Sequence record: OR896822.1 | Source of the DNA: Salmonella phage vB_SenS-3 | Reading direction: 5' to 3' (one strand) | DNA length: 64,000 nt | Shown here: positions 1-64,000 of the stretch, one piece after another | How the letters are laid out: each line of letters opens with the position of its first letter | Numbering within the stretch: position 1 is the first letter of the stretch | The notes under the pieces: model-generated | What the model was told of the DNA's origin: nothing | The model's database searches: none | The model's input: only the letters and a program-made list of their open reading frames with translations | Translations under genes and position numbers: made by a program

Positions 1-90
1 TTGAGAGAATGTGCCAGGCAACTCCCTGTTATCTAGCACATATTTATTATATCTTGTTGTAATTACGGAATAATCACCTTCCTGCTCAAT

Positions 91-121
91 TGATACAAAC
101 GCCCGTAAAGCATATACGGGC
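91..121 (-). terminator. putative rho-independent terminator downstream of DNA polymerase gene
   Basis: 7-bp inverted repeat GCCCGTA/TACGGGC followed by T-rich run on minus strand, just after pol stop at 131. Confidence 0.4.
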
Positions 122-130
122 AATTTGAAA

Positions 131-2698
131 TCAAGCACCTAAAATCCTTTTCACATTATCCAGATCTTTACATACAGCAATAAACTTATCATCCTTGTAC
201 TTGCTGTGGTCTGGATGCTCTTTATCCATTGCAGCTAACTTCTTATACTCGAAATCTGCATCGAGTAATACACCCTTAACATAACGAGTATATTCATCAT
301 CATCAATACAAGCGATTGATGGGTGCTGTTTCTTCATCTTACCACAAGAGTAGTCGCGAGAACCACCTTTCTCAGAATCAGAATCAATACCGATTGGGCA
401 ACCAGGGATACTAATACCACGATCCTTCTGGATGTTACGAATCAGAATCTCGTTATACTGATCGATCAGATCTTCACGTACAATGGCAACCACGGAGTCG
501 TGAACCAACATGACGATCTTCATCTCTTTTCCTAGACCCAGTGACAGGATTTCTTCATCAGCATCAATAGCACCTAACAACAGGCTATCAGAAGATGCAG
601 ACTGAATGATTGCGTTAAATCCAGAACGGATTTCTTCACCTTGAACACCACGATCTTCGGAATGGATGTTGTGCAGACGACGCTTACGACCAAAGTGACT
701 ATAGATGAATCCAAAGTTCTTGATCTGATCGTGGCACTTATCAATCCAACGCTTAAGCTGAGGGAACTGACCGAAGTAAGTTTCGATATAGTCCTTAGCA
801 TCTGCAACGGTACATTCAACAAACGGTTCGCCTGTCTTAGCAGCCTGTTCCAGAAGAGCTTCGTTAACAGAATGAGCTACTTTCGCTGGGCCAGAACCAT
901 ACAGAATACCGAAGGTAATTGCCTTAGCAGCCTGACGCAGAGCTGGGAACAGCTTTTTAACATCACGTGGTTCACAGGTCAGTTTAAATACCATGTGTGC
1001 GATGTTTGAGTGGAAGTCAGGGTATTTATCCGGCTCATTCTTCATGTTGATAAATACTTGTTGCATGTTTCTGTCACCAGACAGTACAGCAGCGTAATAA
1101 ACTTCCGCAGTTGTTAAGTCCCATGCGATTACACGATATCCAGGGGGAGCTACTACACAACCCTTGATAATAGATTCATCACGTGGTAACTGTTGCAGGT
1201 TTAGCTTACCAGAAGAACTCAGACGACCAGAAGTAGTCATGTGTTCGTGGAAACCGGTACGAATGCAACCATCTGCATCGATGCTCAGAAGAATCTTCTC
1301 AACATAAGTAGAGATCAGCTTAGTCAGCTTACGAATCTCTAGCAGAGTTTTAGCAATCGGGTGCTGAGTAGCCAGTTCATTCAGAGCTTCTGCATTTGTA
1401 GAATCTGCACCTGTATCCGTCAGTTTACCAGTTGGAGTCAAACCAACATAATCAAACAGAAGAACACGGAGTTGCTTAACAGAGTTCGGGTTAAACGCCT
1501 CGTTCTGATTCTTCTCCAGCTGAACGACTTCTGGATAAGTATACAGCTTCTCACGAGCCATATTTAATCGATGTGTCAACTGATACTGAGCTTCTTTCAA
1601 GCGATCAACGGAAATCGGTACACCACGATCTTCAACACGTTGCAGGAATACACAACCAGGCATCAGAACTTCGTAGTATAGACTGCAAAGCTTTTCGTTC
1701 TTCTCAATTTTTGGTAAGAAGAAGTTATGCAGACGCAGAGTAGCATCGGTATCTTTTGCAGCATATGGCCACATAATATCAAAAGGAATCAGATCATAGC
1801 TGAAATCCTCTTTTTTGATCTTATGTGCCTTGCAATAATCATCCTTGAACTTATCCAGTTCAAAGTCATAATCGCCCATGTCAGTATACTTCATAGCCAG
1901 AGATTTCAAGCCGTGAGTACCACGACGTTCATCAAGAACATAGTGTTGCAACATGGTATCATGAAGTCTACGCTCTTTATGTGCTTTCTCGAAGGAAAGT
2001 CTTAGATGATAGGAGTAAAAGTGCATATCGAACTTCAAGTTATGAAAAACGATCTGATGATTCTTGCTATCCAGAATTTTCTGGAGATAATGTACAGCTA
2101 CTTCGGTAATGCTGTCAGAGTCAATATAGACACCCTGATACTCTTGGTGAGACATAGAAACACCAAGAAGATAACCATCACGAGCATACAGAGCTGAGGT
2201 TTCGGAGTCGAATGCGATAGGTCCGATAACCATGTTATACACCATCTTGATGTATTCTTCAGCTTCGTCTGGATCAGTAATAGGACGATAATCACCAGCT
2301 TTTGCAATCTTCTCACGACCATTAATAATGTCGTGAATACTTTCAACAGTAGCATCGAAAACTGGTTTCATTTCAGGTTTAAAGTGTAGCTGAGCTGGAC
2401 TAATACTTGCAATCCAGTTGGCATAGCCACCATGCTCTACACGTTTACCAGTATAATCACCGATACCTTTCTTACCTGCGAAGTACAGGAAAGGTTCAGC
2501 ACCGACTAGCACAACAAAATCGTAATCGTTCGGATCGAACGGGTTATCTGGAGTTCCGATTGTAATATGCTTTTTCAGCAAACGACCAGATAACTTCTCG
2601 TTACACATATGGAATACATCAACTTCCTCACCATAAAGCTGGAAGTGTTTATCATAACGAGTGTTATTTAGAGCTTTATCAACTACTGCAATTTTCAA
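131..2698 (-). CDS. DNA polymerase, family A (Pol I-like) with 3'-5' exonuclease domain
   Basis: 855 aa ORF; exo motif FDSETSALY; motif B RQAAKAITFGILYGSG; motif C VMLVHDSV. Confidence 0.9.
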   Translation of the reverse strand: MKIAVVDKALNNTRYDKHFQLYGEEVDVFHMCNEKLSGRLLKKHITIGTPDNPFDPNDYDFVVLVGAEPFLYFAGKKGIGDYTGKRVEHGGYANWIASISPAQLHFKPEMKPVFDATVESIHDIINGREKIAKAGDYRPITDPDEAEEYIKMVYNMVIGPIAFDSETSALYARDGYLLGVSMSHQEYQGVYIDSDSITEVAVHYLQKILDSKNHQIVFHNLKFDMHFYSYHLRLSFEKAHKERRLHDTMLQHYVLDERRGTHGLKSLAMKYTDMGDYDFELDKFKDDYCKAHKIKKEDFSYDLIPFDIMWPYAAKDTDATLRLHNFFLPKIEKNEKLCSLYYEVLMPGCVFLQRVEDRGVPISVDRLKEAQYQLTHRLNMAREKLYTYPEVVQLEKNQNEAFNPNSVKQLRVLLFDYVGLTPTGKLTDTGADSTNAEALNELATQHPIAKTLLEIRKLTKLISTYVEKILLSIDADGCIRTGFHEHMTTSGRLSSSGKLNLQQLPRDESIIKGCVVAPPGYRVIAWDLTTAEVYYAAVLSGDRNMQQVFINMKNEPDKYPDFHSNIAHMVFKLTCEPRDVKKLFPALRQAAKAITFGILYGSGPAKVAHSVNEALLEQAAKTGEPFVECTVADAKDYIETYFGQFPQLKRWIDKCHDQIKNFGFIYSHFGRKRRLHNIHSEDRGVQGEEIRSGFNAIIQSASSDSLLLGAIDADEEILSLGLGKEMKIVMLVHDSVVAIVREDLIDQYNEILIRNIQKDRGISIPGCPIGIDSDSEKGGSRDYSCGKMKKQHPSIACIDDDEYTRYVKGVLLDADFEYKKLAAMDKEHPDHSKYKDDKFIAVCKDLDNVKRILGA

Positions 2699-2760
2699 AT
2701 TTAGTCTCCTTTTGGTAAGTAAGTATAACTTCAGTGTTTCTTCTCTAACTTACCAATATA

Positions 2761-3651
2761 TTATACCAAATCTTTGAGCGATTCGGCAACTAAAATTTCA
2801 ATACGTTGAGCCAACATATCGATCTCTTCTTTATTTAAATCACCTGGGTCTTTGCCTTCTGGAAGAAGGAAGTTACCAACTATAGGTGTTAAACGTGTTT
2901 TTGTACGAATTAGCTTCGCTAGTGCTTGGGCAGCTTTATTACCAGAGGCATCATTATCTAGCAAGATAACAACTACTCTTACTCCAGCAATAATGTAAGG
3001 ACTAAACTTATCCGCAATGTTATCAGATGTAAACTGATGTGTACCAAAGCAGCAAGAAGCATAATCTACACCATTGTCTTCTAGATTTAACATATCAAAG
3101 ATACCTTCAACTAGAACAAGAACTGGTGTATTATATCGTACAGGGAAAATCGGTGGTGAAACTTGTTTTGGTTTTACTAAGTATTTAGGAGGGGCAGAAC
3201 TGTTTATAGAACGTCCCAGGAATAGGATATTGCGTCCAACAGCATCTGTTATTGGGAATACAATTCTGCCTTCCCAGTCTGCTTGATGTTGGAAAGCAAA
3301 ATATTTCTTCAAGGTCTTAGAACTGATACCTCGGAAATCACCTTCGAAAAGGTAAGCAGATTCAGGAATTGCAAGATTCGTAGATCCATTCCTAATCTCT
3401 GAAATCTTTTTACGTACTTGTGACAATCTTGGGGACTGTCTGTACTGAGTCTCATTAAAATAATGGTAAATGCTCGGTATTCCTCTACCGAAGCCACAGC
3501 TCAAGCAATGCATAATACCTGATTCAGGATCAATACGCAAGCTTGGGTGTTTATCATCATGATCTGGATTGAGACAACAGATGAGGATGTCCCCACCTGT
3601 GTCTTTGTATTCAATGCCTTTCAGATCAAGTAGTTCTGTTATTCTACTCAT
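2761..3651 (-). CDS. DNA primase (DnaG-like, zinc finger + TOPRIM)
   Basis: 296 aa; CxxC zinc-binding region (HCLSCGFGRG); TOPRIM motifs LVEGIFD and VVVILLDNDASG. Confidence 0.8.
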   Translation of the reverse strand: MSRITELLDLKGIEYKDTGGDILICCLNPDHDDKHPSLRIDPESGIMHCLSCGFGRGIPSIYHYFNETQYRQSPRLSQVRKKISEIRNGSTNLAIPESAYLFEGDFRGISSKTLKKYFAFQHQADWEGRIVFPITDAVGRNILFLGRSINSSAPPKYLVKPKQVSPPIFPVRYNTPVLVLVEGIFDMLNLEDNGVDYASCCFGTHQFTSDNIADKFSPYIIAGVRVVVILLDNDASGNKAAQALAKLIRTKTRLTPIVGNFLLPEGKDPGDLNKEEIDMLAQRIEILVAESLKDLV

Positions 3652-5120
3652 ATATCGCTGGCCTGTTCACCTGTTGAATTTTCAGCTTTGTCTTTCTTAG
3701 CACGTTTAGGTTGAGCTGGTTTATCCTTTTCAATAGGAATAACGAACTCAGCTTCCATTTGCGCAATATCTTCCATTGCTAGGTTGGTAGTGTTATCCAT
3801 TCGCAGAGTTTCCCAGTTCATCTTAGGCATAAACTTCACACTATCAGAGGAACGAGTCTTAACGAAGTCAAACATAATAGCACCTTGACCATTATCAGCT
3901 TTTGCAGCATTAAGATTAGCAGCCATATCTGCGGAATCAAGAATCCCTTTAGACATACGCGTTCTACCATCTTGGTCAATCTGATAAGGAGCAACACCAG
4001 CCACGTTATGTTTCTGGCAGATAGATTTGAAAGACGAACTAACAACCATCTGTTCTTTCCAGTCATACATGTCAATGGTCTTTGAATCTGGAAGTCTTGT
4101 TTGGTTAATATAGTCTAGAAGAGCTACAGTAACCTTATCACCATACTTAGCAACTAGTTTATTTAATTCTACGTCAACCGTCGTAATAGACAGTTCAGGA
4201 TCGTAAACGATGATCATAGGAGTGTGAAGTTCATAGCTTTCAAGGAGTTTACTTTCCATATCATAGAAGTCACTCATTTTAGCCATAGTGTACTGCTTAA
4301 CGAAACTATCGAAAAGCTCTTCACCACCATTAAACATTCTAGCCCTAGTTCTGGCTAATCTCAACAGAGCAGCACCTTCAAGAGTGTTATTACGCATTGC
4401 TAATGCAGATACTCCAGCTAACATAGCCAGATTACGTCTAAACACTTCGTGCTCTTTCATCTCAATTGAGAAATATGGAGCAATGTCTCCATTCAAATAT
4501 TGCTGAACCTGTATGTTTGAACAGATAATGGATTTACCAGTACCACGCCAACCACCAAGCAGTAACGTTTCTGTGCGAGCTAAACCAATTTGAGCGTCGA
4601 ACTCATTACAAATACCAAGAGCGATCAAGTTCAGTTTGGTATCTTCTTCTCTCTGGAAAATACGCATTGTGTCCGCGTTGAATACCTTTCCAGTATTCGT
4701 TACTTTCTCTTCTAATTTTAAGTGAAGGGAGGCAACTCGATTGAGAATTTCTCCCTGATCCAGCATTGTTAAATCTTGAAGCACGTCTGTTTCTAGAAGT
4801 TTCAGGAATAGATCCTGTGTATATTCAGCTTCTAGGACTTCAAGTGCCTGTTCCATGCTCACTTCTGGAATTTGAGTGTTAGCTAAGACGACAAGAGCTT
4901 GAGAAAGGCGGGCGTTCCTATTGGCCTCAAGCATCAGTGCGTCAATGGACGGCATTGCGTTATATTTCTTATAATAATTCTGGACGGCTTGGTAAATTGA
5001 GGAGAAAGCGTCATTAAAATGATCTTTATGCAGTTTTGAGAATGTTTCCAATGCTATTTGCTTCTGTTCAGAAGCGAGAAGCATCTTCAACACTACAGCT
5101 TGCACGTTAAACAAGGTCAT
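3648..5120 (-). CDS. replicative DNA helicase (DnaB-like)
   Basis: Walker A GGWRGTGKS; overlaps primase start by 4 nt; ATG at 5120 preceded by AAGGAG chosen over upstream ATG at 5171, which sits inside a terminator hairpin. Confidence 0.8.
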   Translation of the reverse strand: MTLFNVQAVVLKMLLASEQKQIALETFSKLHKDHFNDAFSSIYQAVQNYYKKYNAMPSIDALMLEANRNARLSQALVVLANTQIPEVSMEQALEVLEAEYTQDLFLKLLETDVLQDLTMLDQGEILNRVASLHLKLEEKVTNTGKVFNADTMRIFQREEDTKLNLIALGICNEFDAQIGLARTETLLLGGWRGTGKSIICSNIQVQQYLNGDIAPYFSIEMKEHEVFRRNLAMLAGVSALAMRNNTLEGAALLRLARTRARMFNGGEELFDSFVKQYTMAKMSDFYDMESKLLESYELHTPMIIVYDPELSITTVDVELNKLVAKYGDKVTVALLDYINQTRLPDSKTIDMYDWKEQMVVSSSFKSICQKHNVAGVAPYQIDQDGRTRMSKGILDSADMAANLNAAKADNGQGAIMFDFVKTRSSDSVKFMPKMNWETLRMDNTTNLAMEDIAQMEAEFVIPIEKDKPAQPKRAKKDKAENSTGEQASDI

Positions 5121-5155
5121 TCTCCTTTGCACGCTTTCGTGCCTTCTAAATGCAA

Positions 5156-5186
5156 AAAGGGGAAGGAGCATAGCCCCCTCCCCTTA
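5156..5186 (-). terminator. putative terminator between 5203..5970 gene and helicase gene
   Basis: AAGGGGA/TCCCCTT inverted repeat followed on minus strand by TTTTTGC. Confidence 0.4.
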
Positions 5187-5202
5187 GGTTTAATTTACCA
5201 GA

Positions 5203-5970
5203 TTATTCAGCAGCCGCAGCTTTTGCATCCAGTTTAGCACGCTTAGCGGCACCATCATAGTCCTTAGCAACCAGACCACGACGAGACAGCATAGATTTAA
5301 CACCGCGCTCAGACTTACCAGTTTTCTCAGCGATCTCAGCAACAGTCATGTTAGCCAGATCCAGACCTTCTAACAGATCTTCACGAGTTTTAGCACTTGA
5401 AGTTTCCTGTACCGGCATAGCAGCGATACGACCTTCACGAAGCAGGCTCAGAGCTTTACCACGGATCTGCTTAATATTGCGACCGAAGTGAGCAGCGATA
5501 GCTTCAATAGTAGCACCAGCAACAACCTGATTAACGAAATCAGTTTCTTCGTCAGGAGTGAAGGAACGAACAGCAGCAGTTTTTTCAGTTGGCTTAACAG
5601 AAGCAGTCATTTCCAGACTCAGGATCTTACCCTGTACCTGCTTAGCACCGAACTGACCACCAGCTACAGCAGCAGCGATTTCAGCGTAAGTATACTGACC
5701 AGCATGAGCGTTCAGGAAATCAACCAGTTCAGCTTCCTGTTCAGGAGTCCACGGGGATTTCTGTACTTCGTTAGCTTTCTGTACTTCGAAACCTTCTTTA
5801 CGCAGCTTAGAGCCAACAGAGCGAGCGGTAACGTCTTTACCAGTCTCGGTAGCCAGTTCAGCAGCGATAGCAGCTACTTGTTCTTGAGAGATTACAGCAA
5901 CACCCAGAGCAGTGGCTTTTGCTTTCAGAGACTCGGTTACACCTTCTACGTTCCAGTTCAGTTTAGACAT
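5203..5970 (-). CDS. putative DNA-binding protein with four tandem HTH-like repeats
   Basis: 255 aa, Ala-rich; four repeats of the pattern xEIAxxxGxxxxxxxGKxLSL; RBS present. Confidence 0.6.
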   Translation of the reverse strand: MSKLNWNVEGVTESLKAKATALGVAVISQEQVAAIAAELATETGKDVTARSVGSKLRKEGFEVQKANEVQKSPWTPEQEAELVDFLNAHAGQYTYAEIAAAVAGGQFGAKQVQGKILSLEMTASVKPTEKTAAVRSFTPDEETDFVNQVVAGATIEAIAAHFGRNIKQIRGKALSLLREGRIAAMPVQETSSAKTREDLLEGLDLANMTVAEIAEKTGKSERGVKSMLSRRGLVAKDYDGAAKRAKLDAKAAAAE

Positions 5971-6745
5971 TATTATTTTTCTCCAATAGTTCTTTAATCG
6001 ACAGGATTTCTATCCCATTCGTTTCGGCTTTCTTATAAGATGAGGAAGAACGTTTTGATTCATCCTCACAGATTAGGTATTTGACGTCTTTGGTAACGGA
6101 CTTCTTGACCGTATATCCTAGACTTTCTAAATAGTTTGTTGCATCCGTTCGATTTGCAAAATCTTGCAAAGATCCGGTAATACAGATCGTGATTCCATTT
6201 GGCTGGGCAACTAAATCATCCGTAATGATGATATCAGCTTTAGTACCTCGAATACCAGTTGAGAATTTCCATGGTAATTCAATAACATCCTTGCCTTGTG
6301 GGGAATTTAGCCAGGTTTTGTAATTTTCTCCAGCCTTGCCGTCAGCCTTCACATCGTGGAAGCTAGTGCAATTTTGGGACAGTTTCTTTGCTGCAACCTC
6401 TCCAATAAGAGGAATTCCTAAAGAACCGAGAACCGAACCAAAGTCAATGTCTCCGCGAACCTTAGTATTTAACTCGCTAATCAACTTAGCGGCAACCTTG
6501 CTACCAACAGCTCCGACCAAATCTTCTTCGGTCAGGTAAAACAGTTCTGAGATCTTAGTCAGTTCCAGCTTCTCAATAGTTTTCGGGCCAAAGCCCTTTA
6601 ACTTCATTTTTGTGCAGAAGTTCTCGATTAACTTACTTGATTGCGCTGGACAGTTGGACTTATTCCTACAGAATAATTGCCCGTTGACAAGATCTAGCTT
6701 AGAACCACAAGAGGGACATTGTGTTGGAATTTCGATTTTCATCAA
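5963..6745 (-). CDS. ligB: NAD-dependent DNA ligase, C-terminal part (Zn finger, HhH, BRCT)
   Basis: 260 aa; C4 zinc finger CPSCGSKLDLVNGQLFCRNKSNCPAQ; HhH-like GFGPKTIEKL; C-terminal BRCT-like region. Confidence 0.8.
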   Translation of the reverse strand: MMKIEIPTQCPSCGSKLDLVNGQLFCRNKSNCPAQSSKLIENFCTKMKLKGFGPKTIEKLELTKISELFYLTEEDLVGAVGSKVAAKLISELNTKVRGDIDFGSVLGSLGIPLIGEVAAKKLSQNCTSFHDVKADGKAGENYKTWLNSPQGKDVIELPWKFSTGIRGTKADIIITDDLVAQPNGITICITGSLQDFANRTDATNYLESLGYTVKKSVTKDVKYLICEDESKRSSSSYKKAETNGIEILSIKELLEKNNNV

Positions 6746-6771
6746 ATTTCTTCCTTATCAATTTATATAAA

Positions 6772-6800
6772 TATTATAGCAAGTATTTAAGCATTTAGCA
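6772..6800 (-). promoter_or_regulatory. sigma70-type promoter in the ligA-ligB gap
   Basis: minus-strand -35 TTGCTA, 17 bp spacer, -10 TATAAT, then conserved leader ATTTATATAAATTGATAAGG. Confidence 0.6.
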
Positions 6801-6944
6801 ACTACAATTTTAACTAACTTTGCTTACCCTCGCCATAACTTTCTATCCCTCAACTGAATGATAATAGTATATACCTAAGCGGCGAAAATGTCAATAACCA
6901 CTTTATAATTCCGACATGGTAAACGGGTAGCAAAGGGTTACGAA

Positions 6945-7919
6945 TTAGTCGTATACTCGCTCTACTATACAAGGGATTACACCACCAGCACGAATCACTC
7001 GAATCTGGCAACCGATCTCTAAATCGAGAGCGTTAATATAATCAACGTTATTAAGAGTTGCTTTAACGATTGTGGCATCATCAATAATCACCGGCTCGAA
7101 ATAACCAACTGGAGTTACTTTACCAGAAGCCCCTACTTGCCATTCAACTTTAACAAGTGTGGTAATTTCGCCTTCTTCATCCTCTTTAATAGCAAATGCA
7201 CCGCGAGGAAATTTATTAGTCCAACCTTCACGGAAGAATTTGTTGTTATCATTAATACGAACAACTTTACCATCCGTCGGAATCCACTTAAAGAAGGAAC
7301 GAACATTAACAACTGTCAAGAAGTTCTCATTCTCTAGCCAAAGCATATCTTTTAAATAGGCTTCTGTAATACCGACTGTTTCCGCTGAACACTGGATACC
7401 ATATGCAACGAAGATTAAACCACCTTCACCAATACGTTGCATGAAATCATCACTATCTTTCAGGTTAATAGCACCAGAAGCATAGTTACGTTTGTTCTCT
7501 ACTTCTTTAGTAATGAGAACTTCACCAGTGATTTGAGTTGGTACTTTTTGGGAAATAGTTTTGGGGATGTTCAGCATTTTAACATTATGCGTTACATCAT
7601 TCCCTAGAATACCGTTACCACGAGTTAACGCTTGAACAAACTCACCATTAATATATAATAGAGAAATCGCACAACCATCTAACTTATCAGTTTCAACCTG
7701 ACCAAGTGGGTTGAATGGAGCTTTATCACCACGATCGTAATAGACTTTCTGCAAAGAATACATACGATACAAATGAGGGATATCACCTTTCGGTCCGATT
7801 TCTTCCTCTAGTGGGAATCTTTTAATCAGACGATCATATTCTTCATCGGAAATAAGACTCATTCCCTGGTAGTACGCTTCTTGACAACGTTTAATAAAGT
7901 CTTTTACATTATTCATCAT
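6945..7919 (-). CDS. ligA: NAD-dependent DNA ligase, N-terminal part (adenylation + OB domain)
   Basis: 324 aa; adenylation motif KLDG (TDKLDGCAISLLY); separate ORF from the Zn-finger/BRCT part. Confidence 0.85.
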   Translation of the reverse strand: MMNNVKDFIKRCQEAYYQGMSLISDEEYDRLIKRFPLEEEIGPKGDIPHLYRMYSLQKVYYDRGDKAPFNPLGQVETDKLDGCAISLLYINGEFVQALTRGNGILGNDVTHNVKMLNIPKTISQKVPTQITGEVLITKEVENKRNYASGAINLKDSDDFMQRIGEGGLIFVAYGIQCSAETVGITEAYLKDMLWLENENFLTVVNVRSFFKWIPTDGKVVRINDNNKFFREGWTNKFPRGAFAIKEDEEGEITTLVKVEWQVGASGKVTPVGYFEPVIIDDATIVKATLNNVDYINALDLEIGCQIRVIRAGGVIPCIVERVYD

Positions 7920-8109
7920 CTGCGATTTCCATTTTGAGTTCTTTATTATACTGAGCAGCCATACCAGCTAAATCAGCAGCTTCTTTTAACCACGCATCTT
8001 TGTACGCTTTCTGGTTTGGAGTGCCAGTATTGTCCTGATAATTGATCTTTGCTATGGAAAGCAAATTAAGTTTTGCTTGAATCTTTGGAAGTGTTATTGT
8101 CATTGCCAT
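7909..8109 (-). CDS. hypothetical protein
   Basis: start set at internal ATG after RBS GAGAGGA in the conserved leader; overlaps ligA start by 11 nt. Confidence 0.5.
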   Translation of the reverse strand: MAMTITLPKIQAKLNLLSIAKINYQDNTGTPNQKAYKDAWLKEAADLAGMAAQYNKELKMEIADDE

Positions 8110-8138
8110 AATTGATCCTCTCATCAATTTATATAAAT

Positions 8139-8167
8139 ATTATATATGAAAACTGAGTCGAAAGCAA
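8139..8167 (-). promoter_or_regulatory. sigma70-type promoter
   Basis: minus-strand -35 TTGCTT, 17 bp, -10 TATAAT plus conserved ATATTTATATAAATTGATGAG leader. Confidence 0.6.
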
Positions 8168-8194
8168 GTACATTTATAAAGAAAAAGCCAAGAA

Positions 8195-8503
8195 CTAGGC
8201 ATTCTTGGCTTTGAGTTCTTCAGCTCGTTTCTGTACTTCATGCAAGACCTCGGATTCACTGAGGATTTGCGTAAAAGCGTAGAATAGCTGTGACGTAGTT
8301 TCTAGGGTATAAGGAAAAGAGAAGCCGGATTTCGTTGGAAACCACTCTCCAGTAATATCTTGGAGCCAGTAACGAATTCCCATGTATAGATTCCCACGAA
8401 ATTCAGATACGGTTAGTCTTACTTGTTCTCCCTCCTTCTCCCAAAGCATGATGGACTGGTCGTCAACGTGTCCTTCATAGTTTTGATTTACCTGATCGCT
8501 CAT
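8195..8503 (-). CDS. hypothetical protein
   Basis: 102 aa ORF, coding-like composition, co-oriented with neighbours. Confidence 0.55.
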   Translation of the reverse strand: MSDQVNQNYEGHVDDQSIMLWEKEGEQVRLTVSEFRGNLYMGIRYWLQDITGEWFPTKSGFSFPYTLETTSQLFYAFTQILSESEVLHEVQKRAEELKAKNA

Positions 8504-8519
8504 TTACATATCCCAAATA

Positions 8520-8543
8520 CACAAAAAGCCCCATATAGGGGCT
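8520..8543 (-). terminator. putative rho-independent terminator
   Basis: AGCCCC/GGGGCT hairpin with T-run on minus strand, immediately downstream of gene 8554..8850. Confidence 0.5.
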
Positions 8544-8553
8544 AATTGGTTTC

Positions 8554-8850
8554 TTATCGGCCTACTGGAGAAGCACGATCTAACTCTGACTGGAGGCTCG
8601 TCACACGGCGAACTTTCGCAACAGGAATGAAACGGAAGCTATCATTAGTACGAGAGAAAACGAGGATTTCATCTTCTTTCGGCTTACGGATGCGCTCACG
8701 TTTAATACGCTCAGCCAGGTATTTATCCTGAGCTGGATCAAATTCCATCGTACCCTGAAGGTACGTGGTTCCTTTCTGACGAAGTTTTTCGTAATGAAGA
8801 TAAAACTCACCAAATTTTTCGCATTGAGCAATAATTTCAGCTTTATTCAT
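8554..8850 (-). CDS. hypothetical protein
   Basis: 98 aa ORF; followed by terminator hairpin. Confidence 0.55.
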   Translation of the reverse strand: MNKAEIIAQCEKFGEFYLHYEKLRQKGTTYLQGTMEFDPAQDKYLAERIKRERIRKPKEDEILVFSRTNDSFRFIPVAKVRRVTSLQSELDRASPVGR

Positions 8851-8886
8851 AACTGTATTCCTTGTGTTGGTGGATTTATCTAAGAA

Positions 8887-9297
8887 TTACTTAGTGATAG
8901 CTCGGATAGCTTCTGCCAGATGAGCAGCTGCTTTACCGGTCAGCTTGTCGATGATTGCGTAGTCCAGGAAGTCCGGGGCTAAGCCAGCATCAGAGAATGC
9001 AGAGCGAAGATCGGAGTGAGCCTGAGCTTTGGAAGTACGAGAACCACCAGAAGCTTTTTCTCCAGTAGATGCGCTTGATTTAGAAGTAGAGCCAGCAGCT
9101 TTCTTGATATACAGACCTGCTTTGGTCAGCTTCATACGAAAACCGTTCGGAGTTACACCATTTTCCTGAGCAATTTCGCTAACAATTTCCATGCTAACGC
9201 CCGGACGCTCATCCTCTGGGAATTGCTCCATACGAGCAACGTAGTCGGAAGACATTTTTTCGAACAGTTCATCAGTCCACTGAGTTGGAGTAGTCAT
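8887..9297 (-). CDS. hypothetical protein
   Basis: 136 aa ORF downstream of minus-strand promoter at 9356..9384. Confidence 0.55.
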   Translation of the reverse strand: MTTPTQWTDELFEKMSSDYVARMEQFPEDERPGVSMEIVSEIAQENGVTPNGFRMKLTKAGLYIKKAAGSTSKSSASTGEKASGGSRTSKAQAHSDLRSAFSDAGLAPDFLDYAIIDKLTGKAAAHLAEAIRAITK

Positions 9298-9355
9298 ATT
9301 TTTCGATTTCCTTAATTAAGAATTAAACAGAATAGTTCTTTCAAACTATGAGAAT

Positions 9356-9384
9356 ATTATATCAATAATTACAGGATTAAGCAA
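9356..9384 (-). promoter_or_regulatory. sigma70-type promoter
   Basis: minus-strand -35 TTGCTT, 17 bp, -10 TATAAT. Confidence 0.55.
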
Positions 9385-9404
9385 CTGAAATTTTTCAGTA
9401 ACTG

Positions 9405-9650
9405 CTACACATCTAGTTCAACGATCTCCCAATCGTCAGCCAGGGCTTCGTCTAGGGAGAGTTCTACCTCTTGCTTATACGCTCGCTTTACATCCTCAGC
9501 CGTATCGTTAGGTAATGGCACAAACCTTTTAACAGTATCGGCATCAACGTTAAACTCGAAAAGCATAGTAAATGTTTTACTATTTTCCCAGCAATCTCGC
9601 TGGAGATATTTTACGTCTCCAGCTTTTAACAGATCAGTTAGTTTACTCAC
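9405..9650 (-). CDS. hypothetical protein
   Basis: 81 aa acidic ORF; overlaps upstream gene end by 8 nt. Confidence 0.55.
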   Translation of the reverse strand: MSKLTDLLKAGDVKYLQRDCWENSKTFTMLFEFNVDADTVKRFVPLPNDTAEDVKRAYKQEVELSLDEALADDWEIVELDV

Positions 9651-10347
9651 GGCGTTTTCCTTTCTCTTTATCGAGTTTTAGGGCAGCTTTAACAGCTTCA
9701 TTAACCAACGTGATAACTTCTTCACGACTCCATTTAAAGCCCAGAGCCTTAACATCAACTCCCAGCTTTTCCAGATGTTTAACAGAGGCTAATTCGTAGT
9801 GCATATAGTGAACGTTCTGTTGTTTACCTTCTGATAACAACCAAACACGATAGCAACCAACTGGATTAGTCATTGCTTTCTTGATTTCACCAATACACTG
9901 ATAGCCAGGAACCCAAACAAGTTCACCAACTTCAAATTCTTCTGCCATCGCATCATCAGGAATCAGCGGTGGATTCAATGGATCAACAATATCGTTTAAA
10001 CGAAGCAAAGCACCATAACGTTCCAGAACAGATTTAATCATCGCTACAGAACGATAATTACGATCTGCGATTTCTTCAAAAGAATCACCAGAAAGATACT
10101 GTTCAATTACGTTTGCAAGCTCAACACCTTCAATCAGTGTTCCACGCTTCTTCTTTTTCATTTCCGCAACCTGAACCTGACGATCTCTCCATTCTTCAAT
10201 CATTCGTTCCATAGTTGGGTTAGAAGAAACACCGAGCATTTCACATGCTGCTTTCTTAGTACCACCATTCTCTAGATGTTCAATAACCTTTTTAAAGGTT
10301 TCATCAGGGATTTCATGGATAAGTTTCTTTCTACGAGAACCAGCCAT
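9643..10347 (-). CDS. hypothetical protein with N-terminal HTH-like segment
   Basis: 234 aa; N-terminal TKKAACEMLGVSSNPTMERMIEEW resembles a helix-turn-helix. Confidence 0.6.
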   Translation of the reverse strand: MAGSRRKKLIHEIPDETFKKVIEHLENGGTKKAACEMLGVSSNPTMERMIEEWRDRQVQVAEMKKKKRGTLIEGVELANVIEQYLSGDSFEEIADRNYRSVAMIKSVLERYGALLRLNDIVDPLNPPLIPDDAMAEEFEVGELVWVPGYQCIGEIKKAMTNPVGCYRVWLLSEGKQQNVHYMHYELASVKHLEKLGVDVKALGFKWSREEVITLVNEAVKAALKLDKEKGKRRE

Positions 10348-10378
10348 ATTTAAACTCCTCTCTCAAATTTATGAATCT

Positions 10379-10407
10379 ATTATACAGAAAAATTTTCCTG
10401 AAAGCAA
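10379..10407 (-). promoter_or_regulatory. sigma70-type promoter
   Basis: minus-strand -35 TTGCTT, 17 bp, -10 TATAAT, conserved ATTCATAAATTTGAGAGG leader. Confidence 0.6.
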
Positions 10408-10415
10408 ATAAATTT

Positions 10416-10874
10416 TTAAGCTGGATATAGCTCGGCTTTGAAAGCAGCTCTAACTTCTATGGCCTCTTCTAACGAATTGCATTGTTGGTACTTACGAGTA
10501 TTTCCTTTTTGCATAAGTACACAGTATTTTTCACCGCGCATATAGATATTAGATTCTCCTAACTTATTGTCCTTTCTCACATCTATATTATGCATTTGAT
10601 CAGATCTATTGGAATCTTCTAGATTCTCTATGAAATTACAATCCTTAATTCTGTTATTATGGTCTATCTCTTCAGGAATATATCCTTTATGATACAGAAA
10701 GACTAACTGATGTTCTCCCCATTTCTTGCCTTTGAAACCAATCCTGATATACCCTTTGTGCTTCCCACCCGCAAACTGCCCTATTAACCTCTTTTGGTTA
10801 GTTTTCCTCCATTTGAGGTGGCCAGTTTCTGAATCATATTCAAAGGCTTCTCTAACCTCTTCTTGAGTTATCAT
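10416..10874 (-). CDS. HNH homing endonuclease with AP2-like DNA-binding domain
   Basis: 152 aa; HNH motif EIDHNNRIKDCNFIENLEDSNRSDQMHN; C-terminal AP2-like region. Confidence 0.75.
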   Translation of the reverse strand: MITQEEVREAFEYDSETGHLKWRKTNQKRLIGQFAGGKHKGYIRIGFKGKKWGEHQLVFLYHKGYIPEEIDHNNRIKDCNFIENLEDSNRSDQMHNIDVRKDNKLGESNIYMRGEKYCVLMQKGNTRKYQQCNSLEEAIEVRAAFKAELYPA

Positions 10875-11103
10875 CTTCTTTAATTAATTCTCCTAATTCC
10901 TTATAAACACGTTCTAACTCAAAAGGGATACGTAAGGATATTCGTACCTTACGTTGTTTTAACAGCCATATAGATACGTTCGGAATACCAGCCAATCTGG
11001 GAGGGACCACTCGGCATAGTTTCTCCGCAGTATCGTAAACAGAAGTTTTCCGTTCTTTTACTGAAAACTTCCTTGTTTCCCACTTTTTATTCTTCGCTGT
11101 CAT
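10852..11103 (-). CDS. hypothetical protein
   Basis: ORF overlapping 3' end of helicase gene; start trimmed to internal ATG; basic protein. Confidence 0.4.
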   Translation of the reverse strand: MTAKNKKWETRKFSVKERKTSVYDTAEKLCRVVPPRLAGIPNVSIWLLKQRKVRISLRIPFELERVYKELGELIKEDDNSRRG

Positions 11104-13876
11104 TTCTAGCCCCCAATTCAGCAAGAGCTTCCTCATGCATCTGACGTTCTTCATCTGTCATAAACTTAACTGGAATCGGCATACATTCGATCTTACAGTA
11201 AGTTCTGTACCAGTCCACAATCTTTTCCGTATCCAGATCTTTACCGATACCCATCATGCCAAGATACATACGAGCATATTTTGGGTTAGCGCTCTGACCT
11301 GTCTTAAGGAAGAAATCCTTCTTCTTATTCTTAAGAGCTTCGATAAACGGTTTGATTGTTACGTTTGAACACTTTTTAATATCTTCCCAGAACATGTCGT
11401 GCATCTTATGGAAGAATGCAGCTCTATCGTTTGGTTTATCCTTGATATACTGTTCAACGTGTTCCACTGTTACATCTTTAATAGAATCCAGATGATAATA
11501 GCGAACCAGAAGTAACTTGGCTTCATAGGCATCTGCATGACGTGGTGCACAATATTCAGGAGTTGAGTGCAAAATAGCTTTGATTCGCTCTTCTGTATAC
11601 TCTTTGCCTGCACCTTCGATAGTCCCCCAGCTTTCACTGAAGATATCAATAGTTGCACCTTGATCGAGAAGATAATAACGCAAAGTACTGGTATAGTTTC
11701 TAGATTCCAGCTCACGACGGCGTGCGTACAGTTGCTGAGCTAACTCAATCCAACCCTCGTCAATATTATATTGCTCGGAACCAGCAGAGAATCCACTCGT
11801 AGATTTATCAATAAAATAATAAATGTTCTGAGCACCACGGTCGCGCCTGATTGCTTGAAAACGCATGTTTGGCGCTTGGTTTGAGGTTCTAGTGATTACG
11901 AATACGTTATCAAAATAGTTAAAGTCAACACCACTCGTTACAGATGGACTACATAACAAACAATCAATCTGTTGATCAATTAGCTCATTAGTTGTATAAT
12001 CCAGAATACGTCGGATATCTACATCAGACGTAGAGTTTGAGTGAATTTCTTTAACTAACGCACCAGTATTACGACGTAATGCCATTCCCTTCTCATTCAG
12101 TTCATCCGGGCCACAGTCAGATACTAGGATTGATTTCTCCCCCATCTCTAAAGATGTTTGAAGTGCAACCCAAATACTGGATTCATCAGGGAACTCATAT
12201 GCATGAGCTTTTGCCAGCATTTTACGGTGATGATTATAGAACGCGACCGGTTTATCAAAATCAATCAAAGAACCATAGGCTTCAATCGTTTCTGCACTGA
12301 TATCACCATCAGATAAGATAACCGTTTTTGCAGTAATAAGAATATCGCGAAGAACCTGAATACATTCACGACGGTTTTTAACAACCGGGGCGAATAACAG
12401 ATCATTCATTACTGCGTCACATTCATCAATAAAGATCGTATCAATCTGACCCACAAAGCTCTTGAACTTATGGATAGAGTGAATAGTTGAAGACATACGA
12501 TCAATAGCACCACGTTTGAAGTTCAGCATATCAACTGACTTATCATACTGACCAGCACCGAATTTCTTCGCGTTTGAAGATACAAGTGCCCTAGTATTTG
12601 TGATTGCAATAAAGTTTCCTGGAAGAACACCTGCATCTAGCCACTTAGTTACTGCTGTGGTTTTACCTGTACCAAGACTTGCCTTAACAAATGTTAAATG
12701 TCCTTTTGGGGGTACAATGTTAATCTTCAAGTATGGAACTTCTGGCGGTGAATCTGTGTCCAGACGCTTTAGTGGTACACCTTTTAAGTTGGGTGGAATC
12801 TCACGTTTGGAGTTATTCACAAAGGCTTTTAGAGCCTGCTTACGACCGTTATTAAAGTAATCTTGAATATTACGACTATTATCTTTAGTTGCAATATATT
12901 CAGATAAAGCTGGTTTAATCTCACGTTCTAACCACGTAAAGTCAACACCATCTTCTAACGCTCTGTGATAAAGTTTTGGGATAATACGCAGGTACACCCC
13001 ATCCTCAGCTTCTTCTAGTTCGCTGATGGTTTCTTCCACTTTATCAGATGCAGCTTTCTTGCCTTTAATTTGGTCAAGTAAGGAGTAGAATTCTTCTTTA
13101 AACTCACCTCTAGTTGTTTCAAAGTCAACTAGGTTATTGGGTAGATTCACTTTCGAACCCTTAACATACACAAGACGTGGTTTATTCTCCGCTTTAAACG
13201 GATCGACTATACCATCATCAAACAAGGGATCTGCGAAATAGTGAAGCTGAACAGAAGAATAATAAGCTAAGTCAGCAATATCAAAGCCATACTTTTGCTT
13301 ACTACTGTCATTGATAGATGTAAATAAGAACTTTAACTGTCCCTGCGTTACCTTGACATTAGATTCTAGCATTAAGTGCATTCGGATACCTGGTTTTAAT
13401 CCAGCCGAAGACGATGCATGGGCAATAAACCCTGCATCAAGAGGAAACATATCCTCACTAATACTATTCAACATCTTAATAATATGACGTGCCATGCCAA
13501 CAAGATTAAACTTGTCATAGCCACCAGTATCTACAATACCATCCACGTCCATAGCGATAATATGACTAGGATTGGATACGTTAAAGTTTCCTCTGGTACG
13601 ACGCACATTATCTTTTGGAGCTAGACATTTACCACGAATAGCTACAATATGCGGGTCTTTGGTAAGACGACGCATGATAGATAACATTTCAGCAAGGTTT
13701 TGCGGGTCAAGTTCTTCAAGTACATCAAATTTGAAGGGCATGGAAGCTGGTTTACCTTCTGGATGCTCTTTAGAGAATCGCTTTGCAAAGGTATAATCTT
13801 CCACTTTGATCTCTTTCCAGATGCCAGTGGCTTTATCTCTGGAAAATCCTGCGTGACCTTGTAGGATTGAGAACAC
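11087..13876 (-). CDS. large P-loop NTPase / superfamily helicase (putative replication origin-binding or primase-helicase type)
   Basis: Walker A SLGTGKTTAV mid-protein; six-frame ORF extends to 13999, but a GTG at 13876 follows RBS AGGAG and the upstream N-terminus looks non-coding. Confidence 0.75.
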   Translation of the reverse strand: MFSILQGHAGFSRDKATGIWKEIKVEDYTFAKRFSKEHPEGKPASMPFKFDVLEELDPQNLAEMLSIMRRLTKDPHIVAIRGKCLAPKDNVRRTRGNFNVSNPSHIIAMDVDGIVDTGGYDKFNLVGMARHIIKMLNSISEDMFPLDAGFIAHASSSAGLKPGIRMHLMLESNVKVTQGQLKFLFTSINDSSKQKYGFDIADLAYYSSVQLHYFADPLFDDGIVDPFKAENKPRLVYVKGSKVNLPNNLVDFETTRGEFKEEFYSLLDQIKGKKAASDKVEETISELEEAEDGVYLRIIPKLYHRALEDGVDFTWLEREIKPALSEYIATKDNSRNIQDYFNNGRKQALKAFVNNSKREIPPNLKGVPLKRLDTDSPPEVPYLKINIVPPKGHLTFVKASLGTGKTTAVTKWLDAGVLPGNFIAITNTRALVSSNAKKFGAGQYDKSVDMLNFKRGAIDRMSSTIHSIHKFKSFVGQIDTIFIDECDAVMNDLLFAPVVKNRRECIQVLRDILITAKTVILSDGDISAETIEAYGSLIDFDKPVAFYNHHRKMLAKAHAYEFPDESSIWVALQTSLEMGEKSILVSDCGPDELNEKGMALRRNTGALVKEIHSNSTSDVDIRRILDYTTNELIDQQIDCLLCSPSVTSGVDFNYFDNVFVITRTSNQAPNMRFQAIRRDRGAQNIYYFIDKSTSGFSAGSEQYNIDEGWIELAQQLYARRRELESRNYTSTLRYYLLDQGATIDIFSESWGTIEGAGKEYTEERIKAILHSTPEYCAPRHADAYEAKLLLVRYYHLDSIKDVTVEHVEQYIKDKPNDRAAFFHKMHDMFWEDIKKCSNVTIKPFIEALKNKKKDFFLKTGQSANPKYARMYLGMMGIGKDLDTEKIVDWYRTYCKIECMPIPVKFMTDEERQMHEEALAELGARNDSEE

Positions 13877-14372
13877 AACAATACTCCTATGTTGGTTATT
13901 CGAATATCTTTCTTTAGGACTATTCAAAAGAATAGAACAACTATTACTACCATTTACACAAACATTAATCATCATCAAGCAGTATGAATAAGTTATCATA
14001 CCTCAGTGCTGCGCTCTCTTAACTCTTATCCAGATCAGAACCTAGGTCATTGGCCGCTAAGCCGATTCTGATTGCCCTCACTATCCTATTGGTAGGTGGC
14101 TACTGGACGTGTCACCATTCGCTGCTCTTTTCGTTCGCACCCCCATATAAAGCTCTGCCTATATAACGAGCTAAATATGCACGGTTTGGATTTACCTTTC
14201 CGAATTCAGGGTACGCAGATCACTTAATTGATAATTAACTAATGCAGTATAAACACTAGTAATAGTTAAAACAACCCTTAATGGGGCAGCCTAACTGTTC
14301 CGTATTGCGGACTGTAAACAAGAAAAATTAGCAAAATCAATTTTTACTAATGTCTCTCAATTCAATATAAAT

Positions 14373-14401
14373 ATTATATCAAGATTTTGAGCATCCTGCA
14401 A
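14373..14401 (-). promoter_or_regulatory. sigma70-type promoter reading into the ORF-free region 13877..14372
   Basis: minus-strand -35 TTGCAG, 17 bp, -10 TATAAT, conserved ATTTATATTGAATTGAGAG leader. Confidence 0.55.
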
Positions 14402-14440
14402 GTAAAATTTTTCCGAAGGTGCTATCAGTGTCCTTGAGCA

Positions 14441-14468
14441 CAGAGAAAACCGAGTCAAAATGACTCGG
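14441..14468 (-). terminator. putative terminator downstream of gene 14493..14816
   Basis: 9-bp perfect hairpin ACCGAGTCA/TGACTCGGT followed by TTTCTCT on minus strand. Confidence 0.5.
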
Positions 14469-14492
14469 TAATCAGGATTGAGCTAATGAAAA

Positions 14493-14816
14493 TCAATCAT
14501 CATTTAGGCCTGGGACATAGATTCCAATGCGATTTAATTGACCTTTAGCTTCTTCGAGAATATCTTCGGTGTACTCCCAAATATCATCTTCTACTTGCAA
14601 AAGATAAGGGGATTCACCAGTTTCGGGCTCACGTGTAATGGCTAAGCCACGTGGATGGAATATAGAGAAGTTGAGGGCAACAATCAAGCCCATGCTGGAC
14701 AATTCATTCCAGTCAGCTTCCCAGCCATCATCTTCATCTTCGTCCACAAATACACCTACACTAGGGTCTGTTACAGAAGTAAACGGAAATGTTACACTAA
14801 CCTTGTCAACCCCCAA
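14493..14816 (-). CDS. hypothetical protein, paralog of 14898..15326
   Basis: 107 aa; shares DW-EL-MGL-ALN ... TGE-P ... PGL pattern with the adjacent ORF. Confidence 0.6.
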   Translation of the reverse strand: MGVDKVSVTFPFTSVTDPSVGVFVDEDEDDGWEADWNELSSMGLIVALNFSIFHPRGLAITREPETGESPYLLQVEDDIWEYTEDILEEAKGQLNRIGIYVPGLNDD

Positions 14817-14897
14817 CCAACGTGCAAGGAGCCCCTCAGCACGCTATACCAAACTAGGATCTATCTGACGCCAAAATACTTGTTCCATTCTGCCTCC

Positions 14898-15326
14898 TTA
14901 AGCAGTTAAACCTGGGATCATATACCCGAAACGACGAAGTTTCTGAATCCCCTCATTTACTTCCTCGGGCGAATATGACCAGCCCTCACGTTCATTTACC
15001 TGGAAAGCAGGAGCTTCACCAGTGCGATAGTTTACAATAAGACGGTGATTTGCAGGCATAAACAGCTTATGGTTCAAGGCAAAAACCAGACCCATTTCAT
15101 CGAGTTCTTTCCAGTCTACAATTTCTTCTACTCCCCCACCTAAATCCACGCTAACTCCAATACACGGAGCTTCCTCTAGTGGGCCTTTAAAAGACAGGAA
15201 GATATCGTTATTCTCACACCAAATCTTAAGCAGATTGATGGTTTCATTGTACATACCATTAGGGAGAGAACGCCAGAAGTTGAGGAGCATAGGATTTACC
15301 TCTTTCATGAAAATATTATTGAACAT
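14898..15326 (-). CDS. hypothetical protein, paralog of 14493..14816
   Basis: 142 aa; C-terminal region alignable to neighbouring 107 aa ORF. Confidence 0.6.
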   Translation of the reverse strand: MFNNIFMKEVNPMLLNFWRSLPNGMYNETINLLKIWCENNDIFLSFKGPLEEAPCIGVSVDLGGGVEEIVDWKELDEMGLVFALNHKLFMPANHRLIVNYRTGEAPAFQVNEREGWSYSPEEVNEGIQKLRRFGYMIPGLTA

Positions 15327-15328
15327 GC

Positions 15329-15868
15329 TTATACCTTAAGTTTCTGAAGAGCCTTACACATTTCAAGATCTGGACTAAATTCCAGCATATAGCTTATAGC
15401 ATTTAAATCTTGAAGGTTTATTCCAGTCCTGCCATTTACAATAACAGTAGGAAATTGGTACATCATAGCACCAGCATCATCTAGGACGCACCAATGCTTG
15501 AGCTTATGTTTTTCTACGAAACGTAAGACAGAATTACCTCGAGATAAACCACCTCCAGTAAAATCTGTTGTACCAAGAAAACGATCGATCAAACCGAGTC
15601 CGGTCATAATCTGAACGTTCTCCATTTCATTTCGTACAGAAAACCATGAAGATACCCCAACAATCATTATTGGGGATGGCTTAAGAAAGTTCTGAAAAGC
15701 CTGGAGTAATGGCTTGTAAACCCAATCACCACCAAAGAATAGCTTTTCACTATCTGGAGCATGATGGTGAGAGATGCTCGAATTGAGCACCCCATCAATA
15801 TCCGGGAAAATCACAGGAGTATTACTTATTTCCACCAGTAGCATCCCACGTCCAGACTTTAACTTCAT
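15329..15868 (-). CDS. HAD-superfamily hydrolase-like protein (putative phosphatase/nucleotidase)
   Basis: 179 aa; N-terminal IFPDIDGVL resembles HAD motif I (DxDG); VLDDAG near C-terminus. Confidence 0.5.
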   Translation of the reverse strand: MKLKSGRGMLLVEISNTPVIFPDIDGVLNSSISHHHAPDSEKLFFGGDWVYKPLLQAFQNFLKPSPIMIVGVSSWFSVRNEMENVQIMTGLGLIDRFLGTTDFTGGGLSRGNSVLRFVEKHKLKHWCVLDDAGAMMYQFPTVIVNGRTGINLQDLNAISYMLEFSPDLEMCKALQKLKV

Positions 15869-16007
15869 CAGTAAAAGGAACTGGAACCTTCAATTCACCT
15901 TTACCCCACATAACAGATAGGAACAGAGAATAAATGGTAATCATACCGATTAGGTTGACAAACCATACTAGACCTTTCCAGATACCCTTAAAAATCTTCT
16001 TCACCAT
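15822..16007 (-). CDS. small membrane protein
   Basis: start set at ATG after RBS AGGAGGG; one hydrophobic helix (LVWFVNLIGMITIYSLFLSVMW). Confidence 0.4.
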   Translation of the reverse strand: MVKKIFKGIWKGLVWFVNLIGMITIYSLFLSVMWGKGELKVPVPFTDEVKVWTWDATGGNK

Positions 16008-16170
16008 ATTCTCCCTCCTTAATAAGGAACTCTTTCCATTCTGCTGTATCCTCATAGATAACGCAGAAATCATCACTCTTCCATGAGAAGTCATCAGTAG
16101 CAAATTCGAAACGGTAGCACCAACTACCGTCTGGCCATACTAAAAGATCACACATGCTTTTCTGGGACAT
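15988..16170 (-). CDS. hypothetical protein
   Basis: start trimmed to ATG after RBS GGAGGG; acidic C-terminus. Confidence 0.4.
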   Translation of the reverse strand: MSQKSMCDLLVWPDGSWCYRFEFATDDFSWKSDDFCVIYEDTAEWKEFLIKEGEYGEEDF

Positions 16171-16999
16171 AAATATTTCCCTCCATAAAAGCTTCAACTT
16201 GATCAATAAAGTGTTTATTACCAAAAACTTCGGCAGCTCCAGCACGCCATACAGTAACACCACGTTTCTCATATTCAAGCTGTTCATCATAGCGAACTTG
16301 AGGGTTAACAACCATCATCTTAGTTCCACGACATACAGCAGGGAATAGTTCCCAGTTGAAGTCAATCACTTGGTTGCTACAACCTACTACAATAACCATA
16401 TCATTGCTAGTAAGTGTATCAAACAGGTTAATCTGACCCATATACCACGGAGCCGTCTCACCAAAGAATGTTACGTTTGGTTTTACCCATTCGTAATCTT
16501 CAGGAACAATTGCAGTGTATCCAACATCTTCGATGATTTGATTGCGACCCCGACGATAGATCACCTCTTTCAAGTACCCGTGAGCGTGAATGATTTCATC
16601 ACGAGGGATACCAGCACGTTCCAGAAGGTCATCAACGTTAGTAGTGAAGTTCTTCACGCTATCCGCACCATAACGCTGGAACCATTCTGCAATTCGCAGA
16701 TGGGCAATGTTAGGCTCAACAGTCTGTAATTCCTGACGACGCATGTTGTAGAACTCATGAGTCTTGAGATACAGATCGTTACCCTCTTCATCAATGCCAG
16801 GGAAACGAGCACTGAAGTAGTTAGGATCATCTTCACCACAGAAGCGACGGAAGCCAGCTTCAAAGTTAGGCAAGCTACATACTTCCTCTAGATCGTACTC
16901 ATCCCACAAAGATTTTCCACTAGCAGTATCAGTACGGAAAGCACGAACACCACTATCAACACTTAAACCAGCACCACTAACAATGATTAGTCTACGCAT
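16148..16999 (-). CDS. Sir2-family (sirtuin-like) NAD-dependent protein
   Basis: 283 aa; sirtuin-like motifs SGAGLSVDSGVRAFR, TTNVDDL, IHAHG, VTFFGE. Confidence 0.75.
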   Translation of the reverse strand: MRRLIIVSGAGLSVDSGVRAFRTDTASGKSLWDEYDLEEVCSLPNFEAGFRRFCGEDDPNYFSARFPGIDEEGNDLYLKTHEFYNMRRQELQTVEPNIAHLRIAEWFQRYGADSVKNFTTNVDDLLERAGIPRDEIIHAHGYLKEVIYRRGRNQIIEDVGYTAIVPEDYEWVKPNVTFFGETAPWYMGQINLFDTLTSNDMVIVVGCSNQVIDFNWELFPAVCRGTKMMVVNPQVRYDEQLEYEKRGVTVWRAGAAEVFGNKHFIDQVEAFMEGNIYVPEKHV

Positions 17000-17193
17000 T
17001 ATACGATTCCTTGCTTGAATCCTTCGATGATATTTTGGAGCAGAATTGCTTCTTCTGGGCGAACCTTCTCTTGCTTAATAAGCATATCCAAACCAGCAAT
17101 ACAGGTAGCTACTCCAGCATTATACCCAGCATTCCACTGCTCCATAAGCATATTTTCTAAATTACTTTTTAGATTCTGATTCAAGAAGTCCAT
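16999..17193 (-). CDS. hypothetical protein
   Basis: start set at internal ATG (MDFLNQ...) with RBS GGAGG; upstream part of the six-frame ORF looks non-coding. Confidence 0.45.
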   Translation of the reverse strand: MDFLNQNLKSNLENMLMEQWNAGYNAGVATCIAGLDMLIKQEKVRPEEAILLQNIIEGFKQGIV

Positions 17194-17365
17194 AAAGTTT
17201 TTCCTCCAATTCCATAATACGATTTTCGTAAGAAGCACGCAGCTTCTCGATGGACAAAGCACGAACTGTAACTTCATCTGAATTGATCGCTAGCTGAGCT
17301 AGATCTTCTGTTTCCATACGTCCGTTGTAAATTAAGCGATATTTAAGATGTTTTACGTTTTTCAT
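17162..17365 (-). CDS. hypothetical protein
   Basis: 67 aa ORF with coiled-coil-like composition. Confidence 0.5.
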   Translation of the reverse strand: MKNVKHLKYRLIYNGRMETEDLAQLAINSDEVTVRALSIEKLRASYENRIMELEEKLYGLLESESKK

Positions 17366-17374
17366 TCTTGTTCC

Positions 17375-17656
17375 TTAGTTCTGTACTGTAAATTCATTCT
17401 TATCACAGTGAGCATAATAATACCCATACATACGATAAATTTTCACAGCCTTAGTAGACCCCTTCGATTCTTCATAATCAATCCAGAGCCACTTGTCTTT
17501 ACCTACATAATGTACCCGAAACTTCTTAACTTTCTTATCATTCCATGTTGCAACAACACGACGATAATCAAATCCGCCCAACCAATCTAGAGCCTTACGT
17601 TCTTCACTAGGCTCTCCAAGATGGGAAACATCTACTTTCGGAAGCAATTCGCTCAT
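17375..17656 (-). CDS. hypothetical protein
   Basis: 93 aa ORF directly downstream of minus-strand promoter 17684..17712. Confidence 0.55.
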   Translation of the reverse strand: MSELLPKVDVSHLGEPSEERKALDWLGGFDYRRVVATWNDKKVKKFRVHYVGKDKWLWIDYEESKGSTKAVKIYRMYGYYYAHCDKNEFTVQN

Positions 17657-17683
17657 AGCTTTCTCCTCTCAAATTTATAAATC

Positions 17684-17712
17684 AATTATACATAAGTTTT
17701 AGCTCGAAAGCA
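17684..17712 (-). promoter_or_regulatory. sigma70-type promoter
   Basis: minus-strand -35 TTGCTT, 17 bp, -10 TATAAT, conserved leader TGATTTATAAATTTGAGAGG. Confidence 0.6.
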
Positions 17713-17746
17713 AATAAAATAAAAGCCAGGTCGACTAGCAACCTGG
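17711..17746 (-). terminator. putative terminator downstream of nrdD
   Basis: GCCAGG/CCTGGC stem with T-rich tract on minus strand, just after nrdD stop. Confidence 0.45.
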
Positions 17747-17754
17747 CTGATTCA

Positions 17755-19629
17755 TTATTTAGCGCGAATGTCTTGATGTTTCACTCGACCCATAACCTCA
17801 TGTTGTTTACCTGGGTTAAACGGACGAGCACCTGGATTTCCAAGATATCCACAAACTCGACGAGTTACCTCAAGAGTCTCAGGATCATGATTGCCACAAA
17901 TTGGGCATTTGAAACCATCCTCAGAAGCTATAGTTTCACCCAAGAACCCACATTCCCCACAAGAGTCTACTGGAGTATTAATACCGAAGTAATGAACTTT
18001 ACTTGCAGCATAGTTAATAACCCATTCCAGTGCATCAGGGAATCGTTTCATATCAGGCAATTCCACATAGGAAATGCACCCACCAGAAGCAATTGGGGTA
18101 AAGTTAGACTCATAATCGAACTTCACGTTCGGAGCAACCTTACGCTCCACATCAAGGTGATGAGAGTTAGTGTAATATCCTTTAACCAGAATATCTTCAT
18201 GCTCTGGGAAATACTCACGATCTAGACGACAGAAGCGATCACATAGAGATTCAGATGGTGTAGCATACAGACTATACCCTAATTGAGTCTCTTCCTTCTT
18301 CTGATCAGCACGATCACGCATGTATTGTAGCACACGTTGAACGAACTTGATACAGGATTCAGACATTGTATCTACATCTTTACCAAACATGAACTGTAAC
18401 ATTTCGTGGCAGCCAATATATCCTAGAGATACAGAAGCACGCTTGTAGAAATGATCAAATACATATTCATCTGGCCCCAGACGTAATCCAAAGGCTCCTG
18501 ACATATAGAGGATGGGCGCAGCTTTAGCTTGAATGTACTTTAAGCGATCAACCCTCCACTCCAATGCTTTTAACGCGGTATCCACACGCAGCTCAAGCAG
18601 ATCGAAGAATAGATCAATATTACCTTCCGCTTCGATAGCAATTCGAGGTAGGTTTACAGAAACAACGCCTAAGTTGTTACGACCAGAAGTTTCACCATCT
18701 TCCGCAGCAGCCAGGAATGAACGACAGCCCATAGAGACTTTGTAGTCTCCCGTAACTTCTACAACCTTATCATAACTGATGTAGTCAGGATACATACGTT
18801 CAGCAGTACATTTCATAGCTAACTTCTTGATATCATAGTTAACATCACCAGGTTTCATGTTTACGCCATCACGCAAAACAAATACCAGTTTAGGGAAGAT
18901 AGCTGTACGTTTATTGATACCCAAACCATCCATACGCACTTCTAGGATTGCTTTCTGTACAAGACGTGCTTCCCAAGAAGTTCCTAGACCAAACCCAAAG
19001 GTAATAAACGGACTTTGACCATTAGAGTTGAACATCGTATTGATTTCATACTCCAGGCCCTGACAGGCATCGTAAACTTCTTTCTCAGTCATTTCCGTAG
19101 CCATTACAGATGCTTTAGCTTCATCCTTAGTCCAACGCTTTGCAAACGCATGATTCTTATCATAAGACTTACGAACATAAGGAGCCAATACTTCATCTAA
19201 TCGGTCTACAGAAGTACCCCCATATTGATGTGAACTAACCTGAGTGATAATCTGAGCTGTGATAGCAGCCGCAGTAGTAATAGAGTTTGGTGTACTGATT
19301 TCAGCATTACCAACCTTCATACCATTCTTCAACATATCTTCCAAAGCAACCAGGCAACAGTTAGTCATACCTAACGCAGCGTAATCAGCATCATGGAAGT
19401 GAATATCACCAATCATGTGAGCATTTCGAATCTGGATTGGCATTTCTTCCAGAATCAGATGTTTACTCAATTCCCCTGCAAGCATGTCCCTTTGTGTAGG
19501 GAAACGTTCGCTTGGTTTGTTCGCATTATTAAAGAGTAGCTCTTCATCTGCTGATCCTTCGATAATTTCTTTGCAGTTTCGAATTAAGGACTGCACTCCT
19601 TTATACTTTAGTTCTTCATTGCGATTCAT
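17755..19629 (-). CDS. nrdD: anaerobic ribonucleoside-triphosphate reductase (class III RNR)
   Basis: 624 aa; C-terminal glycyl-radical motif RRVCGYLGNP and Cys-rich zinc ribbon CGECGF...CPICG. Confidence 0.9.
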   Translation of the reverse strand: MNRNEELKYKGVQSLIRNCKEIIEGSADEELLFNNANKPSERFPTQRDMLAGELSKHLILEEMPIQIRNAHMIGDIHFHDADYAALGMTNCCLVALEDMLKNGMKVGNAEISTPNSITTAAAITAQIITQVSSHQYGGTSVDRLDEVLAPYVRKSYDKNHAFAKRWTKDEAKASVMATEMTEKEVYDACQGLEYEINTMFNSNGQSPFITFGFGLGTSWEARLVQKAILEVRMDGLGINKRTAIFPKLVFVLRDGVNMKPGDVNYDIKKLAMKCTAERMYPDYISYDKVVEVTGDYKVSMGCRSFLAAAEDGETSGRNNLGVVSVNLPRIAIEAEGNIDLFFDLLELRVDTALKALEWRVDRLKYIQAKAAPILYMSGAFGLRLGPDEYVFDHFYKRASVSLGYIGCHEMLQFMFGKDVDTMSESCIKFVQRVLQYMRDRADQKKEETQLGYSLYATPSESLCDRFCRLDREYFPEHEDILVKGYYTNSHHLDVERKVAPNVKFDYESNFTPIASGGCISYVELPDMKRFPDALEWVINYAASKVHYFGINTPVDSCGECGFLGETIASEDGFKCPICGNHDPETLEVTRRVCGYLGNPGARPFNPGKQHEVMGRVKHQDIRAK

Positions 19630-19879
19630 TACACCCTCCTTCTCTAATTAAGACTACTATTATAACTCATTCGAAGGCGGATGTCAACAATATTTTACCA
19701 TAAAGTTCTGTAACATGATCTGAGTCAAAAAATTTTATTTGCCAACCTCTATTAAAAATAGTATAATCACACGCCCGTGTACGCGATATAAAATGATTAT
19801 CTAGTACCATACATCTCCCAATAAAAGCAAGTAAATTTTTTATTTAAAAGCAATATCATGGGTTTATTTAAAATTATAC

Positions 19880-19908
19880 TTGCTTTTTGCTGTAAACCTT
19901 GTTATAAT
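19880..19908 (+). promoter_or_regulatory. sigma70-type early promoter
   Basis: -35 TTGCTT, 17 bp, -10 TATAAT upstream of phoH. Confidence 0.6.
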
Positions 19909-19984
19909 ATATTTGTAAGTTGATAAACAAGATCTCTTTGTTGATCCTCTGTTAGAAGCGAAGTACACTATAGGAGTGTTATTT

Positions 19985-20737
19985 ATGGGAAAAGCACGTC
20001 AAAAAAGAGAGAACCGCAATGGTTCAAGAAAGCGTGGCAACAAGTATGATAGTAACGTAATTCAAGCAGATTTCTCTGGTGATTACGCCAATCCAGTTGC
20101 TAAATCCCTAGTTGGTAAAAACCGTGAGCAAAAATCATATATCAATATGATCAAGAACAACACAGTGACTGTTGGTATTGGTGAACCAGGTACTGGTAAA
20201 ACCTTTATTCCGTCCGTTCTTGCAGCTCAGGAACTCGTAGACATTCACTCAGATATTGAGCAAGTGATCCTCGTGCGTCCGAACGAACCTCTAGGTAAAT
20301 CTCTTGGTATGCTCCCAGGTGATCTGGCAGAAAAGCTAGAGCCTTGGTTGGAACCAATAGCCGATGGCATGAAATGGGCAATCGGTGATCACGCCTACAA
20401 AGGATATGTCGAACGTCAGAAAATTAAATTCCTGGCTATCGAACATGCCCGTGGCCGAACTTTCAACAACTCCTATGTAATTGTCGATGAAGCTCAGAAT
20501 ATCTCCGTTGAAGCAATGATCTGTCTCCTGACTCGTGTAGGACAAGATTGTCGTTTAATTATCTGTGGGGATATAGCGCAGAAAGACATCAAGGGTGATT
20601 CAGGTCTAGCACTTCTTATGGAAGTCTATGAGAAGTATGAAAACTCTCCTTTCTCTATGATCGAACTGATCGACAACGTTCGCTCACCAGAGTCTAAAGC
20701 ATTCTACGATATCTTTAAGGATATGGGGAAGGTGTAA
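19985..20737 (+). CDS. phoH: PhoH-like ATPase
   Basis: Walker A GEPGTGKT; ATG at 19985 preceded by RBS TAGGAG (listed ORF starts at GTG 19976). Confidence 0.85.
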   Translation: MGKARQKRENRNGSRKRGNKYDSNVIQADFSGDYANPVAKSLVGKNREQKSYINMIKNNTVTVGIGEPGTGKTFIPSVLAAQELVDIHSDIEQVILVRPNEPLGKSLGMLPGDLAEKLEPWLEPIADGMKWAIGDHAYKGYVERQKIKFLAIEHARGRTFNNSYVIVDEAQNISVEAMICLLTRVGQDCRLIICGDIAQKDIKGDSGLALLMEVYEKYENSPFSMIELIDNVRSPESKAFYDIFKDMGKV

Positions 20738-20738
20738 T

Positions 20739-20981
20739 ATGGGAAACGTCGTACATCTGCACCGCAAAACTAAGATTCACCGTACTTCACTGAGTGCTGC
20801 TAATATGATTACACGTAAGGAAGGGGAAGAAAGTCCTAAGACTACCCTAGCGTGGAAAATTGTAGCCTCTAATCCAAATCGGCCTTTTAATTATAACGAA
20901 TTGAGTACTTCTATAGACATTCTTATGGCTAAGGAAATACGACAGAAACTAACTGATATGACCGATAAACTTAAATGGTAA
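20739..20981 (+). CDS. hypothetical protein
   Basis: 80 aa ORF immediately after phoH. Confidence 0.5.
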   Translation: MGNVVHLHRKTKIHRTSLSAANMITRKEGEESPKTTLAWKIVASNPNRPFNYNELSTSIDILMAKEIRQKLTDMTDKLKW

Positions 20982-20989
20982 GACAGACG

Positions 20990-21022
20990 AGCCTGGGTAT
21001 GAAAATATCCGGGCTCTTTTTA
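20990..21022 (+). terminator. putative rho-independent terminator
   Basis: GAGCC...GGCTC hairpin followed by TTTTT. Confidence 0.5.
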
Positions 21023-21037
21023 TCTGTAAAATTGTAC

Positions 21038-21066
21038 TTGCAAAATGACCCAAAACAAAGTAGAAT
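21038..21066 (+). promoter_or_regulatory. sigma70-type promoter upstream of nrdA
   Basis: -35 TTGCAA, 17 bp, -10 TAGAAT. Confidence 0.5.
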
Positions 21067-21104
21067 ATTTCCTAAATCCTGATAACTACAAAAAGGAAAG
21101 CCAA

Positions 21105-23435
21105 ATGAGCCATCGCATCGAAAAAGTAATTAAACGTGACGGTACTGTTCAGGACTTTGCTCCTGAAAAACTCAATGATTGGGCTGCATGGGCATGTAAA
21201 GATACTGACGTAAGTTGGTCTGCCGTAGTTATGGCTGCCCTGAAAAATCTACCCAAAGGTGTTGTAGACTCCGATACACTCCAAGATGTGTTAATTAAAG
21301 CCGCTGAAGGTCTTATCAAAGACAACCCAGCATATGATACTGTAGCAAAGGAATTACGTCTTGCGCAGATGCGTAAACGCCTATATGATTCCTTTGAACC
21401 TCCTTCTCTGCGTTTCTTCCACGATCATATGATTCGTGTTGGCGCCTGGGAAGACATGAGTGCATGGATTAGCGATGATCAGTTTGATGCTCTGAATCAA
21501 GTTATTGATCATGATCGCGATCGTTTATTCACCAGTGGTGGACTGAAACAGTTCTTCGACAAGTATTCCCGTCGTAATATTGCAACTGGTGAAATTTATG
21601 AAACCCCGCAGTTTGCCTACATGGGTATGGCAATGGCGATGTTATCTCAACCTAACTGGACAATTCTCGATGCAATCGACCTCTACAACGCAATGTCACT
21701 CCATAAAATCAACGTGCCGACTCCACCTCTCGTGGGTCTTAGGAGCAGCGACCGCGGTTTTGCTTCTTGTTGTCTTGTTGATAGTACTGATACCCTCGAT
21801 TCAATCGACACAGCCGAGCACATCGTCTTCAAAATGGTCGCAGCCAGAGCGGGAATCGGGTATCATCTTGAAAGCCGATCAATTGCTGATCCGGTGCGAA
21901 ATGGGGCATTCCCGCATTCCGGAAAACTGCCATATTATCGACACATTGACCGATCAGTAAAAGCTAACACTCAGCAAACCCGTGGTGGTTCTGCTACTGT
22001 GTCTTACCCATACTTCGATCCTGAAATCATTCAGTTGATGCAGGTTAAGCAGCAACGTGCTACAGACGAGAATAAAATCGATAAGATGGATTACTCTCTG
22101 AGCTTTAACAACCTTCTGTTAAAACGTTACCTGAAAAATGAAGATATTACGCTAATGTCCTACTTCTACGCACCAGAAGTTCATGAAGCGTTTTATGGCG
22201 AAGATGAGGCTAAGTTTGAAGAAATCTACGTGGCAGCGGAGAAACGTGTGGCATCTCTTACAAAGATCGACCACGAAGGAAAAACAATTCCAGCAGCTCC
22301 TAGAATCTCTGCAAAAGAAATCCTAGATACTTGGTTACGTATCCGTATGGAAACAGGGCGTATGTATGCTCATCACATTGGTGAATCTAACCGTCATGGT
22401 AACTTCCTTGACCCGATTCGTATGACCAACCTTTGTGTTGAAATTACTCAGCCAACCCGTCCATTCCATCACATTACGGAGCTGTATAAGACCCAAGATC
22501 AGTTAGACGATATGCGTCCAGAAGATATTGGTGAAGTATCTCTGTGTAACTTAGGTGGTGTTGTACTAGGTCGTATGGAATCTCTGGCTGAATGGGAGAA
22601 AACTTGCTACATTCTTCTGAAATTCGTTGATACAATCATCGAGATTCAGGATTACCCATTCCCAACTATGGAGTACACGGCTAAGAAACGTCGTAACGTT
22701 GGTATTGGTCTGATGAACGCAGCAGGTGCAATGGCAGCAGAAGGTTTGGCTTACGAAGGTGTTGAAGCCCGTAACTGGATTCACCGTGAAGCTGAAAAGC
22801 TGTCCTACTTCCTACATAAAGCCTCTGTACGTCTGGCTAAAGAACAAGGTGCATGTGACTGGTTTAATCGTACTAAGCCTTCGCAAGGAACTCTGGTAAT
22901 CGACACGTACAAGAAAACTGTTGATGAACTGGTAACTGTAGGTCTAGAAATGGATTGGGAATCTCTGCGTGCAGATATTCTGAAATATGGTATGCGCAAC
23001 TCTGTTCTGACTGCTCAGATGCCAGGTGAAAGTTCCTCTGTACTGCTAGGTGTTACTAACTCTATCGAACCGCCCCGTAAGATCGTATCTATCAAGGGTA
23101 GTGCAGTGAATAAAGTAATTGCAATTGCTCCAGGTGCAACTGATTGGGATACATTAATGAGCTATAAACTGGCTTATGATGTAGATCGTATCGAGTGGAT
23201 CAAATGGGTAGCAACCATGCAGAAATTATTCAGCCAGTCTATCAGTACGAATATGTACTATGACTACACCAAGTTCGAGAATGAAATCATTCCCGGCCCA
23301 GTAGTAGTTCGTGACTTTATGACTGCTGTTAAGTACGGTTGGAAAACTTGGTACTACGCTAACTTCAACACTGAAAATGGTGGTGGAGCTGGTGAAGAAG
23401 CAGCAGGTTGTGCATCAGGTGGTTGTAACCTATAA
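21105..23435 (+). CDS. nrdA: ribonucleoside-diphosphate reductase large subunit (class Ia)
   Basis: N-terminal ATP-cone-like region; catalytic-site motif NLCVEI; start set at ATG 21105 after RBS AAGGAAAG. Confidence 0.9.
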   Translation: MSHRIEKVIKRDGTVQDFAPEKLNDWAAWACKDTDVSWSAVVMAALKNLPKGVVDSDTLQDVLIKAAEGLIKDNPAYDTVAKELRLAQMRKRLYDSFEPPSLRFFHDHMIRVGAWEDMSAWISDDQFDALNQVIDHDRDRLFTSGGLKQFFDKYSRRNIATGEIYETPQFAYMGMAMAMLSQPNWTILDAIDLYNAMSLHKINVPTPPLVGLRSSDRGFASCCLVDSTDTLDSIDTAEHIVFKMVAARAGIGYHLESRSIADPVRNGAFPHSGKLPYYRHIDRSVKANTQQTRGGSATVSYPYFDPEIIQLMQVKQQRATDENKIDKMDYSLSFNNLLLKRYLKNEDITLMSYFYAPEVHEAFYGEDEAKFEEIYVAAEKRVASLTKIDHEGKTIPAAPRISAKEILDTWLRIRMETGRMYAHHIGESNRHGNFLDPIRMTNLCVEITQPTRPFHHITELYKTQDQLDDMRPEDIGEVSLCNLGGVVLGRMESLAEWEKTCYILLKFVDTIIEIQDYPFPTMEYTAKKRRNVGIGLMNAAGAMAAEGLAYEGVEARNWIHREAEKLSYFLHKASVRLAKEQGACDWFNRTKPSQGTLVIDTYKKTVDELVTVGLEMDWESLRADILKYGMRNSVLTAQMPGESSSVLLGVTNSIEPPRKIVSIKGSAVNKVIAIAPGATDWDTLMSYKLAYDVDRIEWIKWVATMQKLFSQSISTNMYYDYTKFENEIIPGPVVVRDFMTAVKYGWKTWYYANFNTENGGGAGEEAAGCASGGCNL

Positions 23436-23444
23436 TAAAAACAA

Positions 23445-23470
23445 GGAGATCTTCGGGTCTCCTTTTTTCT
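23445..23470 (+). terminator. rho-independent terminator after nrdA
   Basis: GGAGATC-TTCG-GGTCTCC hairpin followed by TTTTTTCTTT. Confidence 0.6.
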
Positions 23471-23482
23471 TTGAAATTTTAC

Positions 23483-23511
23483 TTGCTAATCTCTACCAGA
23501 TTTGCTATAAT
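23483..23511 (+). promoter_or_regulatory. sigma70-type early promoter
   Basis: -35 TTGCTA, 17 bp, -10 TATAAT. Confidence 0.6.
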
Positions 23512-23542
23512 ATTCCTGAAATAGTGAGAAAGAGGAAAATCA

Positions 23543-24688
23543 ATGACTACTTTACTAAACCTGAATTGGGATCATACTAACGCTGACCTTTTCCTGGGCG
23601 ATTCTCTTGGTATCGCAGATTACGTTCGTGTAGCACATCCTGAACTTGAGCGTCTAGCACTTCTGCAACGTTCTCAATTTTGGACTGAAACTGAAATCAG
23701 TCTGGAAGCTGATAAGAAACAATGGCCAAACCTCCCGCGTGATATCCAGGAAATTACTCTCCTGAACTTAGCATGGCAAACTCAAACAGATTCTTTCATT
23801 AGTCGTGCTCCTGAGGCAGCTATTATGCCACTTGTAAGCCGTCCTGAATTGGAAGGTATGCTCAAGCAGTGGAGCTACTTCGAAGATCTACATAGCCGTG
23901 CGTATAGTAACATTATTCGTAACGTTCTGACTGACCCAGCAGAATTTATTGATTCTGTAACTAAAAACCAAGAAGCATTTGCACGTATCGCAGATTCTGT
24001 TGAACTGTTTGATGAATTGTATCTGTTAGGTCAGTATTTCCTTGCAGTACGTGATCATCGTGGTGATAATACTTATCCAGAAACTGAGTTCCCTGAAGTT
24101 AAACGTGAAACTCAGGCTAAACTGTTAGACGCTTACTTTGCAATCTACGGTCTGGAAGCAATGCAGTTCTACGCATCCTTTGCATGTACCTTTGCTCTAG
24201 CAGAGAACGATATTCTGCAAGGTATTGCTAAGAACCTGCAATTAATCGCTAAAGATGAAGCTCTACATACTCAAATGTCTAAAGCTATCATCCAGATTAT
24301 GTTCCAGCAGTTTGATAAAGATCTGGTAGATGAAGCATTAGCTAAAGCACCAGCACAACTCCTAAAAACTCTGAAAACTGAGATTGAATGGGGCCACTTT
24401 ATCTTTAAAGGCCGCAGTCTGATTGGTTTGAACGCAGAATTGCTTGAAGAATACCTTTACTTTGTAGGACGTAACGCATTTATGCACATTGGTGTAGAAT
24501 GGCCAAGCCACTTACCTGTAATTACTAAGAACCCTATTCCGTGGATTATGAACTGGTTGGATACTACATCTTTACAACCTGCTCCACAAGAGATTCAGAT
24601 TGGTGCAGCGTACCGTGTAGGTCAAGTAACTGAAACCTCTGCTGATACTCTGAAAGATCTTGGCAACGAATTTGAGGATATGTTCTAA
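23543..24688 (+). CDS. nrdB: ribonucleoside-diphosphate reductase small subunit
   Basis: 381 aa; di-iron ligand motifs (ExxH) and tyrosyl-radical region. Confidence 0.9.
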   Translation: MTTLLNLNWDHTNADLFLGDSLGIADYVRVAHPELERLALLQRSQFWTETEISLEADKKQWPNLPRDIQEITLLNLAWQTQTDSFISRAPEAAIMPLVSRPELEGMLKQWSYFEDLHSRAYSNIIRNVLTDPAEFIDSVTKNQEAFARIADSVELFDELYLLGQYFLAVRDHRGDNTYPETEFPEVKRETQAKLLDAYFAIYGLEAMQFYASFACTFALAENDILQGIAKNLQLIAKDEALHTQMSKAIIQIMFQQFDKDLVDEALAKAPAQLLKTLKTEIEWGHFIFKGRSLIGLNAELLEEYLYFVGRNAFMHIGVEWPSHLPVITKNPIPWIMNWLDTTSLQPAPQEIQIGAAYRVGQVTETSADTLKDLGNEFEDMF

Positions 24689-25218
24689 TGATAGCAGCAA
24701 TCTATGCAACTGGGCCGAATGGGGAGTTCGGCCTCAATGGTAAGCTCCCCTGGGGTTCTTTCAAAGAAGAACTAGATATCTTCTATGCTACATTGGATTC
24801 TCTGGCACCTGACAATATTATTGTAGGAGCAGGAACTTGGTTAGCATTCCCTGAGACTCTGCAAAAAAGAATACTAGGAGATTCTGACCTATTTATTTAT
24901 GCAAATAGACCACTACCGAACTCTATAAGATCAGCTACACGCATAAGCAACATTGGATACCGTCTGCCTGATTTTCTCAAGGAAGAGGTAACTGTAGTAT
25001 TAGGGGGAGCAACTCTGCTTCTTGAAATGTATGTCAAAAATCATCTAGATATGGCGTATATCTCTACTGTTACTTCAGCCACACCATTATCTGCTGATGT
25101 ACATCTGCATCATCATATTACTTTAACTAATTCAATGGCAACTAGAATGGACTATGTGGCAGGACAGAATGCAGATAAAACGCTTTCATTCTTACAAGAA
25201 TTGGTGATATTTAAATGA
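24688..25218 (+). CDS. folA: dihydrofolate reductase
   Basis: 176 aa; N-terminal [18 protein letters not shown] matches the DHFR signature; start overlaps nrdB stop. Confidence 0.85.
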
Positions 25219-26069
25219 AGCAATATATTGAAACTGGAAAACGTATTCTTGAAGAGGGTGTATGGGTAACGAATCCTAGAACAGGGGTTCGTTGCCTAAC
25301 CATTATTGATGCAGACTTTACCTTTAACGTAGGAGCAGGAGAACTGCCGCTAGTAACTACTCGTAAAGCATTTGCTAAACAAGCAATAATGGAAATGATC
25401 GGATATCTACGTGGGTACGACTCAGCAGCACAATTCCGCGCTATTGGTGTTAATACATGGAATGCTAATGCAAATGAAAATATTGCCTGGCTAGGTAATC
25501 CATTCCGTAAAGGCGAGGATGATATGGGACGAGTCTATGGTGTTCAAGGACGTCATTGGACTAATTCTGATGGTATGGTATTTGATCAGTTAGCCAAAGT
25601 CTACCATAATTTGAAAAGAGGGATTGACGATCGTGGAGAAATTTTAACTTTTTGGAACCCTGGGGAATTTCGTAAAGGATGCCTACGTCCGTGTATGCAT
25701 ACCCATCAATTCTCTATTTTAGGTGATACACTATACCTAAACTCTTTCCAGAGGTCTAATGATTTCTTGCTGGGCCAAGTATTTAATATGGTGCAATGCT
25801 ATGCACTTCTAGCTATTATGGCACAGATTACAGGTCTTAAGCCAGGTATTGCTCGTCAAAAGATTATTAATCTTCATATCTATGAAGATCAGTATAATGT
25901 TCTGATGGAGCACAAGCAATTCGATCGTGAACCTTTTGCACCTCCTACTTTAGAAATCAATCCAAATATTAGAACTTTGGATGATGTATTAACGTGGGTA
26001 AGTAAGGATGATTTTACTGTTCGTGGCTATGAACACCATCCTGCTATTGCATATCCATTTACGGTGTAA
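25215..26069 (+). CDS. thyA: thymidylate synthase
   Basis: 284 aa; ThyA-family active-site region LRPCMH and conserved FQ/RSND segments; overlaps DHFR stop by 4 nt. Confidence 0.85.
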
Positions 26070-26072
26070 CAT

Positions 26073-26426
26073 ATGTTAATTATACTATTATTTGTCATAT
26101 TCTTTCTAAAACATTTTATGGCCGATTATCCACTCCAAACACCATATATGCTAAGAAAGACGCATAAAATAGGGTGGAAACTTCCATTATTAACCCATTC
26201 GCTAGTACATGCTGGATTAACATTTGCAATTCTAATCCTATTCACATCACCAGGAATGTCTATAGCTTTAGCTATTATGGAATTAATTCTACACTTTATT
26301 ATAGATTATTGGAAAGCACAACGCTGTAAATACGCTATAAGCGATGCTAAGTTTTGGATAGCTTTAGGATTTGATCAGTTACTGCATTATCTGACATACG
26401 CCCTAATAATCTTGATTATAATCTAA
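26073..26426 (+). CDS. small membrane protein
   Basis: 117 aa with about three hydrophobic helices. Confidence 0.55.
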   Translation: MLIILLFVIFFLKHFMADYPLQTPYMLRKTHKIGWKLPLLTHSLVHAGLTFAILILFTSPGMSIALAIMELILHFIIDYWKAQRCKYAISDAKFWIALGFDQLLHYLTYALIILIII

Positions 26427-26430
26427 TTCA

Positions 26431-26456
26431 AATAGCCCTTCGGGGCTATTATATTT
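26431..26456 (+). terminator. rho-independent terminator
   Basis: AATAGCCC-TTCG-GGGCTATT hairpin followed by AT-rich run. Confidence 0.55.
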
Positions 26457-26465
26457 AAATTTCAT

Positions 26466-26494
26466 TTGCTTACTGAGTGAAATTCAAATATAAT
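26466..26494 (+). promoter_or_regulatory. sigma70-type early promoter
   Basis: -35 TTGCTT, 17 bp, -10 TATAAT. Confidence 0.55.
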
Positions 26495-26524
26495 ATACTT
26501 CTAATTTGACAGAAGGATTTAATA

Positions 26525-27103
26525 ATGACAGCCATAGTAGCATTTAAATATAAAGATAAAGTATACTTAGCTGGTGATCGTATGGGTTCTAATGGCTATA
26601 CGAAACTGCTGGTTAAAAATCCGAAAGTATTCAAAATCTCTGATGATTTGTACTTCGGATACACTAGTTCCTTCTACATGGGACAATTACTAGAGCATAG
26701 CTTTACTGTACCACCACGTTTAGCAGATATTTCCGATGATAAATATTTATATACGGAAATAGTACCTAAATTACGTGATATGTTTAACCAGAAAGATTTT
26801 GGCGAAAAGAAAAATGAAAAATATGCTGAACCTAATCTGGGACAATTTATTATGCTCTACAAAGGAAGAATCTTTATTTTCCAATCTAATGCTTCTATTC
26901 TAGAAGTTGAATATGCCGGTGTAGGCTGTGGAGGAGAAGATGTACTTTCCAGTATTCGTACAGGTTTAGCTATTGCGGATTGTCGAGCCACAGATTTAGA
27001 TGTAGATGATATATTTGAAATCATTGATCTGGCTTTTACGCATTGTGCAGATTATATGTGTGGTGTATCTTCCCAACATGATGTTTTAGTAATTGGAGAA
27101 TAA
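26525..27103 (+). CDS. hypothetical protein
   Basis: 192 aa ORF with RBS. Confidence 0.55.
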   Translation: MTAIVAFKYKDKVYLAGDRMGSNGYTKLLVKNPKVFKISDDLYFGYTSSFYMGQLLEHSFTVPPRLADISDDKYLYTEIVPKLRDMFNQKDFGEKKNEKYAEPNLGQFIMLYKGRIFIFQSNASILEVEYAGVGCGGEDVLSSIRTGLAIADCRATDLDVDDIFEIIDLAFTHCADYMCGVSSQHDVLVIGE

Positions 27104-27105
27104 AT

Positions 27106-27375
27106 ATGTCTATTCTTTTATCTGCTTTAGAAGCAAAACAAAATACTATTGCTAGCATTAAAAAGGAAGTAATTGACCTAGAATCACTTATTGCCGTAGA
27201 GATTGACAAAGCTATTAAAGATAAAGAATTTAACTGTCACATCCAGGGATTAACTGAATACTCAGAAAACGCTAGAAATAGCGTCATGCAAAAACTTAGC
27301 AAACTAGGTTATGTTGTAGAAGCTAAGTATGAACAGCGTGAAGGTTTTTGGCTTGAAATTGATTGGAGCAAATAA
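27106..27375 (+). CDS. hypothetical protein
   Basis: 89 aa ORF. Confidence 0.5.
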   Translation: MSILLSALEAKQNTIASIKKEVIDLESLIAVEIDKAIKDKEFNCHIQGLTEYSENARNSVMQKLSKLGYVVEAKYEQREGFWLEIDWSK

Positions 27376-27851
27376 TGTCGGTTTTCCACATATATACAGA
27401 TGGTGCATGTAAGGGCAATCCTGGTTTAGGTGCGTGGGGATTCGTTGTCTATAATGATAATGATGATCGTATTGGCTCTAAATCTGGCTTCAGCCATAAA
27501 ACTACTAATAACGAAATGGAACTTACTGCAATTGTTGAAGTTCTTCGTTGGTCTACTAAGAAAGATAATCGTCCAGTAATTATCTACACTGATTCTGCTT
27601 ACTGCAAAAATGGTATGGAAAGCTGGATGTGGTCTTGGCAGAAGAAAGGATGGAAGAAAGGAGATGGTGAAACTCCTCTTAATCTAGAACTCTGGCAAGA
27701 AGCGTTTAAACTAACTCAACAGTATATTAATTTCCATGATACTAACCCAACCTTTGTTAAGGTTAAAGGTCACTCAGGTATTCGTGGTAATGAAGAAGTT
27801 GATGCTCTATGCAATACTGTAATTACTGAGCAAGAACTTGCTGAGATGTAA
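27363..27851 (+). CDS. rnhA: ribonuclease H (RNase HI-like)
   Basis: 162 aa; N-terminal HIYTDGACKGNPGLGAWG and HSG...NEEVD motifs typical of RNase HI. Confidence 0.85.
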   Translation: MEQIMSVFHIYTDGACKGNPGLGAWGFVVYNDNDDRIGSKSGFSHKTTNNEMELTAIVEVLRWSTKKDNRPVIIYTDSAYCKNGMESWMWSWQKKGWKKGDGETPLNLELWQEAFKLTQQYINFHDTNPTFVKVKGHSGIRGNEEVDALCNTVITEQELAEM

Positions 27852-27871
27852 TAAATAAATTAAAAATTCAC

Positions 27872-27900
27872 TTGCTTAAAGCCCTCGAATTTATTATAAT
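27872..27900 (+). promoter_or_regulatory. sigma70-type early promoter
   Basis: -35 TTGCTT, 17 bp, -10 TATAAT. Confidence 0.6.
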
Positions 27901-27927
27901 ATTCGTATTGAAAGTGAGGAGGGCTTT

Positions 27928-28206
27928 ATGCGAATTTACAACTCAAATTCATTAGGATTTAAACCTTTGAGAAAACGCGCACAATCTCCGCGTCAGATCA
28001 GAAAGGCAAATATTGGTGAGCCAGAAACTAGGCTTCCACCACCTCCGGAGCAACGTCTAGTTTACTTAGACGAAGAATTAGCCGAAAGGGAACGTAAAGC
28101 TCAAGAAGAAATTGAGCGTAAGAAACTGTGTACTGCTCCTGCATATAATAAGGGTGGTTATCAGTACGTTTCCAGTGAGGAACAAGCTAAGATGATCGGC
28201 AGATAA
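27928..28206 (+). CDS. hypothetical protein
   Basis: 92 aa ORF with RBS GAGGAGG. Confidence 0.5.
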   Translation: MRIYNSNSLGFKPLRKRAQSPRQIRKANIGEPETRLPPPPEQRLVYLDEELAERERKAQEEIERKKLCTAPAYNKGGYQYVSSEEQAKMIGR

Positions 28207-28222
28207 TTTTTAAAAAATTCAT

Positions 28223-28251
28223 TTGCTAAACGCTTCAAAATTTCGTATAAT
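28223..28251 (+). promoter_or_regulatory. sigma70-type early promoter
   Basis: -35 TTGCTA, 17 bp, -10 TATAAT, conserved leader. Confidence 0.6.
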
Positions 28252-28289
28252 ATATCTCATAAATTGATCAACAAAAAGGAAAACAAATA

Positions 28290-28805
28290 ATGGCTAAGCA
28301 GAAAAACGCAAAAACTCAGGCAGCTCCGGCAGTTAAAACTTTCGCTCAGACCGAAGCCAATCGTAAGGCTCGTCTGGAACGTCATCTGCGTAAGCATCCT
28401 ACTGATGCTCAGGCTCAGACTGCCCTGAAGTCTGCGGCTCCGGTTCGCCAGAAGCCGAAGGCCAAGAACTCTACTCGCGCAACTGCTAAGCAGGTTGTGT
28501 TCATCAAGGGTGAAGGTCATAAGTCTGTACCGGTAACTCTGAGCTTTAACGGTGGTGCTGAGATGTTCGCCCGCAACGGTATGGCTCTGAAAGACTACGA
28601 AAAAGCAGTCAATCAGAAGCGTAAGCCAATGGCTGACGTAATGCGTGAATCGCGTGGACAGTTTGGCTCCGTTAAACCGAATATCTTCGGTGTAGAGTAC
28701 AGCCGTGACAACGTTCGCGCTCTGTGCTACGGTATCGGTATTAAGTTTACTGGTGCTTCTGATCGTAAATCCGCTAAACCTACTCGTAAGCGTAAAGCGA
28801 AGTAA
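28290..28805 (+). CDS. highly basic hypothetical protein
   Basis: 171 aa, Lys/Arg/Ala-rich; opposite-strand ORF 28257..28829 judged spurious. Confidence 0.55.
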   Translation: MAKQKNAKTQAAPAVKTFAQTEANRKARLERHLRKHPTDAQAQTALKSAAPVRQKPKAKNSTRATAKQVVFIKGEGHKSVPVTLSFNGGAEMFARNGMALKDYEKAVNQKRKPMADVMRESRGQFGSVKPNIFGVEYSRDNVRALCYGIGIKFTGASDRKSAKPTRKRKAK

Positions 28806-28866
28806 TGATTGATGGGGCGAAAGCCCCATATACTAACTCTTTCTCTGACTAATCAAGGATATTTTT

Positions 28867-29082
28867 ATGTTCTCTAAGAAACCACGTTCCGTTACTGAAA
28901 TCGTTGCTTCCTTTACCACTATTACTGATGAACTTCAAGCTCGTATTGAAGCTGACCAGAAAACTGCTGCTGATATTCAGAAACAGCAGGAAGAACTCGC
29001 TCTGAAACTGGCTGAAACCAATAAGAGTGAAAAATCTGCTCAAACTATTAAGGAAAATATCCTTAAACTGCTGGGCAAGTAA
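28867..29082 (+). CDS. hypothetical protein
   Basis: 71 aa ORF. Confidence 0.5.
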   Translation: MFSKKPRSVTEIVASFTTITDELQARIEADQKTAADIQKQQEELALKLAETNKSEKSAQTIKENILKLLGK

Positions 29083-29091
29083 TTTAAATCA

Positions 29092-29114
29092 GGGGGCGAA
29101 AGCCCCTCTTATTT
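29092..29114 (+). terminator. rho-independent terminator
   Basis: GGGGC-GAAA-GCCCC hairpin followed by TCTTATTT. Confidence 0.5.
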
Positions 29115-29123
29115 GGAGAAACT

Positions 29124-29336
29124 ATGCGTAACTTCGTTGCAAAGAATGATTTTAACCGTGCTAGCACTCACAAGTCTGCTAGAGACTACACTCGTCTTTC
29201 TAAACATGAGCTTCTAGAAGAAATCATGGAAGAAAACTGGGATGTTAGTGAAAATGGAACAGACCTGTTTGAAGAAGAGGAACTTCCTCTGAAAGACCCC
29301 AAACAGTGGGAGTCTATTAAAGAGACAGCTCTTTAA
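29124..29336 (+). CDS. hypothetical protein
   Basis: 70 aa acidic ORF. Confidence 0.5.
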   Translation: MRNFVAKNDFNRASTHKSARDYTRLSKHELLEEIMEENWDVSENGTDLFEEEELPLKDPKQWESIKETAL

Positions 29337-29366
29337 TAGTTTTCTACAACAATAAAGGACATAATT

Positions 29367-30068
29367 ATGAAATTCAAGCCCTTTGGTATGCTGGACATTG
29401 AATCTCTAGGTACTCCAGGAAATTGCGGTACTACTCATATTGCAATGCCTTCTTTCGCTTTTGTAGCGATGCACGGAATTGATAAAGATCCTGATCTGGT
29501 ATTCGTTACTCTAGACGTTCAAGATCAGCTTAATGCGGGTGCTAAGGTAACTGCCTCTACTATTGCATTCTGGATGGATCAAGCTAAAAACAGTCCATCT
29601 GCGCTCCATATTATGGAGGCTCTAAATGGTCGTAATCCTAAACTGATTGCCTTCCGTGATGGTAAGCATCACTGCACTAATGACGTAGGCTCTAATTATG
29701 CTGCCTTCTCTATGGCTCAGAACATTATGGAATTGTCTCTAGGAGATAATGCTCTGTATTATGGCAATGGCCCAGAGTTTGATATGACAATCTACTCTGC
29801 AAATACGTTCCATGCCGGAACCCATGAAGAAATAGTTCCGTGGAAATTCTGGAACTTAGGTAACGTTCGATCTTTCCGTAATCAGTGGATGCAAGCTGGT
29901 TATAGCTATAAAGATCTAGAAGCCGAAGGTGCTAGCTGGGCAAAAGCTAAAATGGAAAAGATGGACACCATTCGTTATGGAATCTATCCTGTGAAGCATG
30001 ATCCAGCATTCGATGCTTTAGTTGAAAGTTATTGTGTAGCCGTCATGATCGAAAAAATCAAAATTTGA
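29367..30068 (+). CDS. hypothetical protein (possible DEDD-type exonuclease-like fold)
   Basis: 233 aa; N-terminal LDIESLG weakly resembles exonuclease motif I; assignment tentative. Confidence 0.5.
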   Translation: MKFKPFGMLDIESLGTPGNCGTTHIAMPSFAFVAMHGIDKDPDLVFVTLDVQDQLNAGAKVTASTIAFWMDQAKNSPSALHIMEALNGRNPKLIAFRDGKHHCTNDVGSNYAAFSMAQNIMELSLGDNALYYGNGPEFDMTIYSANTFHAGTHEEIVPWKFWNLGNVRSFRNQWMQAGYSYKDLEAEGASWAKAKMEKMDTIRYGIYPVKHDPAFDALVESYCVAVMIEKIKI

Positions 30069-30069
30069 T

Positions 30070-30098
30070 TTGCTTTCAGCTCCAAAATTCTGTATAAT
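30070..30098 (+). promoter_or_regulatory. sigma70-type early promoter
   Basis: -35 TTGCTT, 17 bp, -10 TATAAT, conserved leader. Confidence 0.6.
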
Positions 30099-30138
30099 AT
30101 ATTCATAAATTTGAGAGAACAACAAAAGGAAAATAATT

Positions 30139-30321
30139 ATGCCAGTATCTAAAAACGTCCGTAAAAATGGTAAAGTAGCAAAACGTAACCTGGGTCTGCG
30201 TCGTATGGCTGAGCGTCAGTCCGGCATCCAGAAAATCTTTAATGTGCTGAATCGCGCCAACCCGAATATTGATAACAGTTCTGATACTGTTCTGCGCACT
30301 CTGCTGGCAATCGGTCTGTAA
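30139..30321 (+). CDS. hypothetical basic protein
   Basis: 60 aa ORF downstream of promoter. Confidence 0.45.
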   Translation: MPVSKNVRKNGKVAKRNLGLRRMAERQSGIQKIFNVLNRANPNIDNSSDTVLRTLLAIGL

Positions 30322-30374
30322 TAGACCATTTTTAAAACAAATTCAAATCTCAAACTTCATATAAGGAAGAAATA

Positions 30375-31013
30375 ATGACTACTCGTATCTCTAAAACTCG
30401 TGCTCTGGCAACTATCAAGTCTCTAGAAGCTAAAATCCGTAAAGCTACTGAACAACAGCTTTTGATTGCTGTTGGTGAAGGTAAGGATAAGAACCAAGTT
30501 GTAGTTGGCGCTGCAATCGAAGTAGATGCTCTGTCTACTCGTATTAAGACTGATTTCCAGTCTCTGTTGGATATGATGTCCCAGCGTGATCATCTGAAAG
30601 CAGCGCTGATCAAGAGCAATGCTGAAACTGTTGTAGAGATCGGTTCCCGATCTATGACTGTTGCGGAAGCAATCGAAGCTAAGCGTTCTATGGAACTCAA
30701 AGCTCAGTTGCTGGCTAACATGCGTAAGCAGTTCCATGCTGCTACTGTTAAGTTTAACACTCAGAAGGCTCAGTTTGATAACAAGTATGAGCGTTTGCAG
30801 GATACCATGGCTACCCGCGACAAGAAGACTTCTGAGGATGAAGTTAAGATGCAGCTTAACCTGCTGGAACTCAAGAACACTCCGTTCCTGATCGATCCGC
30901 TGGAGCTGGAAAAGCTGATCAAGCAACACGACGAAGAATACCAGGATTTTGCAACCAACGTTGACTTTGTTATGTCTGAGTCCAACGCCTCTACTTTTAT
31001 CGAAGTAGAGTAA
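30375..31013 (+). CDS. hypothetical protein
   Basis: 212 aa, coiled-coil-like composition. Confidence 0.55.
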   Translation: MTTRISKTRALATIKSLEAKIRKATEQQLLIAVGEGKDKNQVVVGAAIEVDALSTRIKTDFQSLLDMMSQRDHLKAALIKSNAETVVEIGSRSMTVAEAIEAKRSMELKAQLLANMRKQFHAATVKFNTQKAQFDNKYERLQDTMATRDKKTSEDEVKMQLNLLELKNTPFLIDPLELEKLIKQHDEEYQDFATNVDFVMSESNASTFIEVE

Positions 31014-31403
31014 TGATTTAAAAGACTAGTAAATCGGTAGACGAAAGCCCAAGCATCTTACCTCGCAGCAGCGGTTGAAATACGAGGTTAAATAAGACCG
31101 CTGACCATACTATAAAGTATAATCTATTGGAGATTATCTTAATTTATTTTTCGGCAGATGTTGCATCTGTCAAAATAAAACAAGACGTCGTTGGTAGTAC
31201 CAACACAACTTCAAAGATCAACGCTCAAGTATGAAAGCTGAAAAGTTAAAAGCACTCAAACTTCTAACCTTCTAAAGCTAAAAGATGCAAAGTATTCGTT
31301 GATGATTCAAACCCTAGATCAAAGGTACATGGCTCATAAGATATGGCCTGTGGCGCCTCTAGGCTATTTATCGGTTTACTAGTTTCACAATTTAAAAATG
31401 TAT

Positions 31404-31432
31404 TTGCTAATTAGTTTAGTTTTCTGTATAAT
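31404..31432 (+). promoter_or_regulatory. sigma70-type early promoter
   Basis: -35 TTGCTA, 17 bp, -10 TATAAT. Confidence 0.6.
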
Positions 31433-31462
31433 ATATTTTTAAATTGATGAGACGAGGCTATT

Positions 31463-31780
31463 ATGATTTTTCATATTCTTATTGATGATGTGCGTAACCT
31501 TCATGGAATGGACATTATAATTCGAACCCCCGAAGCCGCTGTTGAGTTTCTGAATAAAACCGATACCACAGGTCATTTCGTTTATATGGATAACGATCTG
31601 GCTGTAGATGATATGGAAGGTTATCAAATTCTTCGTTTACTCCTAGAATTTGGTCAGAGACCCAAGAAAGTGGTACTAGTAACCTCGAACCCAGTAGCTA
31701 AAGAGACCATGCGTAATGATCTCTTAGACGAAGGGTATCAAGAAAGCCCTAATCGTATTGAGTACGATTGGCCGGAGTAA
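31463..31780 (+). CDS. CheY-like receiver (REC) domain protein
   Basis: 105 aa; ILIDD acidic pair, YMDNDL putative phosphoacceptor region, VVLVTSNP and downstream Lys follow CheY spacing. Confidence 0.5.
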   Translation: MIFHILIDDVRNLHGMDIIIRTPEAAVEFLNKTDTTGHFVYMDNDLAVDDMEGYQILRLLLEFGQRPKKVVLVTSNPVAKETMRNDLLDEGYQESPNRIEYDWPE

Positions 31781-31785
31781 ATAAA

Positions 31786-32235
31786 ATGAAGGCAGCTTTG
31801 CTTTTAATAGCTGCCCTAACCTATAGCTTCAATAGTCATGCTACCTACGACGCTAAACAGATTGATTGCATTGCAAAAAATGTCTATTTTGAGAGCCGAG
31901 GTGAGGGCACGAAGGGAATGGTTGCAGTTGCACAGGTCACCAAAAACCGTGTTAACTCTGGTACATTCCCGGATTCTTACTGTAAAGTAGTATATCAGTC
32001 TAACCAGTTCTCTTGGGTATCTAAGAGACCAAAAGTTGATAAAACCGATGCGGCTTGGCAAACTGCTAAGAATGTAGCTAGAGTGATATACTACGTTGAT
32101 TTACCCCATGATCCAACATATGGAGCGTTATACTTCCATAGTGGTAAAGAAAAGCCGTACTGGACGAAAACGTTCAAGAAAACAACTAAAATTCAAGGCC
32201 ACACGTTCTATAAGCCTGTGACTAAGAAAATTTAA
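31786..32235 (+). CDS. secreted SleB-like cell wall hydrolase domain protein
   Basis: signal peptide MKAALLLIAALTYSFNSHA; Hydrolase_2-like NVYFESRGEG...VAQVTKNR; ATG 31786 with RBS GGAG. Confidence 0.65.
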   Translation: MKAALLLIAALTYSFNSHATYDAKQIDCIAKNVYFESRGEGTKGMVAVAQVTKNRVNSGTFPDSYCKVVYQSNQFSWVSKRPKVDKTDAAWQTAKNVARVIYYVDLPHDPTYGALYFHSGKEKPYWTKTFKKTTKIQGHTFYKPVTKKI

Positions 32236-32243
32236 AAATTCAA

Positions 32244-32272
32244 TTGCTTTAAGCCTTAAAATTCTGTATAAT
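32244..32272 (+). promoter_or_regulatory. sigma70-type early promoter
   Basis: -35 TTGCTT, 17 bp, -10 TATAAT. Confidence 0.6.
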
Positions 32273-32304
32273 AACTGTATAAATTGATGAGAGGAAAGCG
32301 AACA

Positions 32305-32475
32305 ATGAAAACCTTAGTAATTATTGGTGTTAATACTCATGGTATTCGTACTACGAAAACAGTTAAAACTACTAACATTGCTGAAATTACTACAAATCCT
32401 AAGAAGTTTGATTTCGCCAAAGTCTCAGCAGTTATGACAGAACAATCTTTTAACCAAGCACTGGGAATTAAATAA
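32305..32475 (+). CDS. hypothetical protein
   Basis: start set at ATG after RBS GAGAGGAAAG within the conserved leader. Confidence 0.45.
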   Translation: MKTLVIIGVNTHGIRTTKTVKTTNIAEITTNPKKFDFAKVSAVMTEQSFNQALGIK

Positions 32476-32918
32476 TGGAAGAGAATATTCTAGATGTTTT
32501 GCGTAGGGCTTTGCAGGAATCCAAGTTTGATGGTTCTGATAAAGAAGTAGCTAAAAGCTACCAGACCATAATCGGAGATCTTCAGCGTGTTGATAAAGAC
32601 TTCATTACTTCTGAACAGTTTATATCTTATCTAAAAGCTCAACTGAAAAGCATTAATCAGACGAAAGCTAAACTTCACAGTCAAGATCTTGATAATTATA
32701 GCTTGCAGTCTGCTCAGTATGAATATATACTGAACAAATGGTTACAGCAGTATTTGCCTCCTCAGCTATCTGATTCTGAGATTCGCAAATACTTCGCAGA
32801 ATTAGTTAAGCTGAATCCTGGGATTACAAAGGGTATGCTGATGAAAGCGATTAAGGAAGAGTTTCCTGGTCGTTACGACGGTGGCATTGCTGCTCAGGTT
32901 GCTGGCGAATTTAATTAA
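32475..32918 (+). CDS. GatB/YqeY-like domain protein
   Basis: 147 aa; N- and C-terminal segments resemble the YqeY family. Confidence 0.55.
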   Translation: MEENILDVLRRALQESKFDGSDKEVAKSYQTIIGDLQRVDKDFITSEQFISYLKAQLKSINQTKAKLHSQDLDNYSLQSAQYEYILNKWLQQYLPPQLSDSEIRKYFAELVKLNPGITKGMLMKAIKEEFPGRYDGGIAAQVAGEFN

Positions 32919-32927
32919 AAATTAATT

Positions 32928-32956
32928 TGCTAAACGCTTCAAAATTCTGTATAATA
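32928..32956 (+). promoter_or_regulatory. sigma70-type early promoter directly abutting the HNH endonuclease ORF
   Basis: -35 TTGCTA, 17 bp, -10 TATAAT; ATG of 32962 lies 6 nt after the -10 with no RBS. Confidence 0.6.
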
Positions 32957-32961
32957 TATTC

Positions 32962-33444
32962 ATGAAAAGGAAAGAATACCCTACTAAAGAAATACTTGAA
33001 AAATATTTTGTAGCTGATCCTGATAATGGGATACTATATAGGAAAACAAAGAAAGGTTTGAAAGAGTGTTGTGCCAATAATAAGAAATCACATCCAGATG
33101 TGGGATTTCAGGGCGACACCTATCAACTGCATGTCTTATTATTTATTATGTACTATGGATATATGCCTGAAGAAGTAGATCATAAGGATACTAATCCTAG
33201 AAATAATAGGAAAAATAATCTAAGGGACGCCTCTAGATCGCAAAATAATGCGAATAGAAACCAACAATGCAATAATACTTCTTGGTACAAAGGAGTAAGT
33301 TGGGAAGGCTCTTCCTTGAGATACCAAGTAAGACATGAAGGAAAAAATTACAGTAAAAGAGGGTTTAAAACTGCGGAAGAGGCTTTCGAGGCCTCTAAGA
33401 TATTAAGAGAATCCTTACATAAAGAATTTACTAACTTTGGTTAG
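32962..33444 (+). CDS. HNH homing endonuclease with AP2 domain
   Basis: 160 aa; HNH core EEVDHKDTNPRNNRKNNL...N; AP2-like WYKGVSWEGSSLRYQVRHEGKNYSKRGFKTAEEA. Confidence 0.75.
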   Translation: MKRKEYPTKEILEKYFVADPDNGILYRKTKKGLKECCANNKKSHPDVGFQGDTYQLHVLLFIMYYGYMPEEVDHKDTNPRNNRKNNLRDASRSQNNANRNQQCNNTSWYKGVSWEGSSLRYQVRHEGKNYSKRGFKTAEEAFEASKILRESLHKEFTNFG

Positions 33445-34074
33445 TAATAGTGGGGTGCCGAAACCACTTATGTAACAACACTGCCGTCCTAGTATAATAG
33501 GTATTATTAGGGCTTCACCGCCTGAAGATGTGGGTTCGAGTCCCACGGTCGGAAAGAGTTGGATAACTGGTGCTTCTAATGGCGAAGCAATCGCAGGCAG
33601 TTGCGCACTGCCAAAACCACGCGGTAGTTGGTTCCAGGCTAACCAACCACTCTTGAAAAGTATATACTACGGTTTTGCTTGTTCAGGAAGCTTCGCATCG
33701 AAAATCGGAGGTGCGATTTTATCAGACCGCGTGGAGGACGTCTCTCCGTTAAGTGACGAAAAGTGGGACGATTCAGGTAGAGCTGGATATGGAACACCTA
33801 TACATATGCGGAGTGCGCACAAAGCATATTGCGGTGGTACTAAACGAAATTAGGAGTCATGACCTGCACAAGTTTAGTATGTCATAACCGATGTACATTC
33901 AGTACAAAAACCACTGAAGCTAAGATAGATAGTCACCTTGACTTAAACTGGAAGATATTGTCTGACGGAAGGGCTGCAGAGCTTAATCTGAGGGGGCTGA
34001 CCCTACCTACCGTCGGGTATCTTTAAGAGTTCTTACGAGAACTCTTAAAGATACCTAAACATTAAGGAATACTG

Positions 34075-34584
34075 ATGAATCTAGGAACTACTTGTATATT
34101 TGATCACAGAGAAATGTGTTGCCCACATATTCTGTATGTAGTTCACTTTGCAGAACGTCTTACTCTGGATGAAGCTCGTGAGAAAATGGGTGGAATTACT
34201 GGATATGATTTCCGTGAAGGTGAATACTTTAGCATTGCTCTTGATTACATTGACAATACCCGTCTCTATCATCTAGTGCAGCTAGGGGAAGAAACTGATG
34301 AAGTGAAAATGGCGAAAGATACTCTACGTCGTTATCGTCCTCAGATTCTAGAACGTACACTTCGTGGAGAACGTAGTGACCCATTGTTCTTGAAGTGCTA
34401 TGACGCAGATGTTAATGAGTATCTAGGACAGCAACGGTTTTACACTGAAATCAAAGAGTTTGTTCGTGAAAAATACGACGCTCTACTAATTGATTCCAGA
34501 GCACGACGTGCAGCTAAAAATGCTGAGAAATCTGCTAAAGCAGCACTAGAAAGCCAAACCAAACTGAACGAAATCGTTAAGTGA
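34075..34584 (+). CDS. hypothetical protein
   Basis: 169 aa ORF ending 8 nt before tRNA-Arg. Confidence 0.55.
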   Translation: MNLGTTCIFDHREMCCPHILYVVHFAERLTLDEAREKMGGITGYDFREGEYFSIALDYIDNTRLYHLVQLGEETDEVKMAKDTLRRYRPQILERTLRGERSDPLFLKCYDADVNEYLGQQRFYTEIKEFVREKYDALLIDSRARRAAKNAEKSAKAALESQTKLNEIVK

Positions 34585-34592
34585 TCTAATTT

Positions 34593-34667
34593 CGGGGTGT
34601 AGTCTAAGGGATAGGCAGGAGTCTTCTAAATTCCTTTATGCAGGTTCGAATCCTGTCACCTCGGCCA
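34593..34667 (+). tRNA. tRNA-Arg (anticodon TCT)
   Basis: hand-folded cloverleaf: acceptor CGGGGTG/CACCTCG, anticodon loop CTTCTAA, T-loop TTCGAAT, CCA encoded. Confidence 0.75.
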
Positions 34668-34693
34668 ATCTTATTACCTGTTAGGAAAATAAA

Positions 34694-34894
34694 ATGAAAA
34701 CACGATATATAGTAAAAGTAGTAGGTGAACATTCGCAAGTAAATACCACGGATGTTACAGCACTAGCATTTGAGGTAGTCTCCGGTATAGTCATATTTCA
34801 TAATGGGGATATCAAAGCTCCTGAATTTGCTGTGGATGCTGGCCTGTTTATTTCTGCAACTAAAGTAACTGTAGTAGCTAACTCTTCTAAATAA
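34694..34894 (+). CDS. hypothetical protein
   Basis: 66 aa ORF with RBS AGGAAA. Confidence 0.45.
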   Translation: MKTRYIVKVVGEHSQVNTTDVTALAFEVVSGIVIFHNGDIKAPEFAVDAGLFISATKVTVVANSSK

Positions 34895-34905
34895 TAAGGA
34901 AATAT

Positions 34906-35850
34906 ATGTTTACTAAAAACACTAAAGAACTGACTTCTGAGCAAAAAGTAATTCGTACTATTAAACGTTGGGGTGTTGGTGCTGCTATTAGTCTTGGTGC
35001 TCTTATTCTGGCTCTCAATTCCTATACAGTTGTTCAGGATGGTACTGTTAAGACCCAAACCTTCCTGGGTAAAGTTAGCCCTAATCCTGTATTGCCAGGC
35101 TTCCATATTGTTAACCCATTTGCTTCTTTTGATACTTTTAGTACGAAAGATATTTCCATGAAACTGGATAAACTTCAGGTTCCTAGCCAGGATAAGTTTA
35201 AGTCCACTGTTGACATTACCGTTATGTTGCAGTTTGATGGTGCTAAAGCTCCTATGAACCGTGTTAACGCAGGTACTCAGGATCAAGCTCTGAACAAGTA
35301 CGTTGAAGAGAAGATGCTGTCTACGATTCGTGAGTTTGGTAAGTCTGTACCAAAAGCACAAGATCTGTTCGACGCTAAGATTCAGGCTCAACTGCAAACC
35401 GCTATTCAGCAAGAAGTAGAAGAGTATGCGCGTCCTTATGGTTACACCGTTAAGCAAGTATTCCTTCAGGATATTACTCTGCCACCGGTAATCATGGAAC
35501 AGGTACAGAACACCAAAGTTCGTGAAGAACAAGTTAACGCTGCAAAAGCTGAACTGGCTCGTGTTGAACAAGAAGCACAGCAGAAAGTTAAGCAAGCTGA
35601 GGCGGATCGTTCCGCTCGTGAAAACATGGCAGTAGCTAACGAACGTGACGCAGATGCTAAACTGTACGCAGCTAAGAAAGAAGCTGAAGCTAACGCCGCT
35701 CTGCAACGTACCATTACTCCTGAAATGATTCGTTGGAAGCAGCTGGAAGTTGAAATGCTTCGTGCTGAAAAATACCAAGGTGGTGTACCACAGACTGTTG
35801 TCGGTACTGGCTACGATGGTCAAATGATCATGGATATGCGTAACAAGTAA
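34906..35850 (+). CDS. SPFH/band-7 (prohibitin/HflC-like) membrane protein
   Basis: 314 aa; N-terminal TM helix, SPFH-like core, C-terminal Ala/Glu-rich coiled coil. Confidence 0.7.
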   Translation: MFTKNTKELTSEQKVIRTIKRWGVGAAISLGALILALNSYTVVQDGTVKTQTFLGKVSPNPVLPGFHIVNPFASFDTFSTKDISMKLDKLQVPSQDKFKSTVDITVMLQFDGAKAPMNRVNAGTQDQALNKYVEEKMLSTIREFGKSVPKAQDLFDAKIQAQLQTAIQQEVEEYARPYGYTVKQVFLQDITLPPVIMEQVQNTKVREEQVNAAKAELARVEQEAQQKVKQAEADRSARENMAVANERDADAKLYAAKKEAEANAALQRTITPEMIRWKQLEVEMLRAEKYQGGVPQTVVGTGYDGQMIMDMRNK

Positions 35851-35873
35851 TAGTTACACGTAATCTTCGAACC

Positions 35874-35908
35874 AAGCCCGCGTTTCCTTCGAGAGCGCGG
35901 GCTTTTCT
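35874..35908 (+). terminator. rho-independent terminator after SPFH gene
   Basis: AAGCCCGCG...CGCGGGCTT hairpin followed by TTCTGT. Confidence 0.55.
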
Positions 35909-36054
35909 GTATTTAAGGCAAAAGAAAAAGCCCATAAGTTATTCAACTAAGGTCTTTAGTATTTAATTCTTTAGAATCATATACTATTATTGCAGCAACA
36001 ACGTGCTAACCTTAAGTGCCCTGCGATTTTCCTCTAAAAAGTTAAAAAATTCGA

Positions 36055-36083
36055 TTGCTTGAATGCTAAATTCTCTGTATAAT
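36055..36083 (+). promoter_or_regulatory. sigma70-type early promoter
   Basis: -35 TTGCTT, 17 bp, -10 TATAAT, conserved leader TATAAATTTGAGAGAGGAATCAAAT. Confidence 0.6.
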
Positions 36084-36113
36084 ATATTTATAAATTTGAG
36101 AGAGGAATCAAAT

Positions 36114-37169
36114 ATGATTAAGACTGGTCTAGTAATTGGTAAGTTCGCACCATTAACGCGTGGTCATATTAACCTAATAAACACAGCAGCAACTATGTGT
36201 GAACGAGTTATTGTTGTAGTTAGTCATGATAATCGTTGGCTGGATAAGCAGAACACACGTGATAAGGAAGTATTACAGTTAAAGAATCGACTTCGTTGGT
36301 TAGAACAAACTTACGCGGATATTGAGCACATTTCGGTAGAGTACATTATTGAAGATGATATTCCTGAATATCCGAATGGTTGGCCGGAATATGCTAGAAT
36401 CCTTAATGAAAATTACGGACATTTGCCTGAGATCACCGTTTTCTCTAGCGAACTAGACTATGATGCAGAATATAAGAAATATCTGCCGAAGTTTGGTCAT
36501 TATATTGTAGATTCTGATCGGACTCGTGTTCCAATCTCAGCTACAATGATTCGTAATGATCTTATGAAGTATTGGGAGTTTCTTCCTAGCGTAGTTCGTA
36601 AAGATTACGTGCGTAAGGTTGTAATCATTGGGACTGAAAGCTCGGGAAAGACTACTTTAACAAAATACCTTGCGAAGCTATACAACACTTCGTGGGTAGA
36701 AGAATATGGTCGAACGTATTGTGAAGTTGATCTAGTTGGTAACGAAAATCTGCTTACCAGCGAAGATTATAGTAAAATTGCGTTCAGACACAAAGAGCTA
36801 GAGTTTGAAGCAGAACGTACTGCAAATAAGATCATGTTTGTGGATACAAATGCTTTTATTACTGAGTTCTACCACAGACTTTATGAACATAGTAAGAATC
36901 CTGTGGTTACAGCAATTGCAAAAGAAGAACATTATGATTTAGTAATTGTTCTAGCGCCTACTGTCAAGTGGGTAGATGATGGTTTACGTATTAACTCCGA
37001 TCGTTCAATTACTTCTGAACTATTCGAGCAGATGAAGAAAGAATTTCCAAATCAGTTCCCTGAAGGGCGTACTGTTTACATCGACTCTCCGGACTACAAA
37101 GTTCGTATGGACGAAGCAGTAAACGCAGTAGACTGGCTGATTCATCACTTTAACGTTGGAGAGTTTTAA
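36114..37169 (+). CDS. nadR: NadR-like bifunctional NMN adenylyltransferase / ribosylnicotinamide kinase
   Basis: N-terminal GKFAPLTRGHINLI (nucleotidyltransferase HxGH-type); C-terminal Walker A GTESSGKTT; ATG 36114 after conserved leader RBS. Confidence 0.8.
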   Translation: MIKTGLVIGKFAPLTRGHINLINTAATMCERVIVVVSHDNRWLDKQNTRDKEVLQLKNRLRWLEQTYADIEHISVEYIIEDDIPEYPNGWPEYARILNENYGHLPEITVFSSELDYDAEYKKYLPKFGHYIVDSDRTRVPISATMIRNDLMKYWEFLPSVVRKDYVRKVVIIGTESSGKTTLTKYLAKLYNTSWVEEYGRTYCEVDLVGNENLLTSEDYSKIAFRHKELEFEAERTANKIMFVDTNAFITEFYHRLYEHSKNPVVTAIAKEEHYDLVIVLAPTVKWVDDGLRINSDRSITSELFEQMKKEFPNQFPEGRTVYIDSPDYKVRMDEAVNAVDWLIHHFNVGEF

Positions 37170-37170
37170 T

Positions 37171-37827
37171 ATGACTAACTATCTCGTAAATGACTTTAAA
37201 AACTGGAAACCTCTGGAATATCTGTGGCTGTTCATAGCGGTTGTCTTCATTAGTTTAGCAAACTATAATGGTACAGCTCTAGATTGGGCTACTGCAATAA
37301 CCAATGTGGTTTGTGTTATTCTGGTTGCAAAAGGACGTATTTCCAACTATATTTGGGGCTTAGTGGGTGTTCTTACATATGGTATTACAGCTTTAAACGC
37401 AGATCTTTATGGTAACGCTGCACTAAACCTGCTATACTACGTTCCTATGCAGTTTTATGGAATGTACTTATGGCATAAAAATAAGCCAAGTAATCTGCCA
37501 GATGTTCCAACTAAGGTTCTGACTAAAGCCCAAGCTCTGCTGACTCTAGGGATTCTAGCAGTAGCCACGTTAGGGTATGGTAGTTTCTTAGCTACTACGG
37601 CTGATCCATTTCCAATGTTGGATGCATTTACTGCTGTAGGTAGTGTGATCGCTATGTGGCTTATGGTTAAGCAATATGCCGAGCAGTGGCTGATCTGGAT
37701 TGCTATTAACATTGGTACTGTGTACATTTGGCTTGTAACTGCTCAATCTACAGGTGCATCTTATGCAATCCTAGCAATGTGGCTAGTATTCTTAGGTAAC
37801 TCTATTATAGGAGCCTATAAAGGATAA
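37171..37827 (+). CDS. pnuC: PnuC-like nicotinamide riboside transporter
   Basis: polytopic membrane protein with W/G-rich helices; adjacent and co-oriented with nadR; ATG 37171 after RBS GGAGAG. Confidence 0.7.
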   Translation: MTNYLVNDFKNWKPLEYLWLFIAVVFISLANYNGTALDWATAITNVVCVILVAKGRISNYIWGLVGVLTYGITALNADLYGNAALNLLYYVPMQFYGMYLWHKNKPSNLPDVPTKVLTKAQALLTLGILAVATLGYGSFLATTADPFPMLDAFTAVGSVIAMWLMVKQYAEQWLIWIAINIGTVYIWLVTAQSTGASYAILAMWLVFLGNSIIGAYKG

Positions 37828-37854
37828 TTTGTACGCGTTAACAAATAAAGTAGT

Positions 37855-37878
37855 TATAGCCCTCGCTTAGAGGGCTAT
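37855..37878 (+). terminator. putative terminator hairpin after pnuC
   Basis: ATAGCCCTC-GCTTA-GAGGGCTAT perfect 9-bp hairpin; weak T-run. Confidence 0.45.
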
Positions 37879-37895
37879 TATACAGAAATTTTCAC

Positions 37896-37924
37896 TTGCT
37901 TAATATAGAAAATTTCTGTATAAT
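37896..37924 (+). promoter_or_regulatory. sigma70-type early promoter
   Basis: -35 TTGCTT, 17 bp, -10 TATAAT; leader identical to the nadR promoter leader. Confidence 0.6.
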
Positions 37925-37954
37925 ATATTTATAAATTTGAGAGAGGAATCAAAT

Positions 37955-38251
37955 ATGAAACGCATTGTACTTGCATTGACTCTAGTATCTACTTCTGTAT
38001 TTGCTGCTCCACAACAGGAACTTTGTCAAGTTCAAGTTTGTAATAAGCTAGAACGATTTACTCTAGACATTTGGTCCCACATTAAAGATAATATGGGTGA
38101 ACAGTGTTTTGATATTGTTCTGCCAAAAGAACAAGCTGTTCCTGGGGCTGTTCTCAGCTCAGAATCACGTTGGTGGCAAGGTTCTTCTATCAACCCAACT
38201 AAGAAGTCAGTGACACGTATCAAACAAGTATATCAGTGCAACGTTCAGTAA
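37955..38251 (+). CDS. secreted hypothetical protein
   Basis: signal peptide MKRIVLALTLVSTSVFAAP; paired cysteines. Confidence 0.5.
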   Translation: MKRIVLALTLVSTSVFAAPQQELCQVQVCNKLERFTLDIWSHIKDNMGEQCFDIVLPKEQAVPGAVLSSESRWWQGSSINPTKKSVTRIKQVYQCNVQ

Positions 38252-38259
38252 AATTTCAC

Positions 38260-38288
38260 TTGCTTAATGCCTAAATTTTCTGTATAAT
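38260..38288 (+). promoter_or_regulatory. sigma70-type early promoter
   Basis: -35 TTGCTT, 17 bp, -10 TATAAT. Confidence 0.6.
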
Positions 38289-38321
38289 ATATTCATAAAT
38301 TTGGAAGATTAGGAACTATTT

Positions 38322-38831
38322 ATGTTAGACTATGAGTCTATACTTTATAGATTCCGTTTAGAAGATGGTGTACTGGTGTGGAATCCGCTCTCCGGAAACT
38401 CCAGAGAGGAGAAGATATTTAATACTAAGTTTGCCAATAAACCTGCGGGATCTTTGCACAAAAGCTCTGGGTATATCAGAGTTAACGTTGATCACCAAGA
38501 TTACTTAGCTCATATCATAGTATTTATACTATATTATGGGTATAGGCCGGAAATGGTTGATCATAAAGACTGCAATAAGTTAAATATACATCCTTTAAAT
38601 TTAAGAGCAGCGGATAGTACCACTAATACTCATAATGCTAGTAAATCTTCTAGGAATACTAGCGGATTTAAGGGAGTATCCTACCACAAAGCATCTGGTC
38701 AGTGGCAGGGTAGAATAATGTTTAAAGGTAAGTCATACTCCGCAGGGCTGCACAGTACTCCTGAAGCAGCAAATGAAGCTCTAATTCAACTGAGAGAGAA
38801 ACTTCATGGGGAATATGCCCGAAATAATTAA
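38322..38831 (+). CDS. HNH homing endonuclease with AP2 domain
   Basis: 169 aa; HNH core PEMVDHKDCNKLNIHPLNL; AP2-like GFKGVSYHKASGQWQGRIMFKGKSY; stop abuts tRNA-Ser. Confidence 0.75.
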   Translation: MLDYESILYRFRLEDGVLVWNPLSGNSREEKIFNTKFANKPAGSLHKSSGYIRVNVDHQDYLAHIIVFILYYGYRPEMVDHKDCNKLNIHPLNLRAADSTTNTHNASKSSRNTSGFKGVSYHKASGQWQGRIMFKGKSYSAGLHSTPEAANEALIQLREKLHGEYARNN

Positions 38832-38920
38832 GGAAGAATAGCATAACGGTATTGCAGCAGATTGCTAATCTGTCGGTTTGAAACATAGCCTTGTGGGTTC
38901 GATTCCCACTTCTTCCGCCA
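38832..38920 (+). tRNA. tRNA-Ser (anticodon GCT), long variable arm
   Basis: acceptor GGAAGAA/TTCTTCC perfect; anticodon loop TTGCTAA; T-arm GTGGG-TTCGATT-CCCAC; CCA encoded. Confidence 0.8.
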
Positions 38921-38925
38921 AATTT

Positions 38926-39003
38926 GGTTCTCAAGCTCATTTGGTATGAGCCGTCGCCTCATAAGCGAAAGGTAGGTAGGTTCGAATCCTCCGGGAGCCA
39001 CCA
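38926..39003 (+). tRNA. tRNA with CAT anticodon (Met or Ile2)
   Basis: acceptor GGTTCTC/GGGAGCC with G-U pairs; D-stem GCTC/GAGC; anticodon loop CTCATAA; CCA encoded. Confidence 0.7.
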
Positions 39004-39152
39004 GATAACTAGGAGACTTTATGTCACGCTTTCACGAAATTAAGCAAGAACTAGAAGAATGTATGTGTACTGAATGTTGGGGTTCTGGCACTTAATGTTC
39101 CAGTGACTGGATTCCCTGATTGGCTGCAAGGTTACGAACTCTAACAAAATTT

Positions 39153-39238
39153 GGATCTGTGGTGGAATTGGCAATACACACCATGCTTAAAACGTGGCGC
39201 TTAAATGATTGAGGGTTCGAGCCCCTCCAGATCCACCA
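39153..39238 (+). tRNA. tRNA-Leu (anticodon TAA), long variable arm
   Basis: acceptor GGATCTG/CAGATCC perfect; anticodon stem CCATG/CGTGG, loop CTTAAAA; T-arm GAGGG-TTCGAGC-CCCTC; CCA encoded. Confidence 0.8.
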
Positions 39239-39399
39239 AATTAAGGAAGTAAAAATGAAATCTATTAAGAAAGCTATTCGTGAACTTATCCGTTGTCGCT
39301 TCCATAGCATCAAGGCTTCAACTAATGGTACTACTTACGATCGCTACGATCGCTATGATCCTAAGTTTGGCTTACATTCTAAATAACTGGAGAAAACAA

Positions 39400-39606
39400 A
39401 TGGCTAATCCTGAAATTACGGCACAACGTTTTATGCTGAAAGGAATTATTGCTGAAGCAGGCGTGACACAAGAAGTGGAAGATTTCCATAAGCAGTTCCT
39501 AAATATTCTCACTCAAGCCAAAGAGCTAGGAGAGAAAGAACATGGCGCGGCTATTATGGCAATCACATTGGTTGGGCTTGATCTGGCAGAAGAATCAGGA
39601 GTTTAA
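39400..39606 (+). CDS. hypothetical protein
   Basis: start set at internal ATG (MANPEITAQ...) with RBS; upstream part of the listed ORF overlaps tRNA-Leu. Confidence 0.4.
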   Translation: MANPEITAQRFMLKGIIAEAGVTQEVEDFHKQFLNILTQAKELGEKEHGAAIMAITLVGLDLAEESGV

Positions 39607-39636
39607 CTTCTCCAAGCAGAAATTTTAAAAATGTAC

Positions 39637-39666
39637 TTGCTTTTTACTTAAGATTTCTGCTATAAT
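39637..39666 (+). promoter_or_regulatory. sigma70-type early promoter
   Basis: -35 TTGCTT, 18 bp, -10 TATAAT. Confidence 0.55.
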
Positions 39667-39695
39667 AGTTATATAAGTTGATGAGAGGAATCAGA

Positions 39696-39971
39696 ATGTT
39701 AAAACGTTTTGCAGCAACTGGTATTGAAAGCTCAGTATGTAAATCCTGGGGTGGTTGGGAAGGTGAGATCGAGTGGCTTTATTTCTACAATGTAGAACTT
39801 CTTCCAGAGATCAAAGCTCAATGTATTAAGGCTGGTATGGCTCCTGATGCTACGGCTGATGTTGAAATCAGCATGAATAAGCTAGAGGGTCGAGTAGTCA
39901 CTGTTACTGATGAAGGTGAAGAGGTATTCGAACTTCCATTCACTTTGAAAGTCACTCCTTCATTTGATTAA
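39696..39971 (+). CDS. hypothetical protein
   Basis: start at ATG after conserved leader RBS GAGAGGAATCAGA. Confidence 0.5.
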   Translation: MLKRFAATGIESSVCKSWGGWEGEIEWLYFYNVELLPEIKAQCIKAGMAPDATADVEISMNKLEGRVVTVTDEGEEVFELPFTLKVTPSFD

Positions 39972-40008
39972 CTGATACAGCACTTGAGCAAGTTCTTTAA
40001 AATTTGAC

Positions 40009-40038
40009 TTGCTCAAGTGCCTTAAAACTTGATATAAT
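40009..40038 (+). promoter_or_regulatory. sigma70-type promoter heading a tRNA transcription unit
   Basis: -35 TTGCTC, 18 bp, -10 TATAAT; about 120 nt leader then tRNA-Tyr. Confidence 0.55.
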
Positions 40039-40162
40039 AGTTACCTAATTTGGAAACATATCTGAATGAGAAGTAATTAAGCGAGTTGCTTTGAGGGATA
40101 AAGTCAGGATAGCCGGAAATATTCCACCTTGAGTTTAACCGACTTACTTTTCATTCAAATAT

Positions 40163-40243
40163 GGGGGATTGGCTCAGTGGCGACGGCGCCTGGCTGTAGA
40201 CCGGGTATATCACGCGGAGGTTCGAGTCCTCCATCCCCCACCA
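40163..40243 (+). tRNA. tRNA-Tyr (anticodon GTA), long variable arm
   Basis: acceptor GGGGGAT/ATCCCCC perfect; anticodon stem CCTGG/CCGGG, loop CTGTAGA; T-arm GGAGG-TTCGAGT-CCTCC; CCA encoded. Confidence 0.75.
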
Positions 40244-40251
40244 AAATTAAT

Positions 40252-40326
40252 GCACCTATCGTCTAATGGTTAGGACATCAGGATTTCAATCTGAGAATTG
40301 AACTCCGATTCTCCGTGGGTGTGCCA
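40252..40326 (+). tRNA. tRNA-Glu (anticodon TTC)
   Basis: acceptor GCACCTA/TGGGTGT; D-stem GTCT/GGAC; anticodon stem TCAGG/TCTGA, loop ATTTCAA; atypical T-arm; CCA encoded. Confidence 0.6.
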
Positions 40327-40335
40327 ATTAATAAT

Positions 40336-40406
40336 TGGGGTACGCATAGGTTGCTAGTGGGCCTCCAAAACCCATGAAAAGGTTTCGAATACCTTTACCC
40401 CTGCCA
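40336..40406 (+). tRNA. tRNA-Trp (anticodon CCA), atypical
   Basis: T-arm AAGGT-TTCGAAT-ACCTT perfect; acceptor 6 bp with U1/U72 mismatch; anticodon loop CTCCAAA; CCA encoded. Confidence 0.55.
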
Positions 40407-40412
40407 ATATTT

Positions 40413-40487
40413 GCACCTTTAGCTGAGATGGATTAGCGCTTGCCTGAAGAGCTTGAGAGGTTCGTTCAATTCGAACAGGGTGCACCA
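40413..40487 (+). tRNA. tRNA, probable Phe (anticodon GAA); anticodon stem imperfect
   Basis: acceptor GCACCTT/AGGGTGC; T-arm GTTCG-TTCAATT-CGAAC perfect; loop CTGAAGA fits Phe but stem has two U-U mismatches; CCA encoded. Confidence 0.55.
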
Positions 40488-40504
40488 ATTTGAAGGAGAT
40501 GCTG

Positions 40505-40777
40505 ATGCATCCTGAAAACTTCTTTATATACTGTACTAGTCCTTTGCTTAAACGCCGGATTAATAAAGTATATCACTACAGAGCTAGTCAACAGCCTTAT
40601 GTTTATGATTCTAGTGGAGATCATATTCCACTTGAGCAACTAGGGACTGATTATATGGTTTTGAAGCACTTTAATGAGGCGAAGATCTCTAGCGTTCATA
40701 ACCGACAAAACTCTAAAACGTGGTGGCATAAGAAGCGTAAGAAAGGCATCAAATTTCTTAAAAATGTAGTTGCTTAA
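40505..40777 (+). CDS. hypothetical basic protein
   Basis: ATG 40505 six nt after RBS AAGGAG, immediately downstream of the tRNA cluster. Confidence 0.45.
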   Translation: MHPENFFIYCTSPLLKRRINKVYHYRASQQPYVYDSSGDHIPLEQLGTDYMVLKHFNEAKISSVHNRQNSKTWWHKKRKKGIKFLKNVVA

Positions 40778-40798
40778 ATCCTTAAAGTTCTGTATAAT
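40770..40798 (+). promoter_or_regulatory. sigma70-type early promoter
   Basis: -35 TTGCTT, 17 bp, -10 TATAAT; -35 overlaps stop region of 40505..40777. Confidence 0.6.
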
Positions 40799-40826
40799 TA
40801 TTACATAAATTGAACTGGAGAACTAG

Positions 40827-41015
40827 ATGAAAGCACCTAAACCGAAATTAGTTAAGTTCGACTGCTGTGATACTGAAATCTTATTTACTAAGTTTGGTGA
40901 ATTTAAGATGTGTGAATGTGGAACATGTGGTTACGATCATGGTGATGGATATTATTGCAGAACCCTAGGGCCTTCTGAACTAATCCACTTCTCATGGCCG
41001 GAAAGTAAAGAATAA
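40827..41015 (+). CDS. small Cys-rich (zinc-ribbon-like) protein
   Basis: 62 aa; CC...CEC..CGYDH..YC cysteine pattern. Confidence 0.45.
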   Translation: MKAPKPKLVKFDCCDTEILFTKFGEFKMCECGTCGYDHGDGYYCRTLGPSELIHFSWPESKE

Positions 41016-41083
41016 TACGACCGTTGGCTGAATGGCTTAGGCGGAGGCCTGCAAAACCTCCTTATGTGAGTTCGAATCTCATG
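41008..41083 (+). tRNA. tRNA-Cys (anticodon GCA)
   Basis: acceptor CGACCGT/GCGGTCG; anticodon loop CTGCAAA; T-arm GTGAG-TTCGAAT-CTCAT; CCA encoded; 5' end overlaps stop of 40827..41015. Confidence 0.7.
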
Positions 41084-41235
41084 CGGTCGTCCAATTTGCT
41101 GAAAGAATTGTTAAATCAATTCAGGCACGCGTAGGAACACTGCCTCAGTAATTGAAAGATGAGGCACGGTTTGGAGAGGTATGCCGCTACACGCTACGGT
41201 GCTAACTCCGTCTAGGTGAAAATCCTAGTCAGCAA

Positions 41236-41318
41236 TATAAATTTAGGGTCGTTAGCCAAGCGGTTTGGCGGTGGACTGTTAATCCATGTCGAAAGACAAC
41301 GTAGGTTCGAATCCTACA
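41236..41318 (+). tRNA. tRNA with GTT anticodon (Asn-like) and 13-nt variable arm
   Basis: acceptor GGGTCGT/ACGGCCC; anticodon stem GTGGA/TCCAT, loop CTGTTAA; T-arm GTAGG-TTCGAAT-CCTAC perfect; CCA encoded. Confidence 0.6.
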
Positions 41319-41431
41319 CGGCCCGCCATATTCTATGTAGGATTAAGTAAACCGGTAGCCAACCAGCTATCATTACTGATATCGAATTCAGTCACAGATA
41401 CCATTTTTCACTAACAACTGAGGAAATAGAT

Positions 41432-41617
41432 ATGACAACTCGTGCAATTGCTCGACTAGAAGCTGATCGTGATAATCTGATTAATAATATTAAGGTTCGT
41501 GGTAATATTATTAAGGCTCTGAAAGCTGAACTTCTTGAAGAACTTCAAGGTCAAGTAGAGCGTCGTGAAGCTCTAAAAGAGGTTGAGGAAGCTATCGAAA
41601 AACTCAAGGCTGAATAA
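41432..41617 (+). CDS. hypothetical coiled-coil protein
   Basis: 61 aa ORF with RBS GAGGAAA. Confidence 0.45.
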   Translation: MTTRAIARLEADRDNLINNIKVRGNIIKALKAELLEELQGQVERREALKEVEEAIEKLKAE

Positions 41618-41620
41618 ATT

Positions 41621-42202
41621 ATGCACGGAATATCCTTACCCATTCCAGGGTTTGAGGAGTACTTAGTAAGTTTGGATGGGTTAGTATTTAGTATCAAATC
41701 AAACAAAATACTAACCCCAATAACCAGTAATTACGGATACTTATCTATACGTCTCCATAAAAATGGTCAACAGAGAAATACCGGTGTACATAGGATTTTA
41801 GCATGTGCATTTAAGAAATTACCAAGTCTAGACTCTGAACTAGAAGTTGACCATATTAACACAGACATTACTTATTGGGGTCTTAATAACTTACAAGTGC
41901 TCACAAAAGAGCAGCATCTAGAAAAGACTTTAAAAGATAAAGGATTTAGTAAACTAAACCATGATAATTGTTGTAAGGATTGTGGTAAAGCTATTTCTTT
42001 AAAAGCTGAAAAATGTCAGGAGTGCTCTTCACATAAACCAAAAGATATCTCTATAACTAAAGAAATAATCGAGGTTACAGTAAGAGAGCTAGGCTGGTCA
42101 GGTGCAGGGAGAAAGTTAAATTATTCAGATAATGGGTTGCGTAAAAGATACACTTCTTTAGGAGGCAATCCTAAAGAACTTAAAAAGTTAAAGGTACTAT
42201 AG
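41621..42202 (+). CDS. HNH homing endonuclease (NUMOD-like N-terminus)
   Basis: 193 aa; motifs HRILACAF...VDHINTD...NNLQ; Cys-rich C-terminal region; stop codon overlaps 5' end of tRNA-Asp. Confidence 0.7.
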   Translation: MHGISLPIPGFEEYLVSLDGLVFSIKSNKILTPITSNYGYLSIRLHKNGQQRNTGVHRILACAFKKLPSLDSELEVDHINTDITYWGLNNLQVLTKEQHLEKTLKDKGFSKLNHDNCCKDCGKAISLKAEKCQECSSHKPKDISITKEIIEVTVRELGWSGAGRKLNYSDNGLRKRYTSLGGNPKELKKLKVL

Positions 42203-42267
42203 TCTAACGGTTAGGATACTCCCCTGTCACGGGAGAGGTAGGGTTTCGATTACCCTTAGTACCGCCA
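42193..42267 (+). tRNA. tRNA-Asp (anticodon GTC)
   Basis: acceptor GGTACTA/TAGTACC perfect; anticodon stem CTCCC/GGGAG, loop CTGTCAC; T-arm AGGGT-TTCGATT-ACCCT; CCA encoded. Confidence 0.85.
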
Positions 42268-42273
42268 AATTAT

Positions 42274-42350
42274 ACATCCATAGCTCAACTGGTCAGAGCT
42301 ACCGCCTCTTAAGCGGAGGGTTGAAGGTTCAAGTCCTTCTGGGAGTACCA
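42274..42350 (+). tRNA. tRNA-Lys (anticodon CTT)
   Basis: D-stem GCTC/GAGC; anticodon loop CTCTTAA; T-arm GAAGG-TTCAAGT-CCTTC; acceptor with one A-A mismatch; CCA encoded. Confidence 0.65.
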
Positions 42351-42553
42351 AACAAATAGAGTAAAGGCTACAGTAGGTGCACCCTTACGGACTGCTACAC
42401 CGGACTCTATTCATTAACAAACATTCTAGCGTGGTGGAGAGGGGACACCAGCTGTGCGAGGGTAGAAGCTTGTTCGATTCAAGTGAAAGAATGGTTCTCG
42501 TAAATCCGCAGCAGTGATAGTAGGTTCAAGTCCTACCTAGATTGACTTATTAT

Positions 42554-42627
42554 GCGTTCGTAGTTAAAAGGTATAATTTTTGGTTGCCAACCAGAAGTTG
42601 AGGGTTCGATTCCCTCCGACCGCACCA
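42554..42627 (+). tRNA. tRNA-Gly (anticodon GCC)
   Basis: T-arm GAGGG-TTCGATT-CCCTC; acceptor GCGTTCG/CGACCGC (one mismatch); anticodon stem TTTGG/CCAGA, loop TTGCCAA; CCA encoded. Confidence 0.65.
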
Positions 42628-42878
42628 AATTTAGGTTTCTGCTTCCTAGAGAACGGACTCCTAGATAAACAAGGCGATGAGTTTCCGGCCGGTTCTAGTC
42701 GCTGAAAATCCTCCCGACCAGGTAGGTGTAGGTAAACGAAAGTTTACTTATTGAGTAGGTTCCGATAGATCGGCGGATCTATTCTGGCATTTAAGAGAAG
42801 TCTCGCAAACTTCTTTGTCAGCAGAGCGTTTGAAGCGTGAGGTGGCCTACACAATAAGTAAATTTATTAAAAACTCAT

Positions 42879-42907
42879 TTGCTATTTCACTTAATTCTCT
42901 TTATAAT
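42879..42907 (+). promoter_or_regulatory. sigma70-type promoter heading a tRNA transcription unit
   Basis: -35 TTGCTA, 17 bp, -10 TATAAT; tRNA-Pro begins about 33 nt downstream. Confidence 0.6.
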
Positions 42908-42939
42908 ATATCTTATAAAGTGAGTTAACAAAGAATATT

Positions 42940-43017
42940 CTCCGTGTAGCTCAGTTTGGCCAGAGCGTTCCGTTTGGGGCGGTAGGGTCGGGGGTTCAAA
43001 TCCTCCCACGGAGACCA
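42940..43017 (+). tRNA. tRNA-Pro (anticodon TGG)
   Basis: acceptor CTCCGTG/CACGGAG perfect; D-stem GCTC/GAGC; anticodon loop TTTGGGG; T-arm GGGGG-TTCAAAT-CCTCC; CCA encoded. Confidence 0.8.
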
Positions 43018-43023
43018 AACAAT

Positions 43024-43101
43024 TGCGGGTTAGATCTCTGGTAGAGATCGCTAGTCTCATAAGCTAGAAAGAGGTAGGTTAGATTCCTACACCCGCTTCC
43101 A
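43024..43101 (+). tRNA. tRNA with CAT anticodon (Met or Ile2), U1/U72 mismatch
   Basis: D-stem GATC/GATC; anticodon stem CTAGT/GCTAG, loop CTCATAA; T-arm GTAGG-TTAGATT-CCTAC; CCA encoded. Confidence 0.7.
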
Positions 43102-43120
43102 ATTTAATAGAGGATACGAA

Positions 43121-43285
43121 ATGAAATTATTTCGATTGGTAGTAAGTGATAGACGGTCTAGCAAAGATCGTTCGAAGTATACCTTAGCCCATTATGGGAA
43201 AGATGAAAATGAAGTAATGGCTGAATTTGGTATTAATCATCGCTACTTAGAAGTTTACTCTATTAAGGAAGTTTATCCGTATTAA
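43121..43285 (+). CDS. small hypothetical protein (54 aa) between tRNAs
   Basis: ATG-initiated ORF found by eye (not in the six-frame list, under 60 aa); ends at the nucleotide before tRNA-Lys. Confidence 0.3.
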   Translation: MKLFRLVVSDRRSSKDRSKYTLAHYGKDENEVMAEFGINHRYLEVYSIKEVYPY

Positions 43286-43363
43286 GGGTCGTTAGCTCAA
43301 TTGGTTAGTAGCACTTGCCTTTTAAGCAATAGGTTGAAGGTTCGAGTCCTTCACGACCCACCA
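43286..43363 (+). tRNA. tRNA-Lys (anticodon TTT)
   Basis: acceptor GGGTCGT/ACGACCC perfect; anticodon loop CTTTTAA; T-arm GAAGG-TTCGAGT-CCTTC; CCA encoded. Confidence 0.8.
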
Positions 43364-43372
43364 AATTACTTT

Positions 43373-43446
43373 GCTCGGTTAGTTTAATGGGAGAACCCCG
43401 TCTTTACACGGCGGTTGCGATAGTTCGATTCTATCACCGAGTACCA
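43373..43446 (+). tRNA. tRNA-Val (anticodon TAC)
   Basis: acceptor GCTCGGT/ACCGAGT; anticodon stem CCGTC/GGCGG, loop TTTACAC; T-arm GATAG-TTCGATT-CTATC; CCA encoded. Confidence 0.75.
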
Positions 43447-43471
43447 ATTAACTCAAAATAAGGAATTGCAA

Positions 43472-43825
43472 ATGCAATTATCAAGCAAGATTCAAGGCTA
43501 TTTTGGTCATGTAACAATGGAGTTCGCTATCTCTAAAGGTTGGGATTTCGAGCAAGATCTAGCTGAGTTCTACAAAGATATTGATCTGAACGTACCATAC
43601 ATGGGACTCTCCACTGGTCAAGAGATCACAGAAGGCGATGTGTTCAAGGCAAGTCAAGGTGAGGTAACACCTAGTTTTGCCAAGTTCTGGTTAGGACTTA
43701 CTTTGAAGGAAGATGCACCAGAGGATGGTGTGGTTATGCAGAGTATGCACTCTGGAAGCTCTGATTACCTTTTCGTTAGCGACGTTAAGGAACTACAAGA
43801 AATCGCTAAAAATGTACTTGCTTGA
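43472..43825 (+). CDS. hypothetical protein
   Basis: ATG 43472 after RBS AAGGAA (listed ORF starts at TTG 43466); acidic protein. Confidence 0.5.
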   Translation: MQLSSKIQGYFGHVTMEFAISKGWDFEQDLAEFYKDIDLNVPYMGLSTGQEITEGDVFKASQGEVTPSFAKFWLGLTLKEDAPEDGVVMQSMHSGSSDYLFVSDVKELQEIAKNVLA

Positions 43826-43846
43826 TGCTTAATTTCTTGTTATAAT
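43818..43846 (+). promoter_or_regulatory. sigma70-type promoter overlapping the 3' end of CDS 43472..43825
   Basis: -35 TTGCTT, 17 bp, -10 TATAAT; leader then forms an 8-bp hairpin GATGAGGA/TCCTCATC. Confidence 0.55.
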
Positions 43847-44108
43847 ATTTATATAAATTGATGAGGAGAAATCCTCATCAAAGTTCACTAAGGTATTAGC
43901 TCGACCTAGGGCTGGCTGCCAAAAAGCACAATTGCAATTAGACCCCTAATGGCGGGGGATACTTTGCAATAAGTTCTAGATTAGTCCACTAGATTCAGTG
44001 GCAACTGAATAGTGTATCGGGTTTGTGAAGAGCGGTTATCCTCTACTGGCTAATGTCTGAGGGTAATACGCACACCGAGCTAATAGCCTTAGTAAACTTA
44101 AAGATTTT

Positions 44109-44187
44109 GGGGAATGGGTCTGCTTGGAGTGGACACCTCGCTTGCACCGAGGATATCAGAAGAGTTCGAATCTCTTATTCTCCACCA
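44109..44187 (+). tRNA. tRNA-Ala (anticodon TGC), copy 1
   Basis: acceptor with G3-U70 wobble pair (Ala identity element); anticodon stem CCTCG/CGAGG, loop CTTGCAC; CCA encoded. Confidence 0.65.
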
Positions 44188-44192
44188 AATTC

Positions 44193-44268
44193 GGGGTCAT
44201 AGGTTATTTGGTTAAACTTACTGCCTTGCAAGCAGTGGAACTCAGTTCAATTCTGAGTGACTCCACCA
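44193..44268 (+). tRNA. tRNA-Ala (anticodon TGC), copy 2
   Basis: acceptor GGGGTCA/TGACTCC with G3-U70; anticodon stem ACTGC/GCAGT, loop CTTGCAA; T-arm CTCAG-TTCAATT-CTGAG; CCA encoded. Confidence 0.75.
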
Positions 44269-44287
44269 AACAAATTAAGGAAATAAT

Positions 44288-44506
44288 ATGGTATTCTTAG
44301 CAGCCTCTGTAGTTCTTGCAGCTTTAGCACTAGCTATCTATTTTAGAACTATTAAAGATTTAGCTAAAGAAAAGAAAACTTTCTTTACTGATTATTCTTG
44401 GGGCGCTCCATATAACGTCCGCTTTATCAGCTTAGAAGCTATGCTGATAATGGTATTCAGTGGCATAGGTTCCATTGTTGCAGGGTTACTATTTATTTCT
44501 AACTAA
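44288..44506 (+). CDS. small membrane protein
   Basis: 72 aa with two hydrophobic helices. Confidence 0.45.
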   Translation: MVFLAASVVLAALALAIYFRTIKDLAKEKKTFFTDYSWGAPYNVRFISLEAMLIMVFSGIGSIVAGLLFISN

Positions 44507-44513
44507 ATAAAAT

Positions 44514-44594
44514 GGGGATGTGGCGAAATTGGCAGACGCGCTAGATTTAGGTTCTAGTCTTCGGGTGTGGGTTCGAGTCCCTCCATCCCTACCA
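44514..44594 (+). tRNA. tRNA-Leu (anticodon TAG), long variable arm
   Basis: acceptor GGGGATG/CATCCCT; anticodon stem CTAGA/TCTAG perfect, loop TTTAGGT; T-loop TTCGAGT; CCA encoded. Confidence 0.7.
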
Positions 44595-44768
44595 AACATT
44601 GGATTAACTCATGATGAAAACTCCTATAACTGATATCTGGTTAGCTGTTAATACATCAACTAAAGAGTATGTGTTTATAGAGTATGGTCAGAGGTATGAC
44701 CAAAAGATGTATAATCTCATACTTCCAGTATCTGCTAATGAAGTTTATGATTTAATCCTGAGATCTAC

Positions 44769-44861
44769 GGAAGAGCAAATCGATTAGGTGACGAAAACCG
44801 CTTGGAAAGTGGCTGACTTGTTAAAGCAGGCTTGAGAATTCGAATCTCTCTTCTTCCGCCA
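44769..44861 (+). tRNA. tRNA-Ser (anticodon GGA), long variable arm
   Basis: acceptor GGAAGAG/TTCTTCC; anticodon loop TTGGAAA; T-loop TTCGAAT; CCA encoded; 93 nt. Confidence 0.6.
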
Positions 44862-44882
44862 AACAACTAATAGGGAATATAA

Positions 44883-45125
44883 ATGAAAGTCAAGATTATG
44901 ATGTTGGATTTAGCTAATGATAAGTTTTTCTTGCGTCATACATTCCCTAGTAAGCAAGCTTTAGAGTTTCATATCAAGTACGCAATAGGCATGAAACTTC
45001 CTGAGCGAGAAATATTTGATAAAGCATGTGATACTGGAGTTATTTATGTATGGCAAACAACCTATCATGATAATCCAGAAGATCTTCGAAAAGAAGTAGA
45101 ACAAATACTAGAAGATAGGACGTAG
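44883..45125 (+). CDS. hypothetical protein
   Basis: 80 aa ORF; 3' end overlaps the start of tRNA-Ser(TGA). Confidence 0.5.
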   Translation: MKVKIMMLDLANDKFFLRHTFPSKQALEFHIKYAIGMKLPEREIFDKACDTGVIYVWQTTYHDNPEDLRKEVEQILEDRT

Positions 45126-45199
45126 TGGTATGTAACCGGTCTTGAAAACCGGCCCGCTGTAGTGATACGGTGATGGTTCGACTCCATTATCTTCTGCCA
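45109..45199 (+). tRNA. tRNA-Ser (anticodon TGA), long variable arm
   Basis: acceptor AGAAGAT/ATCTTCT perfect; anticodon stem CCGGT/ACCGG perfect, loop CTTGAAA; T-arm GATGG-TTCGACT-CCATT; CCA encoded. Confidence 0.75.
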
Positions 45200-45524
45200 A
45201 ATCTTGAAGTATGCCGGAATCGGTAGACGGGGCTTCCTAAAGGGCGTAAGGGGAACATCCACTCCTCATAAGATACCCGAAAACGAGGCTGAGATAACTG
45301 GTCTATCTCGTGAAGGTTCGAGTCCTTCTGCTTCTTGATATTCATCAATGGCTCAAAGTGTAACGGTGCTATTTGATGCTCTTAGTAAGACTTTCCCGAC
45401 ATGCGTTCGGGAGTAAGCTGCTAAGGCTAGAGTAGAAGAGTTTCGGAGAGCCGCCACAATTGAAGTCTTTAGAATGGGTATCGCCCTTTAGCCCCTCCGA
45501 AAGGGATAACTAGAGATTTCAATT

Positions 45525-45601
45525 GTGGTTATATCATAATTGGTTAATGATCCTGATTGTGAATCAGGCCTATGTGGATTCGAATTCCACTAACCACCCC
45601 A
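45525..45601 (+). tRNA. tRNA-His (anticodon GTG)
   Basis: acceptor GTGGTTA/TAACCAC perfect; D-stem TCAT/ATGA; anticodon stem CCTGA/TCAGG, loop TTGTGAA; T-arm GTGGA-TTCGAAT-TCCAC; CCA encoded. Confidence 0.85.
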
Positions 45602-45607
45602 AATATT

Positions 45608-45682
45608 GCGTCCTTATTTCAATGGAAAGAATGTAAAGCTACGAACTTTACGATCGGGGTTCGATTCCCTGAGGATGCACCA
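45608..45682 (+). tRNA. tRNA-Arg (anticodon ACG)
   Basis: acceptor GCGTCCT/AGGATGC; anticodon stem TAAAG/CTTTA perfect, loop CTACGAA; T-loop TTCGATT; CCA encoded. Confidence 0.75.
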
Positions 45683-45706
45683 ATTAACTTATACAGGAAC
45701 TAAAAT

Positions 45707-45907
45707 ATGGCTGATTTCTGCAAAGAATGCTCTATCGATATGTGGGGCAAAGATACTGGTGATCTTTCTGGTCTGATTACAGAAGCCGAAGTTAAAGAAG
45801 GCTATGGTGCTGTTGTAATCTGTGAAGGTTGTGGTATTATTCGTGTTGACCATAATGGTAAACGTCTAGAAGAACCAGATCCAATTGCCACGGTTCCTGT
45901 AGAATAA
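45707..45907 (+). CDS. small Cys-rich protein
   Basis: 66 aa; CKEC...CEGC cysteine pairs (zinc-ribbon-like). Confidence 0.45.
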   Translation: MADFCKECSIDMWGKDTGDLSGLITEAEVKEGYGAVVICEGCGIIRVDHNGKRLEEPDPIATVPVE

Positions 45908-45914
45908 AAATTAT

Positions 45915-45990
45915 TGGGATGTAGATCAATTGGCAGATCGTCGGCCTCTGACTCCGAAGGTTCCACGTTCGATCCGTGGCATCCCAGCCA
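45915..45990 (+). tRNA. tRNA-Gln (anticodon CTG)
   Basis: acceptor TGGGATG/CATCCCA perfect; D-stem GATC/GATC; anticodon loop CTCTGAC; T-arm CCACG-TTCGATC-CGTGG; CCA encoded. Confidence 0.7.
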
Positions 45991-45996
45991 AACAAT

Positions 45997-46072
45997 TGGA
46001 GAGTAGTGTAACGGTTAGCACAACGGCCTTTGACTCCGTTAATGGTAGGTTCGATTCCTCCTTCTCCAGCCA
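45997..46072 (+). tRNA. tRNA-Gln (anticodon TTG)
   Basis: acceptor TGGAGAG/TTCTCCA; anticodon stem ACGGC/TCCGT, loop CTTTGAC; T-loop TTCGATT; CCA encoded. Confidence 0.65.
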
Positions 46073-46078
46073 ATTTAT

Positions 46079-46153
46079 GCGTGATTAGTTCAGTGGCTAG
46101 AATAACTGGCTTCCAACCAGTAGACACGAGTTCGACTCTCGTATCCCGCACCA
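46079..46153 (+). tRNA. tRNA-Gly (anticodon TCC)
   Basis: anticodon stem ACTGG/CCAGT perfect, loop CTTCCAA; T-arm ACGAG-TTCGACT-CTCGT perfect; CCA encoded. Confidence 0.75.
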
Positions 46154-46169
46154 AATATAAGGAAACGTT

Positions 46170-46391
46170 ATGGACGTTTTTGAGTTTCGTAATAAAAACC
46201 CCAATAGACGAGTTTTAATTATTGGTGAAACATATAGAGCTTATGAGCAAGAAGATGGTTCGGTTTTATTAAATGATGAAAAACAAGGCTATAGCTTTCA
46301 TCCAGAAGAAACATATGAAGAATTTCGTACTAAGTTTCTTTTACCAGACTGGCTAGCAATAGCTGAGCAAAGAGAATCCAAAGATGGCTGA
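46170..46391 (+). CDS. hypothetical protein
   Basis: 73 aa ORF with RBS AAGGAAA. Confidence 0.45.
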   Translation: MDVFEFRNKNPNRRVLIIGETYRAYEQEDGSVLLNDEKQGYSFHPEETYEEFRTKFLLPDWLAIAEQRESKDG

Positions 46392-46535
46392 TAATCTAAA
46401 GCTAAAAGTAGATAAACGAATGAAGTGCGTTGAGGTTGAGTTGGGTGAAGAACGTTTAAAACTCTCCTTCGAATTCTTACAGCAGTTGGCTATGACAGTA
46501 ATGTCTGATAAGTCTCCTGTATTTGAAAAAGAAAT

Positions 46536-46558
46536 CCCGTTGAAATAACGGGTTTATT
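46536..46558 (+). terminator. putative terminator hairpin just upstream of tRNA-Thr
   Basis: CCCGTT-GAAATA-AACGGG hairpin followed by TTTATT. Confidence 0.45.
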
Positions 46559-46632
46559 GCTCCTAAAGCATTGCTGGCGATGCAGTTGCCTTGTAAGCAT
46601 CTGAACCGGGTTCGATTCCTGGTGGGAGCACC
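46559..46632 (+). tRNA. tRNA-Thr (anticodon TGT)
   Basis: acceptor GCTCCTA/TGGGAGC; D-stem GCAT/ATGC; anticodon loop CTTGTAA; T-arm CCGGG-TTCGATT-CCTGG; CCA encoded. Confidence 0.75.
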
Positions 46633-46647
46633 AAATTTAAAAATTCA

Positions 46648-46677
46648 TTTGCCTTCTCTCTTATTTCTTGTTATAAT
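46648..46677 (+). promoter_or_regulatory. sigma70-type early promoter
   Basis: -35 TTGCCT, 18 bp, -10 TATAAT, conserved leader. Confidence 0.55.
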
Positions 46678-46707
46678 ATTTATATAAATTAATGAGAGGG
46701 AAACCAA

Positions 46708-47001
46708 ATGAAACGTTATCTTTCTGTCGTATTCCAAACGGGTGGTCAACGCTACACTTATGAATTTCCTGAGTCCTGGAAAATTAAAGAAGGTGATCAA
46801 GTTGTTGTATTAACACCTCGTGAAGGCTTCAAAGTAGTAACGGTTAAACAAGTATTTCCAAAAGATCACGAACCATCTAAGTCTATTCAGTACAAGATGA
46901 TTCATGGTCTAGTTCGTAAAGTACCACGAACTGAGGTAGAAGTAGATAAGACTGGTGAAGCTAAATACCAGTATACTTCTTACTTAGACGAGTTGTTATA
47001 A
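46708..47001 (+). CDS. hypothetical protein
   Basis: 97 aa ORF with conserved leader RBS. Confidence 0.5.
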   Translation: MKRYLSVVFQTGGQRYTYEFPESWKIKEGDQVVVLTPREGFKVVTVKQVFPKDHEPSKSIQYKMIHGLVRKVPRTEVEVDKTGEAKYQYTSYLDELL

Positions 47002-47207
47002 TGAGAATTACTTTCACAGAAAAGATTATGGGCAATGGTGTTATGATCATTACCGCATGGGATGGTAATCAGTGGTGTAGTGTTTCAGGTATTAAGCCTG
47101 AAGAACAAACACTAGAAAATATCTCAAAGATTAAGCGAAGAATGGCAGAACGTGCACGACTTCCAGGTGCTCCTAGAAATGGTAAACGTTCTGCAATTAA
47201 ATGTTAA
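47001..47207 (+). CDS. hypothetical protein
   Basis: 68 aa ORF; start overlaps previous stop (ATGA). Confidence 0.45.
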   Translation: MRITFTEKIMGNGVMIITAWDGNQWCSVSGIKPEEQTLENISKIKRRMAERARLPGAPRNGKRSAIKC

Positions 47208-47208
47208 T

Positions 47209-47285
47209 GCTTCGGTAGCTTAGCGATCTAAAGCACTCGGCTGATAACCGAGAGATCGGGGGTTTAAATCCCTCCCGGAGTACCA
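47209..47285 (+). tRNA. tRNA-Ile (anticodon GAT)
   Basis: acceptor GCTTCGG/CCGGAGT with G-U pairs; D-stem GCTT/AAGC; anticodon stem CTCGG/CCGAG perfect, loop CTGATAA; CCA encoded. Confidence 0.75.
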
Positions 47286-47381
47286 AATTTAGGAAGTAAG
47301 ACTATGCGTCCAGGAAAGTTTAAAAAAGCTAATTGGTCTAAAGAGTATAAAGAATACTTACTTAGTCTAGTAAAACATAAT

Positions 47382-47454
47382 AGTTAGTTGGCAGAGAGGT
47401 TATGCACCTCCTTCATACGGAGCGCCTACAGTGGTTCAAATCCACTACTAACTA
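47382..47454 (+). tRNA. tRNA with CAT anticodon (Met or Ile2)
   Basis: acceptor AGTTAGT/ACTAACT perfect; anticodon loop TTCATAC; T-arm AGTGG-TTCAAAT-CCACT perfect; CCA not encoded. Confidence 0.65.
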
Positions 47455-47821
47455 CTAAACAGAGGATCAGATCATTGTACCAGATCCTGCTGAGAAGAGA
47501 GTCCACATTCTATAAATGGCCGGGCGTGACAGCAGGAAGTAGACTGCAACTCCATGCTATACAGGAGTATAAATGTAGAAGCTAGGGCTTTAGATAGCCA
47601 TTGTCTTAGCGTGAGCAATCACGTAGTTGCAACAGACCAGGGGATAGCAACGTTAAAATCAAAGCTCCTGTGCTTATTAAACTGAATGGGACTATCAATC
47701 CACAAGCCGGACTACGAGCGATTATCGGGTATTCACTTAATAAGCAAGCCTGCCTTCCAGTTTTTATCTTGCTTCTGGGTTAACAAAAAGCTGAGCCAAA
47801 TTCTAGCATCAGGGAGATCTA

Positions 47822-48190
47822 ATGAAAGCATATCAAAGTCTTAAGTCTGGCGTAATTAACCTTGTTCATAACAATCAGATCATTCAACTATATTCTAAAG
47901 ATGGTGAACTTAAACAGAAAGTTCTAGTCGAAGATCTAGAAGGTATCACACCTCACTTTGACCCTGAGGCCTTTCGCATTGTAGATGTGGAAGTGATTCC
48001 TCAAGTCGAGGGTGGTCAGCACCTAAATGTCAACGTGTTAAGCCGTGATCAGCTTTTGGATGCACAGAAACATCCTGAAAAATATCCTCAGTTGACCATC
48101 CGTGTCTCTGGATATGCTGTTCGATTTAACGCATTGACGCGTGAACAACAGAACGACGTTATTAGTCGTACATTTACTCAGGCGATATAA
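47822..48190 (+). CDS. grcA: GrcA/YfiD-like autonomous glycyl radical cofactor protein
   Basis: C-terminal [12 protein letters not shown]...[37 protein letters not shown] closely matches E. coli GrcA and the PFL C-terminal glycyl-radical domain. Confidence 0.8.
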
Positions 48191-48271
48191 TGGGGTTTGG
48201 ATATGATTTCTCCCAGCTACGCAAGGTAGTCGAGCAAACTCCATTTATCTCCCAAGTTTTAGGAGAAATGT

Positions 48272-48571
48272 GTGGATCGAGCATTAAGACGCCATCACCG
48301 GCAACGTGTGAAAAACAATCGCAAAAAGTATTGGACAGTCTTCCCACATGAAGAAAGTCCTAAGCGGTTAGGCATTATCACTACCACTCCTTGCATCTGT
48401 TCTTGTTGGATGTGTGGGAATCCTCGCAAATACTATAAGAATAGTAAAGCAGGTATGAAAATCTCGGAGATTAAAAAGATGGATGCAATGATTATGGGCA
48501 TCACCTTTACAGGCGGTATCTCTGATGAATTCGACGGTTTTGTAACTCAGGATATTGTCGAAATTATCTAA
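48272..48571 (+). CDS. hypothetical protein
   Basis: 99 aa ORF, basic N-terminus. Confidence 0.45.
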   Translation: MDRALRRHHRQRVKNNRKKYWTVFPHEESPKRLGIITTTPCICSCWMCGNPRKYYKNSKAGMKISEIKKMDAMIMGITFTGGISDEFDGFVTQDIVEII

Positions 48572-48582
48572 TTAATAATAAA

Positions 48583-48616
48583 CCCCAGCTATTGAATAGG
48601 TAGTCTGGGGTTTTCT
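48583..48616 (+). terminator. rho-independent terminator
   Basis: CCCCAG...CTGGGG hairpin followed by TTTTCTTG. Confidence 0.55.
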
Positions 48617-48638
48617 TGTAGTATGTAGGATTTTCGAA

Positions 48639-48824
48639 ATGAAAATTTTTAAAGTGAACTATAGCGGCCTGTGGTTAGGTGGTACAGCTATTGTCGTTGC
48701 AGAAACTGCAGAAGAAGCAATCGAACTGGCTAGAAACCATAGAAGTTCTATAGAATTCGAGGATGTGACAGTAGAAGAACTCCCGAGCAGTGGGGTAGTA
48801 TACAACGACAACGGAGATTACTGA
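48639..48824 (+). CDS. hypothetical protein
   Basis: 61 aa ORF. Confidence 0.4.
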   Translation: MKIFKVNYSGLWLGGTAIVVAETAEEAIELARNHRSSIEFEDVTVEELPSSGVVYNDNGDY

Positions 48825-48882
48825 TGTTATATTTTGAAGTTCGCCCACATTAAGTTAATTTAAAAGACTTAATGGAGGTAAT

Positions 48883-49278
48883 ATGAGCCGTACATATCGT
48901 AAACAATCTGGTGATCGTCACTGGCGTGATGCACATCGTTCTACTTATAATTTTCATAGCACTAATATCCGTATTCCGTATATCTACACGGATAGGGATG
49001 GTAGGCAGTGGAAGTATTATCAAGTTCGATCCAATGAAGCATGGGCTAAAACTTGGGATGAAATTGAGAAGGAGATTCAGGAAAATATCATCCGTAACGA
49101 GAAGAAAGATGGGCACTGGTGGGATTCTGTTAGTAGGAATGTTAAGTGGCATTCTAACAAAATGGTTCGTCAGGGAAACCGTCGCGAACTTCATCGTGTG
49201 ATGAAAGATCCAGAAAATTACGACTATAATCGCGATCATGATCTGCGTAAGCGTGGGTTATGGTGGTGCTACGACTAA
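48883..49278 (+). CDS. hypothetical protein
   Basis: 131 aa, Arg/Trp-rich; RBS GGAGG. Confidence 0.5.
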   Translation: MSRTYRKQSGDRHWRDAHRSTYNFHSTNIRIPYIYTDRDGRQWKYYQVRSNEAWAKTWDEIEKEIQENIIRNEKKDGHWWDSVSRNVKWHSNKMVRQGNRRELHRVMKDPENYDYNRDHDLRKRGLWWCYD

Positions 49279-49295
49279 TTTCATAAATAATTCAT

Positions 49296-49324
49296 TTGCT
49301 AAAACCCTCTCCTTTTGATATAAT
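49296..49324 (+). promoter_or_regulatory. sigma70-type early promoter
   Basis: -35 TTGCTA, 17 bp, -10 TATAAT, conserved leader. Confidence 0.6.
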
Positions 49325-49354
49325 ATTTATATAAATTGATGAGAGGGCTTTGAA

Positions 49355-49627
49355 ATGAAAGAAGCAGAAATTAATGAAATGGCTAGAATATTCATCGTTT
49401 CCTATATGCAAGGCAGTTGCAATAGTTTATTCGAGTCTGCTATAGTATTTCAGGAAATGTTAGCCGAGAAAGGCGTACATATGGAAGATACTGAAATTGA
49501 AGATCTTCTAATGGAAACTTGTAGTAGTGCTGAAGTCTTCCAGTGTGGTAACTGTAATTGGTGGTGTCCAGAGCATGATCGTTCTGAAGAAGGTTCCTAC
49601 TGTTCCGATTGTGAAGGAGAAGAATAA
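49355..49627 (+). CDS. hypothetical Cys-rich protein
   Basis: 90 aa; CGNCNWWC and CSDC motifs. Confidence 0.5.
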   Translation: MKEAEINEMARIFIVSYMQGSCNSLFESAIVFQEMLAEKGVHMEDTEIEDLLMETCSSAEVFQCGNCNWWCPEHDRSEEGSYCSDCEGEE

Positions 49628-49926
49628 TGAATAAGTTTATTATTGCTCTAGTAATTTCAGCAGTTAGTTTCGGTTCTCTGGCATCTACCAAAGTTTCTAT
49701 GAAAAATGGTAATGTTAAAGTTCAGCAGAATGGCATTACCACCGAATATGGTAAAGTACGTGATGTAAAAGAACGTAATGGCAAAGTAGAAATATATACT
49801 AATAAAAACTTCTCTACTCCGGCTGTTACTGTTAGTAAACGTGGTGAAATCACTACTCAACGTACTAATAGTTCTGATTCTTTTACTTGCCGTTATGACT
49901 GCGGCTTTGAAGGTGAAGATGAGTAA
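49627..49926 (+). CDS. secreted hypothetical protein
   Basis: 99 aa with N-terminal signal peptide. Confidence 0.5.
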   Translation: MNKFIIALVISAVSFGSLASTKVSMKNGNVKVQQNGITTEYGKVRDVKERNGKVEIYTNKNFSTPAVTVSKRGEITTQRTNSSDSFTCRYDCGFEGEDE

Positions 49927-50338
49927 TTTAGACCCTAGAATTAAACATGCAGTTGAAGAAATCCAAGATCAAATCGATGAGGATTTCACTGTTTGGTCAA
50001 GATTTGGTAATGGTGAAGGTTGTCAGCTTTATAGCATGAAAATGGGTATCTCGATTGAACTTAGTATCAATCCCGAGGGTAACGTAGAAGCCCAACCCAT
50101 GTTCAGTGTTCCAGGCTTCTCTGGATTTGTTATGGGCATGAAACTATGTCTACCAAATAAACATCTTTACCGCGTTATCTGTCAGCTAGAAACAATTAAA
50201 CATTTCTTACCAGAAGATAACATTAATGACTACTATCATGAAGTTGTAGCAGCTTACATGATGAAAGAACGCAAACGTCGGAGAGCAGAACGTGAAAGAG
50301 CTAAATCTCAACAGTCTAGTACAGATTCCAGCAACTGA
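49919..50338 (+). CDS. hypothetical protein
   Basis: start set at ATG overlapping previous stop (GATGAGTAA); upstream extension of the listed ORF unlikely. Confidence 0.5.
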   Translation: MSNLDPRIKHAVEEIQDQIDEDFTVWSRFGNGEGCQLYSMKMGISIELSINPEGNVEAQPMFSVPGFSGFVMGMKLCLPNKHLYRVICQLETIKHFLPEDNINDYYHEVVAAYMMKERKRRRAERERAKSQQSSTDSSN

Positions 50339-50588
50339 TGCTGTACTAGACTTCCCCAAGCAGGAACATATTAAGTTCTGGACTAACTATGCAGAACAGT
50401 ACGAAGAAACTTCTAGTGCAATAACATTCGCGGATAAACGAATAGCTGAGTATACAGATCCTAGAGTTAAAAATGGTATGATTACCTTACCACTTTGGGA
50501 TGTAATGGAAAAGTTTGGTAAAGATTTGTGCCCAGGTTGTATACCATTGTTTGTTACTATTCTAATTGACGAAAAGGATCTTAAATGA
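50292..50588 (+). CDS. hypothetical protein
   Basis: 98 aa ORF; 5' overlap with the previous gene makes the start uncertain. Confidence 0.4.
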   Translation: MKELNLNSLVQIPATDAVLDFPKQEHIKFWTNYAEQYEETSSAITFADKRIAEYTDPRVKNGMITLPLWDVMEKFGKDLCPGCIPLFVTILIDEKDLK

Positions 50589-50869
50589 TTATCTCTCCAT
50601 TTGCTTTGTGGTTTGTTATTGGTGCAGTTGTCGCGATTTACAGTCTGATTGATGATCTGTATATCTCTAAAAATAAAGATGTTATTCTTTATGTTATAAA
50701 CAAATATCGTCCGCCAGAATTAACAGAATTTGACGATGAAAAGATGTTCAAATTCATTATGTCAGGTATGCTTATTATGGATACCTTGTTCGGGCCAGTA
50801 GCTACTTATTTCTTCTTCCGTAAAACTCGTAAGATGAAAAAGTTCCGTGCTGAAATGCAGAGCAAGTAA
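50585..50869 (+). CDS. small membrane protein
   Basis: 94 aa with two hydrophobic helices. Confidence 0.45.
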   Translation: MIISPFALWFVIGAVVAIYSLIDDLYISKNKDVILYVINKYRPPELTEFDDEKMFKFIMSGMLIMDTLFGPVATYFFFRKTRKMKKFRAEMQSK

Positions 50870-50985
50870 AGAACTCGCGTAGGACCGAGTTGCGTCACCT
50901 GCAACTGTTACGGATAAGGGAGTCGTGCCCCTTAGTGCGGTAAGTGGTGAGTTGGTCGCTGACCTCAACTTTAACTGGAGATATC

Positions 50986-51333
50986 ATGAGCTTTATTTTA
51001 TTCATTGTAGCAGCATGGTTTATTATTGGTTTAGGCTATGCTATTGCAGTTATTCGTCATCTGGATGAATATTCTGCTGAATGGTTTATTAAGTACCTAC
51101 GTTTAGACGATCAAGAACACGAGTTCGACAGTGCTGAGGAAAGACAGGCTGTCCAGTCAATGACTCCCAAAGAATGCTTGCTTTACATGCGTGTAATTGG
51201 TTTCTTTGGACTGTTGGTAGCGGGGCCGCTAGGTCTTACTATTGCTCCCTACAAAGAAGTTGTTGACGACATTAAACTATGGAGAACCGCTGGATCGCTA
51301 CGTCGTGCTAGAGAATTAAGTAAACAAGAGTGA
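50986..51333 (+). CDS. small membrane protein
   Basis: ATG 50986 after RBS GGAG (listed ORF starts at GTG 50944); two hydrophobic helices. Confidence 0.45.
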   Translation: MSFILFIVAAWFIIGLGYAIAVIRHLDEYSAEWFIKYLRLDDQEHEFDSAEERQAVQSMTPKECLLYMRVIGFFGLLVAGPLGLTIAPYKEVVDDIKLWRTAGSLRRARELSKQE

Positions 51334-51368
51334 TGATAATCACCTCCTAGCAAGAATAATAATGACAA

Positions 51369-51402
51369 AGCCCAGCCTGCAATTTTGCGACTGGGCTATT
51401 TT
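51369..51402 (+). terminator. rho-independent terminator
   Basis: AGCCCAG...CTGGGCT hairpin followed by ATTTTTG. Confidence 0.55.
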
Positions 51403-51418
51403 TGTAATAAAATTTCAG

Positions 51419-51447
51419 TTGCTCAGATGCCACAAGTATTGTATAAT
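51419..51447 (+). promoter_or_regulatory. sigma70-type early promoter
   Basis: -35 TTGCTC, 17 bp, -10 TATAAT. Confidence 0.6.
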
Positions 51448-51478
51448 ATGTTTATAGATTGAGGCAAAAGGATAATTT

Positions 51479-52177
51479 ATGAGAATCATTTCAAAGTTCA
51501 ATGATGTATACGATTTGCAGAATAGTTTATTTGATCCAGATCGTGTCTGGGAGCGTAAAACTGAAGAGCTGCTAGTAAAAGTAACTGACGATGTAGAAAA
51601 GAATATCGTTCATAATCGTCAGGTGTTTCGTGAGGGTTCCTTATCCTTCCGTGGTGACTTCGAATACTCAGTAAATCCACTGTTTATTGCAGGTGAAGTT
51701 TACTGGTTACATGAACTGTCCTGCTGGCATCCAGCATTCAGTTTCAAAACGTTCAACATCGATGCTGTGTTCGATAAAATGGAAGAAATGGGATTACATG
51801 CCCGTTCTTACTTACTAGATAAGAATCGTGGTGATGTTCGTGAAACCATGCGAGATATGTTGGTTGAAGCAAAACCTAAAGCAGAACGTATCTTATCTGA
51901 ACTGCGCGTACCAATTGCATATGTGAAAGGTATTAAGAAGAACGATAACGATGATGTTCGTAACTTCGTAATTCAGACAAACATTCGTTTCCATCAGTCA
52001 GGTATTCCGTGGCAGGAAATTGAAAGTAACTTATACCGTTTACACCAAGTTCTCGAACAGTATATTTTCGGTGTACTAGGAACTGGTGAGCCTGATATGA
52101 TTACCGTATCAGATAAAGACAGGTTAGCAGCACATGGATTTGATACAAAAACTTCTTTCAGGAATATGGCAAGGTAA
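51479..52177 (+). CDS. hypothetical protein
   Basis: 232 aa ORF downstream of promoter. Confidence 0.55.
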   Translation: MRIISKFNDVYDLQNSLFDPDRVWERKTEELLVKVTDDVEKNIVHNRQVFREGSLSFRGDFEYSVNPLFIAGEVYWLHELSCWHPAFSFKTFNIDAVFDKMEEMGLHARSYLLDKNRGDVRETMRDMLVEAKPKAERILSELRVPIAYVKGIKKNDNDDVRNFVIQTNIRFHQSGIPWQEIESNLYRLHQVLEQYIFGVLGTGEPDMITVSDKDRLAAHGFDTKTSFRNMAR

Positions 52178-52583
52178 GTGGTATATCCTGGGAGCTGGTC
52201 TTGCGATAGGTATCGGATTCGGTGCTTATCACTTAGTAAATAAGGTTGAAACTCTAGCTGGGGATCTTGCAGTTGCGGCTAAAAAGATCTCCACTCTAGA
52301 GACTTCCCTTAATAAGGTGAAAACTGAAAGTGAACTTCGGGAGACTCGAATGAACCAGTATTTCACAATGAATAATATTTCGCAAGCAGATCTAGACAAA
52401 AAGATTAAGCAGTTAGATAAAGCTCTTAATCGTCAAGATGTTATCGCTGCAAAGCCTGGATTGGTAACATTAATTGCTAAAAAGCAGAATAAAGAGTTCG
52501 AGGAAAGATTAGCGTGTTTAACTGGAAACTTGGAGTACTGCTCGCAGCCGCAATCACAATCACAGGCTGTGCAGAAGAAATAA
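52134..52583 (+). CDS. putative i-spanin (Rz-like)
   Basis: N-terminal TM helix YILGAGLAIGIGFGAY followed by coiled-coil region; overlaps lipoprotein ORF. Confidence 0.5.
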   Translation: MDLIQKLLSGIWQGKWYILGAGLAIGIGFGAYHLVNKVETLAGDLAVAAKKISTLETSLNKVKTESELRETRMNQYFTMNNISQADLDKKIKQLDKALNRQDVIAAKPGLVTLIAKKQNKEFEERLACLTGNLEYCSQPQSQSQAVQKK

Positions 52584-52867
52584 AACCAGAGCCATCCCAT
52601 GAGTTAAAGCAAGCTCATATCGATTGGCCTAAAGGACTTCAGCCTTGTAGTTTTGATTTCAAATTCGAAAAGAAATTAGCTACAAATGGTGAAGATGGCG
52701 TAGTAGTTGTTGTACCTTACAAAGATTGGAATGCAAAAGCAAAATGCGAGGAAGCAGTTTACTCTTACATTTCACGACTGACCGGTATGGTTTGCTTCTA
52801 TCGTCAGGATTTACAAGAAAAACGTTGCTTAGTTTATTATCCACCCATTACAAATAGGAAAGATTAA
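52514..52867 (+). CDS. putative o-spanin (Rz1-like outer membrane lipoprotein)
   Basis: GTG start with RBS AGGAAAG; lipobox-like LAAAITITGC; overlaps the i-spanin candidate out of frame. Confidence 0.5.
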   Translation: MFNWKLGVLLAAAITITGCAEEIKPEPSHELKQAHIDWPKGLQPCSFDFKFEKKLATNGEDGVVVVVPYKDWNAKAKCEEAVYSYISRLTGMVCFYRQDLQEKRCLVYYPPITNRKD

Positions 52868-53619
52868 TGTCAGTATTAGTCGGTTTACATGGTGAGGCTG
52901 GTGCGGGAAAAGATACTGTTGCAAAATTAATGATTGACTGGTGTAATGACACGTTCCCAACGTGTTTATCCCGTCGTTATAGTTTTGCTAAACCCGTTTA
53001 CGAACTTGCATCCGTAATCCTCGGGGTAACTCCAGAGTTTCTGGGAGAGCGCAGGAGAAAAGAGATTGACCAATGGTTTACGATCACACAATCTCAATTG
53101 GAGCGAGCTAGAGACGTATGGTTTAAGTATGGTATCGATAAGTTTGAGGACTTCTCGTACGTTTGGCCGATTTTTGAAGGAAAATACCTTGATCCTCAGC
53201 AGTTAATTGGGCAAGCTGATGATGCGCTGTATAGCGTGTTTATCTCCCCAAGAAAAATGCTACAGCTTGTAGGTACTGAGTTAGGAAGGCAGCTGGTGCA
53301 TGAACGCATTTGGCTCATAATTCTGGAGCAATCCATCGATAAAGACGACCCAGACGTCGCAATCGTTACCGATGTGCGTTTCCCCAATGAGGGAGAGCTA
53401 ATCATGGAAACCAATACTCTAGATATGGATTCCATGCTTATTAAGGTTGAATCTGGTATTACTAATAAGTATCGCATCGAGACAGATCATCCGTCTGAAA
53501 GCGGTATTCCTGAAAAATACATTTCTCATAAATTTGAGAATACCTTCAACGGACTTGATGCACTTCGTACCGATGTGTACCACTTCTGTGACTTAGAGCT
53601 AGAACCACTAGTTGGATAA
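52867..53619 (+). CDS. P-loop nucleotide kinase, likely deoxynucleoside monophosphate kinase
   Basis: N-terminal Walker A GLHGEAGAGKDT. Confidence 0.65.
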   Translation: MSVLVGLHGEAGAGKDTVAKLMIDWCNDTFPTCLSRRYSFAKPVYELASVILGVTPEFLGERRRKEIDQWFTITQSQLERARDVWFKYGIDKFEDFSYVWPIFEGKYLDPQQLIGQADDALYSVFISPRKMLQLVGTELGRQLVHERIWLIILEQSIDKDDPDVAIVTDVRFPNEGELIMETNTLDMDSMLIKVESGITNKYRIETDHPSESGIPEKYISHKFENTFNGLDALRTDVYHFCDLELEPLVG

Positions 53620-53631
53620 TTAAGGATCACT

Positions 53632-54231
53632 ATGACTAATAAGAAAGAAGAAAAGACTAACTTGTTTCACACTGTTCGCCAATCTAACGAATATACCTTT
53701 TTCTTTGATGAAGAATTAGGCTCACCGGATGAGTATCGTGACCTATCCATGATACTTATGCAGGCTGGTGAAGAAGATGAAATTAATCTGATGATTAATG
53801 GGCCTGGTGGTTACGTTGATACTGCTGCACAACTATCTAACCTAATCGCTAACTGTCGTGGAACGGTTATTGGACACCTGCTCGGTCCTAGTGCTTCTGC
53901 TTACTGTACAATCTTCCTGTCTTGCCACGGTTGGGTTGTACATCCACATGCTACGCTTATGGGACATACGTTCTCTGGCGGATTCTGCGAGAAAGGTCAA
54001 GAAATCAAGAAAGCCTATGAATCCTACAACCAGTTTGTAGAAGATATGATGCTAGATATTTACTTTCCGTTCTTCTCTGTCGACGAAATCGAGGATATGG
54101 TAAAAGAGAATAAGAATATCTATCTCAACAGCAAAGAAATCAATAAGCGTATTGAAATTTTGGCGAATTATCGTAAAGAGCAGTGTAGTAAAGCTCAAGC
54201 CCCGCATCCAGAAGAACATGGAGAAGTGTAA
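53632..54231 (+). CDS. ClpP-like serine protease family protein
   Basis: 199 aa; INLMINGPGGYVDTAAQL, GPSASAYCTIFL and HPHATLMGH segments align with the ClpP Ser/His region. Confidence 0.6.
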   Translation: MTNKKEEKTNLFHTVRQSNEYTFFFDEELGSPDEYRDLSMILMQAGEEDEINLMINGPGGYVDTAAQLSNLIANCRGTVIGHLLGPSASAYCTIFLSCHGWVVHPHATLMGHTFSGGFCEKGQEIKKAYESYNQFVEDMMLDIYFPFFSVDEIEDMVKENKNIYLNSKEINKRIEILANYRKEQCSKAQAPHPEEHGEV

Positions 54232-54239
54232 GTAGTTTT

Positions 54240-54270
54240 AAGCCAGAGTTTAACGACTCTGGCTTTTCTT
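54240..54270 (+). terminator. rho-independent terminator
   Basis: AGCCAGAGT-TTAACG-ACTCTGGCT hairpin followed by TTTTCTTTTG. Confidence 0.6.
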
Positions 54271-54333
54271 TTGCCTAAAATTCTTCTTGACAACGACAAA
54301 AAATTGTGCTCCAGAAGTGATCTTAAAAAACAC

Positions 54334-54362
54334 ATTGTAATTTTACTCTAGAATTAGTATAA
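54334..54362 (+). promoter_or_regulatory. sigma70-type promoter upstream of holin (distinct -35)
   Basis: -35 TTGTAA, 17 bp, -10 TATAAT; lacks the conserved early leader. Confidence 0.45.
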
Positions 54363-54387
54363 TGGTAGTGGTTAGAGGAGGTTACAA

Positions 54388-55044
54388 GTGGAAAAGTTTA
54401 TACAACTATTAACGATACTGCTACAAGAAGCGAAAGATCCAGCTTCGCTACTAAAACGTCTGCTAACTATCTTAGTTGCTGTCATTATTTTCTTGTTTAT
54501 AAGTAACACTAGCGAGGTGATGTCATTTTTAAAGACTTTCTCCACGTCTTCGGTTTTACAGGATGTTCAAACCCAAAGGATAGATAACTTTCCTAATGTA
54601 GCACGAGAAAAGAGTATGGTTCTTTTCTCCCAGACTGGTGCGGATGCCGTTTTTGTAGTAAAGTATAAACCAGATGCTATAAATGATTATTCAAACATTA
54701 TTGCATGGGAAAGCAATGCGCAATTGGATAGGGCTGACTTGGCAGATAAAGCAGTAAACAAGACGTCTGAACTTTATAGACGTCACCTGGAAGGCTTTAA
54801 CTATGCTGCGGATTTAAGTGTAAAAGTAAATAAATATACGGGGTCAAATATACCAGCGTTTAAGAACATTACTTTTAATTACGTCTACACTTGTCCATAT
54901 TTCAACCTAAATAATATCTATGCTGGATACATAGGTATTGCATGGAAGGATAAACCCGTAGATACAGCTGATTCGGAACAATTTAATGAGTACTTAGCAA
55001 AGCTCTGTTCCCCACAACGGAGATCATTAGGTAGATCTATATGA
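54388..55044 (+). CDS. putative holin
   Basis: 218 aa; GTG start with RBS AGAGGAGG; N-terminal TM helix LTILVAVIIFLFI; immediately upstream of and overlapping the endolysin gene. Confidence 0.6.
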   Translation: MEKFIQLLTILLQEAKDPASLLKRLLTILVAVIIFLFISNTSEVMSFLKTFSTSSVLQDVQTQRIDNFPNVAREKSMVLFSQTGADAVFVVKYKPDAINDYSNIIAWESNAQLDRADLADKAVNKTSELYRRHLEGFNYAADLSVKVNKYTGSNIPAFKNITFNYVYTCPYFNLNNIYAGYIGIAWKDKPVDTADSEQFNEYLAKLCSPQRRSLGRSI

Positions 55045-55454
55045 GTTTTAAATTTGGTAAAAATAGCGAAAAACAATTAGCAACTGTTAAGCCCGAGCTA
55101 CAGAAGGTAGCTCGTAGGGCTTTAGAATTATCTCCATATGATTTCACAATCGTACAGGGTATTCGTACAGTAGCACAAAGTGCCCAAAACATTGCTAATG
55201 GTACTTCATTTTTGAAAGACCCTAGCAAAAGTAAGCATGTAACTGGAGACGCTATCGATTTTGCACCATATATTAATGGTAAGATTGATTGGAAAGATCT
55301 GGAAGCATTTTGGGCTGTTAAGAAGGCTTTTGAACAAGCTGGTAAGGAACTTGGTGTCAAACTTCGTTTTGGTGCCGACTGGAATAGTTCTGGTGATTAT
55401 CATGATGAGATCGATCGTGGTACTTACGACGGTGGTCACGTAGAATTAGTCTGA
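55041..55454 (+). CDS. endolysin, L-alanyl-D-glutamate peptidase (peptidase M15 family)
   Basis: 137 aa; zinc-ligand motifs HVTGDAIDF and DGGHVEL; start overlaps holin stop. Confidence 0.85.
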   Translation: MSFKFGKNSEKQLATVKPELQKVARRALELSPYDFTIVQGIRTVAQSAQNIANGTSFLKDPSKSKHVTGDAIDFAPYINGKIDWKDLEAFWAVKKAFEQAGKELGVKLRFGADWNSSGDYHDEIDRGTYDGGHVELV

Positions 55455-55463
55455 TAATAAATC

Positions 55464-55488
55464 AAGGCGGGGTAATTCCCGCCTTTTA
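55464..55488 (+). terminator. rho-independent terminator after endolysin
   Basis: AAGGCGGG-GTAATT-CCCGCCTT hairpin followed by TTAAA. Confidence 0.55.
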
Positions 55489-55529
55489 AAGCAAAGGGGG
55501 CTTTAAAAACTTAATGATAGGAGAAAGCC

Positions 55530-55946
55530 ATGTTTGCAGAACTATTCACCATGATATTACTAGGAATATGGAAAATAAGCCTAGTAGTTTTCATCTTAAT
55601 GATAATTCTCACTGTTGTCGCACTAGTTACCCAAAATGATACATTAAAGAAAGTCGTTCATGGGCTAGAGTATATAATTATGGGCACATTCGGCGTTTGC
55701 AAATGCAACTGCCAGAGGAATACGAAATATTGTTGGCTTTGGATGGAGTTAGAGAACTGCATCACAGTAGCCTTGGCTGTCTCATTCGGTATGATTCTTA
55801 TGGCCCTTACTCTAGCATTGATACCACTAATGTTAGCTGGGGGAGTCACGGCTTATTTCACCCTTTTCTCCCCTATACTTATGTATTCAATATACCCAAT
55901 AACTATGTACTTAGTTAGGAAGAGATTCCCACATCAAGCACACTAA
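55530..55946 (+). CDS. membrane protein
   Basis: 138 aa, multiple hydrophobic helices, Cys cluster CKCNCQ. Confidence 0.5.
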   Translation: MFAELFTMILLGIWKISLVVFILMIILTVVALVTQNDTLKKVVHGLEYIIMGTFGVCKCNCQRNTKYCWLWMELENCITVALAVSFGMILMALTLALIPLMLAGGVTAYFTLFSPILMYSIYPITMYLVRKRFPHQAH

Positions 55947-55959
55947 TATAAAAAAGTAG

Positions 55960-55988
55960 TTGACTTTCCGCTGAAATTTTTATATAAT
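55960..55988 (+). promoter_or_regulatory. sigma70-type early promoter
   Basis: -35 TTGACT, 17 bp, -10 TATAAT. Confidence 0.6.
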
Positions 55989-56021
55989 ATTTGTATAAAT
56001 TGAATCAGAGGAGTTTCACAA

Positions 56022-56432
56022 ATGTCAGATCGTTACTATACTCAGATGGCTAACCATTACAATATGGCTCCGTATGAATTGAACATCGCATTACGTGACC
56101 TAGATTCACCAGAGCGTGCAAAACTTGAGAAAAAGGCGGGAATTCGTATGTCTAGCAAGGGCAAGAAACTTACTCGTATTGACTTAAATACCATGCTAAT
56201 GGAAGAGCTTGGCGTGAATATTGAAGGTCAGAAGTTGCCTCTCAATGTTCTTGAAACGATGCTGGATAAAGTCAAGAAGAAAACCTATAAGAAAGTACAA
56301 GTACCGGAAGGCAGGCTAAAAGCCCCTTATCAAGCTGCTGTATCCGAGTGCTTAGGTGCTACCTTAGATCTTAGCACTGCAACTGTCAAGGTAATGAAAG
56401 GCTTTTTGGAGGCCATTAATAAACATGAGTAA
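56022..56432 (+). CDS. hypothetical protein
   Basis: 136 aa ORF with RBS. Confidence 0.5.
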   Translation: MSDRYYTQMANHYNMAPYELNIALRDLDSPERAKLEKKAGIRMSSKGKKLTRIDLNTMLMEELGVNIEGQKLPLNVLETMLDKVKKKTYKKVQVPEGRLKAPYQAAVSECLGATLDLSTATVKVMKGFLEAINKHE

Positions 56433-56715
56433 ATTAATATATCTATTAAAAGGTTCCACTTGCAACCCATGTAAACTTTTCGAGCCTGTATTCGATAAAG
56501 TAGTACAGGGCTACAGTCTAGAAGTTCATAAAGAGACTGATAATACAGAACTTATGCAGAAGTTCGGTGTTAGACAAGTTCCTGTAGTAGTTCTAGCAGA
56601 TCGTCTACCGAATGGTCGTGTGGAAGCCAACCACATTCTGATTGATCGTCAGCTTCGTAAGGAAACTATGCACGATGCAATCAAAAACTTCCTGGAAGAT
56701 AATCCAGAAGATTAA
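56425..56715 (+). CDS. thioredoxin/glutaredoxin-like (CxxC) protein
   Basis: 96 aa; CNPC redox motif near N-terminus. Confidence 0.55.
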   Translation: MSKLIYLLKGSTCNPCKLFEPVFDKVVQGYSLEVHKETDNTELMQKFGVRQVPVVVLADRLPNGRVEANHILIDRQLRKETMHDAIKNFLEDNPED

Positions 56716-56724
56716 TAAATCCAA

Positions 56725-56752
56725 CCCAGATCTTAGCTGATCTGGGTTTTTC
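56725..56752 (+). terminator. rho-independent terminator
   Basis: CCCAGATC-TTAGCT-GATCTGGG hairpin followed by TTTTTCTTT. Confidence 0.6.
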
Positions 56753-56756
56753 TTTA

Positions 56757-56785
56757 TTTGCTAAACGCTTAAAATTTTGATATAA
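56757..56785 (+). promoter_or_regulatory. sigma70-type early promoter
   Basis: -35 TTGCTA, 17 bp, -10 TATAAT. Confidence 0.6.
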
Positions 56786-56817
56786 TATACCTATAAACTT
56801 GAGAAAGGAACCAGATA

Positions 56818-57681
56818 ATGAAAAAAGAATTTAACCTGCATGAAATGTTAGTAGTACCAGACGATGTTAACCTGTTCTTCGTAGGAGATATTCACGGCTG
56901 TAATGATATGCTGGAAGATGCTCTTAAACTAGCAGGATATAAAGAGAAGCGTGACTATGTTGTCTGTGTTGGCGACTTAATTGACCGTGGCCCGCAGAAC
57001 TTACAGGTTCTAGCCAAATTCTTATATAACCCACGCTTCCGCAGCGTTCGTGGCAACCATGATCAGTTTATGATTGCTGGTGACTACGCCAACTGGATGT
57101 ATAATGGTGGAATGTGGGCAATGAATGATCTAGATACCGATACAATTAAAGGTATCGCAGAAGATATGGCAGTTAAAATGCCAGTATTCATGACTGTACT
57201 CCATCGTGGCAAGAAATATGGTGTTGTTCATGGTGGAATACCATTCCAATATAAAGATGCGGGATTCGATGTACATACACCTAATTGGGATGATATTATT
57301 GATCATATCGCTGCAAGTGAAAATGATCCTAATGATCATCCTAGTTATTACATTGAGCCATATCTATGGGATCGTGATGTAATTCAGGAAATTGGTTTTC
57401 ATCTGTCTAAGCAAGGTGCAGAGCACCCCTATTTCCAGCGTTATGCAGGATTTAAAGATGAATTGACGGTGGAAGTACCAGAAGTTGAAAGTGTGGATTT
57501 CGTATTCCACGGCCACACTGGTGTTCCTTACCCGATTCTATATAAGAACCGTGTTTATCTTGATACTGGCGGTGTTTTCAACGGGCAGTTGACGGTTGCG
57601 CAAGTTAATGATGAAGCCGGTAAAATCATGACATTTACCACAGATAAAAATGATAGCTGTGGTGTACAGAGGATTCTATAA
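56818..57681 (+). CDS. Ser/Thr protein phosphatase (calcineurin-like, lambda PPase type)
   Basis: 287 aa; motifs GDIHG, GDLIDRG, RGNHD. Confidence 0.85.
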   Translation: MKKEFNLHEMLVVPDDVNLFFVGDIHGCNDMLEDALKLAGYKEKRDYVVCVGDLIDRGPQNLQVLAKFLYNPRFRSVRGNHDQFMIAGDYANWMYNGGMWAMNDLDTDTIKGIAEDMAVKMPVFMTVLHRGKKYGVVHGGIPFQYKDAGFDVHTPNWDDIIDHIAASENDPNDHPSYYIEPYLWDRDVIQEIGFHLSKQGAEHPYFQRYAGFKDELTVEVPEVESVDFVFHGHTGVPYPILYKNRVYLDTGGVFNGQLTVAQVNDEAGKIMTFTTDKNDSCGVQRIL

Positions 57682-58049
57682 TGGAACGTGAAGAACGTTA
57701 TGTAGTAATAAAGTTGTCTGATATTGAGAAAGCCCTAGAATTAGGGCATATCACTCAAAGCAACTTTACCACTTTGGAACATATCTTATCCAAACTGTGG
57801 TATAGTCGAGCACAACGTGGAAAAGAGGATCTCAAAACCGTTGTGGTAGAGCATGACTGGCCAGAGTATGAAGAAGTCTGGAAAATGCTAGAGAATCGTG
57901 TTGATTTTGAGCAAGCACGACAAGAAGAACTTGACAAAGGATATCAAGAAGCAAAAGAACATCATGAGATTCATGATGAAATATTCAAACTTCGTGGTAT
58001 TAGTAGTTATTGTCAGGGTTGGAATAAATATGCGGAGGAAGTTCTGTAA
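57681..58049 (+). CDS. hypothetical protein
   Basis: 122 aa acidic ORF. Confidence 0.5.
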   Translation: MEREERYVVIKLSDIEKALELGHITQSNFTTLEHILSKLWYSRAQRGKEDLKTVVVEHDWPEYEEVWKMLENRVDFEQARQEELDKGYQEAKEHHEIHDEIFKLRGISSYCQGWNKYAEEVL

Positions 58050-58567
58050 TGAAAGTTTATTTTTGGAGCGACCTACACTTAGGGCATGTTAATATCCCTA
58101 AGTTTCGAACTATGTTCTCTAGTATGGAAGAGCACGACGAATTTATCATGGATACTATTACGTCTATGAAGGATAAACGTACTGTATTTTTCATTTTAGG
58201 GGACGCATTTGTATCTAGAAAGGGTCTGGAGAAGTTTGAAAAACTATTTAGCAATGTTAGGACTACTTTAGTTCTGGGAAACCACGATTTGGAACGAGAA
58301 GGCTTATCTTTTACAGACTTAGTAGGTGTAGTAGATAATGTGCAGTCTTTAGTTAAATATAAGAACTTCTGGCTTTCTCATGCCCCCGTGCACCCAGGAG
58401 AGTTAAGGGGTAAAAAGAATTTACATGGGCATACTCACTTTGAATTAATGGGAGATCCACGTTACATTAACGTTTGTGTTGAGTATGCAAAGTCGCCTGT
58501 ACGATTAGAAGATATTATGAGTGGTAAGTATACTTCTCATGATAAAACTAGCTGGATGTTGGAATGA
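58049..58567 (+). CDS. metallophosphoesterase
   Basis: 172 aa; motifs SDLHLGH, GNHD, GHTH. Confidence 0.7.
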   Translation: MKVYFWSDLHLGHVNIPKFRTMFSSMEEHDEFIMDTITSMKDKRTVFFILGDAFVSRKGLEKFEKLFSNVRTTLVLGNHDLEREGLSFTDLVGVVDNVQSLVKYKNFWLSHAPVHPGELRGKKNLHGHTHFELMGDPRYINVCVEYAKSPVRLEDIMSGKYTSHDKTSWMLE

Positions 58568-59031
58568 TATGGATACAAATTACAGAATATCCTAACTATG
58601 CTGTATCAGAAGATGGTGAAGTTAAGAATATATCACGAGGTAGACTTTTAACTCCCCATATAGATAGAGATGGATATGTTATTTATACACTATATAACAA
58701 GGGTAAACCTAAAAAGTTAAAAGCCCATAGATTAGTCGCGCAATACCATCTAGATTTACCAGATAACTGGGAAAACCTACCTGTTAATCACAAGGATGGG
58801 GATAAGCAGAATAACCATAAATCTAATGTAGAATGGTCTACTATACTGGAAAATAATAGACATACTAGAATTAATGGGTTAACTACAGATGCGCTTACAG
58901 TAGAACAAGTATGGGAAATTAGAAGTCTGCTTATACAAGGCAGATCTAATACCGAAATTGCCAAAATCTATAAAGTAGATCAGTCTACTATCAGTAATAT
59001 AAAGACAGGAAGAACGTGGAATTATGTTTGA
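58564..59031 (+). CDS. HNH homing endonuclease (NUMOD-like N-terminus, C-terminal HTH)
   Basis: 155 aa; HNH_3-like AHRLVAQYH...VNHKDGDKQNNH..N; C-terminal NTEIAKIYKVDQSTISNI HTH. Confidence 0.7.
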   Translation: MIWIQITEYPNYAVSEDGEVKNISRGRLLTPHIDRDGYVIYTLYNKGKPKKLKAHRLVAQYHLDLPDNWENLPVNHKDGDKQNNHKSNVEWSTILENNRHTRINGLTTDALTVEQVWEIRSLLIQGRSNTEIAKIYKVDQSTISNIKTGRTWNYV

Positions 59032-59133
59032 TTTTGATGGCATGGCTCGTGAGATATTTATAGCAATAGGGATAGTAGTTCTTATCTCTTTCTTTACGGG
59101 CCTAGGCTTAGGCCTTTTATTTTAAAACTTCAT

Positions 59134-59162
59134 TTGCTAAAATGCTTAGTTTTCTGTATAAT
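59134..59162 (+). promoter_or_regulatory. sigma70-type early promoter
   Basis: -35 TTGCTA, 17 bp, -10 TATAAT. Confidence 0.6.
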
Positions 59163-59193
59163 TACTTTATAAATTGATGAGAAGGAATCAAAA

Positions 59194-59625
59194 ATGCAAA
59201 AGATTGATAAAGCACTTTTAATCGCAACAGCAGATAAGTTTGAGCAAGTTAAAACTACTTTTAAGGCAGTCTTTCAGTCCTATGTTCAAGACAAATCGAA
59301 CCCGATTTCTGAGCGTTTGATGATGTGGGAATGTTTTACTTGCAATGCTCTGCTAATTTCCGATTATAGGGGAGAAGTATCTGAGGAATTGCAGGAGATC
59401 TTTATTAATGAAGATACTACACGCTATCAGTTAGTGAACTTCCAGGATCTAGCCGAGCAAGTTATTCCAGATGATCTTTGGGACAAGTATTACGGTGATC
59501 CTGAAGAAGATGGTATGGAACCTGAGAAGTGCATCGAACTGATCTGTAAGGATTATCCTGAAATTGCTGAGAAATTTGAGTTAGTATTTGCTTCGGAGTT
59601 CTCAGGTTTCGTTAACGATTGGTAA
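59194..59625 (+). CDS. hypothetical protein
   Basis: 143 aa acidic ORF. Confidence 0.5.
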   Translation: MQKIDKALLIATADKFEQVKTTFKAVFQSYVQDKSNPISERLMMWECFTCNALLISDYRGEVSEELQEIFINEDTTRYQLVNFQDLAEQVIPDDLWDKYYGDPEEDGMEPEKCIELICKDYPEIAEKFELVFASEFSGFVNDW

Positions 59626-59638
59626 ATAAATAATTTAC

Positions 59639-59667
59639 TTGCTAAATGTCCAGAAATCTTATATAAT
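59639..59667 (+). promoter_or_regulatory. sigma70-type early promoter
   Basis: -35 TTGCTA, 17 bp, -10 TATAAT. Confidence 0.6.
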
Positions 59668-59699
59668 ATATTTATAAATTAATGAGAGAGGAAGTTCAA

Positions 59700-59960
59700 A
59701 TGGAAAACATGACTAAAACTGAAATGGCAAACGTATTGGCTATCCTGCTGGACATGCAAGGGTTTGAAGGTCAGCTCATGAAGATGTCTATTCCGGCAAT
59801 GAAAAAGATGTATGATTCTCTGAACAAGAATGCTATGGCATTCAACCTAGCAAAACAGGAAGCACGTTTTGCGAAAGAGCATCAGGCAACTGCCGAACGT
59901 CGTGCAGCATCTTTTGAGCGTGAAGTTAAGCAACTGAAAGGTAAGAAAAATGGAAGCTAA
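59700..59960 (+). CDS. hypothetical protein
   Basis: start set at ATG after leader RBS GAGAGAGGAAG. Confidence 0.5.
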   Translation: MENMTKTEMANVLAILLDMQGFEGQLMKMSIPAMKKMYDSLNKNAMAFNLAKQEARFAKEHQATAERRAASFEREVKQLKGKKNGS

Positions 59961-60092
59961 ACTAGCTATATTAGTAGTATTAGCTTTCCAAGCAATGGTA
60001 TTAGGATTTATTCATGGTAAAGTGTCCCATTTAGAGAATTCAGTGAAGGAATTAAAAGTAGAAATGTGCAAAAATATCCCAGATAATGAAAA

Positions 60093-60389
60093 ATGCAGGA
60101 GCACTTAATGATTATAGAAATTTTAATTGGATTGCTGGTTCTTACTACTTTAGCAGCAATTGGAGGAATCATTGGCATTCTTAATGCTAGTAAAAATATG
60201 GAAGCAATGAAGGCTACCAACAATGCGCTTTGGGAAAAATATATAGCTGCGGAAAAAGATATCGAGGACACACAAAGACGTTCAGATCTTCTTAAAGAAA
60301 AGCTAAAGAATGTTGAAACTCTTGTTGGTAACACTAAACTTCCTATTAAAGTCCTGCGCGCTCAGGTAATCACGGAGATTAAGAAATGA
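60093..60389 (+). CDS. small membrane protein
   Basis: 98 aa; N-terminal TM helix; opposite-strand ORF 60008..60334 judged spurious. Confidence 0.45.
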   Translation: MQEHLMIIEILIGLLVLTTLAAIGGIIGILNASKNMEAMKATNNALWEKYIAAEKDIEDTQRRSDLLKEKLKNVETLVGNTKLPIKVLRAQVITEIKK

Positions 60390-60631
60390 TGTTAATTATC
60401 TTAGCTTTTTATCTGGTTATTGTTGGTGTTCTGGTTACTAAGTATCACACCTGGACTCCGAAGAACGTTGGTAAAGTAGCACTGTTTGTTCTGCCAGTTC
60501 CTATCATCATCGTTGCAATGCTGTTCACGATGTTGGCCGGTAAAGTGACAAAAACTGACGTTAAACGCATTGTAGACGAACTACAGCAATCTTCTGACAT
60601 GATCGAGGATATTCTGAAAGATGAAGCTTAA
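60386..60631 (+). CDS. small membrane protein
   Basis: 81 aa, two hydrophobic helices; overlaps previous stop. Confidence 0.45.
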   Translation: MMLIILAFYLVIVGVLVTKYHTWTPKNVGKVALFVLPVPIIIVAMLFTMLAGKVTKTDVKRIVDELQQSSDMIEDILKDEA

Positions 60632-60953
60632 TTTTAGTGAATTAACCCTGCTGGACGAGTTTCTAGGTTTTGTTACTGAACGTGGGTTTATTAACGTAGA
60701 CCACCAGACACTAGAAGTCCTTCAATCTATCCAGAATAAAACTAAAACAGATCTGGAAGACTTATGGCGACCGCTTTCTGAGTTAACTCCTCTTAATATG
60801 AAAGTGATTATTAAAAATATTGAAACTGGTGAAGAACGTGAGATGGTTCGTAAAGAACTGGCTAATAGTTATTCTCCAGAGTCCCTAGTGATGCATCATG
60901 ACGATGAACCAGAAACACTTTGGACAGCCCATTATATTTGGCGTCTGCCTTGA
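60621..60953 (+). CDS. hypothetical protein
   Basis: 110 aa ORF. Confidence 0.5.
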   Translation: MKLNFSELTLLDEFLGFVTERGFINVDHQTLEVLQSIQNKTKTDLEDLWRPLSELTPLNMKVIIKNIETGEEREMVRKELANSYSPESLVMHHDDEPETLWTAHYIWRLP

Positions 60954-61052
60954 TTGATTTAACAACTGTTACGGCAATCTTAATCTTCGGTTTAGTGGTT
61001 GCAGTTTTCATAATCGTTGAGCAGGCCAAAGTAATACGGAGACTTAAAAACA

Positions 61053-61253
61053 ATGCTAAGACTTCTTAGTTCCAAGCTCTCCCAATCCATTTGGGAGTAT
61101 TTTATAATTCTACCAGCTTTTATGTTAAGTTGTGCAATCATTAACATTATGTATCAAGAAGCTGGTTGGACAGTCCAAGATTTCCACATTTCACAAGTTC
61201 TTCCCTTCATGTATGAAGGCGTTATCGCAGCAATAAATGGAGTTCGTAAATGA
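61053..61253 (+). CDS. small membrane protein
   Basis: 66 aa with a hydrophobic helix. Confidence 0.4.
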   Translation: MLRLLSSKLSQSIWEYFIILPAFMLSCAIINIMYQEAGWTVQDFHISQVLPFMYEGVIAAINGVRK

Positions 61254-61717
61254 CAGCACTGCAAAGATTACAAAATTACTGGTTTGATGGCCAATTTAAT
61301 GATTTATTCATCCAGTTGTTTGTCGAAACGAATGGACGCTTTAACTACCGCTTCTTTAATACCTTCCATGAAACGAAGTTCTCACATACAGAGATTAATG
61401 CGGCGATTCAAGATCTCACCGGTTCTAAGGTAGTTCCTTATCGTGATGTAGATTTTGCACCTGACTGTTTTGGTTTTGAACTGTTCAAGAAAGCATATAA
61501 GTTCGGTAAGTTTGAAAATGCACGACATTGGGTTCATGACTTCTGGTATAATACCGATATCGTTCCTAGCCGTGTACTGATCCTCAACTGGATTGCTAAA
61601 CAACATCCGCCGAAAGCACAATCGGCATTCCTTCCAACTGATACAGGAAACCTTTACCATGACACAAAAGAAAAATCCAGTGCTAGAGCAGATGAAGCAG
61701 TTGGAGAAGCAGATTGA
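61250..61717 (+). CDS. hypothetical protein
   Basis: 155 aa; start overlaps previous stop. Confidence 0.5.
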   Translation: MTALQRLQNYWFDGQFNDLFIQLFVETNGRFNYRFFNTFHETKFSHTEINAAIQDLTGSKVVPYRDVDFAPDCFGFELFKKAYKFGKFENARHWVHDFWYNTDIVPSRVLILNWIAKQHPPKAQSAFLPTDTGNLYHDTKEKSSARADEAVGEAD

Positions 61718-62042
61718 GGAAGGAAGCGTTGATGGGCAGTCAATTGTCAATCATGCTTTCGATCTTACAGTAGGATGTGCTAATCCGCTGGTGGCAGGTG
61801 AAACAACAGATATTCTTGGGCTTTTAATGGCTGTTGGCCAGTTAATTGAGATTACCAAAGAAGAGTTAGACAAGGATGAAGAAGTAACTGTTCATGATGT
61901 TCTTGGTGCTCTAGATCTGATTGTTAATGCTTATGCCTATAAACGCCGCCACTCAATTGATGAATATCTAGTTTCTCGAGAGATTACCGAATCTCTTCTG
62001 GAAACCGCTGATATGGCCTTAAACGGCAAGCAACTTCACTAA
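61659..62042 (+). CDS. hypothetical protein
   Basis: start set at internal ATG (MTQKKNP...) after RBS AGGAAA. Confidence 0.45.
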   Translation: MTQKKNPVLEQMKQLEKQIEEGSVDGQSIVNHAFDLTVGCANPLVAGETTDILGLLMAVGQLIEITKEELDKDEEVTVHDVLGALDLIVNAYAYKRRHSIDEYLVSREITESLLETADMALNGKQLH

Positions 62043-62048
62043 TCCTAG

Positions 62049-62077
62049 AGGCCAGGACTTAATTGTTCTGGCCTTTC
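62049..62077 (+). terminator. putative terminator
   Basis: AGGCCAG...CTGGCCT hairpin followed by TTCG/T-rich. Confidence 0.45.
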
Positions 62078-62605
62078 GTGTATGCTATGAGAGATAAAAT
62101 AAACGAATTACTTTATGAGGAAGCATTACAATTCCCCATAAATAGCTTCACTAAATCAGATGGATCTATTAATAGAACTAAGCTCAAACAACTTCATCCA
62201 GACTTCCAGCAAGACGCACTTAATCTTATCTTTATCAGGAGAGCTGTAGAAGCACATGGTAAGTTCTTTGGATATGAAAGAGTTAAGTATAGAACTATGC
62301 AGCAGCAGGTTGAGATCTATTGCCCAGATCACGATGGTTACTTCTTGCAAACTGCACGGTCTCACTTAGAAGGACATGGTTGCCGATTATGCGCTCATAA
62401 AGTTGTGACACGCTTAACAGAGTATGGAGTGTACACCGTACCAGCACCTTTCCACAAATTTGTAGTTGACGGTGAGCATATAATTTGGTATAATAAAGAT
62501 CAAAAGTTAAAACAGGAGTTAAAGAAAGATGGAGTACGTAGTCTGGTCAAACCCATTAGCTCTACTCTCCCACAAACTGTTCAAGACGACGTGGGGAAGG
62601 CATGA
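62063..62605 (+). CDS. hypothetical protein
   Basis: 180 aa; Cys/His cluster CPDHDG...HGCRLCAH. Confidence 0.5.
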   Translation: MFWPFVYAMRDKINELLYEEALQFPINSFTKSDGSINRTKLKQLHPDFQQDALNLIFIRRAVEAHGKFFGYERVKYRTMQQQVEIYCPDHDGYFLQTARSHLEGHGCRLCAHKVVTRLTEYGVYTVPAPFHKFVVDGEHIIWYNKDQKLKQELKKDGVRSLVKPISSTLPQTVQDDVGKA

Positions 62606-62813
62606 AGTCTTTATAGATACAAATCCTTATCCAAATAGCCCTCCATTAGTTCCTACATTATTTAAGGTAAAAATTGATGGTAAAGAATATTTACTAGATT
62701 CTTTTGGGCATGAGTTTGTAATAGAAGCTGTAGAAAATAATAGTATCTCTATGCGTGAAGTAATTAATAGAGTAGCCACCTTTGATAAGAGTTGGATGTT
62801 AATCTGGGGTTAA
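62529..62813 (+). CDS. hypothetical protein
   Basis: 94 aa ORF overlapping previous gene by 77 nt; start uncertain. Confidence 0.35.
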   Translation: MEYVVWSNPLALLSHKLFKTTWGRHEVFIDTNPYPNSPPLVPTLFKVKIDGKEYLLDSFGHEFVIEAVENNSISMREVINRVATFDKSWMLIWG

Positions 62814-63039
62814 TATGGAAATTATAGTAAGTGTCTTAGTAGTTATGTTATTCATCGTAATACTCGTATCTTTCGCTATTATGCGTAGAACTAGCAGCAG
62901 ATCTAACAAAGTTACGTGGCGAAGTAGCTGGTTTTAAACTACAACGTGAAGCTCTCAAGTTATTCGTGGCTCAAGGTAGCCTAGAACATAAAGCGGAAGA
63001 CTTTATCGTATATCTTAAACATTACATGGGAATCAAATA

Positions 63040-63225
63040 ATGGAAACATTACTTCTTGTATTACTAGGCGGCTCACTCTTAACCATCCTAGGCTTGATAA
63101 TTGTGTGCAGTCGCCTCAATACTAAGAATCTAGAGTTAATCTGTGAGAATGAAATTCTCAATAATGAACTCTTTCAATATAACATCGCAGCTCATAAACT
63201 GTTAGACAAACTGGAGAATATATAA
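63040..63225 (+). CDS. small membrane protein
   Basis: 61 aa, N-terminal TM helix. Confidence 0.4.
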   Translation: METLLLVLLGGSLLTILGLIIVCSRLNTKNLELICENEILNNELFQYNIAAHKLLDKLENI

Positions 63226-63830
63226 TGTTTACACAACAACCTATTCAAGTAGTACCGGATCATGAACTGAACACATGGGATTATAGCTTTAAAGATTTAA
63301 CTGCTACTGTACAATTCAAATCTATGAAGCTAACATTTGCACACAATGACCTTAGAGCATGTAAAGATCTTGAGGGTAAGCTCGAAGATGCTCGCAAGAT
63401 TTTTGGTAAGGCCCGCATCCCGGCGGATAATCTGATTAATGCACTGATCGATGCAGGATACAAACTCGTGAAGACTGAGGTGAACCGCCCGAGTACTACA
63501 ACTATTCCTCGTAATGACCCTTGGCATATTACTGCACTGACTAATTCTGATAAAAGATTAATGTCTGATATGCACAATGTTCCTTGTGGTGGCGTGGTAA
63601 GCAATACGCAATCATATAAGTTTGGGGAGGATTGCAGTCCTTCTGTACAATTGAAACATACTCAAGAAGCTCTTGAATCTGATATGCGAAGCGTAGCACC
63701 AGCGGATACTGGAGTTTCTAGGAACTCATACACCATTCATCTGAGTACACCATCTAGTAGAAATGAGAGCTTTGCTGATGCAGTTATGGAAGCTCTTGTT
63801 GATCTGACTAATAGTAAGGGTTTTAATTAA
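63225..63830 (+). CDS. hypothetical protein
   Basis: 201 aa; start overlaps previous stop. Confidence 0.5.
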   Translation: MFTQQPIQVVPDHELNTWDYSFKDLTATVQFKSMKLTFAHNDLRACKDLEGKLEDARKIFGKARIPADNLINALIDAGYKLVKTEVNRPSTTTIPRNDPWHITALTNSDKRLMSDMHNVPCGGVVSNTQSYKFGEDCSPSVQLKHTQEALESDMRSVAPADTGVSRNSYTIHLSTPSSRNESFADAVMEALVDLTNSKGFN

Positions 63831-64000
63831 TGGAACTAGTTACTGAATTTACTATAGGCCACTGCAAGGTGGCTTTTCTCAATGAAAAGTCTTTTAATAA
63901 CGAAGAAACTATTGGGATCTTTGAAATTAAGGAGGATGAATATGAACGTGTGGAAAGGCTAGCGTATTTATTCTTTGCTGATGGTCATTTAATGAATGAT

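What the first reader, a model, noticed from the sequence alone, without database searches (positions are those of the whole stretch)
13877..15326. Promoter-driven 500-nt ORF-free region next to a tandem pair of paralogous small genes
Upstream of the 970 aa helicase ORF there is no credible coding sequence between about 13877 and 14440. The region is GC-enriched relative to neighbours and is transcribed from a consensus minus-strand promoter at 14373..14401. It could be a long structured leader, an ncRNA or a replication-origin-like element beside the origin-binding helicase candidate. Just beyond lie two diverged paralogs (107 and 142 aa) sharing a DW-EL-MGL-ALN...TGE-P...PGL core, indicating a local duplication.
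Basis: seen in the sequence. Interest (0 to 1): 0.55.

Follow-up and report, generated by a model that had tools for sequence, protein, structure and literature searches.

The report
Conserved structured leader RNA before T5 helicase
The 'empty' 600 bases in front of the replication helicase gene of this T5-like phage encode a large, intricately folded RNA that is conserved by compensating mutations across many T5 relatives and matches no catalogued RNA family, so it is probably a new functional RNA whose role is still unknown.

Summary
The window is a T5-like Salmonella phage. Its 970-aa ORF really starts at GTG 13876 and encodes the T5 D2 helicase, also annotated as 'origin-binding protein'. 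The 616 nt upstream (13877-14492) hold no credible gene.

On the minus strand they contain:
- an intrinsic terminator (14439-14469);
- a T5 early-type promoter at exactly 14373-14401;
- a ~490-nt leader.

The leader is not filler. It holds a 5' hairpin, a conserved motif domain, and a self-contained ~330-nt element (13938-14268). That element is a 40-48-bp interrupted rod closing a 215-nt multi-helix core (14007-14221).

Evidence for conserved structure:
- A covariance model built only from other lineages (Klebsiella, Pectobacterium, Erwinia-like and DT57C-type phages) finds the window's core full-length (E about 1e-4).
- 36 of 51 pairs show double-sided changes, and 91% of cells are paired, against 35-43% when partners are slid.
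- Window versus T5 shows 7 compensatory double substitutions.
- Abundant G-U pairs place the structure on the transcribed strand.
- Rfam has no match.

Function is inferred only. The best guess is an RNA-level module of the D2 transcript. An excised ncRNA or an origin transcript remain open.

The two 'paralogs' are genuine DUF7415 proteins. The '107-aa' one is a 131-aa gene cut short by an amber codon.

The parts
14898..15326 (-). 142-aa DUF7415 protein (T5.106 homologue), first paralog
   Evidence: Pfam PF24187 E=3e-36 with two matched stretches. PHROG 2502, function unknown. 26 homologues, all from T5-like phages.
14493..14888 (-). 131-aa DUF7415 gene (T5.107 homologue), second paralog. In this window it is interrupted by an amber codon at 14844-14846.
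   Evidence: 31% identity to the 142-aa protein, E=1e-18. Alignment with Seafire, T5 and L005 shows GAG/AAG where the window has TAG. Window 14846 is A, where PMBT36 and S.Typ Adana have C.
14439..14469 (-). Intrinsic terminator ending the upstream operon (stem 14449-14469, then a U-rich tail)
   Evidence: Scan hit ACCGAGTCATTTTGACTCGGT + TTTCTCTGTG. Annotated as a terminator at the homologous site of T5 and AKM_ECS.
14373..14401 (-). T5 early-type sigma-70 promoter: -35 TTGCAG, 17-nt spacer, TGaTATAAT. The inferred transcription start is about 14366.
   Evidence: Sequence. A promoter is annotated at the homologous place in T5 and AKFV33. It is nearly invariant in 30 relatives. The start site is inferred, not mapped.
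14320..14358 (-). 5' hairpin of the leader (GAGAGAc-AUUAGUAAAA...UUUUGCUAAU-uUUUCUU)
   Evidence: MFE fold. A hairpin is present at the same place, with different sequence, in the Klebsiella, Pectobacterium and Erwinia-like lineages. It is retained when a homing endonuclease gene replaces the upstream promoter.
14272..14319 (-). Motif-1 domain, including the hairpin CAG-UUAGG-CUG (14287-14297) within ACGGAACAGUUAGGCUGCCCC
   Evidence: Invariant in types A and B. GAACRGUNNGGCYG is conserved in six lineages, 233-247 nt upstream of CUUAGCGG. The stem varies CAG/CUG to CGG/CCG in L051.
13938..14268 (-). Self-contained rod-and-core RNA element closed by helix P0 (14259-14268 with 13938-13947). The rod arms are 14219-14267 and 13938-13979.
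   Evidence: Fold z=-5.3. P0 has GC<->AU covariation. The arms pair over 37-48 bp in eight lineages, z=-4.5 to -8.3 in six of them. Inverted repeat I1.
14007..14221 (-). 215-nt multi-helix core closed by P1 (CUGCGU 14213-14218 with GCGCAG 14009-14014)
   Evidence: Model R1 was built without any type-A sequence and matches exactly these coordinates full-length: E=1.2e-4 in 557 kb, 4.4e-5 in 198 kb. 36 of 51 pairs show double-sided changes and 91.1% of cells are paired, against 35-43% when slid; 0 of 500 shuffles reach this.
14034..14072 (-). Hairpin P6 carrying the invariant GC-UUAGCG-GC tip (14052-14063)
   Evidence: All 8 stem pairs covary and 98.8% of cells are paired (helix 10). CUUAGCGG is invariant in all lineages and also present in the Providencia and Proteus leaders.
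13980..14002 (-). Branch hairpin P7 on the 3' arm of the rod
   Evidence: Predicted in every lineage with different stems: GUAUGA/UCAUAC, GUGG/CCAC, GAGG/CCUC, AAGGG/CCCUU.
13920..13935 (-). Small 3' hairpin CUAUUC-UUUU-GAAUAG between the element and the ribosome-binding site. It is not followed by a U tract.
   Evidence: RNAalifold. The stem differs in Klebsiella (CUAUC/GAUAG), DU_PP_V (CUUUCC/GGAAAG) and L051 (ACUAU/AUAGU).
11087..13888 (-). Shine-Dalgarno AGGAG (13884-13888), GTG start (13874-13876) and the 929-aa D2 helicase / 'replication origin binding protein' gene served by the leader
   Evidence: Seafire and T5 annotation. Pfam Herpes_ori_bp. D2 biochemistry in PMC3632103.

Best explanation
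Shown: the interval is the 5' leader of the D2 helicase transcript, and it contains a previously uncatalogued, conserved, highly structured RNA.

Inferred sequence of events: host RNA polymerase starts at a T5 early promoter (14373-14401), just after the terminator of the upstream operon. It transcribes about 490 nt before reaching the D2 start codon. The transcript folds into a 5' hairpin, a small conserved motif domain, and a self-contained ~330-nt element. In that element, two AT-rich arms 290 nt apart pair into a 40-48-bp interrupted rod. The rod closes a 215-nt multi-helix core with an invariant UUAGCG hairpin tip and conserved junction nucleotides.

What is shown: the promoter and terminator sequences, the absence of coding capacity, and the conserved structure on the sense strand.

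What is inferred: the element works as RNA, in cis, as a control or processing module that sets how much D2 helicase is made. The likeliest routes are a protein binding the conserved hairpin and core, or cleavage of the long rod by a double-strand-specific RNase. Cleavage would separate the folded domain from the D2 message and change its stability or translation.
For: No credible ORF in the interval, and no 3-nt periodicity in the substitutions.

Promoter and terminator are present in the sequence and are annotated in T5.

The sense strand folds with z=-4.6 for the leader and -5.3 for the element, against -2.3 for the antisense strand.

Types A and B share near-identical flanks and a 451-455-nt length, but have very different centres that keep the same helices.

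Covariance model R1, built from other lineages only, recovers the window's core full-length at 14007-14221 on the minus strand only.

Covariation statistics: 36 of 51 pairs have changes on both sides; 91.1% of cells are paired against 35-43% when slid; the covariation score is 0.449 against 0.07-0.11; 0 of 500 shuffles reach this.

Seven compensatory double substitutions separate the window from T5.

Many conserved G-U pairs would be A-C mismatches on the other strand.

Rod pairing is present in all eight lineages tested.

No terminator lies between the element and the D2 start, so it is co-transcribed with D2.

The core type tracks the D2 protein lineage: D2 identity is 93-100% with type A and 86% with type B.
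Against: No transcript data: the start site, processing and abundance are all inferred.

The core ends about 120 nt before the ribosome-binding site, and the rod ends about 50 nt before it.

Predicted accessibility of the Shine-Dalgarno sequence varies from 0.01 to 0.79 between lineages, so there is no conserved sequestering platform. No attenuator terminator follows the element.

A closed, self-contained domain with its ends brought together is as typical of an excised stable RNA as of a cis regulator.

Homology could not be traced to Vibrio or Aeromonas relatives, although they keep an even longer gap.

The alignment used for pair counts was fitted to the model.
Confidence: 0.45

Rival explanations
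1. Excised stand-alone ncRNA. The long rod is a processing stalk, like the stems flanking rRNAs. Cleavage releases the ~330-nt folded domain, which then works in trans. Possible roles are part of a ribonucleoprotein, a decoy or anti-defence RNA, or a ribozyme. The D2 message simply shares the promoter.
For: The element is closed by nested long-range helices, which bring its two ends together over 37-48 bp in all lineages. The core has a complex multi-junction architecture with invariant unpaired nucleotides (GAGAAGUG, AGC, UUAGCG). There is no overlap with the ribosome-binding site and no conserved sequestration of it. Optional modules and different promoters are tolerated outside the element.
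Against: No evidence of cleavage or of a stable species. There is no terminator of its own. The position directly in front of D2 is conserved in every lineage, which fits a cis role as well. The interrupted rod is not proven to be an RNase III substrate.
Confidence: 0.25
2. Replication-origin transcript. The promoter-driven structured RNA acts at the DNA as a primer or R-loop former, as ColE1 RNA II or the T4 ori(uvsY) transcript do. Alternatively it loads or positions the adjacent D2 helicase. The interval would then be a primary T5 origin. This does not exclude a role in D2 expression.
For: The element lies immediately upstream of the gene for the UL9-like SF2 helicase proposed as initiator (Pfam Herpes_ori_bp; PMC3632103). 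A long non-coding gap at this position is kept throughout Demerecviridae. The T5 copy lies at 58.9-59.5 kb of 121.75 kb, and T5 origins were mapped near the centre of the molecule (bioRxiv 10.1101/866236). A strong promoter is followed by AT-rich arms.
Against: No iterons or other repeated binding sites. No GC-skew change at 14 kb; the skew switch is at 20 kb, where transcription diverges. No significant antisense promoter. The covariation with many G-U pairs shows selection on folded RNA, not on duplex DNA. The electron-microscopy mapping is coarse, and multiple origins were reported.
Confidence: 0.18
3. No dedicated function. The interval is a decayed gene, a set of small protein genes, or the remnant of a mobile element such as a homing-endonuclease cassette or intron.
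For: Some records annotate 29-43-aa CDSs here. Type B and Providencia-type leaders contain 60-65-aa ORFs. Homing endonuclease genes and a 97-nt optional module insert in this intergenic region in some relatives.
Against: The small ORFs start with TTG, lack ribosome-binding sites, are Arg/Cys-rich, and are not conserved between types. Substitutions show no codon periodicity, but 7 compensatory pairs. Length and helices are conserved across six lineages. Rfam intron models give no hit even at E<10. There are no flanking exons.
Confidence: 0.04

Closest known systems
ColE1/pMB1 RNA II pre-primer
   Same: A roughly 500-nt untranslated, promoter-driven transcript whose conserved fold matters. It is associated with replication functions.
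   Different: No origin has been mapped at its end. No antisense RNA I-type regulator was detected. The T5 transcript continues into a protein gene. No sequence or structure similarity was found.
Phage T4 ori(uvsY)/ori(34) R-loop origins (from established knowledge)
   Same: A phage promoter that also serves a gene, followed by an easily unwound AT-rich stretch. The transcript doubles as mRNA.
   Different: T4 origin transcripts are not known to need an elaborate conserved fold. Here the dominant signal is RNA secondary-structure covariation. Origin activity was not tested.
Large phage- and prophage-associated structured RNAs of unknown function in Rfam (GOLLD, ROOL, HEARO)
   Same: Large (over 300 nt), multi-helix, supported by covariation, phage-borne, and of unknown function.
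   Different: No Rfam family matches at gathering or permissive thresholds. This one sits in a fixed position as the leader of a replication helicase gene and is confined to Demerecviridae.
Autogenous translational operators of phage replication genes (T4 gene 32 leader pseudoknot, gene 43 hairpin; from established knowledge)
   Same: A structured element in the 5' leader of a replication gene, with a conserved hairpin tip that could be a protein-binding site.
   Different: Those operators are short and abut the ribosome-binding site. This element is about 330 nt and ends about 50 nt upstream. Binding by D2 or any other protein is untested.
RNase III processing stalks (rRNA operons, T7 early mRNAs, lambda N leader; from established knowledge)
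   Same: Distant complementary segments form a long duplex that encloses a folded domain.
   Different: The rod is interrupted by bulges. No cleavage site is known. Host RNase III dependence is untested.
HSV-1 oriS with UL9 origin-binding protein
   Same: The D2 helicase shares the Herpes_ori_bp helicase region. Type-A leaders contain the 9-mer CGTTCGCAC, which I recall as the UL9 box I core.
   Different: The 9-mer is absent from all other lineages and is expected 0.19 times per window by chance. D2 lacks a demonstrated UL9-type DNA-binding domain. This is most likely coincidence.

Membership tests
Any Rfam 15 family (4227 models, including group I/II introns, riboswitches, 6S, tmRNA, RNase P, GOLLD/ROOL/HEARO) | Match to the family covariance model at or near its gathering score | tested here: not met
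   Whole window at the gathering threshold: only tRNAs. Interval 13700-14700 at E<=10: three chance hits of 11-18 bits. Seven relatives at E<=1: nothing in the leaders.
tRNA / tmRNA | ARAGORN or Rfam tRNA detection in the interval | tested here: not met
   28 tRNAs, all at 33.4-47.5 kb on the + strand; none near 14 kb.
Conserved structured RNA (generic criterion) | Base pairs maintained by compensatory changes beyond the controls, on one strand | tested here: met
   36 of 51 pairs have double-sided changes; 91.1% of cells are paired against 35-43% when slid; 0 of 500 shuffles reach this. Seven compensatory doubles between the window and T5. Model hits on the sense strand only.
Riboswitch | Conserved aptamer-like fold in a 5' leader | tested here: met
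   215-nt covarying core with invariant junction nucleotides.
Riboswitch | Expression platform: a terminator/antiterminator, or conserved sequestration of the Shine-Dalgarno sequence | tested here: not met
   No terminator after the element. Predicted Shine-Dalgarno accessibility ranges from 0.01 to 0.79 across lineages.
Riboswitch | Specific ligand binding | not testable with these tools
   Needs in-line probing or ITC.
ColE1-type primer RNA (RNA II) | Untranslated structured transcript of about 500 nt from a dedicated promoter | tested here: met
   Promoter at 14373-14401 and a 490-nt ORF-free structured leader.
ColE1-type primer RNA (RNA II) | Antisense regulator RNA with its own promoter | tested here: inconclusive
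   One promoter-like site on the + strand at 13769-13797, but the number of sites equals the shuffle expectation (5 against 5.1).
ColE1-type primer RNA (RNA II) | DNA synthesis starts at the processed 3' end of the RNA | not testable with these tools
   Requires nascent-strand mapping.
Iteron-type replication origin | Several direct repeats of an initiator-binding site | tested here: not met
   Only two-copy 9-20-nt chance repeats in 13800-14520. TTAGCGG occurs once here and 4 times in the window, against 4.85 expected.
Promoter-plus-DUE origin (T4 type) | AT-rich unwinding element just downstream of a promoter | tested here: inconclusive
   The rod arms 14219-14267 and 13938-13979 are AT-rich, but they are explained by the covarying RNA rod. 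No unwinding or initiation data exist.
RNase III processing stalk | About 20 bp or more of double-stranded RNA formed by distant segments | tested here: met
   37-48 inter-arm pairs in eight lineages, interrupted by bulges.
RNase III processing stalk | Cleavage by RNase III | not testable with these tools
   Needs an rnc host or an in vitro assay.
Group I intron | Flanking exons in one reading frame and a conserved catalytic core | tested here: not met
   No upstream exon or ORF. D2 has its own Shine-Dalgarno sequence and start. No Rfam intron hit.
T5 early promoter class | TTGC-type -35, 17-18-nt spacer, TATAATA -10 with an A/T-rich discriminator | tested here: met
   TTGCAG-17-TATAATATT. Consensus as quoted in the AKFV33 record. 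ATATT is noted for early promoters in PMC7472727.
Pfam DUF7415 (the two paralogs) | Score above the curated cut-off of PF24187 | tested here: met
   123.7 and 91.6 bits against a cut-off of 27, with two stretches each.

The most novel reading that the evidence does not exclude
The element is the founding member of a new class of large (about 330 nt, or about 450 nt with flanks) structured phage RNAs with an active role. One version is the long-sought cis element of T5 replication initiation: an origin transcript whose fold is recognised or remodelled by the bipolar D2 helicase. The other version is a catalytic or ligand-sensing RNA that gates the onset of phage DNA replication.
Probability: 0.22. 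Interest if true: 0.88.

Novelty: new variant of a known kind. Interest (0 to 1): 0.68.

Why it matters
T5 is a classic model phage. Its replication origins and the control of its replication genes have never been defined at sequence level.

This interval turns out to hold one of the rare large bacterial or phage RNAs with a complex, covariation-supported fold and no known function. It sits directly in front of the gene for the helicase thought to start replication. It is conserved in phages of Escherichia, Salmonella, Klebsiella, Pectobacterium and Erwinia/Pantoea.

The finding gives precise coordinates, helices and testable mutations (P0, P1, P6, the UUAGCG loop) for experiments on D2 expression, RNA processing and origin function.

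It also corrects routine mis-annotation. The D2 start has been over-extended, and spurious small CDSs have been called inside the RNA.

Tried and rejected
- **Rfam and tRNA searches:** three Rfam searches and ARAGORN found nothing in the interval.
- **Small-ORF hypothesis:** rejected. The ORFs are not conserved, have TTG starts, and substitutions show no periodicity.
- **Iterons and repeats:** none.
- **GC or AT skew as an origin marker:** the GC-skew switch lies at 20 kb with the change of gene orientation, and nothing interpretable occurs at 14 kb.
- **MAFFT plus RNAalifold on all lineages together:** type A was mis-registered and only 7 pairs were found. This was solved by seeding without type A and using the covariance model.
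- **Reaching distant relatives with the model, filters off:** there was only a weak partial hit in Providencia (E=0.07) and nothing credible in the Proteus, Vibrio or Aeromonas phages or in L053/L054. The Aeromonas gap is not significantly structured (z=-1.3).
- **Pattern scan of 596 Gb of bacterial genomes:** 65 hits, about the number expected by chance, all unrelated GC-rich DNA. In IMG/VR only Demerecviridae hits are genuine.
- **Kissing interaction between the UUAGG and UUAGCG loops:** not supported, because the first loop varies freely.
- **Conserved Shine-Dalgarno sequestration:** not supported.
- **UL9 box-like 9-mer:** present in type A only, probably coincidence.
- **Function of the DUF7415 paralogs:**
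  - PHROGs lists the family as unknown.
  - The PDB sequence search gave only spurious LRR hits.
  - The AlphaFold model has pLDDT 66.
  - Foldseek against the PDB gave no match below E=1.
- **Literature:** six full-text searches found no description of this RNA and no T5 transcriptome map covering it. The Bourguignon 1976 paper is not held.
Full report
**Identity of the window and the genes**

The 2-kb stretch around the finding is 99.8% identical to Salmonella phages S.Typ Adana and PMBT36. It matches 524 T5-like records, 414 of them over most of the query. Genes here run on the minus strand.

The '970-aa' ORF (11087-13999) is over-extended. AGGAG at 13884-13888 followed by GTG at 13876 gives the 2790-nt CDS annotated in Seafire and T5 as 'replication origin binding protein' T5.108. 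This protein hits Pfam Herpes_ori_bp. It corresponds to the biochemically characterised bipolar SF2 helicase D2, whose Walker A motif at residues 399-406 fits (PMC3632103).

**Checking the observation**

Between 13877 and the stop of the upstream gene (14493) there are 616 nt with no credible ORF. Only 20-43-aa fragments are present.

- *Terminator.* On the minus strand, a 9-bp G+C-rich hairpin with a U tract lies at 14439-14469. T5 annotates it as a terminator.
T5 and AKFV33 annotate a promoter at the same place. The TATAATATT context fits the early class (PMC7472727). The generic scan missed it because the -35 is only 3/6 to TTGACA, so 'consensus' holds for the -10 only.
- *GC content.* It is 47.5% at 14000-14199, against 33-41% beside it.

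**What the interval is**

The inferred 490-nt transcript (about 14366 to 13877) folds far better than shuffles on the sense strand (z=-4.6). It folds less well on the antisense strand (z=-2.3). Rfam and ARAGORN find nothing.

I collected the region upstream of D2 from 32 IMG/VR contigs, metagenome contigs and annotated phages. In T5/Epseptimavirus-type phages the leader comes in two versions. Type A is found in the window and T5; type B is DT57C-like. Both have almost identical first ~100 and last ~70 nt and a constant length of 451-455 nt from a common anchor. Their central ~270 nt are very different.

Where the centres differ, they preserve the same helices:

- The long-range helix P1 reads CUGCGU/GCGCAG in the window, CUGUGU/GCACAG in T5, CUACAU/GUGUAG in L020, and CUAGAA/UUCUAG in Klebsiella phages.
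- RNAalifold on 30 leaders recovers nested long-range helices. These are P0 (14259-14268 with 13938-13947, with a GC<->AU switch), P1, and a hairpin P6 with four covarying pairs.

**Independent test of the fold**

I built a covariance model of the P1-closed core from lineages other than type A. These were:

- type B;
- an Erwinia/Pantoea-like metagenome contig (L051);
- Klebsiella Sugarlandvirus;
- Pectobacterium My1;
- Pectobacterium DU_PP_V.

RNAalifold on this seed gave 51 pairs, 32 with compensatory changes.

The model found the window's core full-length at 14007-14221, on the minus strand only. The E-value was 1.2e-4 in 557 kb and 4.4e-5 in 198 kb. The boundaries were the ones I had drawn by eye.

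| Measure (resulting 21-sequence alignment) | Observed | Partners slid 1-3 columns | Shuffles |
|---|---|---|---|
| Cells forming standard pairs | 91.1% | 35-43% | 74.8% |
| Pairs with changes on both sides (of 51) | 36 | 10-19 | 21.2 +/- 2.2 (0 of 500 reach 36) |
| Covariation score | 0.449 | 0.07-0.11 | 0.179 +/- 0.011 (0 of 500 reach 0.449) |

The alignment was fitted to the model, which favours it. The slid controls and the unseeded type-A hits argue that the signal is real.

At close range, the window and T5 differ at 36 positions of the leader:

- 14 of these substitutions form 7 exact compensatory pairs.
- 8 more substitutions keep pairing through wobble.
- The substitutions show no codon periodicity (15/11/10 by position mod 3).

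Many conserved G-U pairs would be A-C mismatches on the other strand. The structure is therefore selected on the transcribed strand, that is, as RNA.

**Anatomy (minus strand, coordinates)**

| Feature | Coordinates | Notes |
|---|---|---|
| 5' hairpin | 14320-14358 | |
| Motif-1 domain | 14272-14319 | Contains ACGGAACAGUUAGGCUGCCCC |
| Rod-and-core element | 13938-14268 | z=-5.3 |
| Rod arms | 14219-14267 and 13938-13979 | AT-rich; pair over 37-48 bp in all eight lineages tested; z -4.5 to -8.3 in six |
| Branch hairpin P7 | 13980-14002 | On the 3' arm |
| Core | 14007-14221 | 215 nt; helices P1-P6; conserved unpaired GAGAAGUG-like and AGC nucleotides |
| Hairpin P6 | 14034-14072 | Invariant GC-UUAGCG-GC tip |
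| Small 3' hairpin | 13920-13935 | |
| Ribosome-binding site | 13884-13888 | |

The distance from motif 1 to CUUAGCGG is 233-247 nt in six lineages.

**Distribution**

A combined pattern for the two motifs finds only Demerecviridae among genuine hits in IMG/VR. In 596 Gb of bacterial genomes it gives a chance-level 65 unrelated hits.

Providencia and Proteus phages keep the CUUAGCGG hairpin but are too diverged for the model. Vibrio and Aeromonas relatives have no detectable homologue, yet they keep an even larger unannotated gap of 1100 and 1590 nt before the same gene. The Aeromonas gap has three sense-strand TTAGCGG copies against 0.5 expected.

**How it may work**

This part is inference.

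- *Cis control of D2.* No terminator separates the element from D2, so it is part of the D2 transcript. I rank an RNA-level, cis-acting role in D2 expression first (0.45). Against a simple translational switch, the element ends about 50 nt before the Shine-Dalgarno sequence. Predicted Shine-Dalgarno accessibility is not conserved (0.01-0.79). No attenuator is present.
- *Excised ncRNA.* The closed rod-and-core design would equally suit an RNase III-type processing stalk that releases a stable ncRNA (0.25).
- *Origin transcript.* The case is circumstantial (0.18). The element lies next to the UL9-like helicase gene. The T5 copy is at 48.5% of the genome, while origins were mapped near the centre (bioRxiv 10.1101/866236). 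A strong promoter is followed by AT-rich DNA. There are no iterons and no skew signal.
- *Decayed gene or mobile-element remnant.* The covariation makes this unlikely (0.04).

**The paralogs**

The 142-aa protein (14898-15326) and the next gene are 31% identical over 124 aa (E=1e-18). Both are Pfam DUF7415 with two matched stretches each and belong to PHROG 2502, of unknown function.

The pair corresponds to T5.106 and T5.107 and is present throughout the group. The duplication is therefore old, not local.

In this window the second gene (ATG 14888, 131 aa in relatives) carries TAG at codon 15. This results from a single base change at 14846 that is absent from the 99.8%-identical relatives. 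It is either a natural nonsense mutant or a sequencing error.

Attempts to assign a function failed. The PDB sequence hits are spurious. The AlphaFold model has pLDDT 66. Foldseek found no match below E=1.

**Comparison with what is known, and novelty**

No Rfam family matches, and six full-text literature searches found no description of this RNA.

In kind it resembles other structured phage leaders and large ncRNAs of unknown function. In position it resembles primer and origin transcripts. It fails or cannot be tested on the defining features of each; see the membership table.

I therefore file it as a new RNA family, a new variant of a known kind. The structure is well supported and the mechanism is open.

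Noticed in passing
window 14844-14846 (minus strand codon 15 of the gene starting at 14888): An amber codon (TAG) truncates the T5.107-homologue DUF7415 gene. The closest relatives (PMBT36, S.Typ Adana, Seafire, L005) have GAG, and T5 and type B have AAG/AAA. No amber-suppressor tRNA was seen among the phage tRNAs.
   Followed up: yes
L017:2455-2551, L020, L034 (homologous to window about 14320, between the 5' hairpin and GUUUACA): A 97-nt optional module is inserted in the leader, flanked by TTTTTCTT/TTTTTTCTT direct repeats and containing its own 8-bp hairpin. It is present once per genome in 51 of about 540 T5-like records, in both type A and type B backgrounds. It looks like a small mobile or exchangeable RNA module.
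   Followed up: partly
L003:1016-1468 (AKFV33 orf111), L013/L016/L027; Salmonella phage S132: Free-standing homing endonuclease genes are inserted between the terminator and the leader. In the AKFV33 type the insertion brings a different promoter, but the transcript from GAGAGACAUUAG onward is unchanged.
   Followed up: partly
window 15329-15868 (minus): The 179-aa protein matches Pfam HAD_SAK_2, the HAD domain of 'Swiss army knife' RNA-repair proteins (E=4e-17). RefSeq T5 labels the homologue T5.105 'Sir2', which looks like a mis-annotation. A true Sir2-like gene is at 16148-16999.
   Followed up: partly
window 14132-14140 (+ strand CGTTCGCAC): This is the only copy in the 64-kb window of the 9-mer I recall as the core of the HSV-1 UL9 box I site. 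It lies inside the RNA core, next to the UL9-like helicase gene. It is conserved in all type-A leaders but absent from the other lineages. The expected count is 0.19 per window.
   Followed up: partly
window 33482-33555 (+) and 34593-47455 (+): A cluster of 28 tRNA genes. It includes one called tRNA-SeC with anticodon TCA (an opal-reading, suppressor-like tRNA; Rfam tRNA score only 33 bits).
   Followed up: no
L042:219-1808 (Aeromonas phage TS3), L040:831-1931 (Vibrio phage JSF10): Much longer unannotated gaps (1590 and 1100 nt) precede the same helicase gene. In these phages the gap lies between the divergent nrdD and obp genes. The Aeromonas gap has three sense-strand TTAGCGG copies (0.5 expected) and three GGCGGAACCYT repeats. 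One repeat lies beside UUAGGCU, echoing motif 1 of the T5-type leader.
   Followed up: partly
L203:897-1028 and 1158-1259 (PMBT36); L004:1535-2045 (AKM_ECS); window 11087-13999: Public records annotate 29-43-aa 'hypothetical proteins' inside the structured RNA and over the promoter. Some extend the helicase CDS to the upstream ATG at 13999, which adds 41 spurious residues.
   Followed up: yes
window 19630-19975: The GC-skew sign change and the switch from minus- to plus-strand genes both occur here, between nrdD and the next gene. This is another candidate landmark for replication or transcription organisation.
   Followed up: no

What the first reader, a model, noticed from the sequence alone, without database searches (positions are those of the whole stretch)
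16148..16999. Sir2-family protein inside the replication / nucleotide-metabolism block
The ORF has sirtuin-like motifs (GAGLS..SG..FR, TTNVDDL, HG, FFGE). Sir2 domains either deacylate proteins or hydrolyse NAD, and in bacteria they are frequent defence effectors. A phage copy could modify host proteins, or mimic or interfere with host SIR2-based immunity. It sits near the NAD-dependent ligase and in the same genome as the NadR/PnuC pair, which suggests a coordinated phage NAD economy.
Basis: partly seen in the sequence, partly recalled or inferred. Interest (0 to 1): 0.65.

Follow-up and report, generated by a model that had tools for sequence, protein, structure and literature searches.

The report
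Known zinc-less phage sirtuin, T5 family
This gene is a real, catalytically intact sirtuin, but it has been annotated in T5-like phages since 2004; its biochemical job is still untested, and its gene neighbours point more towards RNA-end repair than towards immune mimicry or a coordinated NAD economy.

Summary
The ORF at 16148-16999 (-) is real and is a SIR2-family protein (Pfam PF02146, E=2e-21; PHROG 2162, E=2.5e-107). The AF2 model matches E. coli CobB (TM 0.83). The window is a T5-like Salmonella phage (Epseptimavirus). An identical protein is already annotated "Sir2", and T5's counterpart T5p100 has carried that label since 2004.

All NAD-pocket and catalytic residues are conserved, as is the class-III Y-x-x-R pair. 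The four-Cys zinc ribbon is lost, and the Gln of "QNID" is Thr. These two changes co-occur in the nearest relatives.

There is no match to defence SIR2 models, no fused sensor domain and no macrodomain partner. The NadR/PnuC pair (19 kb away, opposite strand) and the ligase (8 kb away, another transcription unit) are not tightly linked to the gene.

The gene lies in a terminator-bounded block with a HAD_SAK_2 "RNA-repair" phosphatase. In other phage lineages its homologues sit with RNA ligase 1, cREC, a P-loop kinase, phosphoesterases, 2H and Nudix genes. This confirms a published prediction (Iyer et al. 2022) of a Tpt1-like RNA-repair role.

I found no experimental test. Best guess: RNA-end repair (0.4), against an ordinary protein deacylase (0.35).

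The parts
16148..16999 (-). Sirtuin gene (283 aa), counterpart of T5p100, PHROG 2162
   Evidence: 100% identical to the S147 protein annotated as Sir2
16934..16975 (-). Residues 9-22, GAGLSVDSGVRAFR: NAD phosphate/ribose-binding loop (GAGxS...SGxxxFR)
   Evidence: G9 A10 G11 S13 S16 G17 F21 R22 are invariant in 31 sequences. Aligned to CobB GAGISAESGIRTFR.
16772..16858 (-). Residues 48-76: variable insert in the helical small domain, absent from many clade members
   Evidence: lower pLDDT in this region
16736..16750 (-). Residues 84-88, YNMRR: class-III Y-x-x-R pair (Y84, R87), aligned to CobB FYNARR
   Evidence: Y in 141/151 and R in 109/151 representatives.
16625..16645 (-). Residues 119-125, TTNVDDL: the 'TQNID' motif with N121 and D123 kept and the canonical Gln replaced by T120
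16577..16582 (-). H140-G141: catalytic histidine, aligned to CobB IHMHG
16484..16576 (-). Residues 142-172: beta-hairpin module occupying the place of the Zn ribbon, with no cysteines
   Evidence: No CxxC in any of 31 members. Strands E141-150 and E153-158 in the model. Representative table.
16457..16468 (-). Residues 178-181, FFGE: the sirtuin 'FGE' loop
   Evidence: F178, F179 and E181 invariant. Aligned to CobB WFGE.
15329..15868 (-). HAD_SAK_2 phosphatase (PF18143). Motif I is DIDGV and motif IV is LDD. The likely true start is the second Met, at 15844.
   Evidence: The homologue in Aeromonas phage PX29 lies 0.66 kb from RnlA.
15988..16170 (-). Small ORF (phrog_5116) between the sirtuin and the HAD, function unknown
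15822..16004 (-). Small hydrophobic ORF (phrog_11166) between the sirtuin and the HAD, function unknown
14898..15326 (-). DUF7415 protein (two copies of the domain), directly downstream of the HAD
14493..14816 (-). Second DUF7415 paralogue. Its homologue follows RnlA in phage PX29.
16999..17656 (-). Three small upstream ORFs of unknown function (phrog_5827, 5236, 7953) in the same block
17724..17748 (-). Intrinsic-terminator-like hairpin after nrdD; upstream boundary of the block
14449..14469 (-). Intrinsic-terminator-like hairpin after the second DUF7415 gene; downstream boundary of the block

Best explanation
The gene encodes an active NAD+-consuming enzyme of a phage-specific, zinc-less branch of the class-III-like sirtuins. 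It is co-transcribed with a HAD_SAK_2 phosphatase in a compact early-gene block.

The most likely role is in healing damaged RNA ends, probably tRNA. In this reading the sirtuin does what Tpt1/KptA does. The phosphate oxygen of an RNA 2'-phosphate attacks C1'' of NAD+ and displaces nicotinamide. [quoted passage not shown] The HAD phosphatase clears terminal phosphates or dephosphorylates the ADP-ribose product.

Shown here: SIR2 family membership, the fold, the intact NAD and catalytic residues, Zn loss with the Gln-to-Thr change, and the gene contexts. Inferred: the substrate and the chemistry.
For: 1. The catalytic machinery is intact and invariant, so this is an enzyme and not a decoy.
2. 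It shares a terminator-bounded block with PF18143 HAD_SAK_2, E=4e-17, with overlapping stop and start codons. In SPC35-type phages the HAD abuts the sirtuin directly.
3. In Vequintavirus nimi the homologue lies in the operon Rnl1 (PF09511) - cREC (PF20274) - Sir2 - MazG-like, with a divergent P-loop kinase and a metallophosphoesterase, next to a tRNA array.
4. In Mydovirus KNP2 the same gene set lies on one strand in a different order.
5. In jumbo phage BF the order is a 2H/Acb1-like gene, Sir2, then a Nudt16-like Nudix fused to cREC.
6. In an IMG/VR survey of 59 loci and 24 sirtuin clusters, 12 clusters carry at least one such gene within 5 kb, with reshuffled order and strand.
7. The HAD and DUF7415 partners flank RNA ligase 1 in Aeromonas phage PX29, which has no sirtuin at that locus.
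8. The two-step Tpt1 reaction (abstract of PMC11417386) parallels sirtuin chemistry as established in the literature.
9. Iyer et al. 2022 reached the same prediction independently (PMC9503650).
10. The phage carries 28 tRNA genes.
Against: No experiment was found.

T5-like phages have no Rnl1, cREC, kinase or 2H homologue in this window, and no Rnl1 in their genomes. A 2'-phosphate-generating ligation pathway is therefore not encoded by the phage.

Sugarlandvirus and Phapecoctavirus homologues have no recognisable repair neighbour; 10 of 24 clusters have none.

Apart from Zn loss and Gln-to-Thr, no residue separates this group from canonical Zn-containing relatives. The closest sequences and structures are protein deacylases.

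The 'RNA repair' label of the HAD family is itself a computational inference. Nudix, 2H and HAD neighbours could equally process O-acyl-ADP-ribose.
Confidence: 0.4

Rival explanations
1. It is an ordinary CobB/SIRT5-like NAD-dependent protein deacylase (deacetylase or desuccinylase). It removes acyl groups from host or phage proteins during infection. Targets might include nucleotidyl-transferases with catalytic lysines, such as the ligases encoded beside it in some phages.
For: The best sequence and structure matches are CobB, Sir2Af1 and SIRT5. All deacylase catalytic residues are kept. So is the class-III Y84/R87 pair, which in SIRT5 and CobB binds acidic acyl groups (recalled from Du 2011 and Colak 2013); these residues are invariant here. 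Only one non-Zn position differs from canonical relatives. The 2016 Vibrio-phage study modelled the KVP40-type homologue as a functional deacetylase (PMC5107563). A Nudix neighbour also fits O-acyl-ADP-ribose disposal. In KNP2 the gene sits between an RNA ligase and a DNA ligase.
Against: This reading does not explain repeated, reshuffled linkage to RNA ligase, cREC, kinase, phosphoesterase and HAD genes in separate lineages. All NCBIfam CobB models score far below their cut-offs, for example 86.7 against 243 bits. The Zn ribbon that shapes the peptide cleft is lost. CobB's V-Y-P substrate loop is V-I-N/D followed by the invariant F214 and W216 here. The host already has CobB (my own knowledge).
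Confidence: 0.35
2. It is an NAD+ glycohydrolase or an immune mimic. The phage copy either depletes or reshapes host NAD, or interferes with host SIR2-based defence.
For: Zn-less SIR2 domains are typical of defence NADases (my own knowledge). The sirtuin allele is a divergent cassette inside an otherwise near-identical block: 67% identity against 95-100% flanks in MSP1, and 52% against 90-97% in T5. That pattern is seen in arms-race genes.
Against: There is no PADLOC hit at E<=1. The family match is PF02146, not the defence-type SIR2 family. There is no sensor or partner domain. No defence SIR2 appears among the top 50 structural matches. A phage that needs NAD for its own LigA, and in many relatives imports NAD precursors, is unlikely to burn NAD constitutively.
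Confidence: 0.08
3. It is part of a coordinated phage NAD economy. The sirtuin's nicotinamide output, or its use of NAD, is functionally coupled to the phage NadR/PnuC salvage genes and the NAD-dependent ligase.
For: In jumbo phage BF the homologue follows the NadM-like NMNAT and NadV within 3 kb. NadV lies within 5 kb in 2 of 24 clusters and at 5.6-6.3 kb in 3 more. This window encodes NadR, PnuC and a LigA.
Against: In this window NadR/PnuC are 19 kb away on the opposite strand, and the ligase is 8 kb away in another transcription unit. Close NadR homologues occur in about 206 records against about 434 for the HAD and essentially all T5-likes for the sirtuin. Any NAD-using enzyme benefits from salvage, so this reading says nothing about what the sirtuin does.
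Confidence: 0.1

Closest known systems
E. coli CobB and class-III sirtuins (SIRT5, Sir2Af1)
   Same: Same fold: Foldseek E~1e-15, TM 0.83 to CobB. Shared motifs are GAGxS...SGxRxFR...GLW, FYNxRR (the Y-x-x-R pair), PNxAH, N-x-D, ERAG, HxHG, FGE, G-x-S and the C-terminal N.
   Different: No four-Cys Zn ribbon. Thr replaces the invariant Gln of TQNID. V-Y-P is replaced by V-I-N/D followed by the invariant F214 and W216. There is a variable 29-residue insert. Only about 26% identity. NCBIfam CobB equivalog cut-offs are not reached.
Phage 'RNA-repair' sirtuin clade of Iyer, Burroughs, Anantharaman and Aravind 2022 (PMC9503650), type 3 neighbourhood (phage SP15)
   Same: Homologous to the cited examples: Serratia phage BF AQW88637.1 at 35% identity, and rV5/Mydo-type at 46-53%. 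It has the defining adjacent Swiss-Army-Knife HAD phosphatase.
   Different: Nothing essential; this is a member. What I add: the Zn-loss/Gln-to-Thr signature, the quantified neighbourhood survey, the HAD/DUF7415-RnlA link in Aeromonas phages, and the allele mosaicism.
Tpt1/KptA RNA 2'-phosphotransferase
   Same: It is proposed to work the same way. NAD+ is the ADP-ribose donor, an oxygen nucleophile attacks C1'', and then the ribose 2''-OH attacks (mechanism from the abstract of PMC11417386). In both cases the genomic partners are an Rnl1-type ligase, a kinase and a cyclic phosphodiesterase, as in fungal Trl1+Tpt1.
   Different: The fold and family are unrelated (only PF02146 is detected). 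The activity is untested. T5-likes lack the ligase, kinase and CPDase partners.
Defence SIR2 NADases (ThsA, DSR1/2, SIR2-HerA, SPARSA)
   Same: SIR2 superfamily, no Zn ribbon, catalytic Asn and His.
   Different: No PADLOC model matches. There is no sensor or partner domain. It is phage-encoded in an early metabolic block. Structurally it is closest to deacylases.
KVP40-type Vibrio phage Sir2/CobB (PMC5107563)
   Same: Homologous at about 32-34% identity. Absence of zinc was already noted there.
   Different: The KVP40-type has Ala rather than Thr at the Gln position and N-V-S-D in place of N-V-D-D. No HAD or ligase neighbour is seen in ValKK3.

Membership tests
SIR2 / sirtuin family (Pfam PF02146) | Profile match above the curated threshold | tested here: met
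   77.2 bits against a 24-bit cut-off, E=2e-21; PHROG 2162 E=2.5e-107
SIR2 / sirtuin family (Pfam PF02146) | Rossmann NAD-binding motifs GAGxS and SGxxxFR | tested here: met
   Residues 9-22, invariant in 31 sequences
SIR2 / sirtuin family (Pfam PF02146) | Catalytic His (HG) and the Asn/Asp of the QNID motif | tested here: met
   H140, N121 and D123 are invariant and aligned to CobB H147 and its N/D
SIR2 / sirtuin family (Pfam PF02146) | Gln of the TQNID motif | tested here: not met
   T120. It is Thr in 84% of the Zn-less group and Gln in 100% of 80 Zn-containing relatives.
SIR2 / sirtuin family (Pfam PF02146) | Four-cysteine Zn-ribbon small domain | tested here: not met
   No Cys between HG and FGE; no CxxC in any of 31 members
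SIR2 / sirtuin family (Pfam PF02146) | Sirtuin fold | tested here: met
   AF2 pLDDT 87; Foldseek to CobB, Sir2Af1 and SIRT5 at E 1e-15 to 1e-12
SIR2 / sirtuin family (Pfam PF02146) | NAD-dependent deacylase activity | not testable with these tools
   Needs an enzyme assay
Class III sirtuins (CobB/SIRT5 type) | Y-x-x-R pair in the FY..RR helix | tested here: met
   Y84 and R87 align to the CobB FYNARR motif and are invariant in the clade. Their role in binding acidic acyl groups is recalled from the literature.
Class III sirtuins (CobB/SIRT5 type) | Orthology to CobB (NCBIfam equivalog cut-offs) | tested here: not met
   Best score 86.7 bits against a 243-bit cut-off; all seven models are below threshold
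Defence-associated SIR2 effectors (ThsA, DSR, SIR2-HerA, SPARSA) | Match to a defence-system SIR2 model | tested here: not met
   0 PADLOC families at E<=1
Defence-associated SIR2 effectors (ThsA, DSR, SIR2-HerA, SPARSA) | Fused or adjacent sensor or partner (SLOG, HerA, pAgo, large C-terminal domain) | tested here: not met
   Single-domain 283-aa protein. Neighbours are a HAD, two DUF7415 genes and small ORFs.
SirTM (macrodomain-linked ADP-ribosylating sirtuins) | Adjacent macrodomain gene | tested here: not met
   None of the eight neighbouring ORFs has a Macro domain
Tpt1/KptA 2'-phosphotransferase | Sequence or fold homology to Tpt1 | tested here: not met
   Only PF02146 is detected, and structural neighbours are sirtuins. 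Any similarity is functional analogy only.
Tpt1/KptA 2'-phosphotransferase | NAD-dependent removal of RNA 2'-phosphate | not testable with these tools
   Needs an assay with 2'-PO4 RNA
Phage RNA-repair-associated sirtuin clade (Iyer et al. 2022) | Homology to the clade's named members (Serratia phage BF, rV5/Mydo type, SP15 type) | tested here: met
   tblastn 35-60% identity over 83-99% of the query; alignment
Phage RNA-repair-associated sirtuin clade (Iyer et al. 2022) | Conserved neighbourhood with an RNA-end-processing enzyme (type 3: SAK HAD) | tested here: met
   PF18143 HAD_SAK_2 lies 280 nt downstream on the same strand in the same terminator-bounded block

The most novel reading that the evidence does not exclude
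This zinc-less phage sirtuin is the first sirtuin whose physiological substrate is a nucleic acid. It would be a non-homologous replacement of Tpt1/KptA, using NAD+ to remove, or to ADP-ribosylate, phosphates at damaged tRNA/RNA ends. It would work with the HAD_SAK_2 phosphatase (and possibly DUF7415) as a ligase-independent end-healing module that protects the phage's translation system from host anticodon nucleases.
Probability: 0.35. Interest if true: 0.7.

Novelty: already known. Interest (0 to 1): 0.33.

Why it matters
As a gene call it adds nothing. The identical protein is already in GenBank and RefSeq as "Sir2", and the family has its own PHROG. The question behind it remains open: what does a sirtuin do for about a thousand sequenced virulent phages? 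If the RNA-repair reading is right, it would extend sirtuin chemistry from protein lysines to RNA phosphates and reveal a second, unrelated solution to the Tpt1 reaction. It would also identify a phage counter-measure to tRNA-cleaving defences. If it is a deacylase, it would be a rare case of a phage rewriting the host acyl-proteome. Either outcome can be tested with one purified 283-aa protein and a deletion in a BASEL-collection T5-like phage.

Tried and rejected
- PADLOC scan for defence SIR2: no hit, so the defence-mimic reading is rejected.
- NCBIfam CobB equivalogs: all below cut-off, so it is not a CobB orthologue.
- Net charge as a test of RNA binding: the sirtuins are acidic (pI 4.6-6.0). 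So are the phage Rnl1 (5.2-6.1), cREC (5.1-5.6) and Nudix-cREC (4.85), so this is uninformative.
- Group-specific residue analysis between Zn-less and Zn-containing relatives: only the Gln-to-Thr change and two weak positions emerged, so there is no sign of a new basic patch.
- Search for Rnl1, cREC, kinase, 2H or Nudix homologues in the window: none found.
- Pfam on the Phapecoctavirus neighbours: no hits.
- DUF7415 structure prediction: pLDDT 54.5, too poor for a fold search.
- Eight literature searches for any biochemical or genetic test of a phage sirtuin: only the 2016 in-silico model and the 2022 comparative-genomics prediction turned up. The BASEL paper's 'deacetylase' mentions concern tail fibres.
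- I could not access the model coordinates, so no electrostatics or docking was possible.

Full report
**Observation**

The ORF is real. It is ATG-started, 283 aa long, and lies at 16148..16999 on the minus strand.

- Pfam assigns it to SIR2 (PF02146) at 77.2 bits against a 24-bit threshold.
- PHROGs places it full-length in phrog_2162, 'Sir2 (NAD-dependent deacetylase)', at E=2.5e-107.
- NCBIfam's CobB models match but stay far below their cut-offs.
- PADLOC's defence-protein models give nothing.

**Where the window comes from**

The window is a T5-like Salmonella phage of the genus Epseptimavirus, 99.9% identical to phages polluks and S147 over 6 kb. The protein is 100% identical to the S147 product annotated as a SIR2-family deacetylase. 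tblastn finds homologues in 978 phage records: T5-likes, Vequintavirinae, Phapecoctavirus, KVP40-like vibriophages and jumbo phages. The T5 genome record of 2004 already names T5p100 'NAD-dependent protein deacetylases SIR2 family'. As a gene call, the finding is therefore already known.

**Anatomy of the protein**

The best solved relative by sequence is E. coli CobB (1S5P, E=5e-16).

- In that alignment H140 matches the catalytic His of IHMHG, and N121/D123 match the N and D of TQNID.
- GAGLS...SGVRAFR...LW matches GAGIS...SGIRTFR...LW.
- FYNMRR matches FYNARR. From my own knowledge of SIRT5 (Y102/R105) and CobB (Y92/R95), this is the class-III Y-x-x-R pair that binds acidic acyl groups.
- A 31-sequence alignment of homologues shows all these residues invariant.
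- An AF2 model is confident (pLDDT 87.1, pTM 0.86). Its top 50 Foldseek matches in the PDB are all canonical deacylases: CobB at E~1e-15 and TM 0.83, then Sir2Af1, SIRT5, Hst2, SIRT2 and SIRT3.

Two canonical features are missing.

- No cysteines lie between HG and FGE, and no member has a CxxC motif. The model puts a beta-hairpin where the Zn ribbon would be.
- The Gln of TQNID is Thr.

In an exhaustive search of 1.84 billion representatives, 22 of the 23 nearest full-length relatives combine a non-Gln residue with no Zn cysteines. More distant relatives are mostly Gln plus four Cys. The odds ratio is 27 (Fisher p=6.5e-16), not corrected for phylogeny. Apart from these two changes, almost nothing separates the two groups. 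CobB's V-Y-P substrate loop reads V-I-N/D here, followed by the invariant F214 and W216. Residues 48-76 form a variable insert that many members lack.

**Surroundings in the window**

The gene lies in a compact block of nine co-oriented genes with overlapping stops and starts. The block is bounded by terminator-like hairpins at 17748-17724 (after nrdD) and 14469-14449.

- Two small ORFs downstream of the sirtuin lies a 179-aa protein matching PF18143, 'HAD domain in Swiss Army Knife RNA repair proteins' (E=4e-17). Its HAD motifs I (DIDGV) and IV (LDD) are intact.
- Two DUF7415 paralogues follow it.
- RefSeq mislabels the HAD gene 'Sir2' because of a badly named 92-residue PHROG.

The split NAD-dependent ligase lies at 5966-7916 (-), beyond a terminator and the origin-binding protein gene. 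NadR/PnuC lie at 36114-37845 on the + strand.

**Related loci**

Iyer et al. 2022 (PMC9503650) proposed that most phage sirtuins form a distinct clade acting like KptA/Tpt1 in RNA repair. They described three neighbourhood types, and the third is T5-like phage SP15 with a Swiss-Army-Knife HAD. I re-derived these contexts independently.

- **Vequintavirus nimi:** Rnl1 (PF09511) - cREC (PF20274) - Sir2 - a MazG-like protein. Divergent from these are a P-loop kinase and a calcineurin-like phosphoesterase, with a tRNA array alongside.
- **Mydovirus KNP2:** the same gene set, all on one strand, followed by a DNA ligase.
- **Jumbo phage BF:** a NadM-like NMNAT, NadV, a 2H/Acb1-like protein, Sir2, then a Nudt16-like Nudix fused to cREC.
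- **IMG/VR survey:** 59 loci gave 24 sirtuin clusters at 80% identity. Twelve have an RNA-end-processing gene within 5 kb: the Rnl1 set in 6, the HAD in 4 (one of them a 38%-identical sirtuin), and a metallophosphoesterase alone in 2. NadV lies within 5 kb in 2 clusters. Ten clusters have nothing recognisable.
- **New here:** in Aeromonas T4-like phage PX29, homologues of the HAD and of DUF7415 flank RNA ligase 1, with no sirtuin at that locus. This ties both partners of the T5-like sirtuin to RNA ligation independently.

Against a simple picture, T5-likes have no Rnl1 and no cREC, kinase, 2H or Nudix in this window. Sugarlandvirus keeps the sirtuin without the HAD. Phapecoctavirus neighbours are uninformative.

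**NAD economy**

Close NadR homologues (>=80% identity) occur in about 206 phage records. The HAD occurs in about 434, and the sirtuin in essentially all T5-likes. The NadR/PnuC link is therefore not obligate. Only the jumbo-phage context places the sirtuin beside NAD salvage genes.

**Mechanism**

Retention of F21/R22, N121, D123 and H140 shows that the enzyme cleaves nicotinamide from NAD+ and uses the ribose 2'-OH.

- That chemistry fits lysine deacylation.
- It fits a Tpt1-type reaction equally well. [quoted passage not shown]
- Sequence therefore cannot decide between the two; context favours RNA.

I rate the RNA-end repair role at 0.40 and a conventional class-III deacylase at 0.35. The deacylase reading may involve ligase-type targets. 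NADase or immune mimicry is at about 0.08. A dedicated 'NAD economy' role is at about 0.1 and is not mutually exclusive with the others. I found no experimental work in eight literature searches.

**Extra observation: the sirtuin is a mosaic cassette**

In phage MSP1 the flanking genes are 95-100% identical to the window's, but the sirtuin is only 67% identical. In T5, NrdD is 97% identical, the HAD 90% and the origin-binding protein 94%, while the sirtuin is 52%. The divergence concentrates in the insert, the hairpin small domain and the C-terminus. Phage DT57C retains only remnants of the sirtuin and the HAD, so the pair is dispensable in some T5-likes.

**Verdict**

The gene is an already known member of an already described phage sirtuin clade. 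Its function is an open question that can be tested directly.

Noticed in passing
window 15329-15868 (-); L006 6776-7489; L002 7854-8126: Annotation errors are propagating. RefSeq calls the HAD_SAK_2 phosphatase 'Sir2 (NAD-dependent deacetylase)' through the 92-residue phrog_18062. In phage nimi a MazG-like 237-aa protein is labelled 'putative Sir2-like protein'. In ESCO13 a 90-aa ORF with no Sir2 domain carries the same label.
   Followed up: yes
window 16148-16999 compared with L009 (T5) and L010 (MSP1): The sirtuin is a divergent cassette in an otherwise near-identical block. It is 67% identical to MSP1's while the flanks are 95-100%, and 52% identical to T5's while NrdD, the HAD and the origin-binding protein are 90-97%. 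The window's allele is closer to myovirus alleles (about 60%) than to T5's.
   Followed up: partly
NC_027356.1 (DT57C) 46526-46762; NC_031022.1 (SHSML-45) 79314-79628: Some T5-like phages retain only fragments of the sirtuin (residues 197-250) and the HAD (residues 139-179, or 75-179 in SHSML-45). This looks like deletion across the pair, which implies the pair is dispensable for growth.
   Followed up: no
window 14493-14816 and 14898-15326 (-); L070 8347-8586: Tandem DUF7415 paralogues follow the sirtuin in all 31 T5-like loci surveyed, including those that lack the HAD. A homologue sits immediately after RnlA in Aeromonas phage PX29. The AF2 model was too poor (pLDDT 54) to assign a fold.
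   Followed up: partly
window 5966-6742 and 6948-7916 (-): The NAD-dependent DNA ligase is encoded as two separate ORFs with a gap of about 200 nt, as annotated in S147.
   Followed up: no
window 33482-33555 (+), within the 28-tRNA array at 33482-47455: ARAGORN calls a tRNA with anticodon TCA (labelled SeC). It would read UGA and might be a suppressor-type tRNA.
   Followed up: no
window 19659-19687 (-) and 19739-19767 (+): Back-to-back promoter-like sites lie between nrdD and phoH: a perfect 12/12 and an 11/12 sigma-70 consensus. They coincide with the change of sign of GC skew near 20 kb, which marks the divergence point of two transcription directions.
   Followed up: no
window 15822-16004 (-): The 60-aa ORF between the sirtuin and the HAD (phrog_11166) has a long hydrophobic stretch (WFVNLIGMITIYSLFLSVMW) and may be a small membrane protein. 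It is absent in SPC35-type phages, where the HAD abuts the sirtuin.
   Followed up: no
L003 6281-6727 (Serratia phage BF): A 2H-superfamily protein lies two genes upstream of the BF sirtuin (a small hypothetical ORF lies between them). It matches Pfam 'Anti-CBASS protein Acb1' (E=3.6e-15), so that cluster could also degrade cyclic-nucleotide immune signals.
   Followed up: no

Follow-up and report, generated by a model that had tools for sequence, protein, structure and literature searches.

In a T5-like phage of Salmonella, the early region holds 31 copies of a 65-bp element in which the strong early promoter typical of T5-like phages is joined to a short leader and a ribosome-binding site. 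The window analysed here comprises 64,000 nt of Salmonella phage vB_SenS-3 (OR896822.1) and is 99.9% identical to PMBT36; its analysis established the sequence anatomy of the element, the number of copies, their agreement with the strand of the genes that they precede, their orthology to named T5 promoters and the pattern of their conservation. Such elements are already known: descriptions go back to the 1980s, and the genome record of T5 lists them as promoters. Very probably every copy serves the host sigma-70 RNA polymerase as an early promoter of the T5 class and is fused to a minimal leader, within which the ribosome-binding site lies. A sequence-only reading of this DNA had proposed a sigma-70 promoter joined to a conserved leader with a Shine-Dalgarno sequence, which agrees with the published T5 promoters.

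Copies in the window

A scan for the pattern TTGCTW-N17-TATAAT with at most one mismatch returned 28 matches, compared to 1.64 expected and a maximum of 5 in shuffled sequence, and the first match started at 19880 while the last ended at 59667, exactly the span that the sequence-only reading had given. When a two-block position matrix was scanned over both strands of the window with shuffled sequence as a control, it found exactly 24 copies on the plus strand and seven on the minus strand; all 31 scored between 34 and 62 bits, nothing scored between 20 and 34 bits, and the shuffled maximum was 5.5. The earlier estimates of about 25 plus-strand and six minus-strand copies were thus correct in substance. 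An independent repeat search recovered the same family (e.g. D1, with 14 copies of 73 nt), and the orientation of every copy is that of its downstream genes. A generic TTGACA/TATAAT scan of the window for sigma-70 promoters stayed at chance level (49 against 52.8 and 55 against 54.4) and was uninformative because TTGCTT agrees with TTGACA at only three of six positions.

Each module extends from about -47 to +18 around the predicted transcription start and is designated below by the position of its TATAAT. The plus-strand series begins with module 19903 (19868..19932; 47.0 bits), which lies upstream of phoH with a 70-nt leader and is the ortholog of a T5 'putative promoter' at 45431, and continues with module 23506 (23471..23535) upstream of nrdB, directly preceded by a terminator hairpin (23443-23464). 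Modules 26489 (26454..26518; 41.2 bits), 27895 (27860..27924; T5 ortholog at 38131), 28246 (28211..28275; the ortholog of T5 P-H207, 92% identical to T5) and 30093 (30058..30122; 55.7 bits) follow, then 31427 (31392..31456) and 32267 (32232..32296), in which an ATG at +9 is out of frame and in frame, respectively. The usual leader is absent from module 32950 (32915..32979), where transcription is predicted to start on the first base of the start codon, ATG, of an HNH endonuclease ORF (32962-33444). Module 36078 (36043..36107), upstream of nadR-pnuC, has 44 nt identical to module 37919 (37884..37948), which is succeeded by 38283 (38248..38312), by 39661 (39625..39690; 18-bp spacer, ATG at +9 in frame, 58.9 bits) and by 40033 (39997..40062; 18-bp spacer, -35 TTGCTC), the latter leading to tRNA-Tyr. 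Beyond module 40793 (40758..40822), the ortholog of T5 P13a (42902; 42867..42931) leads to tRNA-Pro and that of P13b (43841; 43806..43870) to a structured non-coding RNA and tRNA-Ala. The remaining plus-strand copies are 46672 (46637..46701), 49319 (49284..49348), 51442 (51407..51471), 55983 (55948..56012; -35 TTGACT, 38.6 bits), 56781 (56746..56810) and 59157 (59122..59186), these two abutted by terminators at 56723-56748 and 59098-59115, respectively, and finally 59662 (59627..59691).

On the minus strand, modules 17690 (17661..17725) and 8144 (8115..8179) are accompanied by 14378 (14349..14413; -35 TTGCAG), which is 97% identical to its T5 ortholog, a 'putative promoter' at 50951, by the orthologs of T5 P-N25 (10384; 10355..10419), P-N26 (9361; 9332..9396) and P-K28a (ligase; 6778; 6749..6813), and by module 2765 (2736..2801; 18-bp spacer, -35 TTGCCG) upstream of DNA polymerase, which is 97% identical to the T5 promoter at 62954.

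Conserved promoter architecture

Between a point 12 nt upstream of the -35 hexamer and +17 the information content exceeds background, and after +18 it drops to zero; the conserved block, at about -47 to +17, bears out the claim of a module of roughly 70 bp that is conserved beyond its -35 and -10 hexamers. At about -47 to -37 lies an A/T block (AAAAaTTtxA) that looks like an UP element, and the positions that precede the -35 hexamer by 12 to 2 nt hold 0.5-1.5 bits each with the consensus TTAAAAATTTA, corresponding to the A/T block (AAAAATT) at -43. Of the -35 hexamers, 15 read TTGCTT, 10 read TTGCTA and six are one-mismatch variants, with TTGC present in 30 of the 31; the spacer that separates them from the -10 hexamer is 17 bp long in 28 copies and 18 bp in three, and it is T-rich at its 3' end. 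TATAAT, itself a selection criterion, is perfect in all copies and followed by A in 28 of them, and the matrix scan gave no high-scoring variants that lack it. The assertion that TG generally occupies -15/-14 did not hold, since TGnTATAAT is found in only 12 of the 31 copies, TG abuts TATAAT in 12 and no TG occurs in seven; TG is no defining feature, and the modules do not form an extended -10 (TGn) promoter class. The A/T-rich discriminator follows the pattern ATATTY or ATTTAT (28 of the 31 copies have A at -6, and 26 have T at -3), its commonest, ATATT-type forms being ATTTAT (6), ATATTT (5) and ATATTC (3), whereas three other promoters in the window (19664-, 19762+ and 54358+) lack an ATATT-type discriminator.

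The transcription start was assigned to the seventh nucleotide after TATAAT, as in T5 N25 (PMC7472727), and is a predicted A. With this assignment the ATATTY sequence is not transcribed, and the shared part of the transcripts therefore amounts to about 17 nt, not to the first 30 nt of the early mRNAs as had been supposed. Nor are the leaders identical, as the same reading held: at least 27 different 17-mers occur among the 31 copies, and the mean identity between paralogs is 61% over -47..+18. Positions +1..+7 (AUAAAUU) hold 7.4 bits and +8..+18 hold 7.6 bits, the latter as a purine run (GAGAGAGGA or GAUGAGAGGA) that also serves as the Shine-Dalgarno sequence. In 21 of the 31 copies the start codon falls at +22 to +28 (leaders of 21-27 nt), each with a Shine-Dalgarno sequence 5-10 nt before the ATG, while five copies (2765, 9361, 14378, 19903 and 40033) have long or atypical leaders. 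The purine tract reaches 7.6 bits when the copies are aligned to the transcription start but 5.6 bits when they are aligned to the start codon, and this closer registration to the start site than to the ATG fits an initial transcribed sequence that aids promoter escape (PMC12464699).

Relation to the early promoters of T5 and its relatives

In the T5 record, AY692264, these elements appear as promoter features of 64-85 bp, among them P-N25, P-N26, P-K28a/b, P-H207, P-D/E33, P13a and P13b, and syntenic alignment paired modules 10384-, 9361-, 6778-, 28246+, 42902+ and 43841+ with N25, N26, K28a, H207, P13a and P13b, respectively, as orthologs. The mean identity of the modules to their T5 orthologs is 92.5%, and for N25 and K28a identity reaches 100% across the module, compared to 86-95% in the flanks (86% for N25). 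Across genera, positional orthologs are 89-93% identical, their flanks 82-90%, and each promoter keeps its own spacer and leader. The vB_SenS-3 modules share with the T5 early promoters (Gentz & Bujard, 1985, as cited in PMC7472727) the A/T block at -43, TTGCTT or TTGCTA, a spacer of 17-18 bp, TATAAT, the ATATT discriminator and the AUAAAUU-purine leader, and they occupy orthologous positions ahead of orthologous genes. Nothing substantive sets the two apart, the phage studied here having a Salmonella host and belonging to the genus Epseptimavirus, with a few extra or missing copies in the tRNA and nadR regions.

Similarly, 32 promoters with TTGCTw / TATAATA, a 17-18 bp spacer, AAAAATT at -43 and TAAATT at +1 were described in AKFV33, matching the vB_SenS-3 modules in consensus and copy number (PMC3326045). 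The genome papers on T5-like phages differ from the present analysis in that they do not include the registration of the purine tract to the start site or the comparison of ortholog and paralog conservation. Wang et al. 2005 (Virology 332:45) reportedly gave the motif as AAA{3,4T}nTTGCTT{17,18n}TATAATA{12,13W}{10R}. In a pattern scan of viral contigs there was, among the matches listed, no hint of the module outside the T5-like group, and most matches lay in contigs of 104-128 kb, a T5-like size; an Rfam search of the whole window identified tRNAs only, with no family for the leader or for the RNA that follows module 43841.

Start site, promoter strength and the roles of the initial transcribed sequence and the discriminator are taken from the literature on T5 N25 and would apply to vB_SenS-3 by analogy. 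N25 is limited by promoter escape, a step that its initial transcribed sequence accelerates about 10-fold, and with +3..+20 replaced the yield of full-length RNA fell about 10-fold (PMC12464699, citing Kammerer et al. 1986). The conserved +1..+17 of the modules corresponds to the A/T- and purine-rich sequence shown to speed escape in the comparison of N25 with N25antiDSR (PMC12464699), a function demonstrated for N25 and extended to the other 30 copies by sequence similarity only. Polymerase would accordingly be expected to bind the modules very tightly and to be released quickly by the initial transcribed sequence, and conservation would run into the transcript because tight-binding promoters need fast escape. 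Moreover, the ATATT discriminator, which is common to all T5 early promoters and distinguishes early from late ones (TATAATAGATTCAT at -12..+2 of N25; PMC7472727), may mark the early temporal class here as well. We infer that all copies in vB_SenS-3 are active and of the early class; since only 11 of 19 in-vitro T5 promoters tested gave primer-extension products in infected cells (PMC7472727), some of them may be weak or silent. A literature search for a genome-wide start-site or RNA-seq study of T5 found nothing relevant. If active, the 31 copies would divide the early region into numerous short units from which mRNAs and tRNAs are transcribed.

Alternative roles of the repeated modules

The shared leader had been thought a possible target of common translational or RNase control. 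In that case an RNase or a translational repressor, encoded by phage or host, would recognise the AUAAAUU-GAGAGGA common to all early mRNAs and bring about their joint shut-off, by analogy with T4 RegB, which cleaves GGAG in early Shine-Dalgarno sequences. We know of no factor that targets early leaders in T5. About 17 nt of transcript are conserved over 31 units, the purine tract is longer than the Shine-Dalgarno signal ahead of internal genes, and T5 shuts off its early expression as infection proceeds (PMC7472727), all of which speaks for such a role. However, the purine tract is in register with the start site and not with the ATG, the same nucleotides have been shown to act in N25 promoter escape (PMC12464699), the leaders are as variable as described above, and the tRNA-driving modules retain the AUAAA part while losing the Shine-Dalgarno sequence. 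In addition, no conserved secondary structure was seen in the leaders, and the folding energy of -22..+23 around start codons did not differ between module genes and internal genes (p=0.36). We found no evidence for this kind of control and consider it quite unlikely. Regulation of the first gene through the ATG at +9, which would begin a short upstream ORF or extend the N-terminus, is more improbable still, to the point of being barely credible. The upstream ATG-AGA-GGA inside the Shine-Dalgarno region, reported earlier as in frame, is indeed present in nine of the 31 copies, and the same variant occurs in T5 orthologs, but it is in frame in only four of the eight coding cases, opens ORFs of 4-23 codons out of frame in the other four and lies in a non-coding transcript in the ninth. 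It sits 8 nt from the 5' end with no Shine-Dalgarno sequence upstream, and the leader variant TTTGAGAGAGG, which has no ATG, is equally conserved. The copies thus show neither a ribosome-binding site of their own for a leader peptide nor a conserved frame, and the upstream ATG comes incidentally with one leader variant (TTGATGAGAGG vs TTTGAGAGAGG).

The modules had also been suggested as a possible recombination scaffold for gene shuffling. They would then act as portable homology blocks between which recombination shuffles, inserts or deletes gene cassettes in the manner of the promoter-stem-loop cassettes (PeSLs) of T4-type phages. Like PeSLs, the modules repeat a strong early sigma-70 promoter many times over in a gene-dense, variable early region (PMC2839356, PMC4122927), some abut terminators, at least six adjoining a hairpin as PeSLs do (PMC2839356), and the gene content between copies varies. 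Modules 36078 and 37919, with their 44 identical nt, flank nadR-pnuC, and in Kenya-K43 an unrelated 170-aa ORF stands instead between the conserved modules 36078 and 38283. Against six relatives, structural breakpoints were 2.7-fold enriched in the zones from -60 to +35 (15 of 108 clusters vs 5.2% of the sequence) and fell at the module edges (-58..-50 or -1..+29); edge breakpoints are, however, expected anyway because an insertion between promoter and gene fits only in the 25-nt leader. With gene junctions mapped by a simple ORF heuristic, a breakpoint was present at 14 of 24 junctions with a module and at 46 of 93 without one (Fisher p=0.50), or at 14 of 24 and 15 of 27 when only gaps of at least 40 nt were counted (p=1.0), so that indels and replacements show no excess at the modules over other gene junctions. 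Paralogs, at 61% average identity, are far less alike than positional orthologs (89-93%), which keep their own spacers, and this argues against homogenisation or concerted evolution; 22-24 of the 24 plus-strand modules are at a kept position in four Epseptimavirus and Tequintavirus relatives. At the nrdB promoter, where relatives have an HNH endonuclease gene of 523-533 bp inserted between -5 and +14, neither junction of the one insert examined is a module repeat. A terminator-like hairpin within 75 nt upstream accompanies 6 of the 31 copies and lies outside the conserved block, and the modules, positionally stable and without an excess of breakpoints over other junctions, differ in this from a promoter and stem-loop cassette of the PeSL type. 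Breakpoints, junction counts, ortholog and paralog identities and positional conservation among the six relatives together led us to reject recombination between modules as a general mechanism, which we regard as unlikely. The modules do appear as fixed points flanking differing cassettes, such as nadR-pnuC versus a Toprim-like ORF, and free-standing HNH homing endonuclease genes recur at module edges, in one case with a predicted mRNA that starts at the ATG. It is doubtful whether, besides their promoter role, the modules now and then act as landing pads where genes enter and leave Demerecviridae genomes; if they did, T5-like phages might have their own version of the PeSL shuffling of T4, or homing endonucleases might favour sites close to promoters.

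Implications

The reading of the modules as T5-class early promoters carries little weight as a discovery because their architecture is the textbook T5 one, from which the N25 promoter used in expression vectors derives. Its value lies in annotation: the two-block matrix places all 31 predicted early starts with no ambiguous calls, corrects mis-called gene starts, such as that of PMBT36 nadR, which is annotated as beginning within its own promoter, and flags non-coding transcripts in the tRNA region. The conservation of spacer and leader across genera (89-93% vs 82-90% in the flanks) and the registration of the purine tract to the start site are a small quantitative addition to what is known of these promoters, which are probably inherited vertically and maintained by purifying selection.

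Identity of the Repeated Module

A search of the window for TTGCTW-N17-TATAAT with at most one mismatch returned 28 matches against 1.64 expected, the first beginning at 19880 and the last ending at 59667, exactly the span given by the sequence-only reading. When every TATAAT was used as an anchor and its flanks inspected, and a two-block matrix permitting 16-18 bp spacers was then applied, exactly 24 plus-strand and seven minus-strand copies were recovered at 34-62 bits, in keeping with the earlier counts of about 25 and six. No scores fell between 20 and 34 bits, and the maximum in shuffled sequence was 5.5 bits. All copies are oriented like the genes around them, and a repeat search found the same family independently (D1, with 14 copies of 73 nt, plus D2, D4, D7 and D8). 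The initial observation is accurate and highly non-random.

Judging by the annotation of Salmonella phage PMBT36, which, like vB_SenS-3, is 99.9% identical over a 6-kb piece of the window region (hundreds of T5-like phages also match), the window is the T5 early region. As far as about 19.3 kb the minus strand encodes DNA polymerase, primase, ligase and nrdD, and from there the plus strand carries phoH, nrdAB, dihydrofolate reductase, thymidylate synthase, RNase H, many small ORFs and a large cluster of 28 tRNAs; the sign of the GC skew flips at ~20 kb, where transcription diverges. Over the homologous 50 kb, the T5 st0 record (AY692264) has 26 annotated promoter features of 64-85 bp, including the named promoters P-N25, P-N26, P-K28a/b, P-H207, P-D/E33, P13a and P13b, and these features share the module sequence. 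Syntenic alignment pairs modules 10384(-) and 6778(-), named like the others by the start of TATAAT, with P-N25 and P-K28a, both with 100% identity over the module, and further pairs 9361(-) with P-N26, 28246(+) with P-H207, 42902(+) with P13a and 43841(+) with P13b. The repeated module is the already well characterised T5 early promoter, and its observation here is a rediscovery. The motif of Wang et al. 2005 (Virology 332:45) reportedly includes W-rich and R-rich downstream tracts. In the T5-like phage AKFV33, the genome paper gives 32 promoters whose consensus joins TTGCTw to TATAATA through a spacer of 17-18 bp, with AAAAATT in an A/T-rich region at -43 and TAAATT in the region at +1 (PMC3326045). 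Klimuk et al. state that the discriminator of every T5 early promoter contains ATATT and proposed that through it the phage protein gpT5.026 acts differently on early and late promoters (PMC7472727).

Three other good sigma-70 promoters in the window lack the early-class discriminator and leader. Their TATAAT starts are 19664(-), a perfect TTGACA-17-TATAAT before nrdD; 19762(+), TTGCCA-17-TATAAT with a GC-rich discriminator (CACACGCCCG); and 54358(+), TTGTAA-17-TATAAT-GGTAGT upstream of the genes for holin and endolysin, which matches a T5 'putative promoter' at 20998. These promoters may be of another temporal class.

Conservation and Role of the Leader

Information content per position exceeds background starting 12 nt upstream of the -35 hexamer, where the consensus is TTAAAAATTTA, and also covers both hexamers and the T-rich 3' end of the spacer. 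TATAAT is followed by six conserved bases (ATATTY) and then by 17 nt more, consisting of ATAAATT plus GAGAGAGGA or GATGAGAGGA, beyond which the information content is zero; conservation thus reaches well past the -35 and -10 hexamers, as had been described. However, the leaders are similar rather than identical, with at least 27 different 17-mers at +1 to +17 and a mean pairwise identity of 61% (maximum 83%) between -47 and +18. Since TATAATAGATTCAT, the non-template sequence of T5 N25, spans -12 to +2 in the published numbering (PMC7472727), the six bases that follow TATAAT represent an untranscribed discriminator, and by the same numbering the common transcribed part amounts to ~17 nt instead of the 30 nt first proposed. 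The TG reported at -15/-14 occurs there in 12 copies, while in another 12 it abuts TATAAT and in seven it is missing.

The module very probably works as an integrated expression signal, in which very strong polymerase binding would come from a UP-like A/T block together with a near-consensus -35 at optimal spacing from a perfect -10. Clearance of the promoter by the tightly bound polymerase would be made possible by the A/T discriminator and by the first 17 nucleotides of the transcript, which are rich in A/T and purines. The purine run would double as the Shine-Dalgarno (SD) sequence of a start codon located about 24 nt into the transcript. Work of the Hsu laboratory, after Kammerer et al. 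1986, showed that the N25 open complex is extremely stable and that promoter escape is the limiting step; escape was fastest with the native initial transcribed sequence, which is rich in A/T and purines, and replacing +3 to +20 reduced full-length RNA about 10-fold (PMC12464699). In the window, the purine tract holds 7.6 bits when aligned on the start site (+8 to +18) versus 5.6 bits when aligned on the ATG (-18 to -5), and it is longer than the SD signal preceding internal genes (n=91). This registration with the start site supports a transcriptional reason for leader conservation. Local folding around the start codon did not differ between module genes and internal genes.

An upstream in-frame ATG-AGA-GGA had also been ascribed to the leader. 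The motif is present in nine of the 31 copies and confined to one of the two leader variants; it is in frame in four copies, out of frame in four and on an ORF-less transcript in one, and its ATG lies 8 nt from the 5' end without a preceding ribosome-binding site. The proposed additions to the promoter, namely this upstream ATG, a common RNase or translational target and a recombination scaffold, fail the available tests or are without supporting evidence.

Sequences Downstream of the Modules

A start codon (ATG, save for one TTG) follows 21-27 nt past the predicted start in 21 of the 31 copies, with an SD 5-10 nt before it. Leaders of 32-70 nt are found in five copies (28246, 30093, 9361, 2765 and 19903), and copies 40033, 42902 and 43841 precede tRNAs or non-coding sequence. 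From module 43841 to tRNA-Ala (43853-44108(+)), no ORF was found and Rfam returned no family. This stretch is 76% homologous to the T5 region after P13b annotated as misc_RNA 'RNA2H', and its predicted fold (-94.7 kcal/mol, z=-7.1), far better than those of shuffles, opens with the hairpin GATGAGGA-GAAA-TCCTCATC. Module 14378(-) (14349-14413) falls within an ORF annotated as a CDS in PMBT36 (14208-14600). Its conservation with T5 is 97%, and the T5 annotation treats it as an intergenic promoter (50951-51018) separated by a 470-nt gap from the D2 helicase gene; the PMBT36 CDS may be spurious. At module 32950, the ATG of an HNH endonuclease ORF (32962-33444(+); Pfam HNH_3, E=2.3e-12) coincides exactly with the predicted +1 (TATAAT-ATATTC-ATG), from which the mRNA would be leaderless; in place of this ORF, relatives carry 175-209 bp of unrelated sequence from +4 on.

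Modules and Gene Exchange

A role of the modules as recombination scaffolds for gene shuffling predicts that gene-content differences between related phages break there. The window was compared with PMBT36, rokbiter, S.Kent 1-2-1 and AKM_HA2021_32, which belong or are close to Epseptimavirus, and with the Tequintavirus phages Kenya-K43 and T5 st0. Chained alignments to these six relatives gave 108 breakpoint clusters between 19001 and 63600, of which 15 lie within -60 to +35 of module starts (13.9% versus 5.2% of the sequence), all at module edges (-58 to -50 or -1 to +29). However, no excess was found per gene junction (14/24 with a module versus 46/93 without, Fisher p=0.50) or among junctions with gaps of at least 40 nt (14/24 versus 15/27, p=1.0). 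Gene content shifts at gene boundaries generally, and an insertion separating a promoter from its gene can only fall within the short leader. With T5, positional orthologs share 92.5% identity (86% in the flanks); the values are 89% (82% in the flanks) for Kenya-K43 and 92% (90% in the flanks) for AKM_HA2021_32, compared with 61% among paralogous modules inside the window; each copy retains its own spacer and leader, indicating that copies are not homogenised by exchange. In the four non-deleted relatives, positional orthologs exist for 22-24 of the 24 plus-strand modules. For the T5 st0 locus the number is 12, and seven of its eight unmatched modules fall inside a roughly 10-kb stretch that is without counterpart in that locus and includes the annotated st0 deletion site. 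Junction counts, identities and conserved positions all argue against the scaffold, and the behaviours that define the promoter-stem-loop (PeSL) cassettes of T4-type phages (PMC2839356) are absent from the modules.

The sole suggestive case for module shuffling is found around nadR-pnuC, which is flanked by modules 36078 and 37919 (36045-36117 and 37886-37958) sharing 44 identical nucleotides (TCTGTATAAT...ATGA); in Kenya-K43 an unrelated 170-aa ORF lies between the conserved modules 36078 and 38283. This ORF has a Toprim-like motif (VGDNDPAGEKFA; reverse-complemented locus 17239-17900). Free-standing genes for HNH homing endonucleases, about 480-530 bp long, were observed directly at the edge of a module four times independently across the relatives: at -5 to +14 of the nrdB promoter (window 23513-23532), at -55 of the module with predicted +1 at 27907 in PMBT36 (window 27852), at +1 of module 32950 in the window itself (around 32966) and at -53 of the module with predicted +1 at 49331 in AKM_HA2021_32 (matching window 49278). 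For the insert at the nrdB promoter, the one examined, the two junctions are not module repeats.

Implications for Annotation

The nadR-like CDS of PMBT36 (36063-37169, corresponding to window 36063) has its annotated start inside the promoter, whose -35 hexamer is at 36055-36060. The true start is likely the ATG at 36114, which has a consensus SD, and module positions could mend such gene-start calls.
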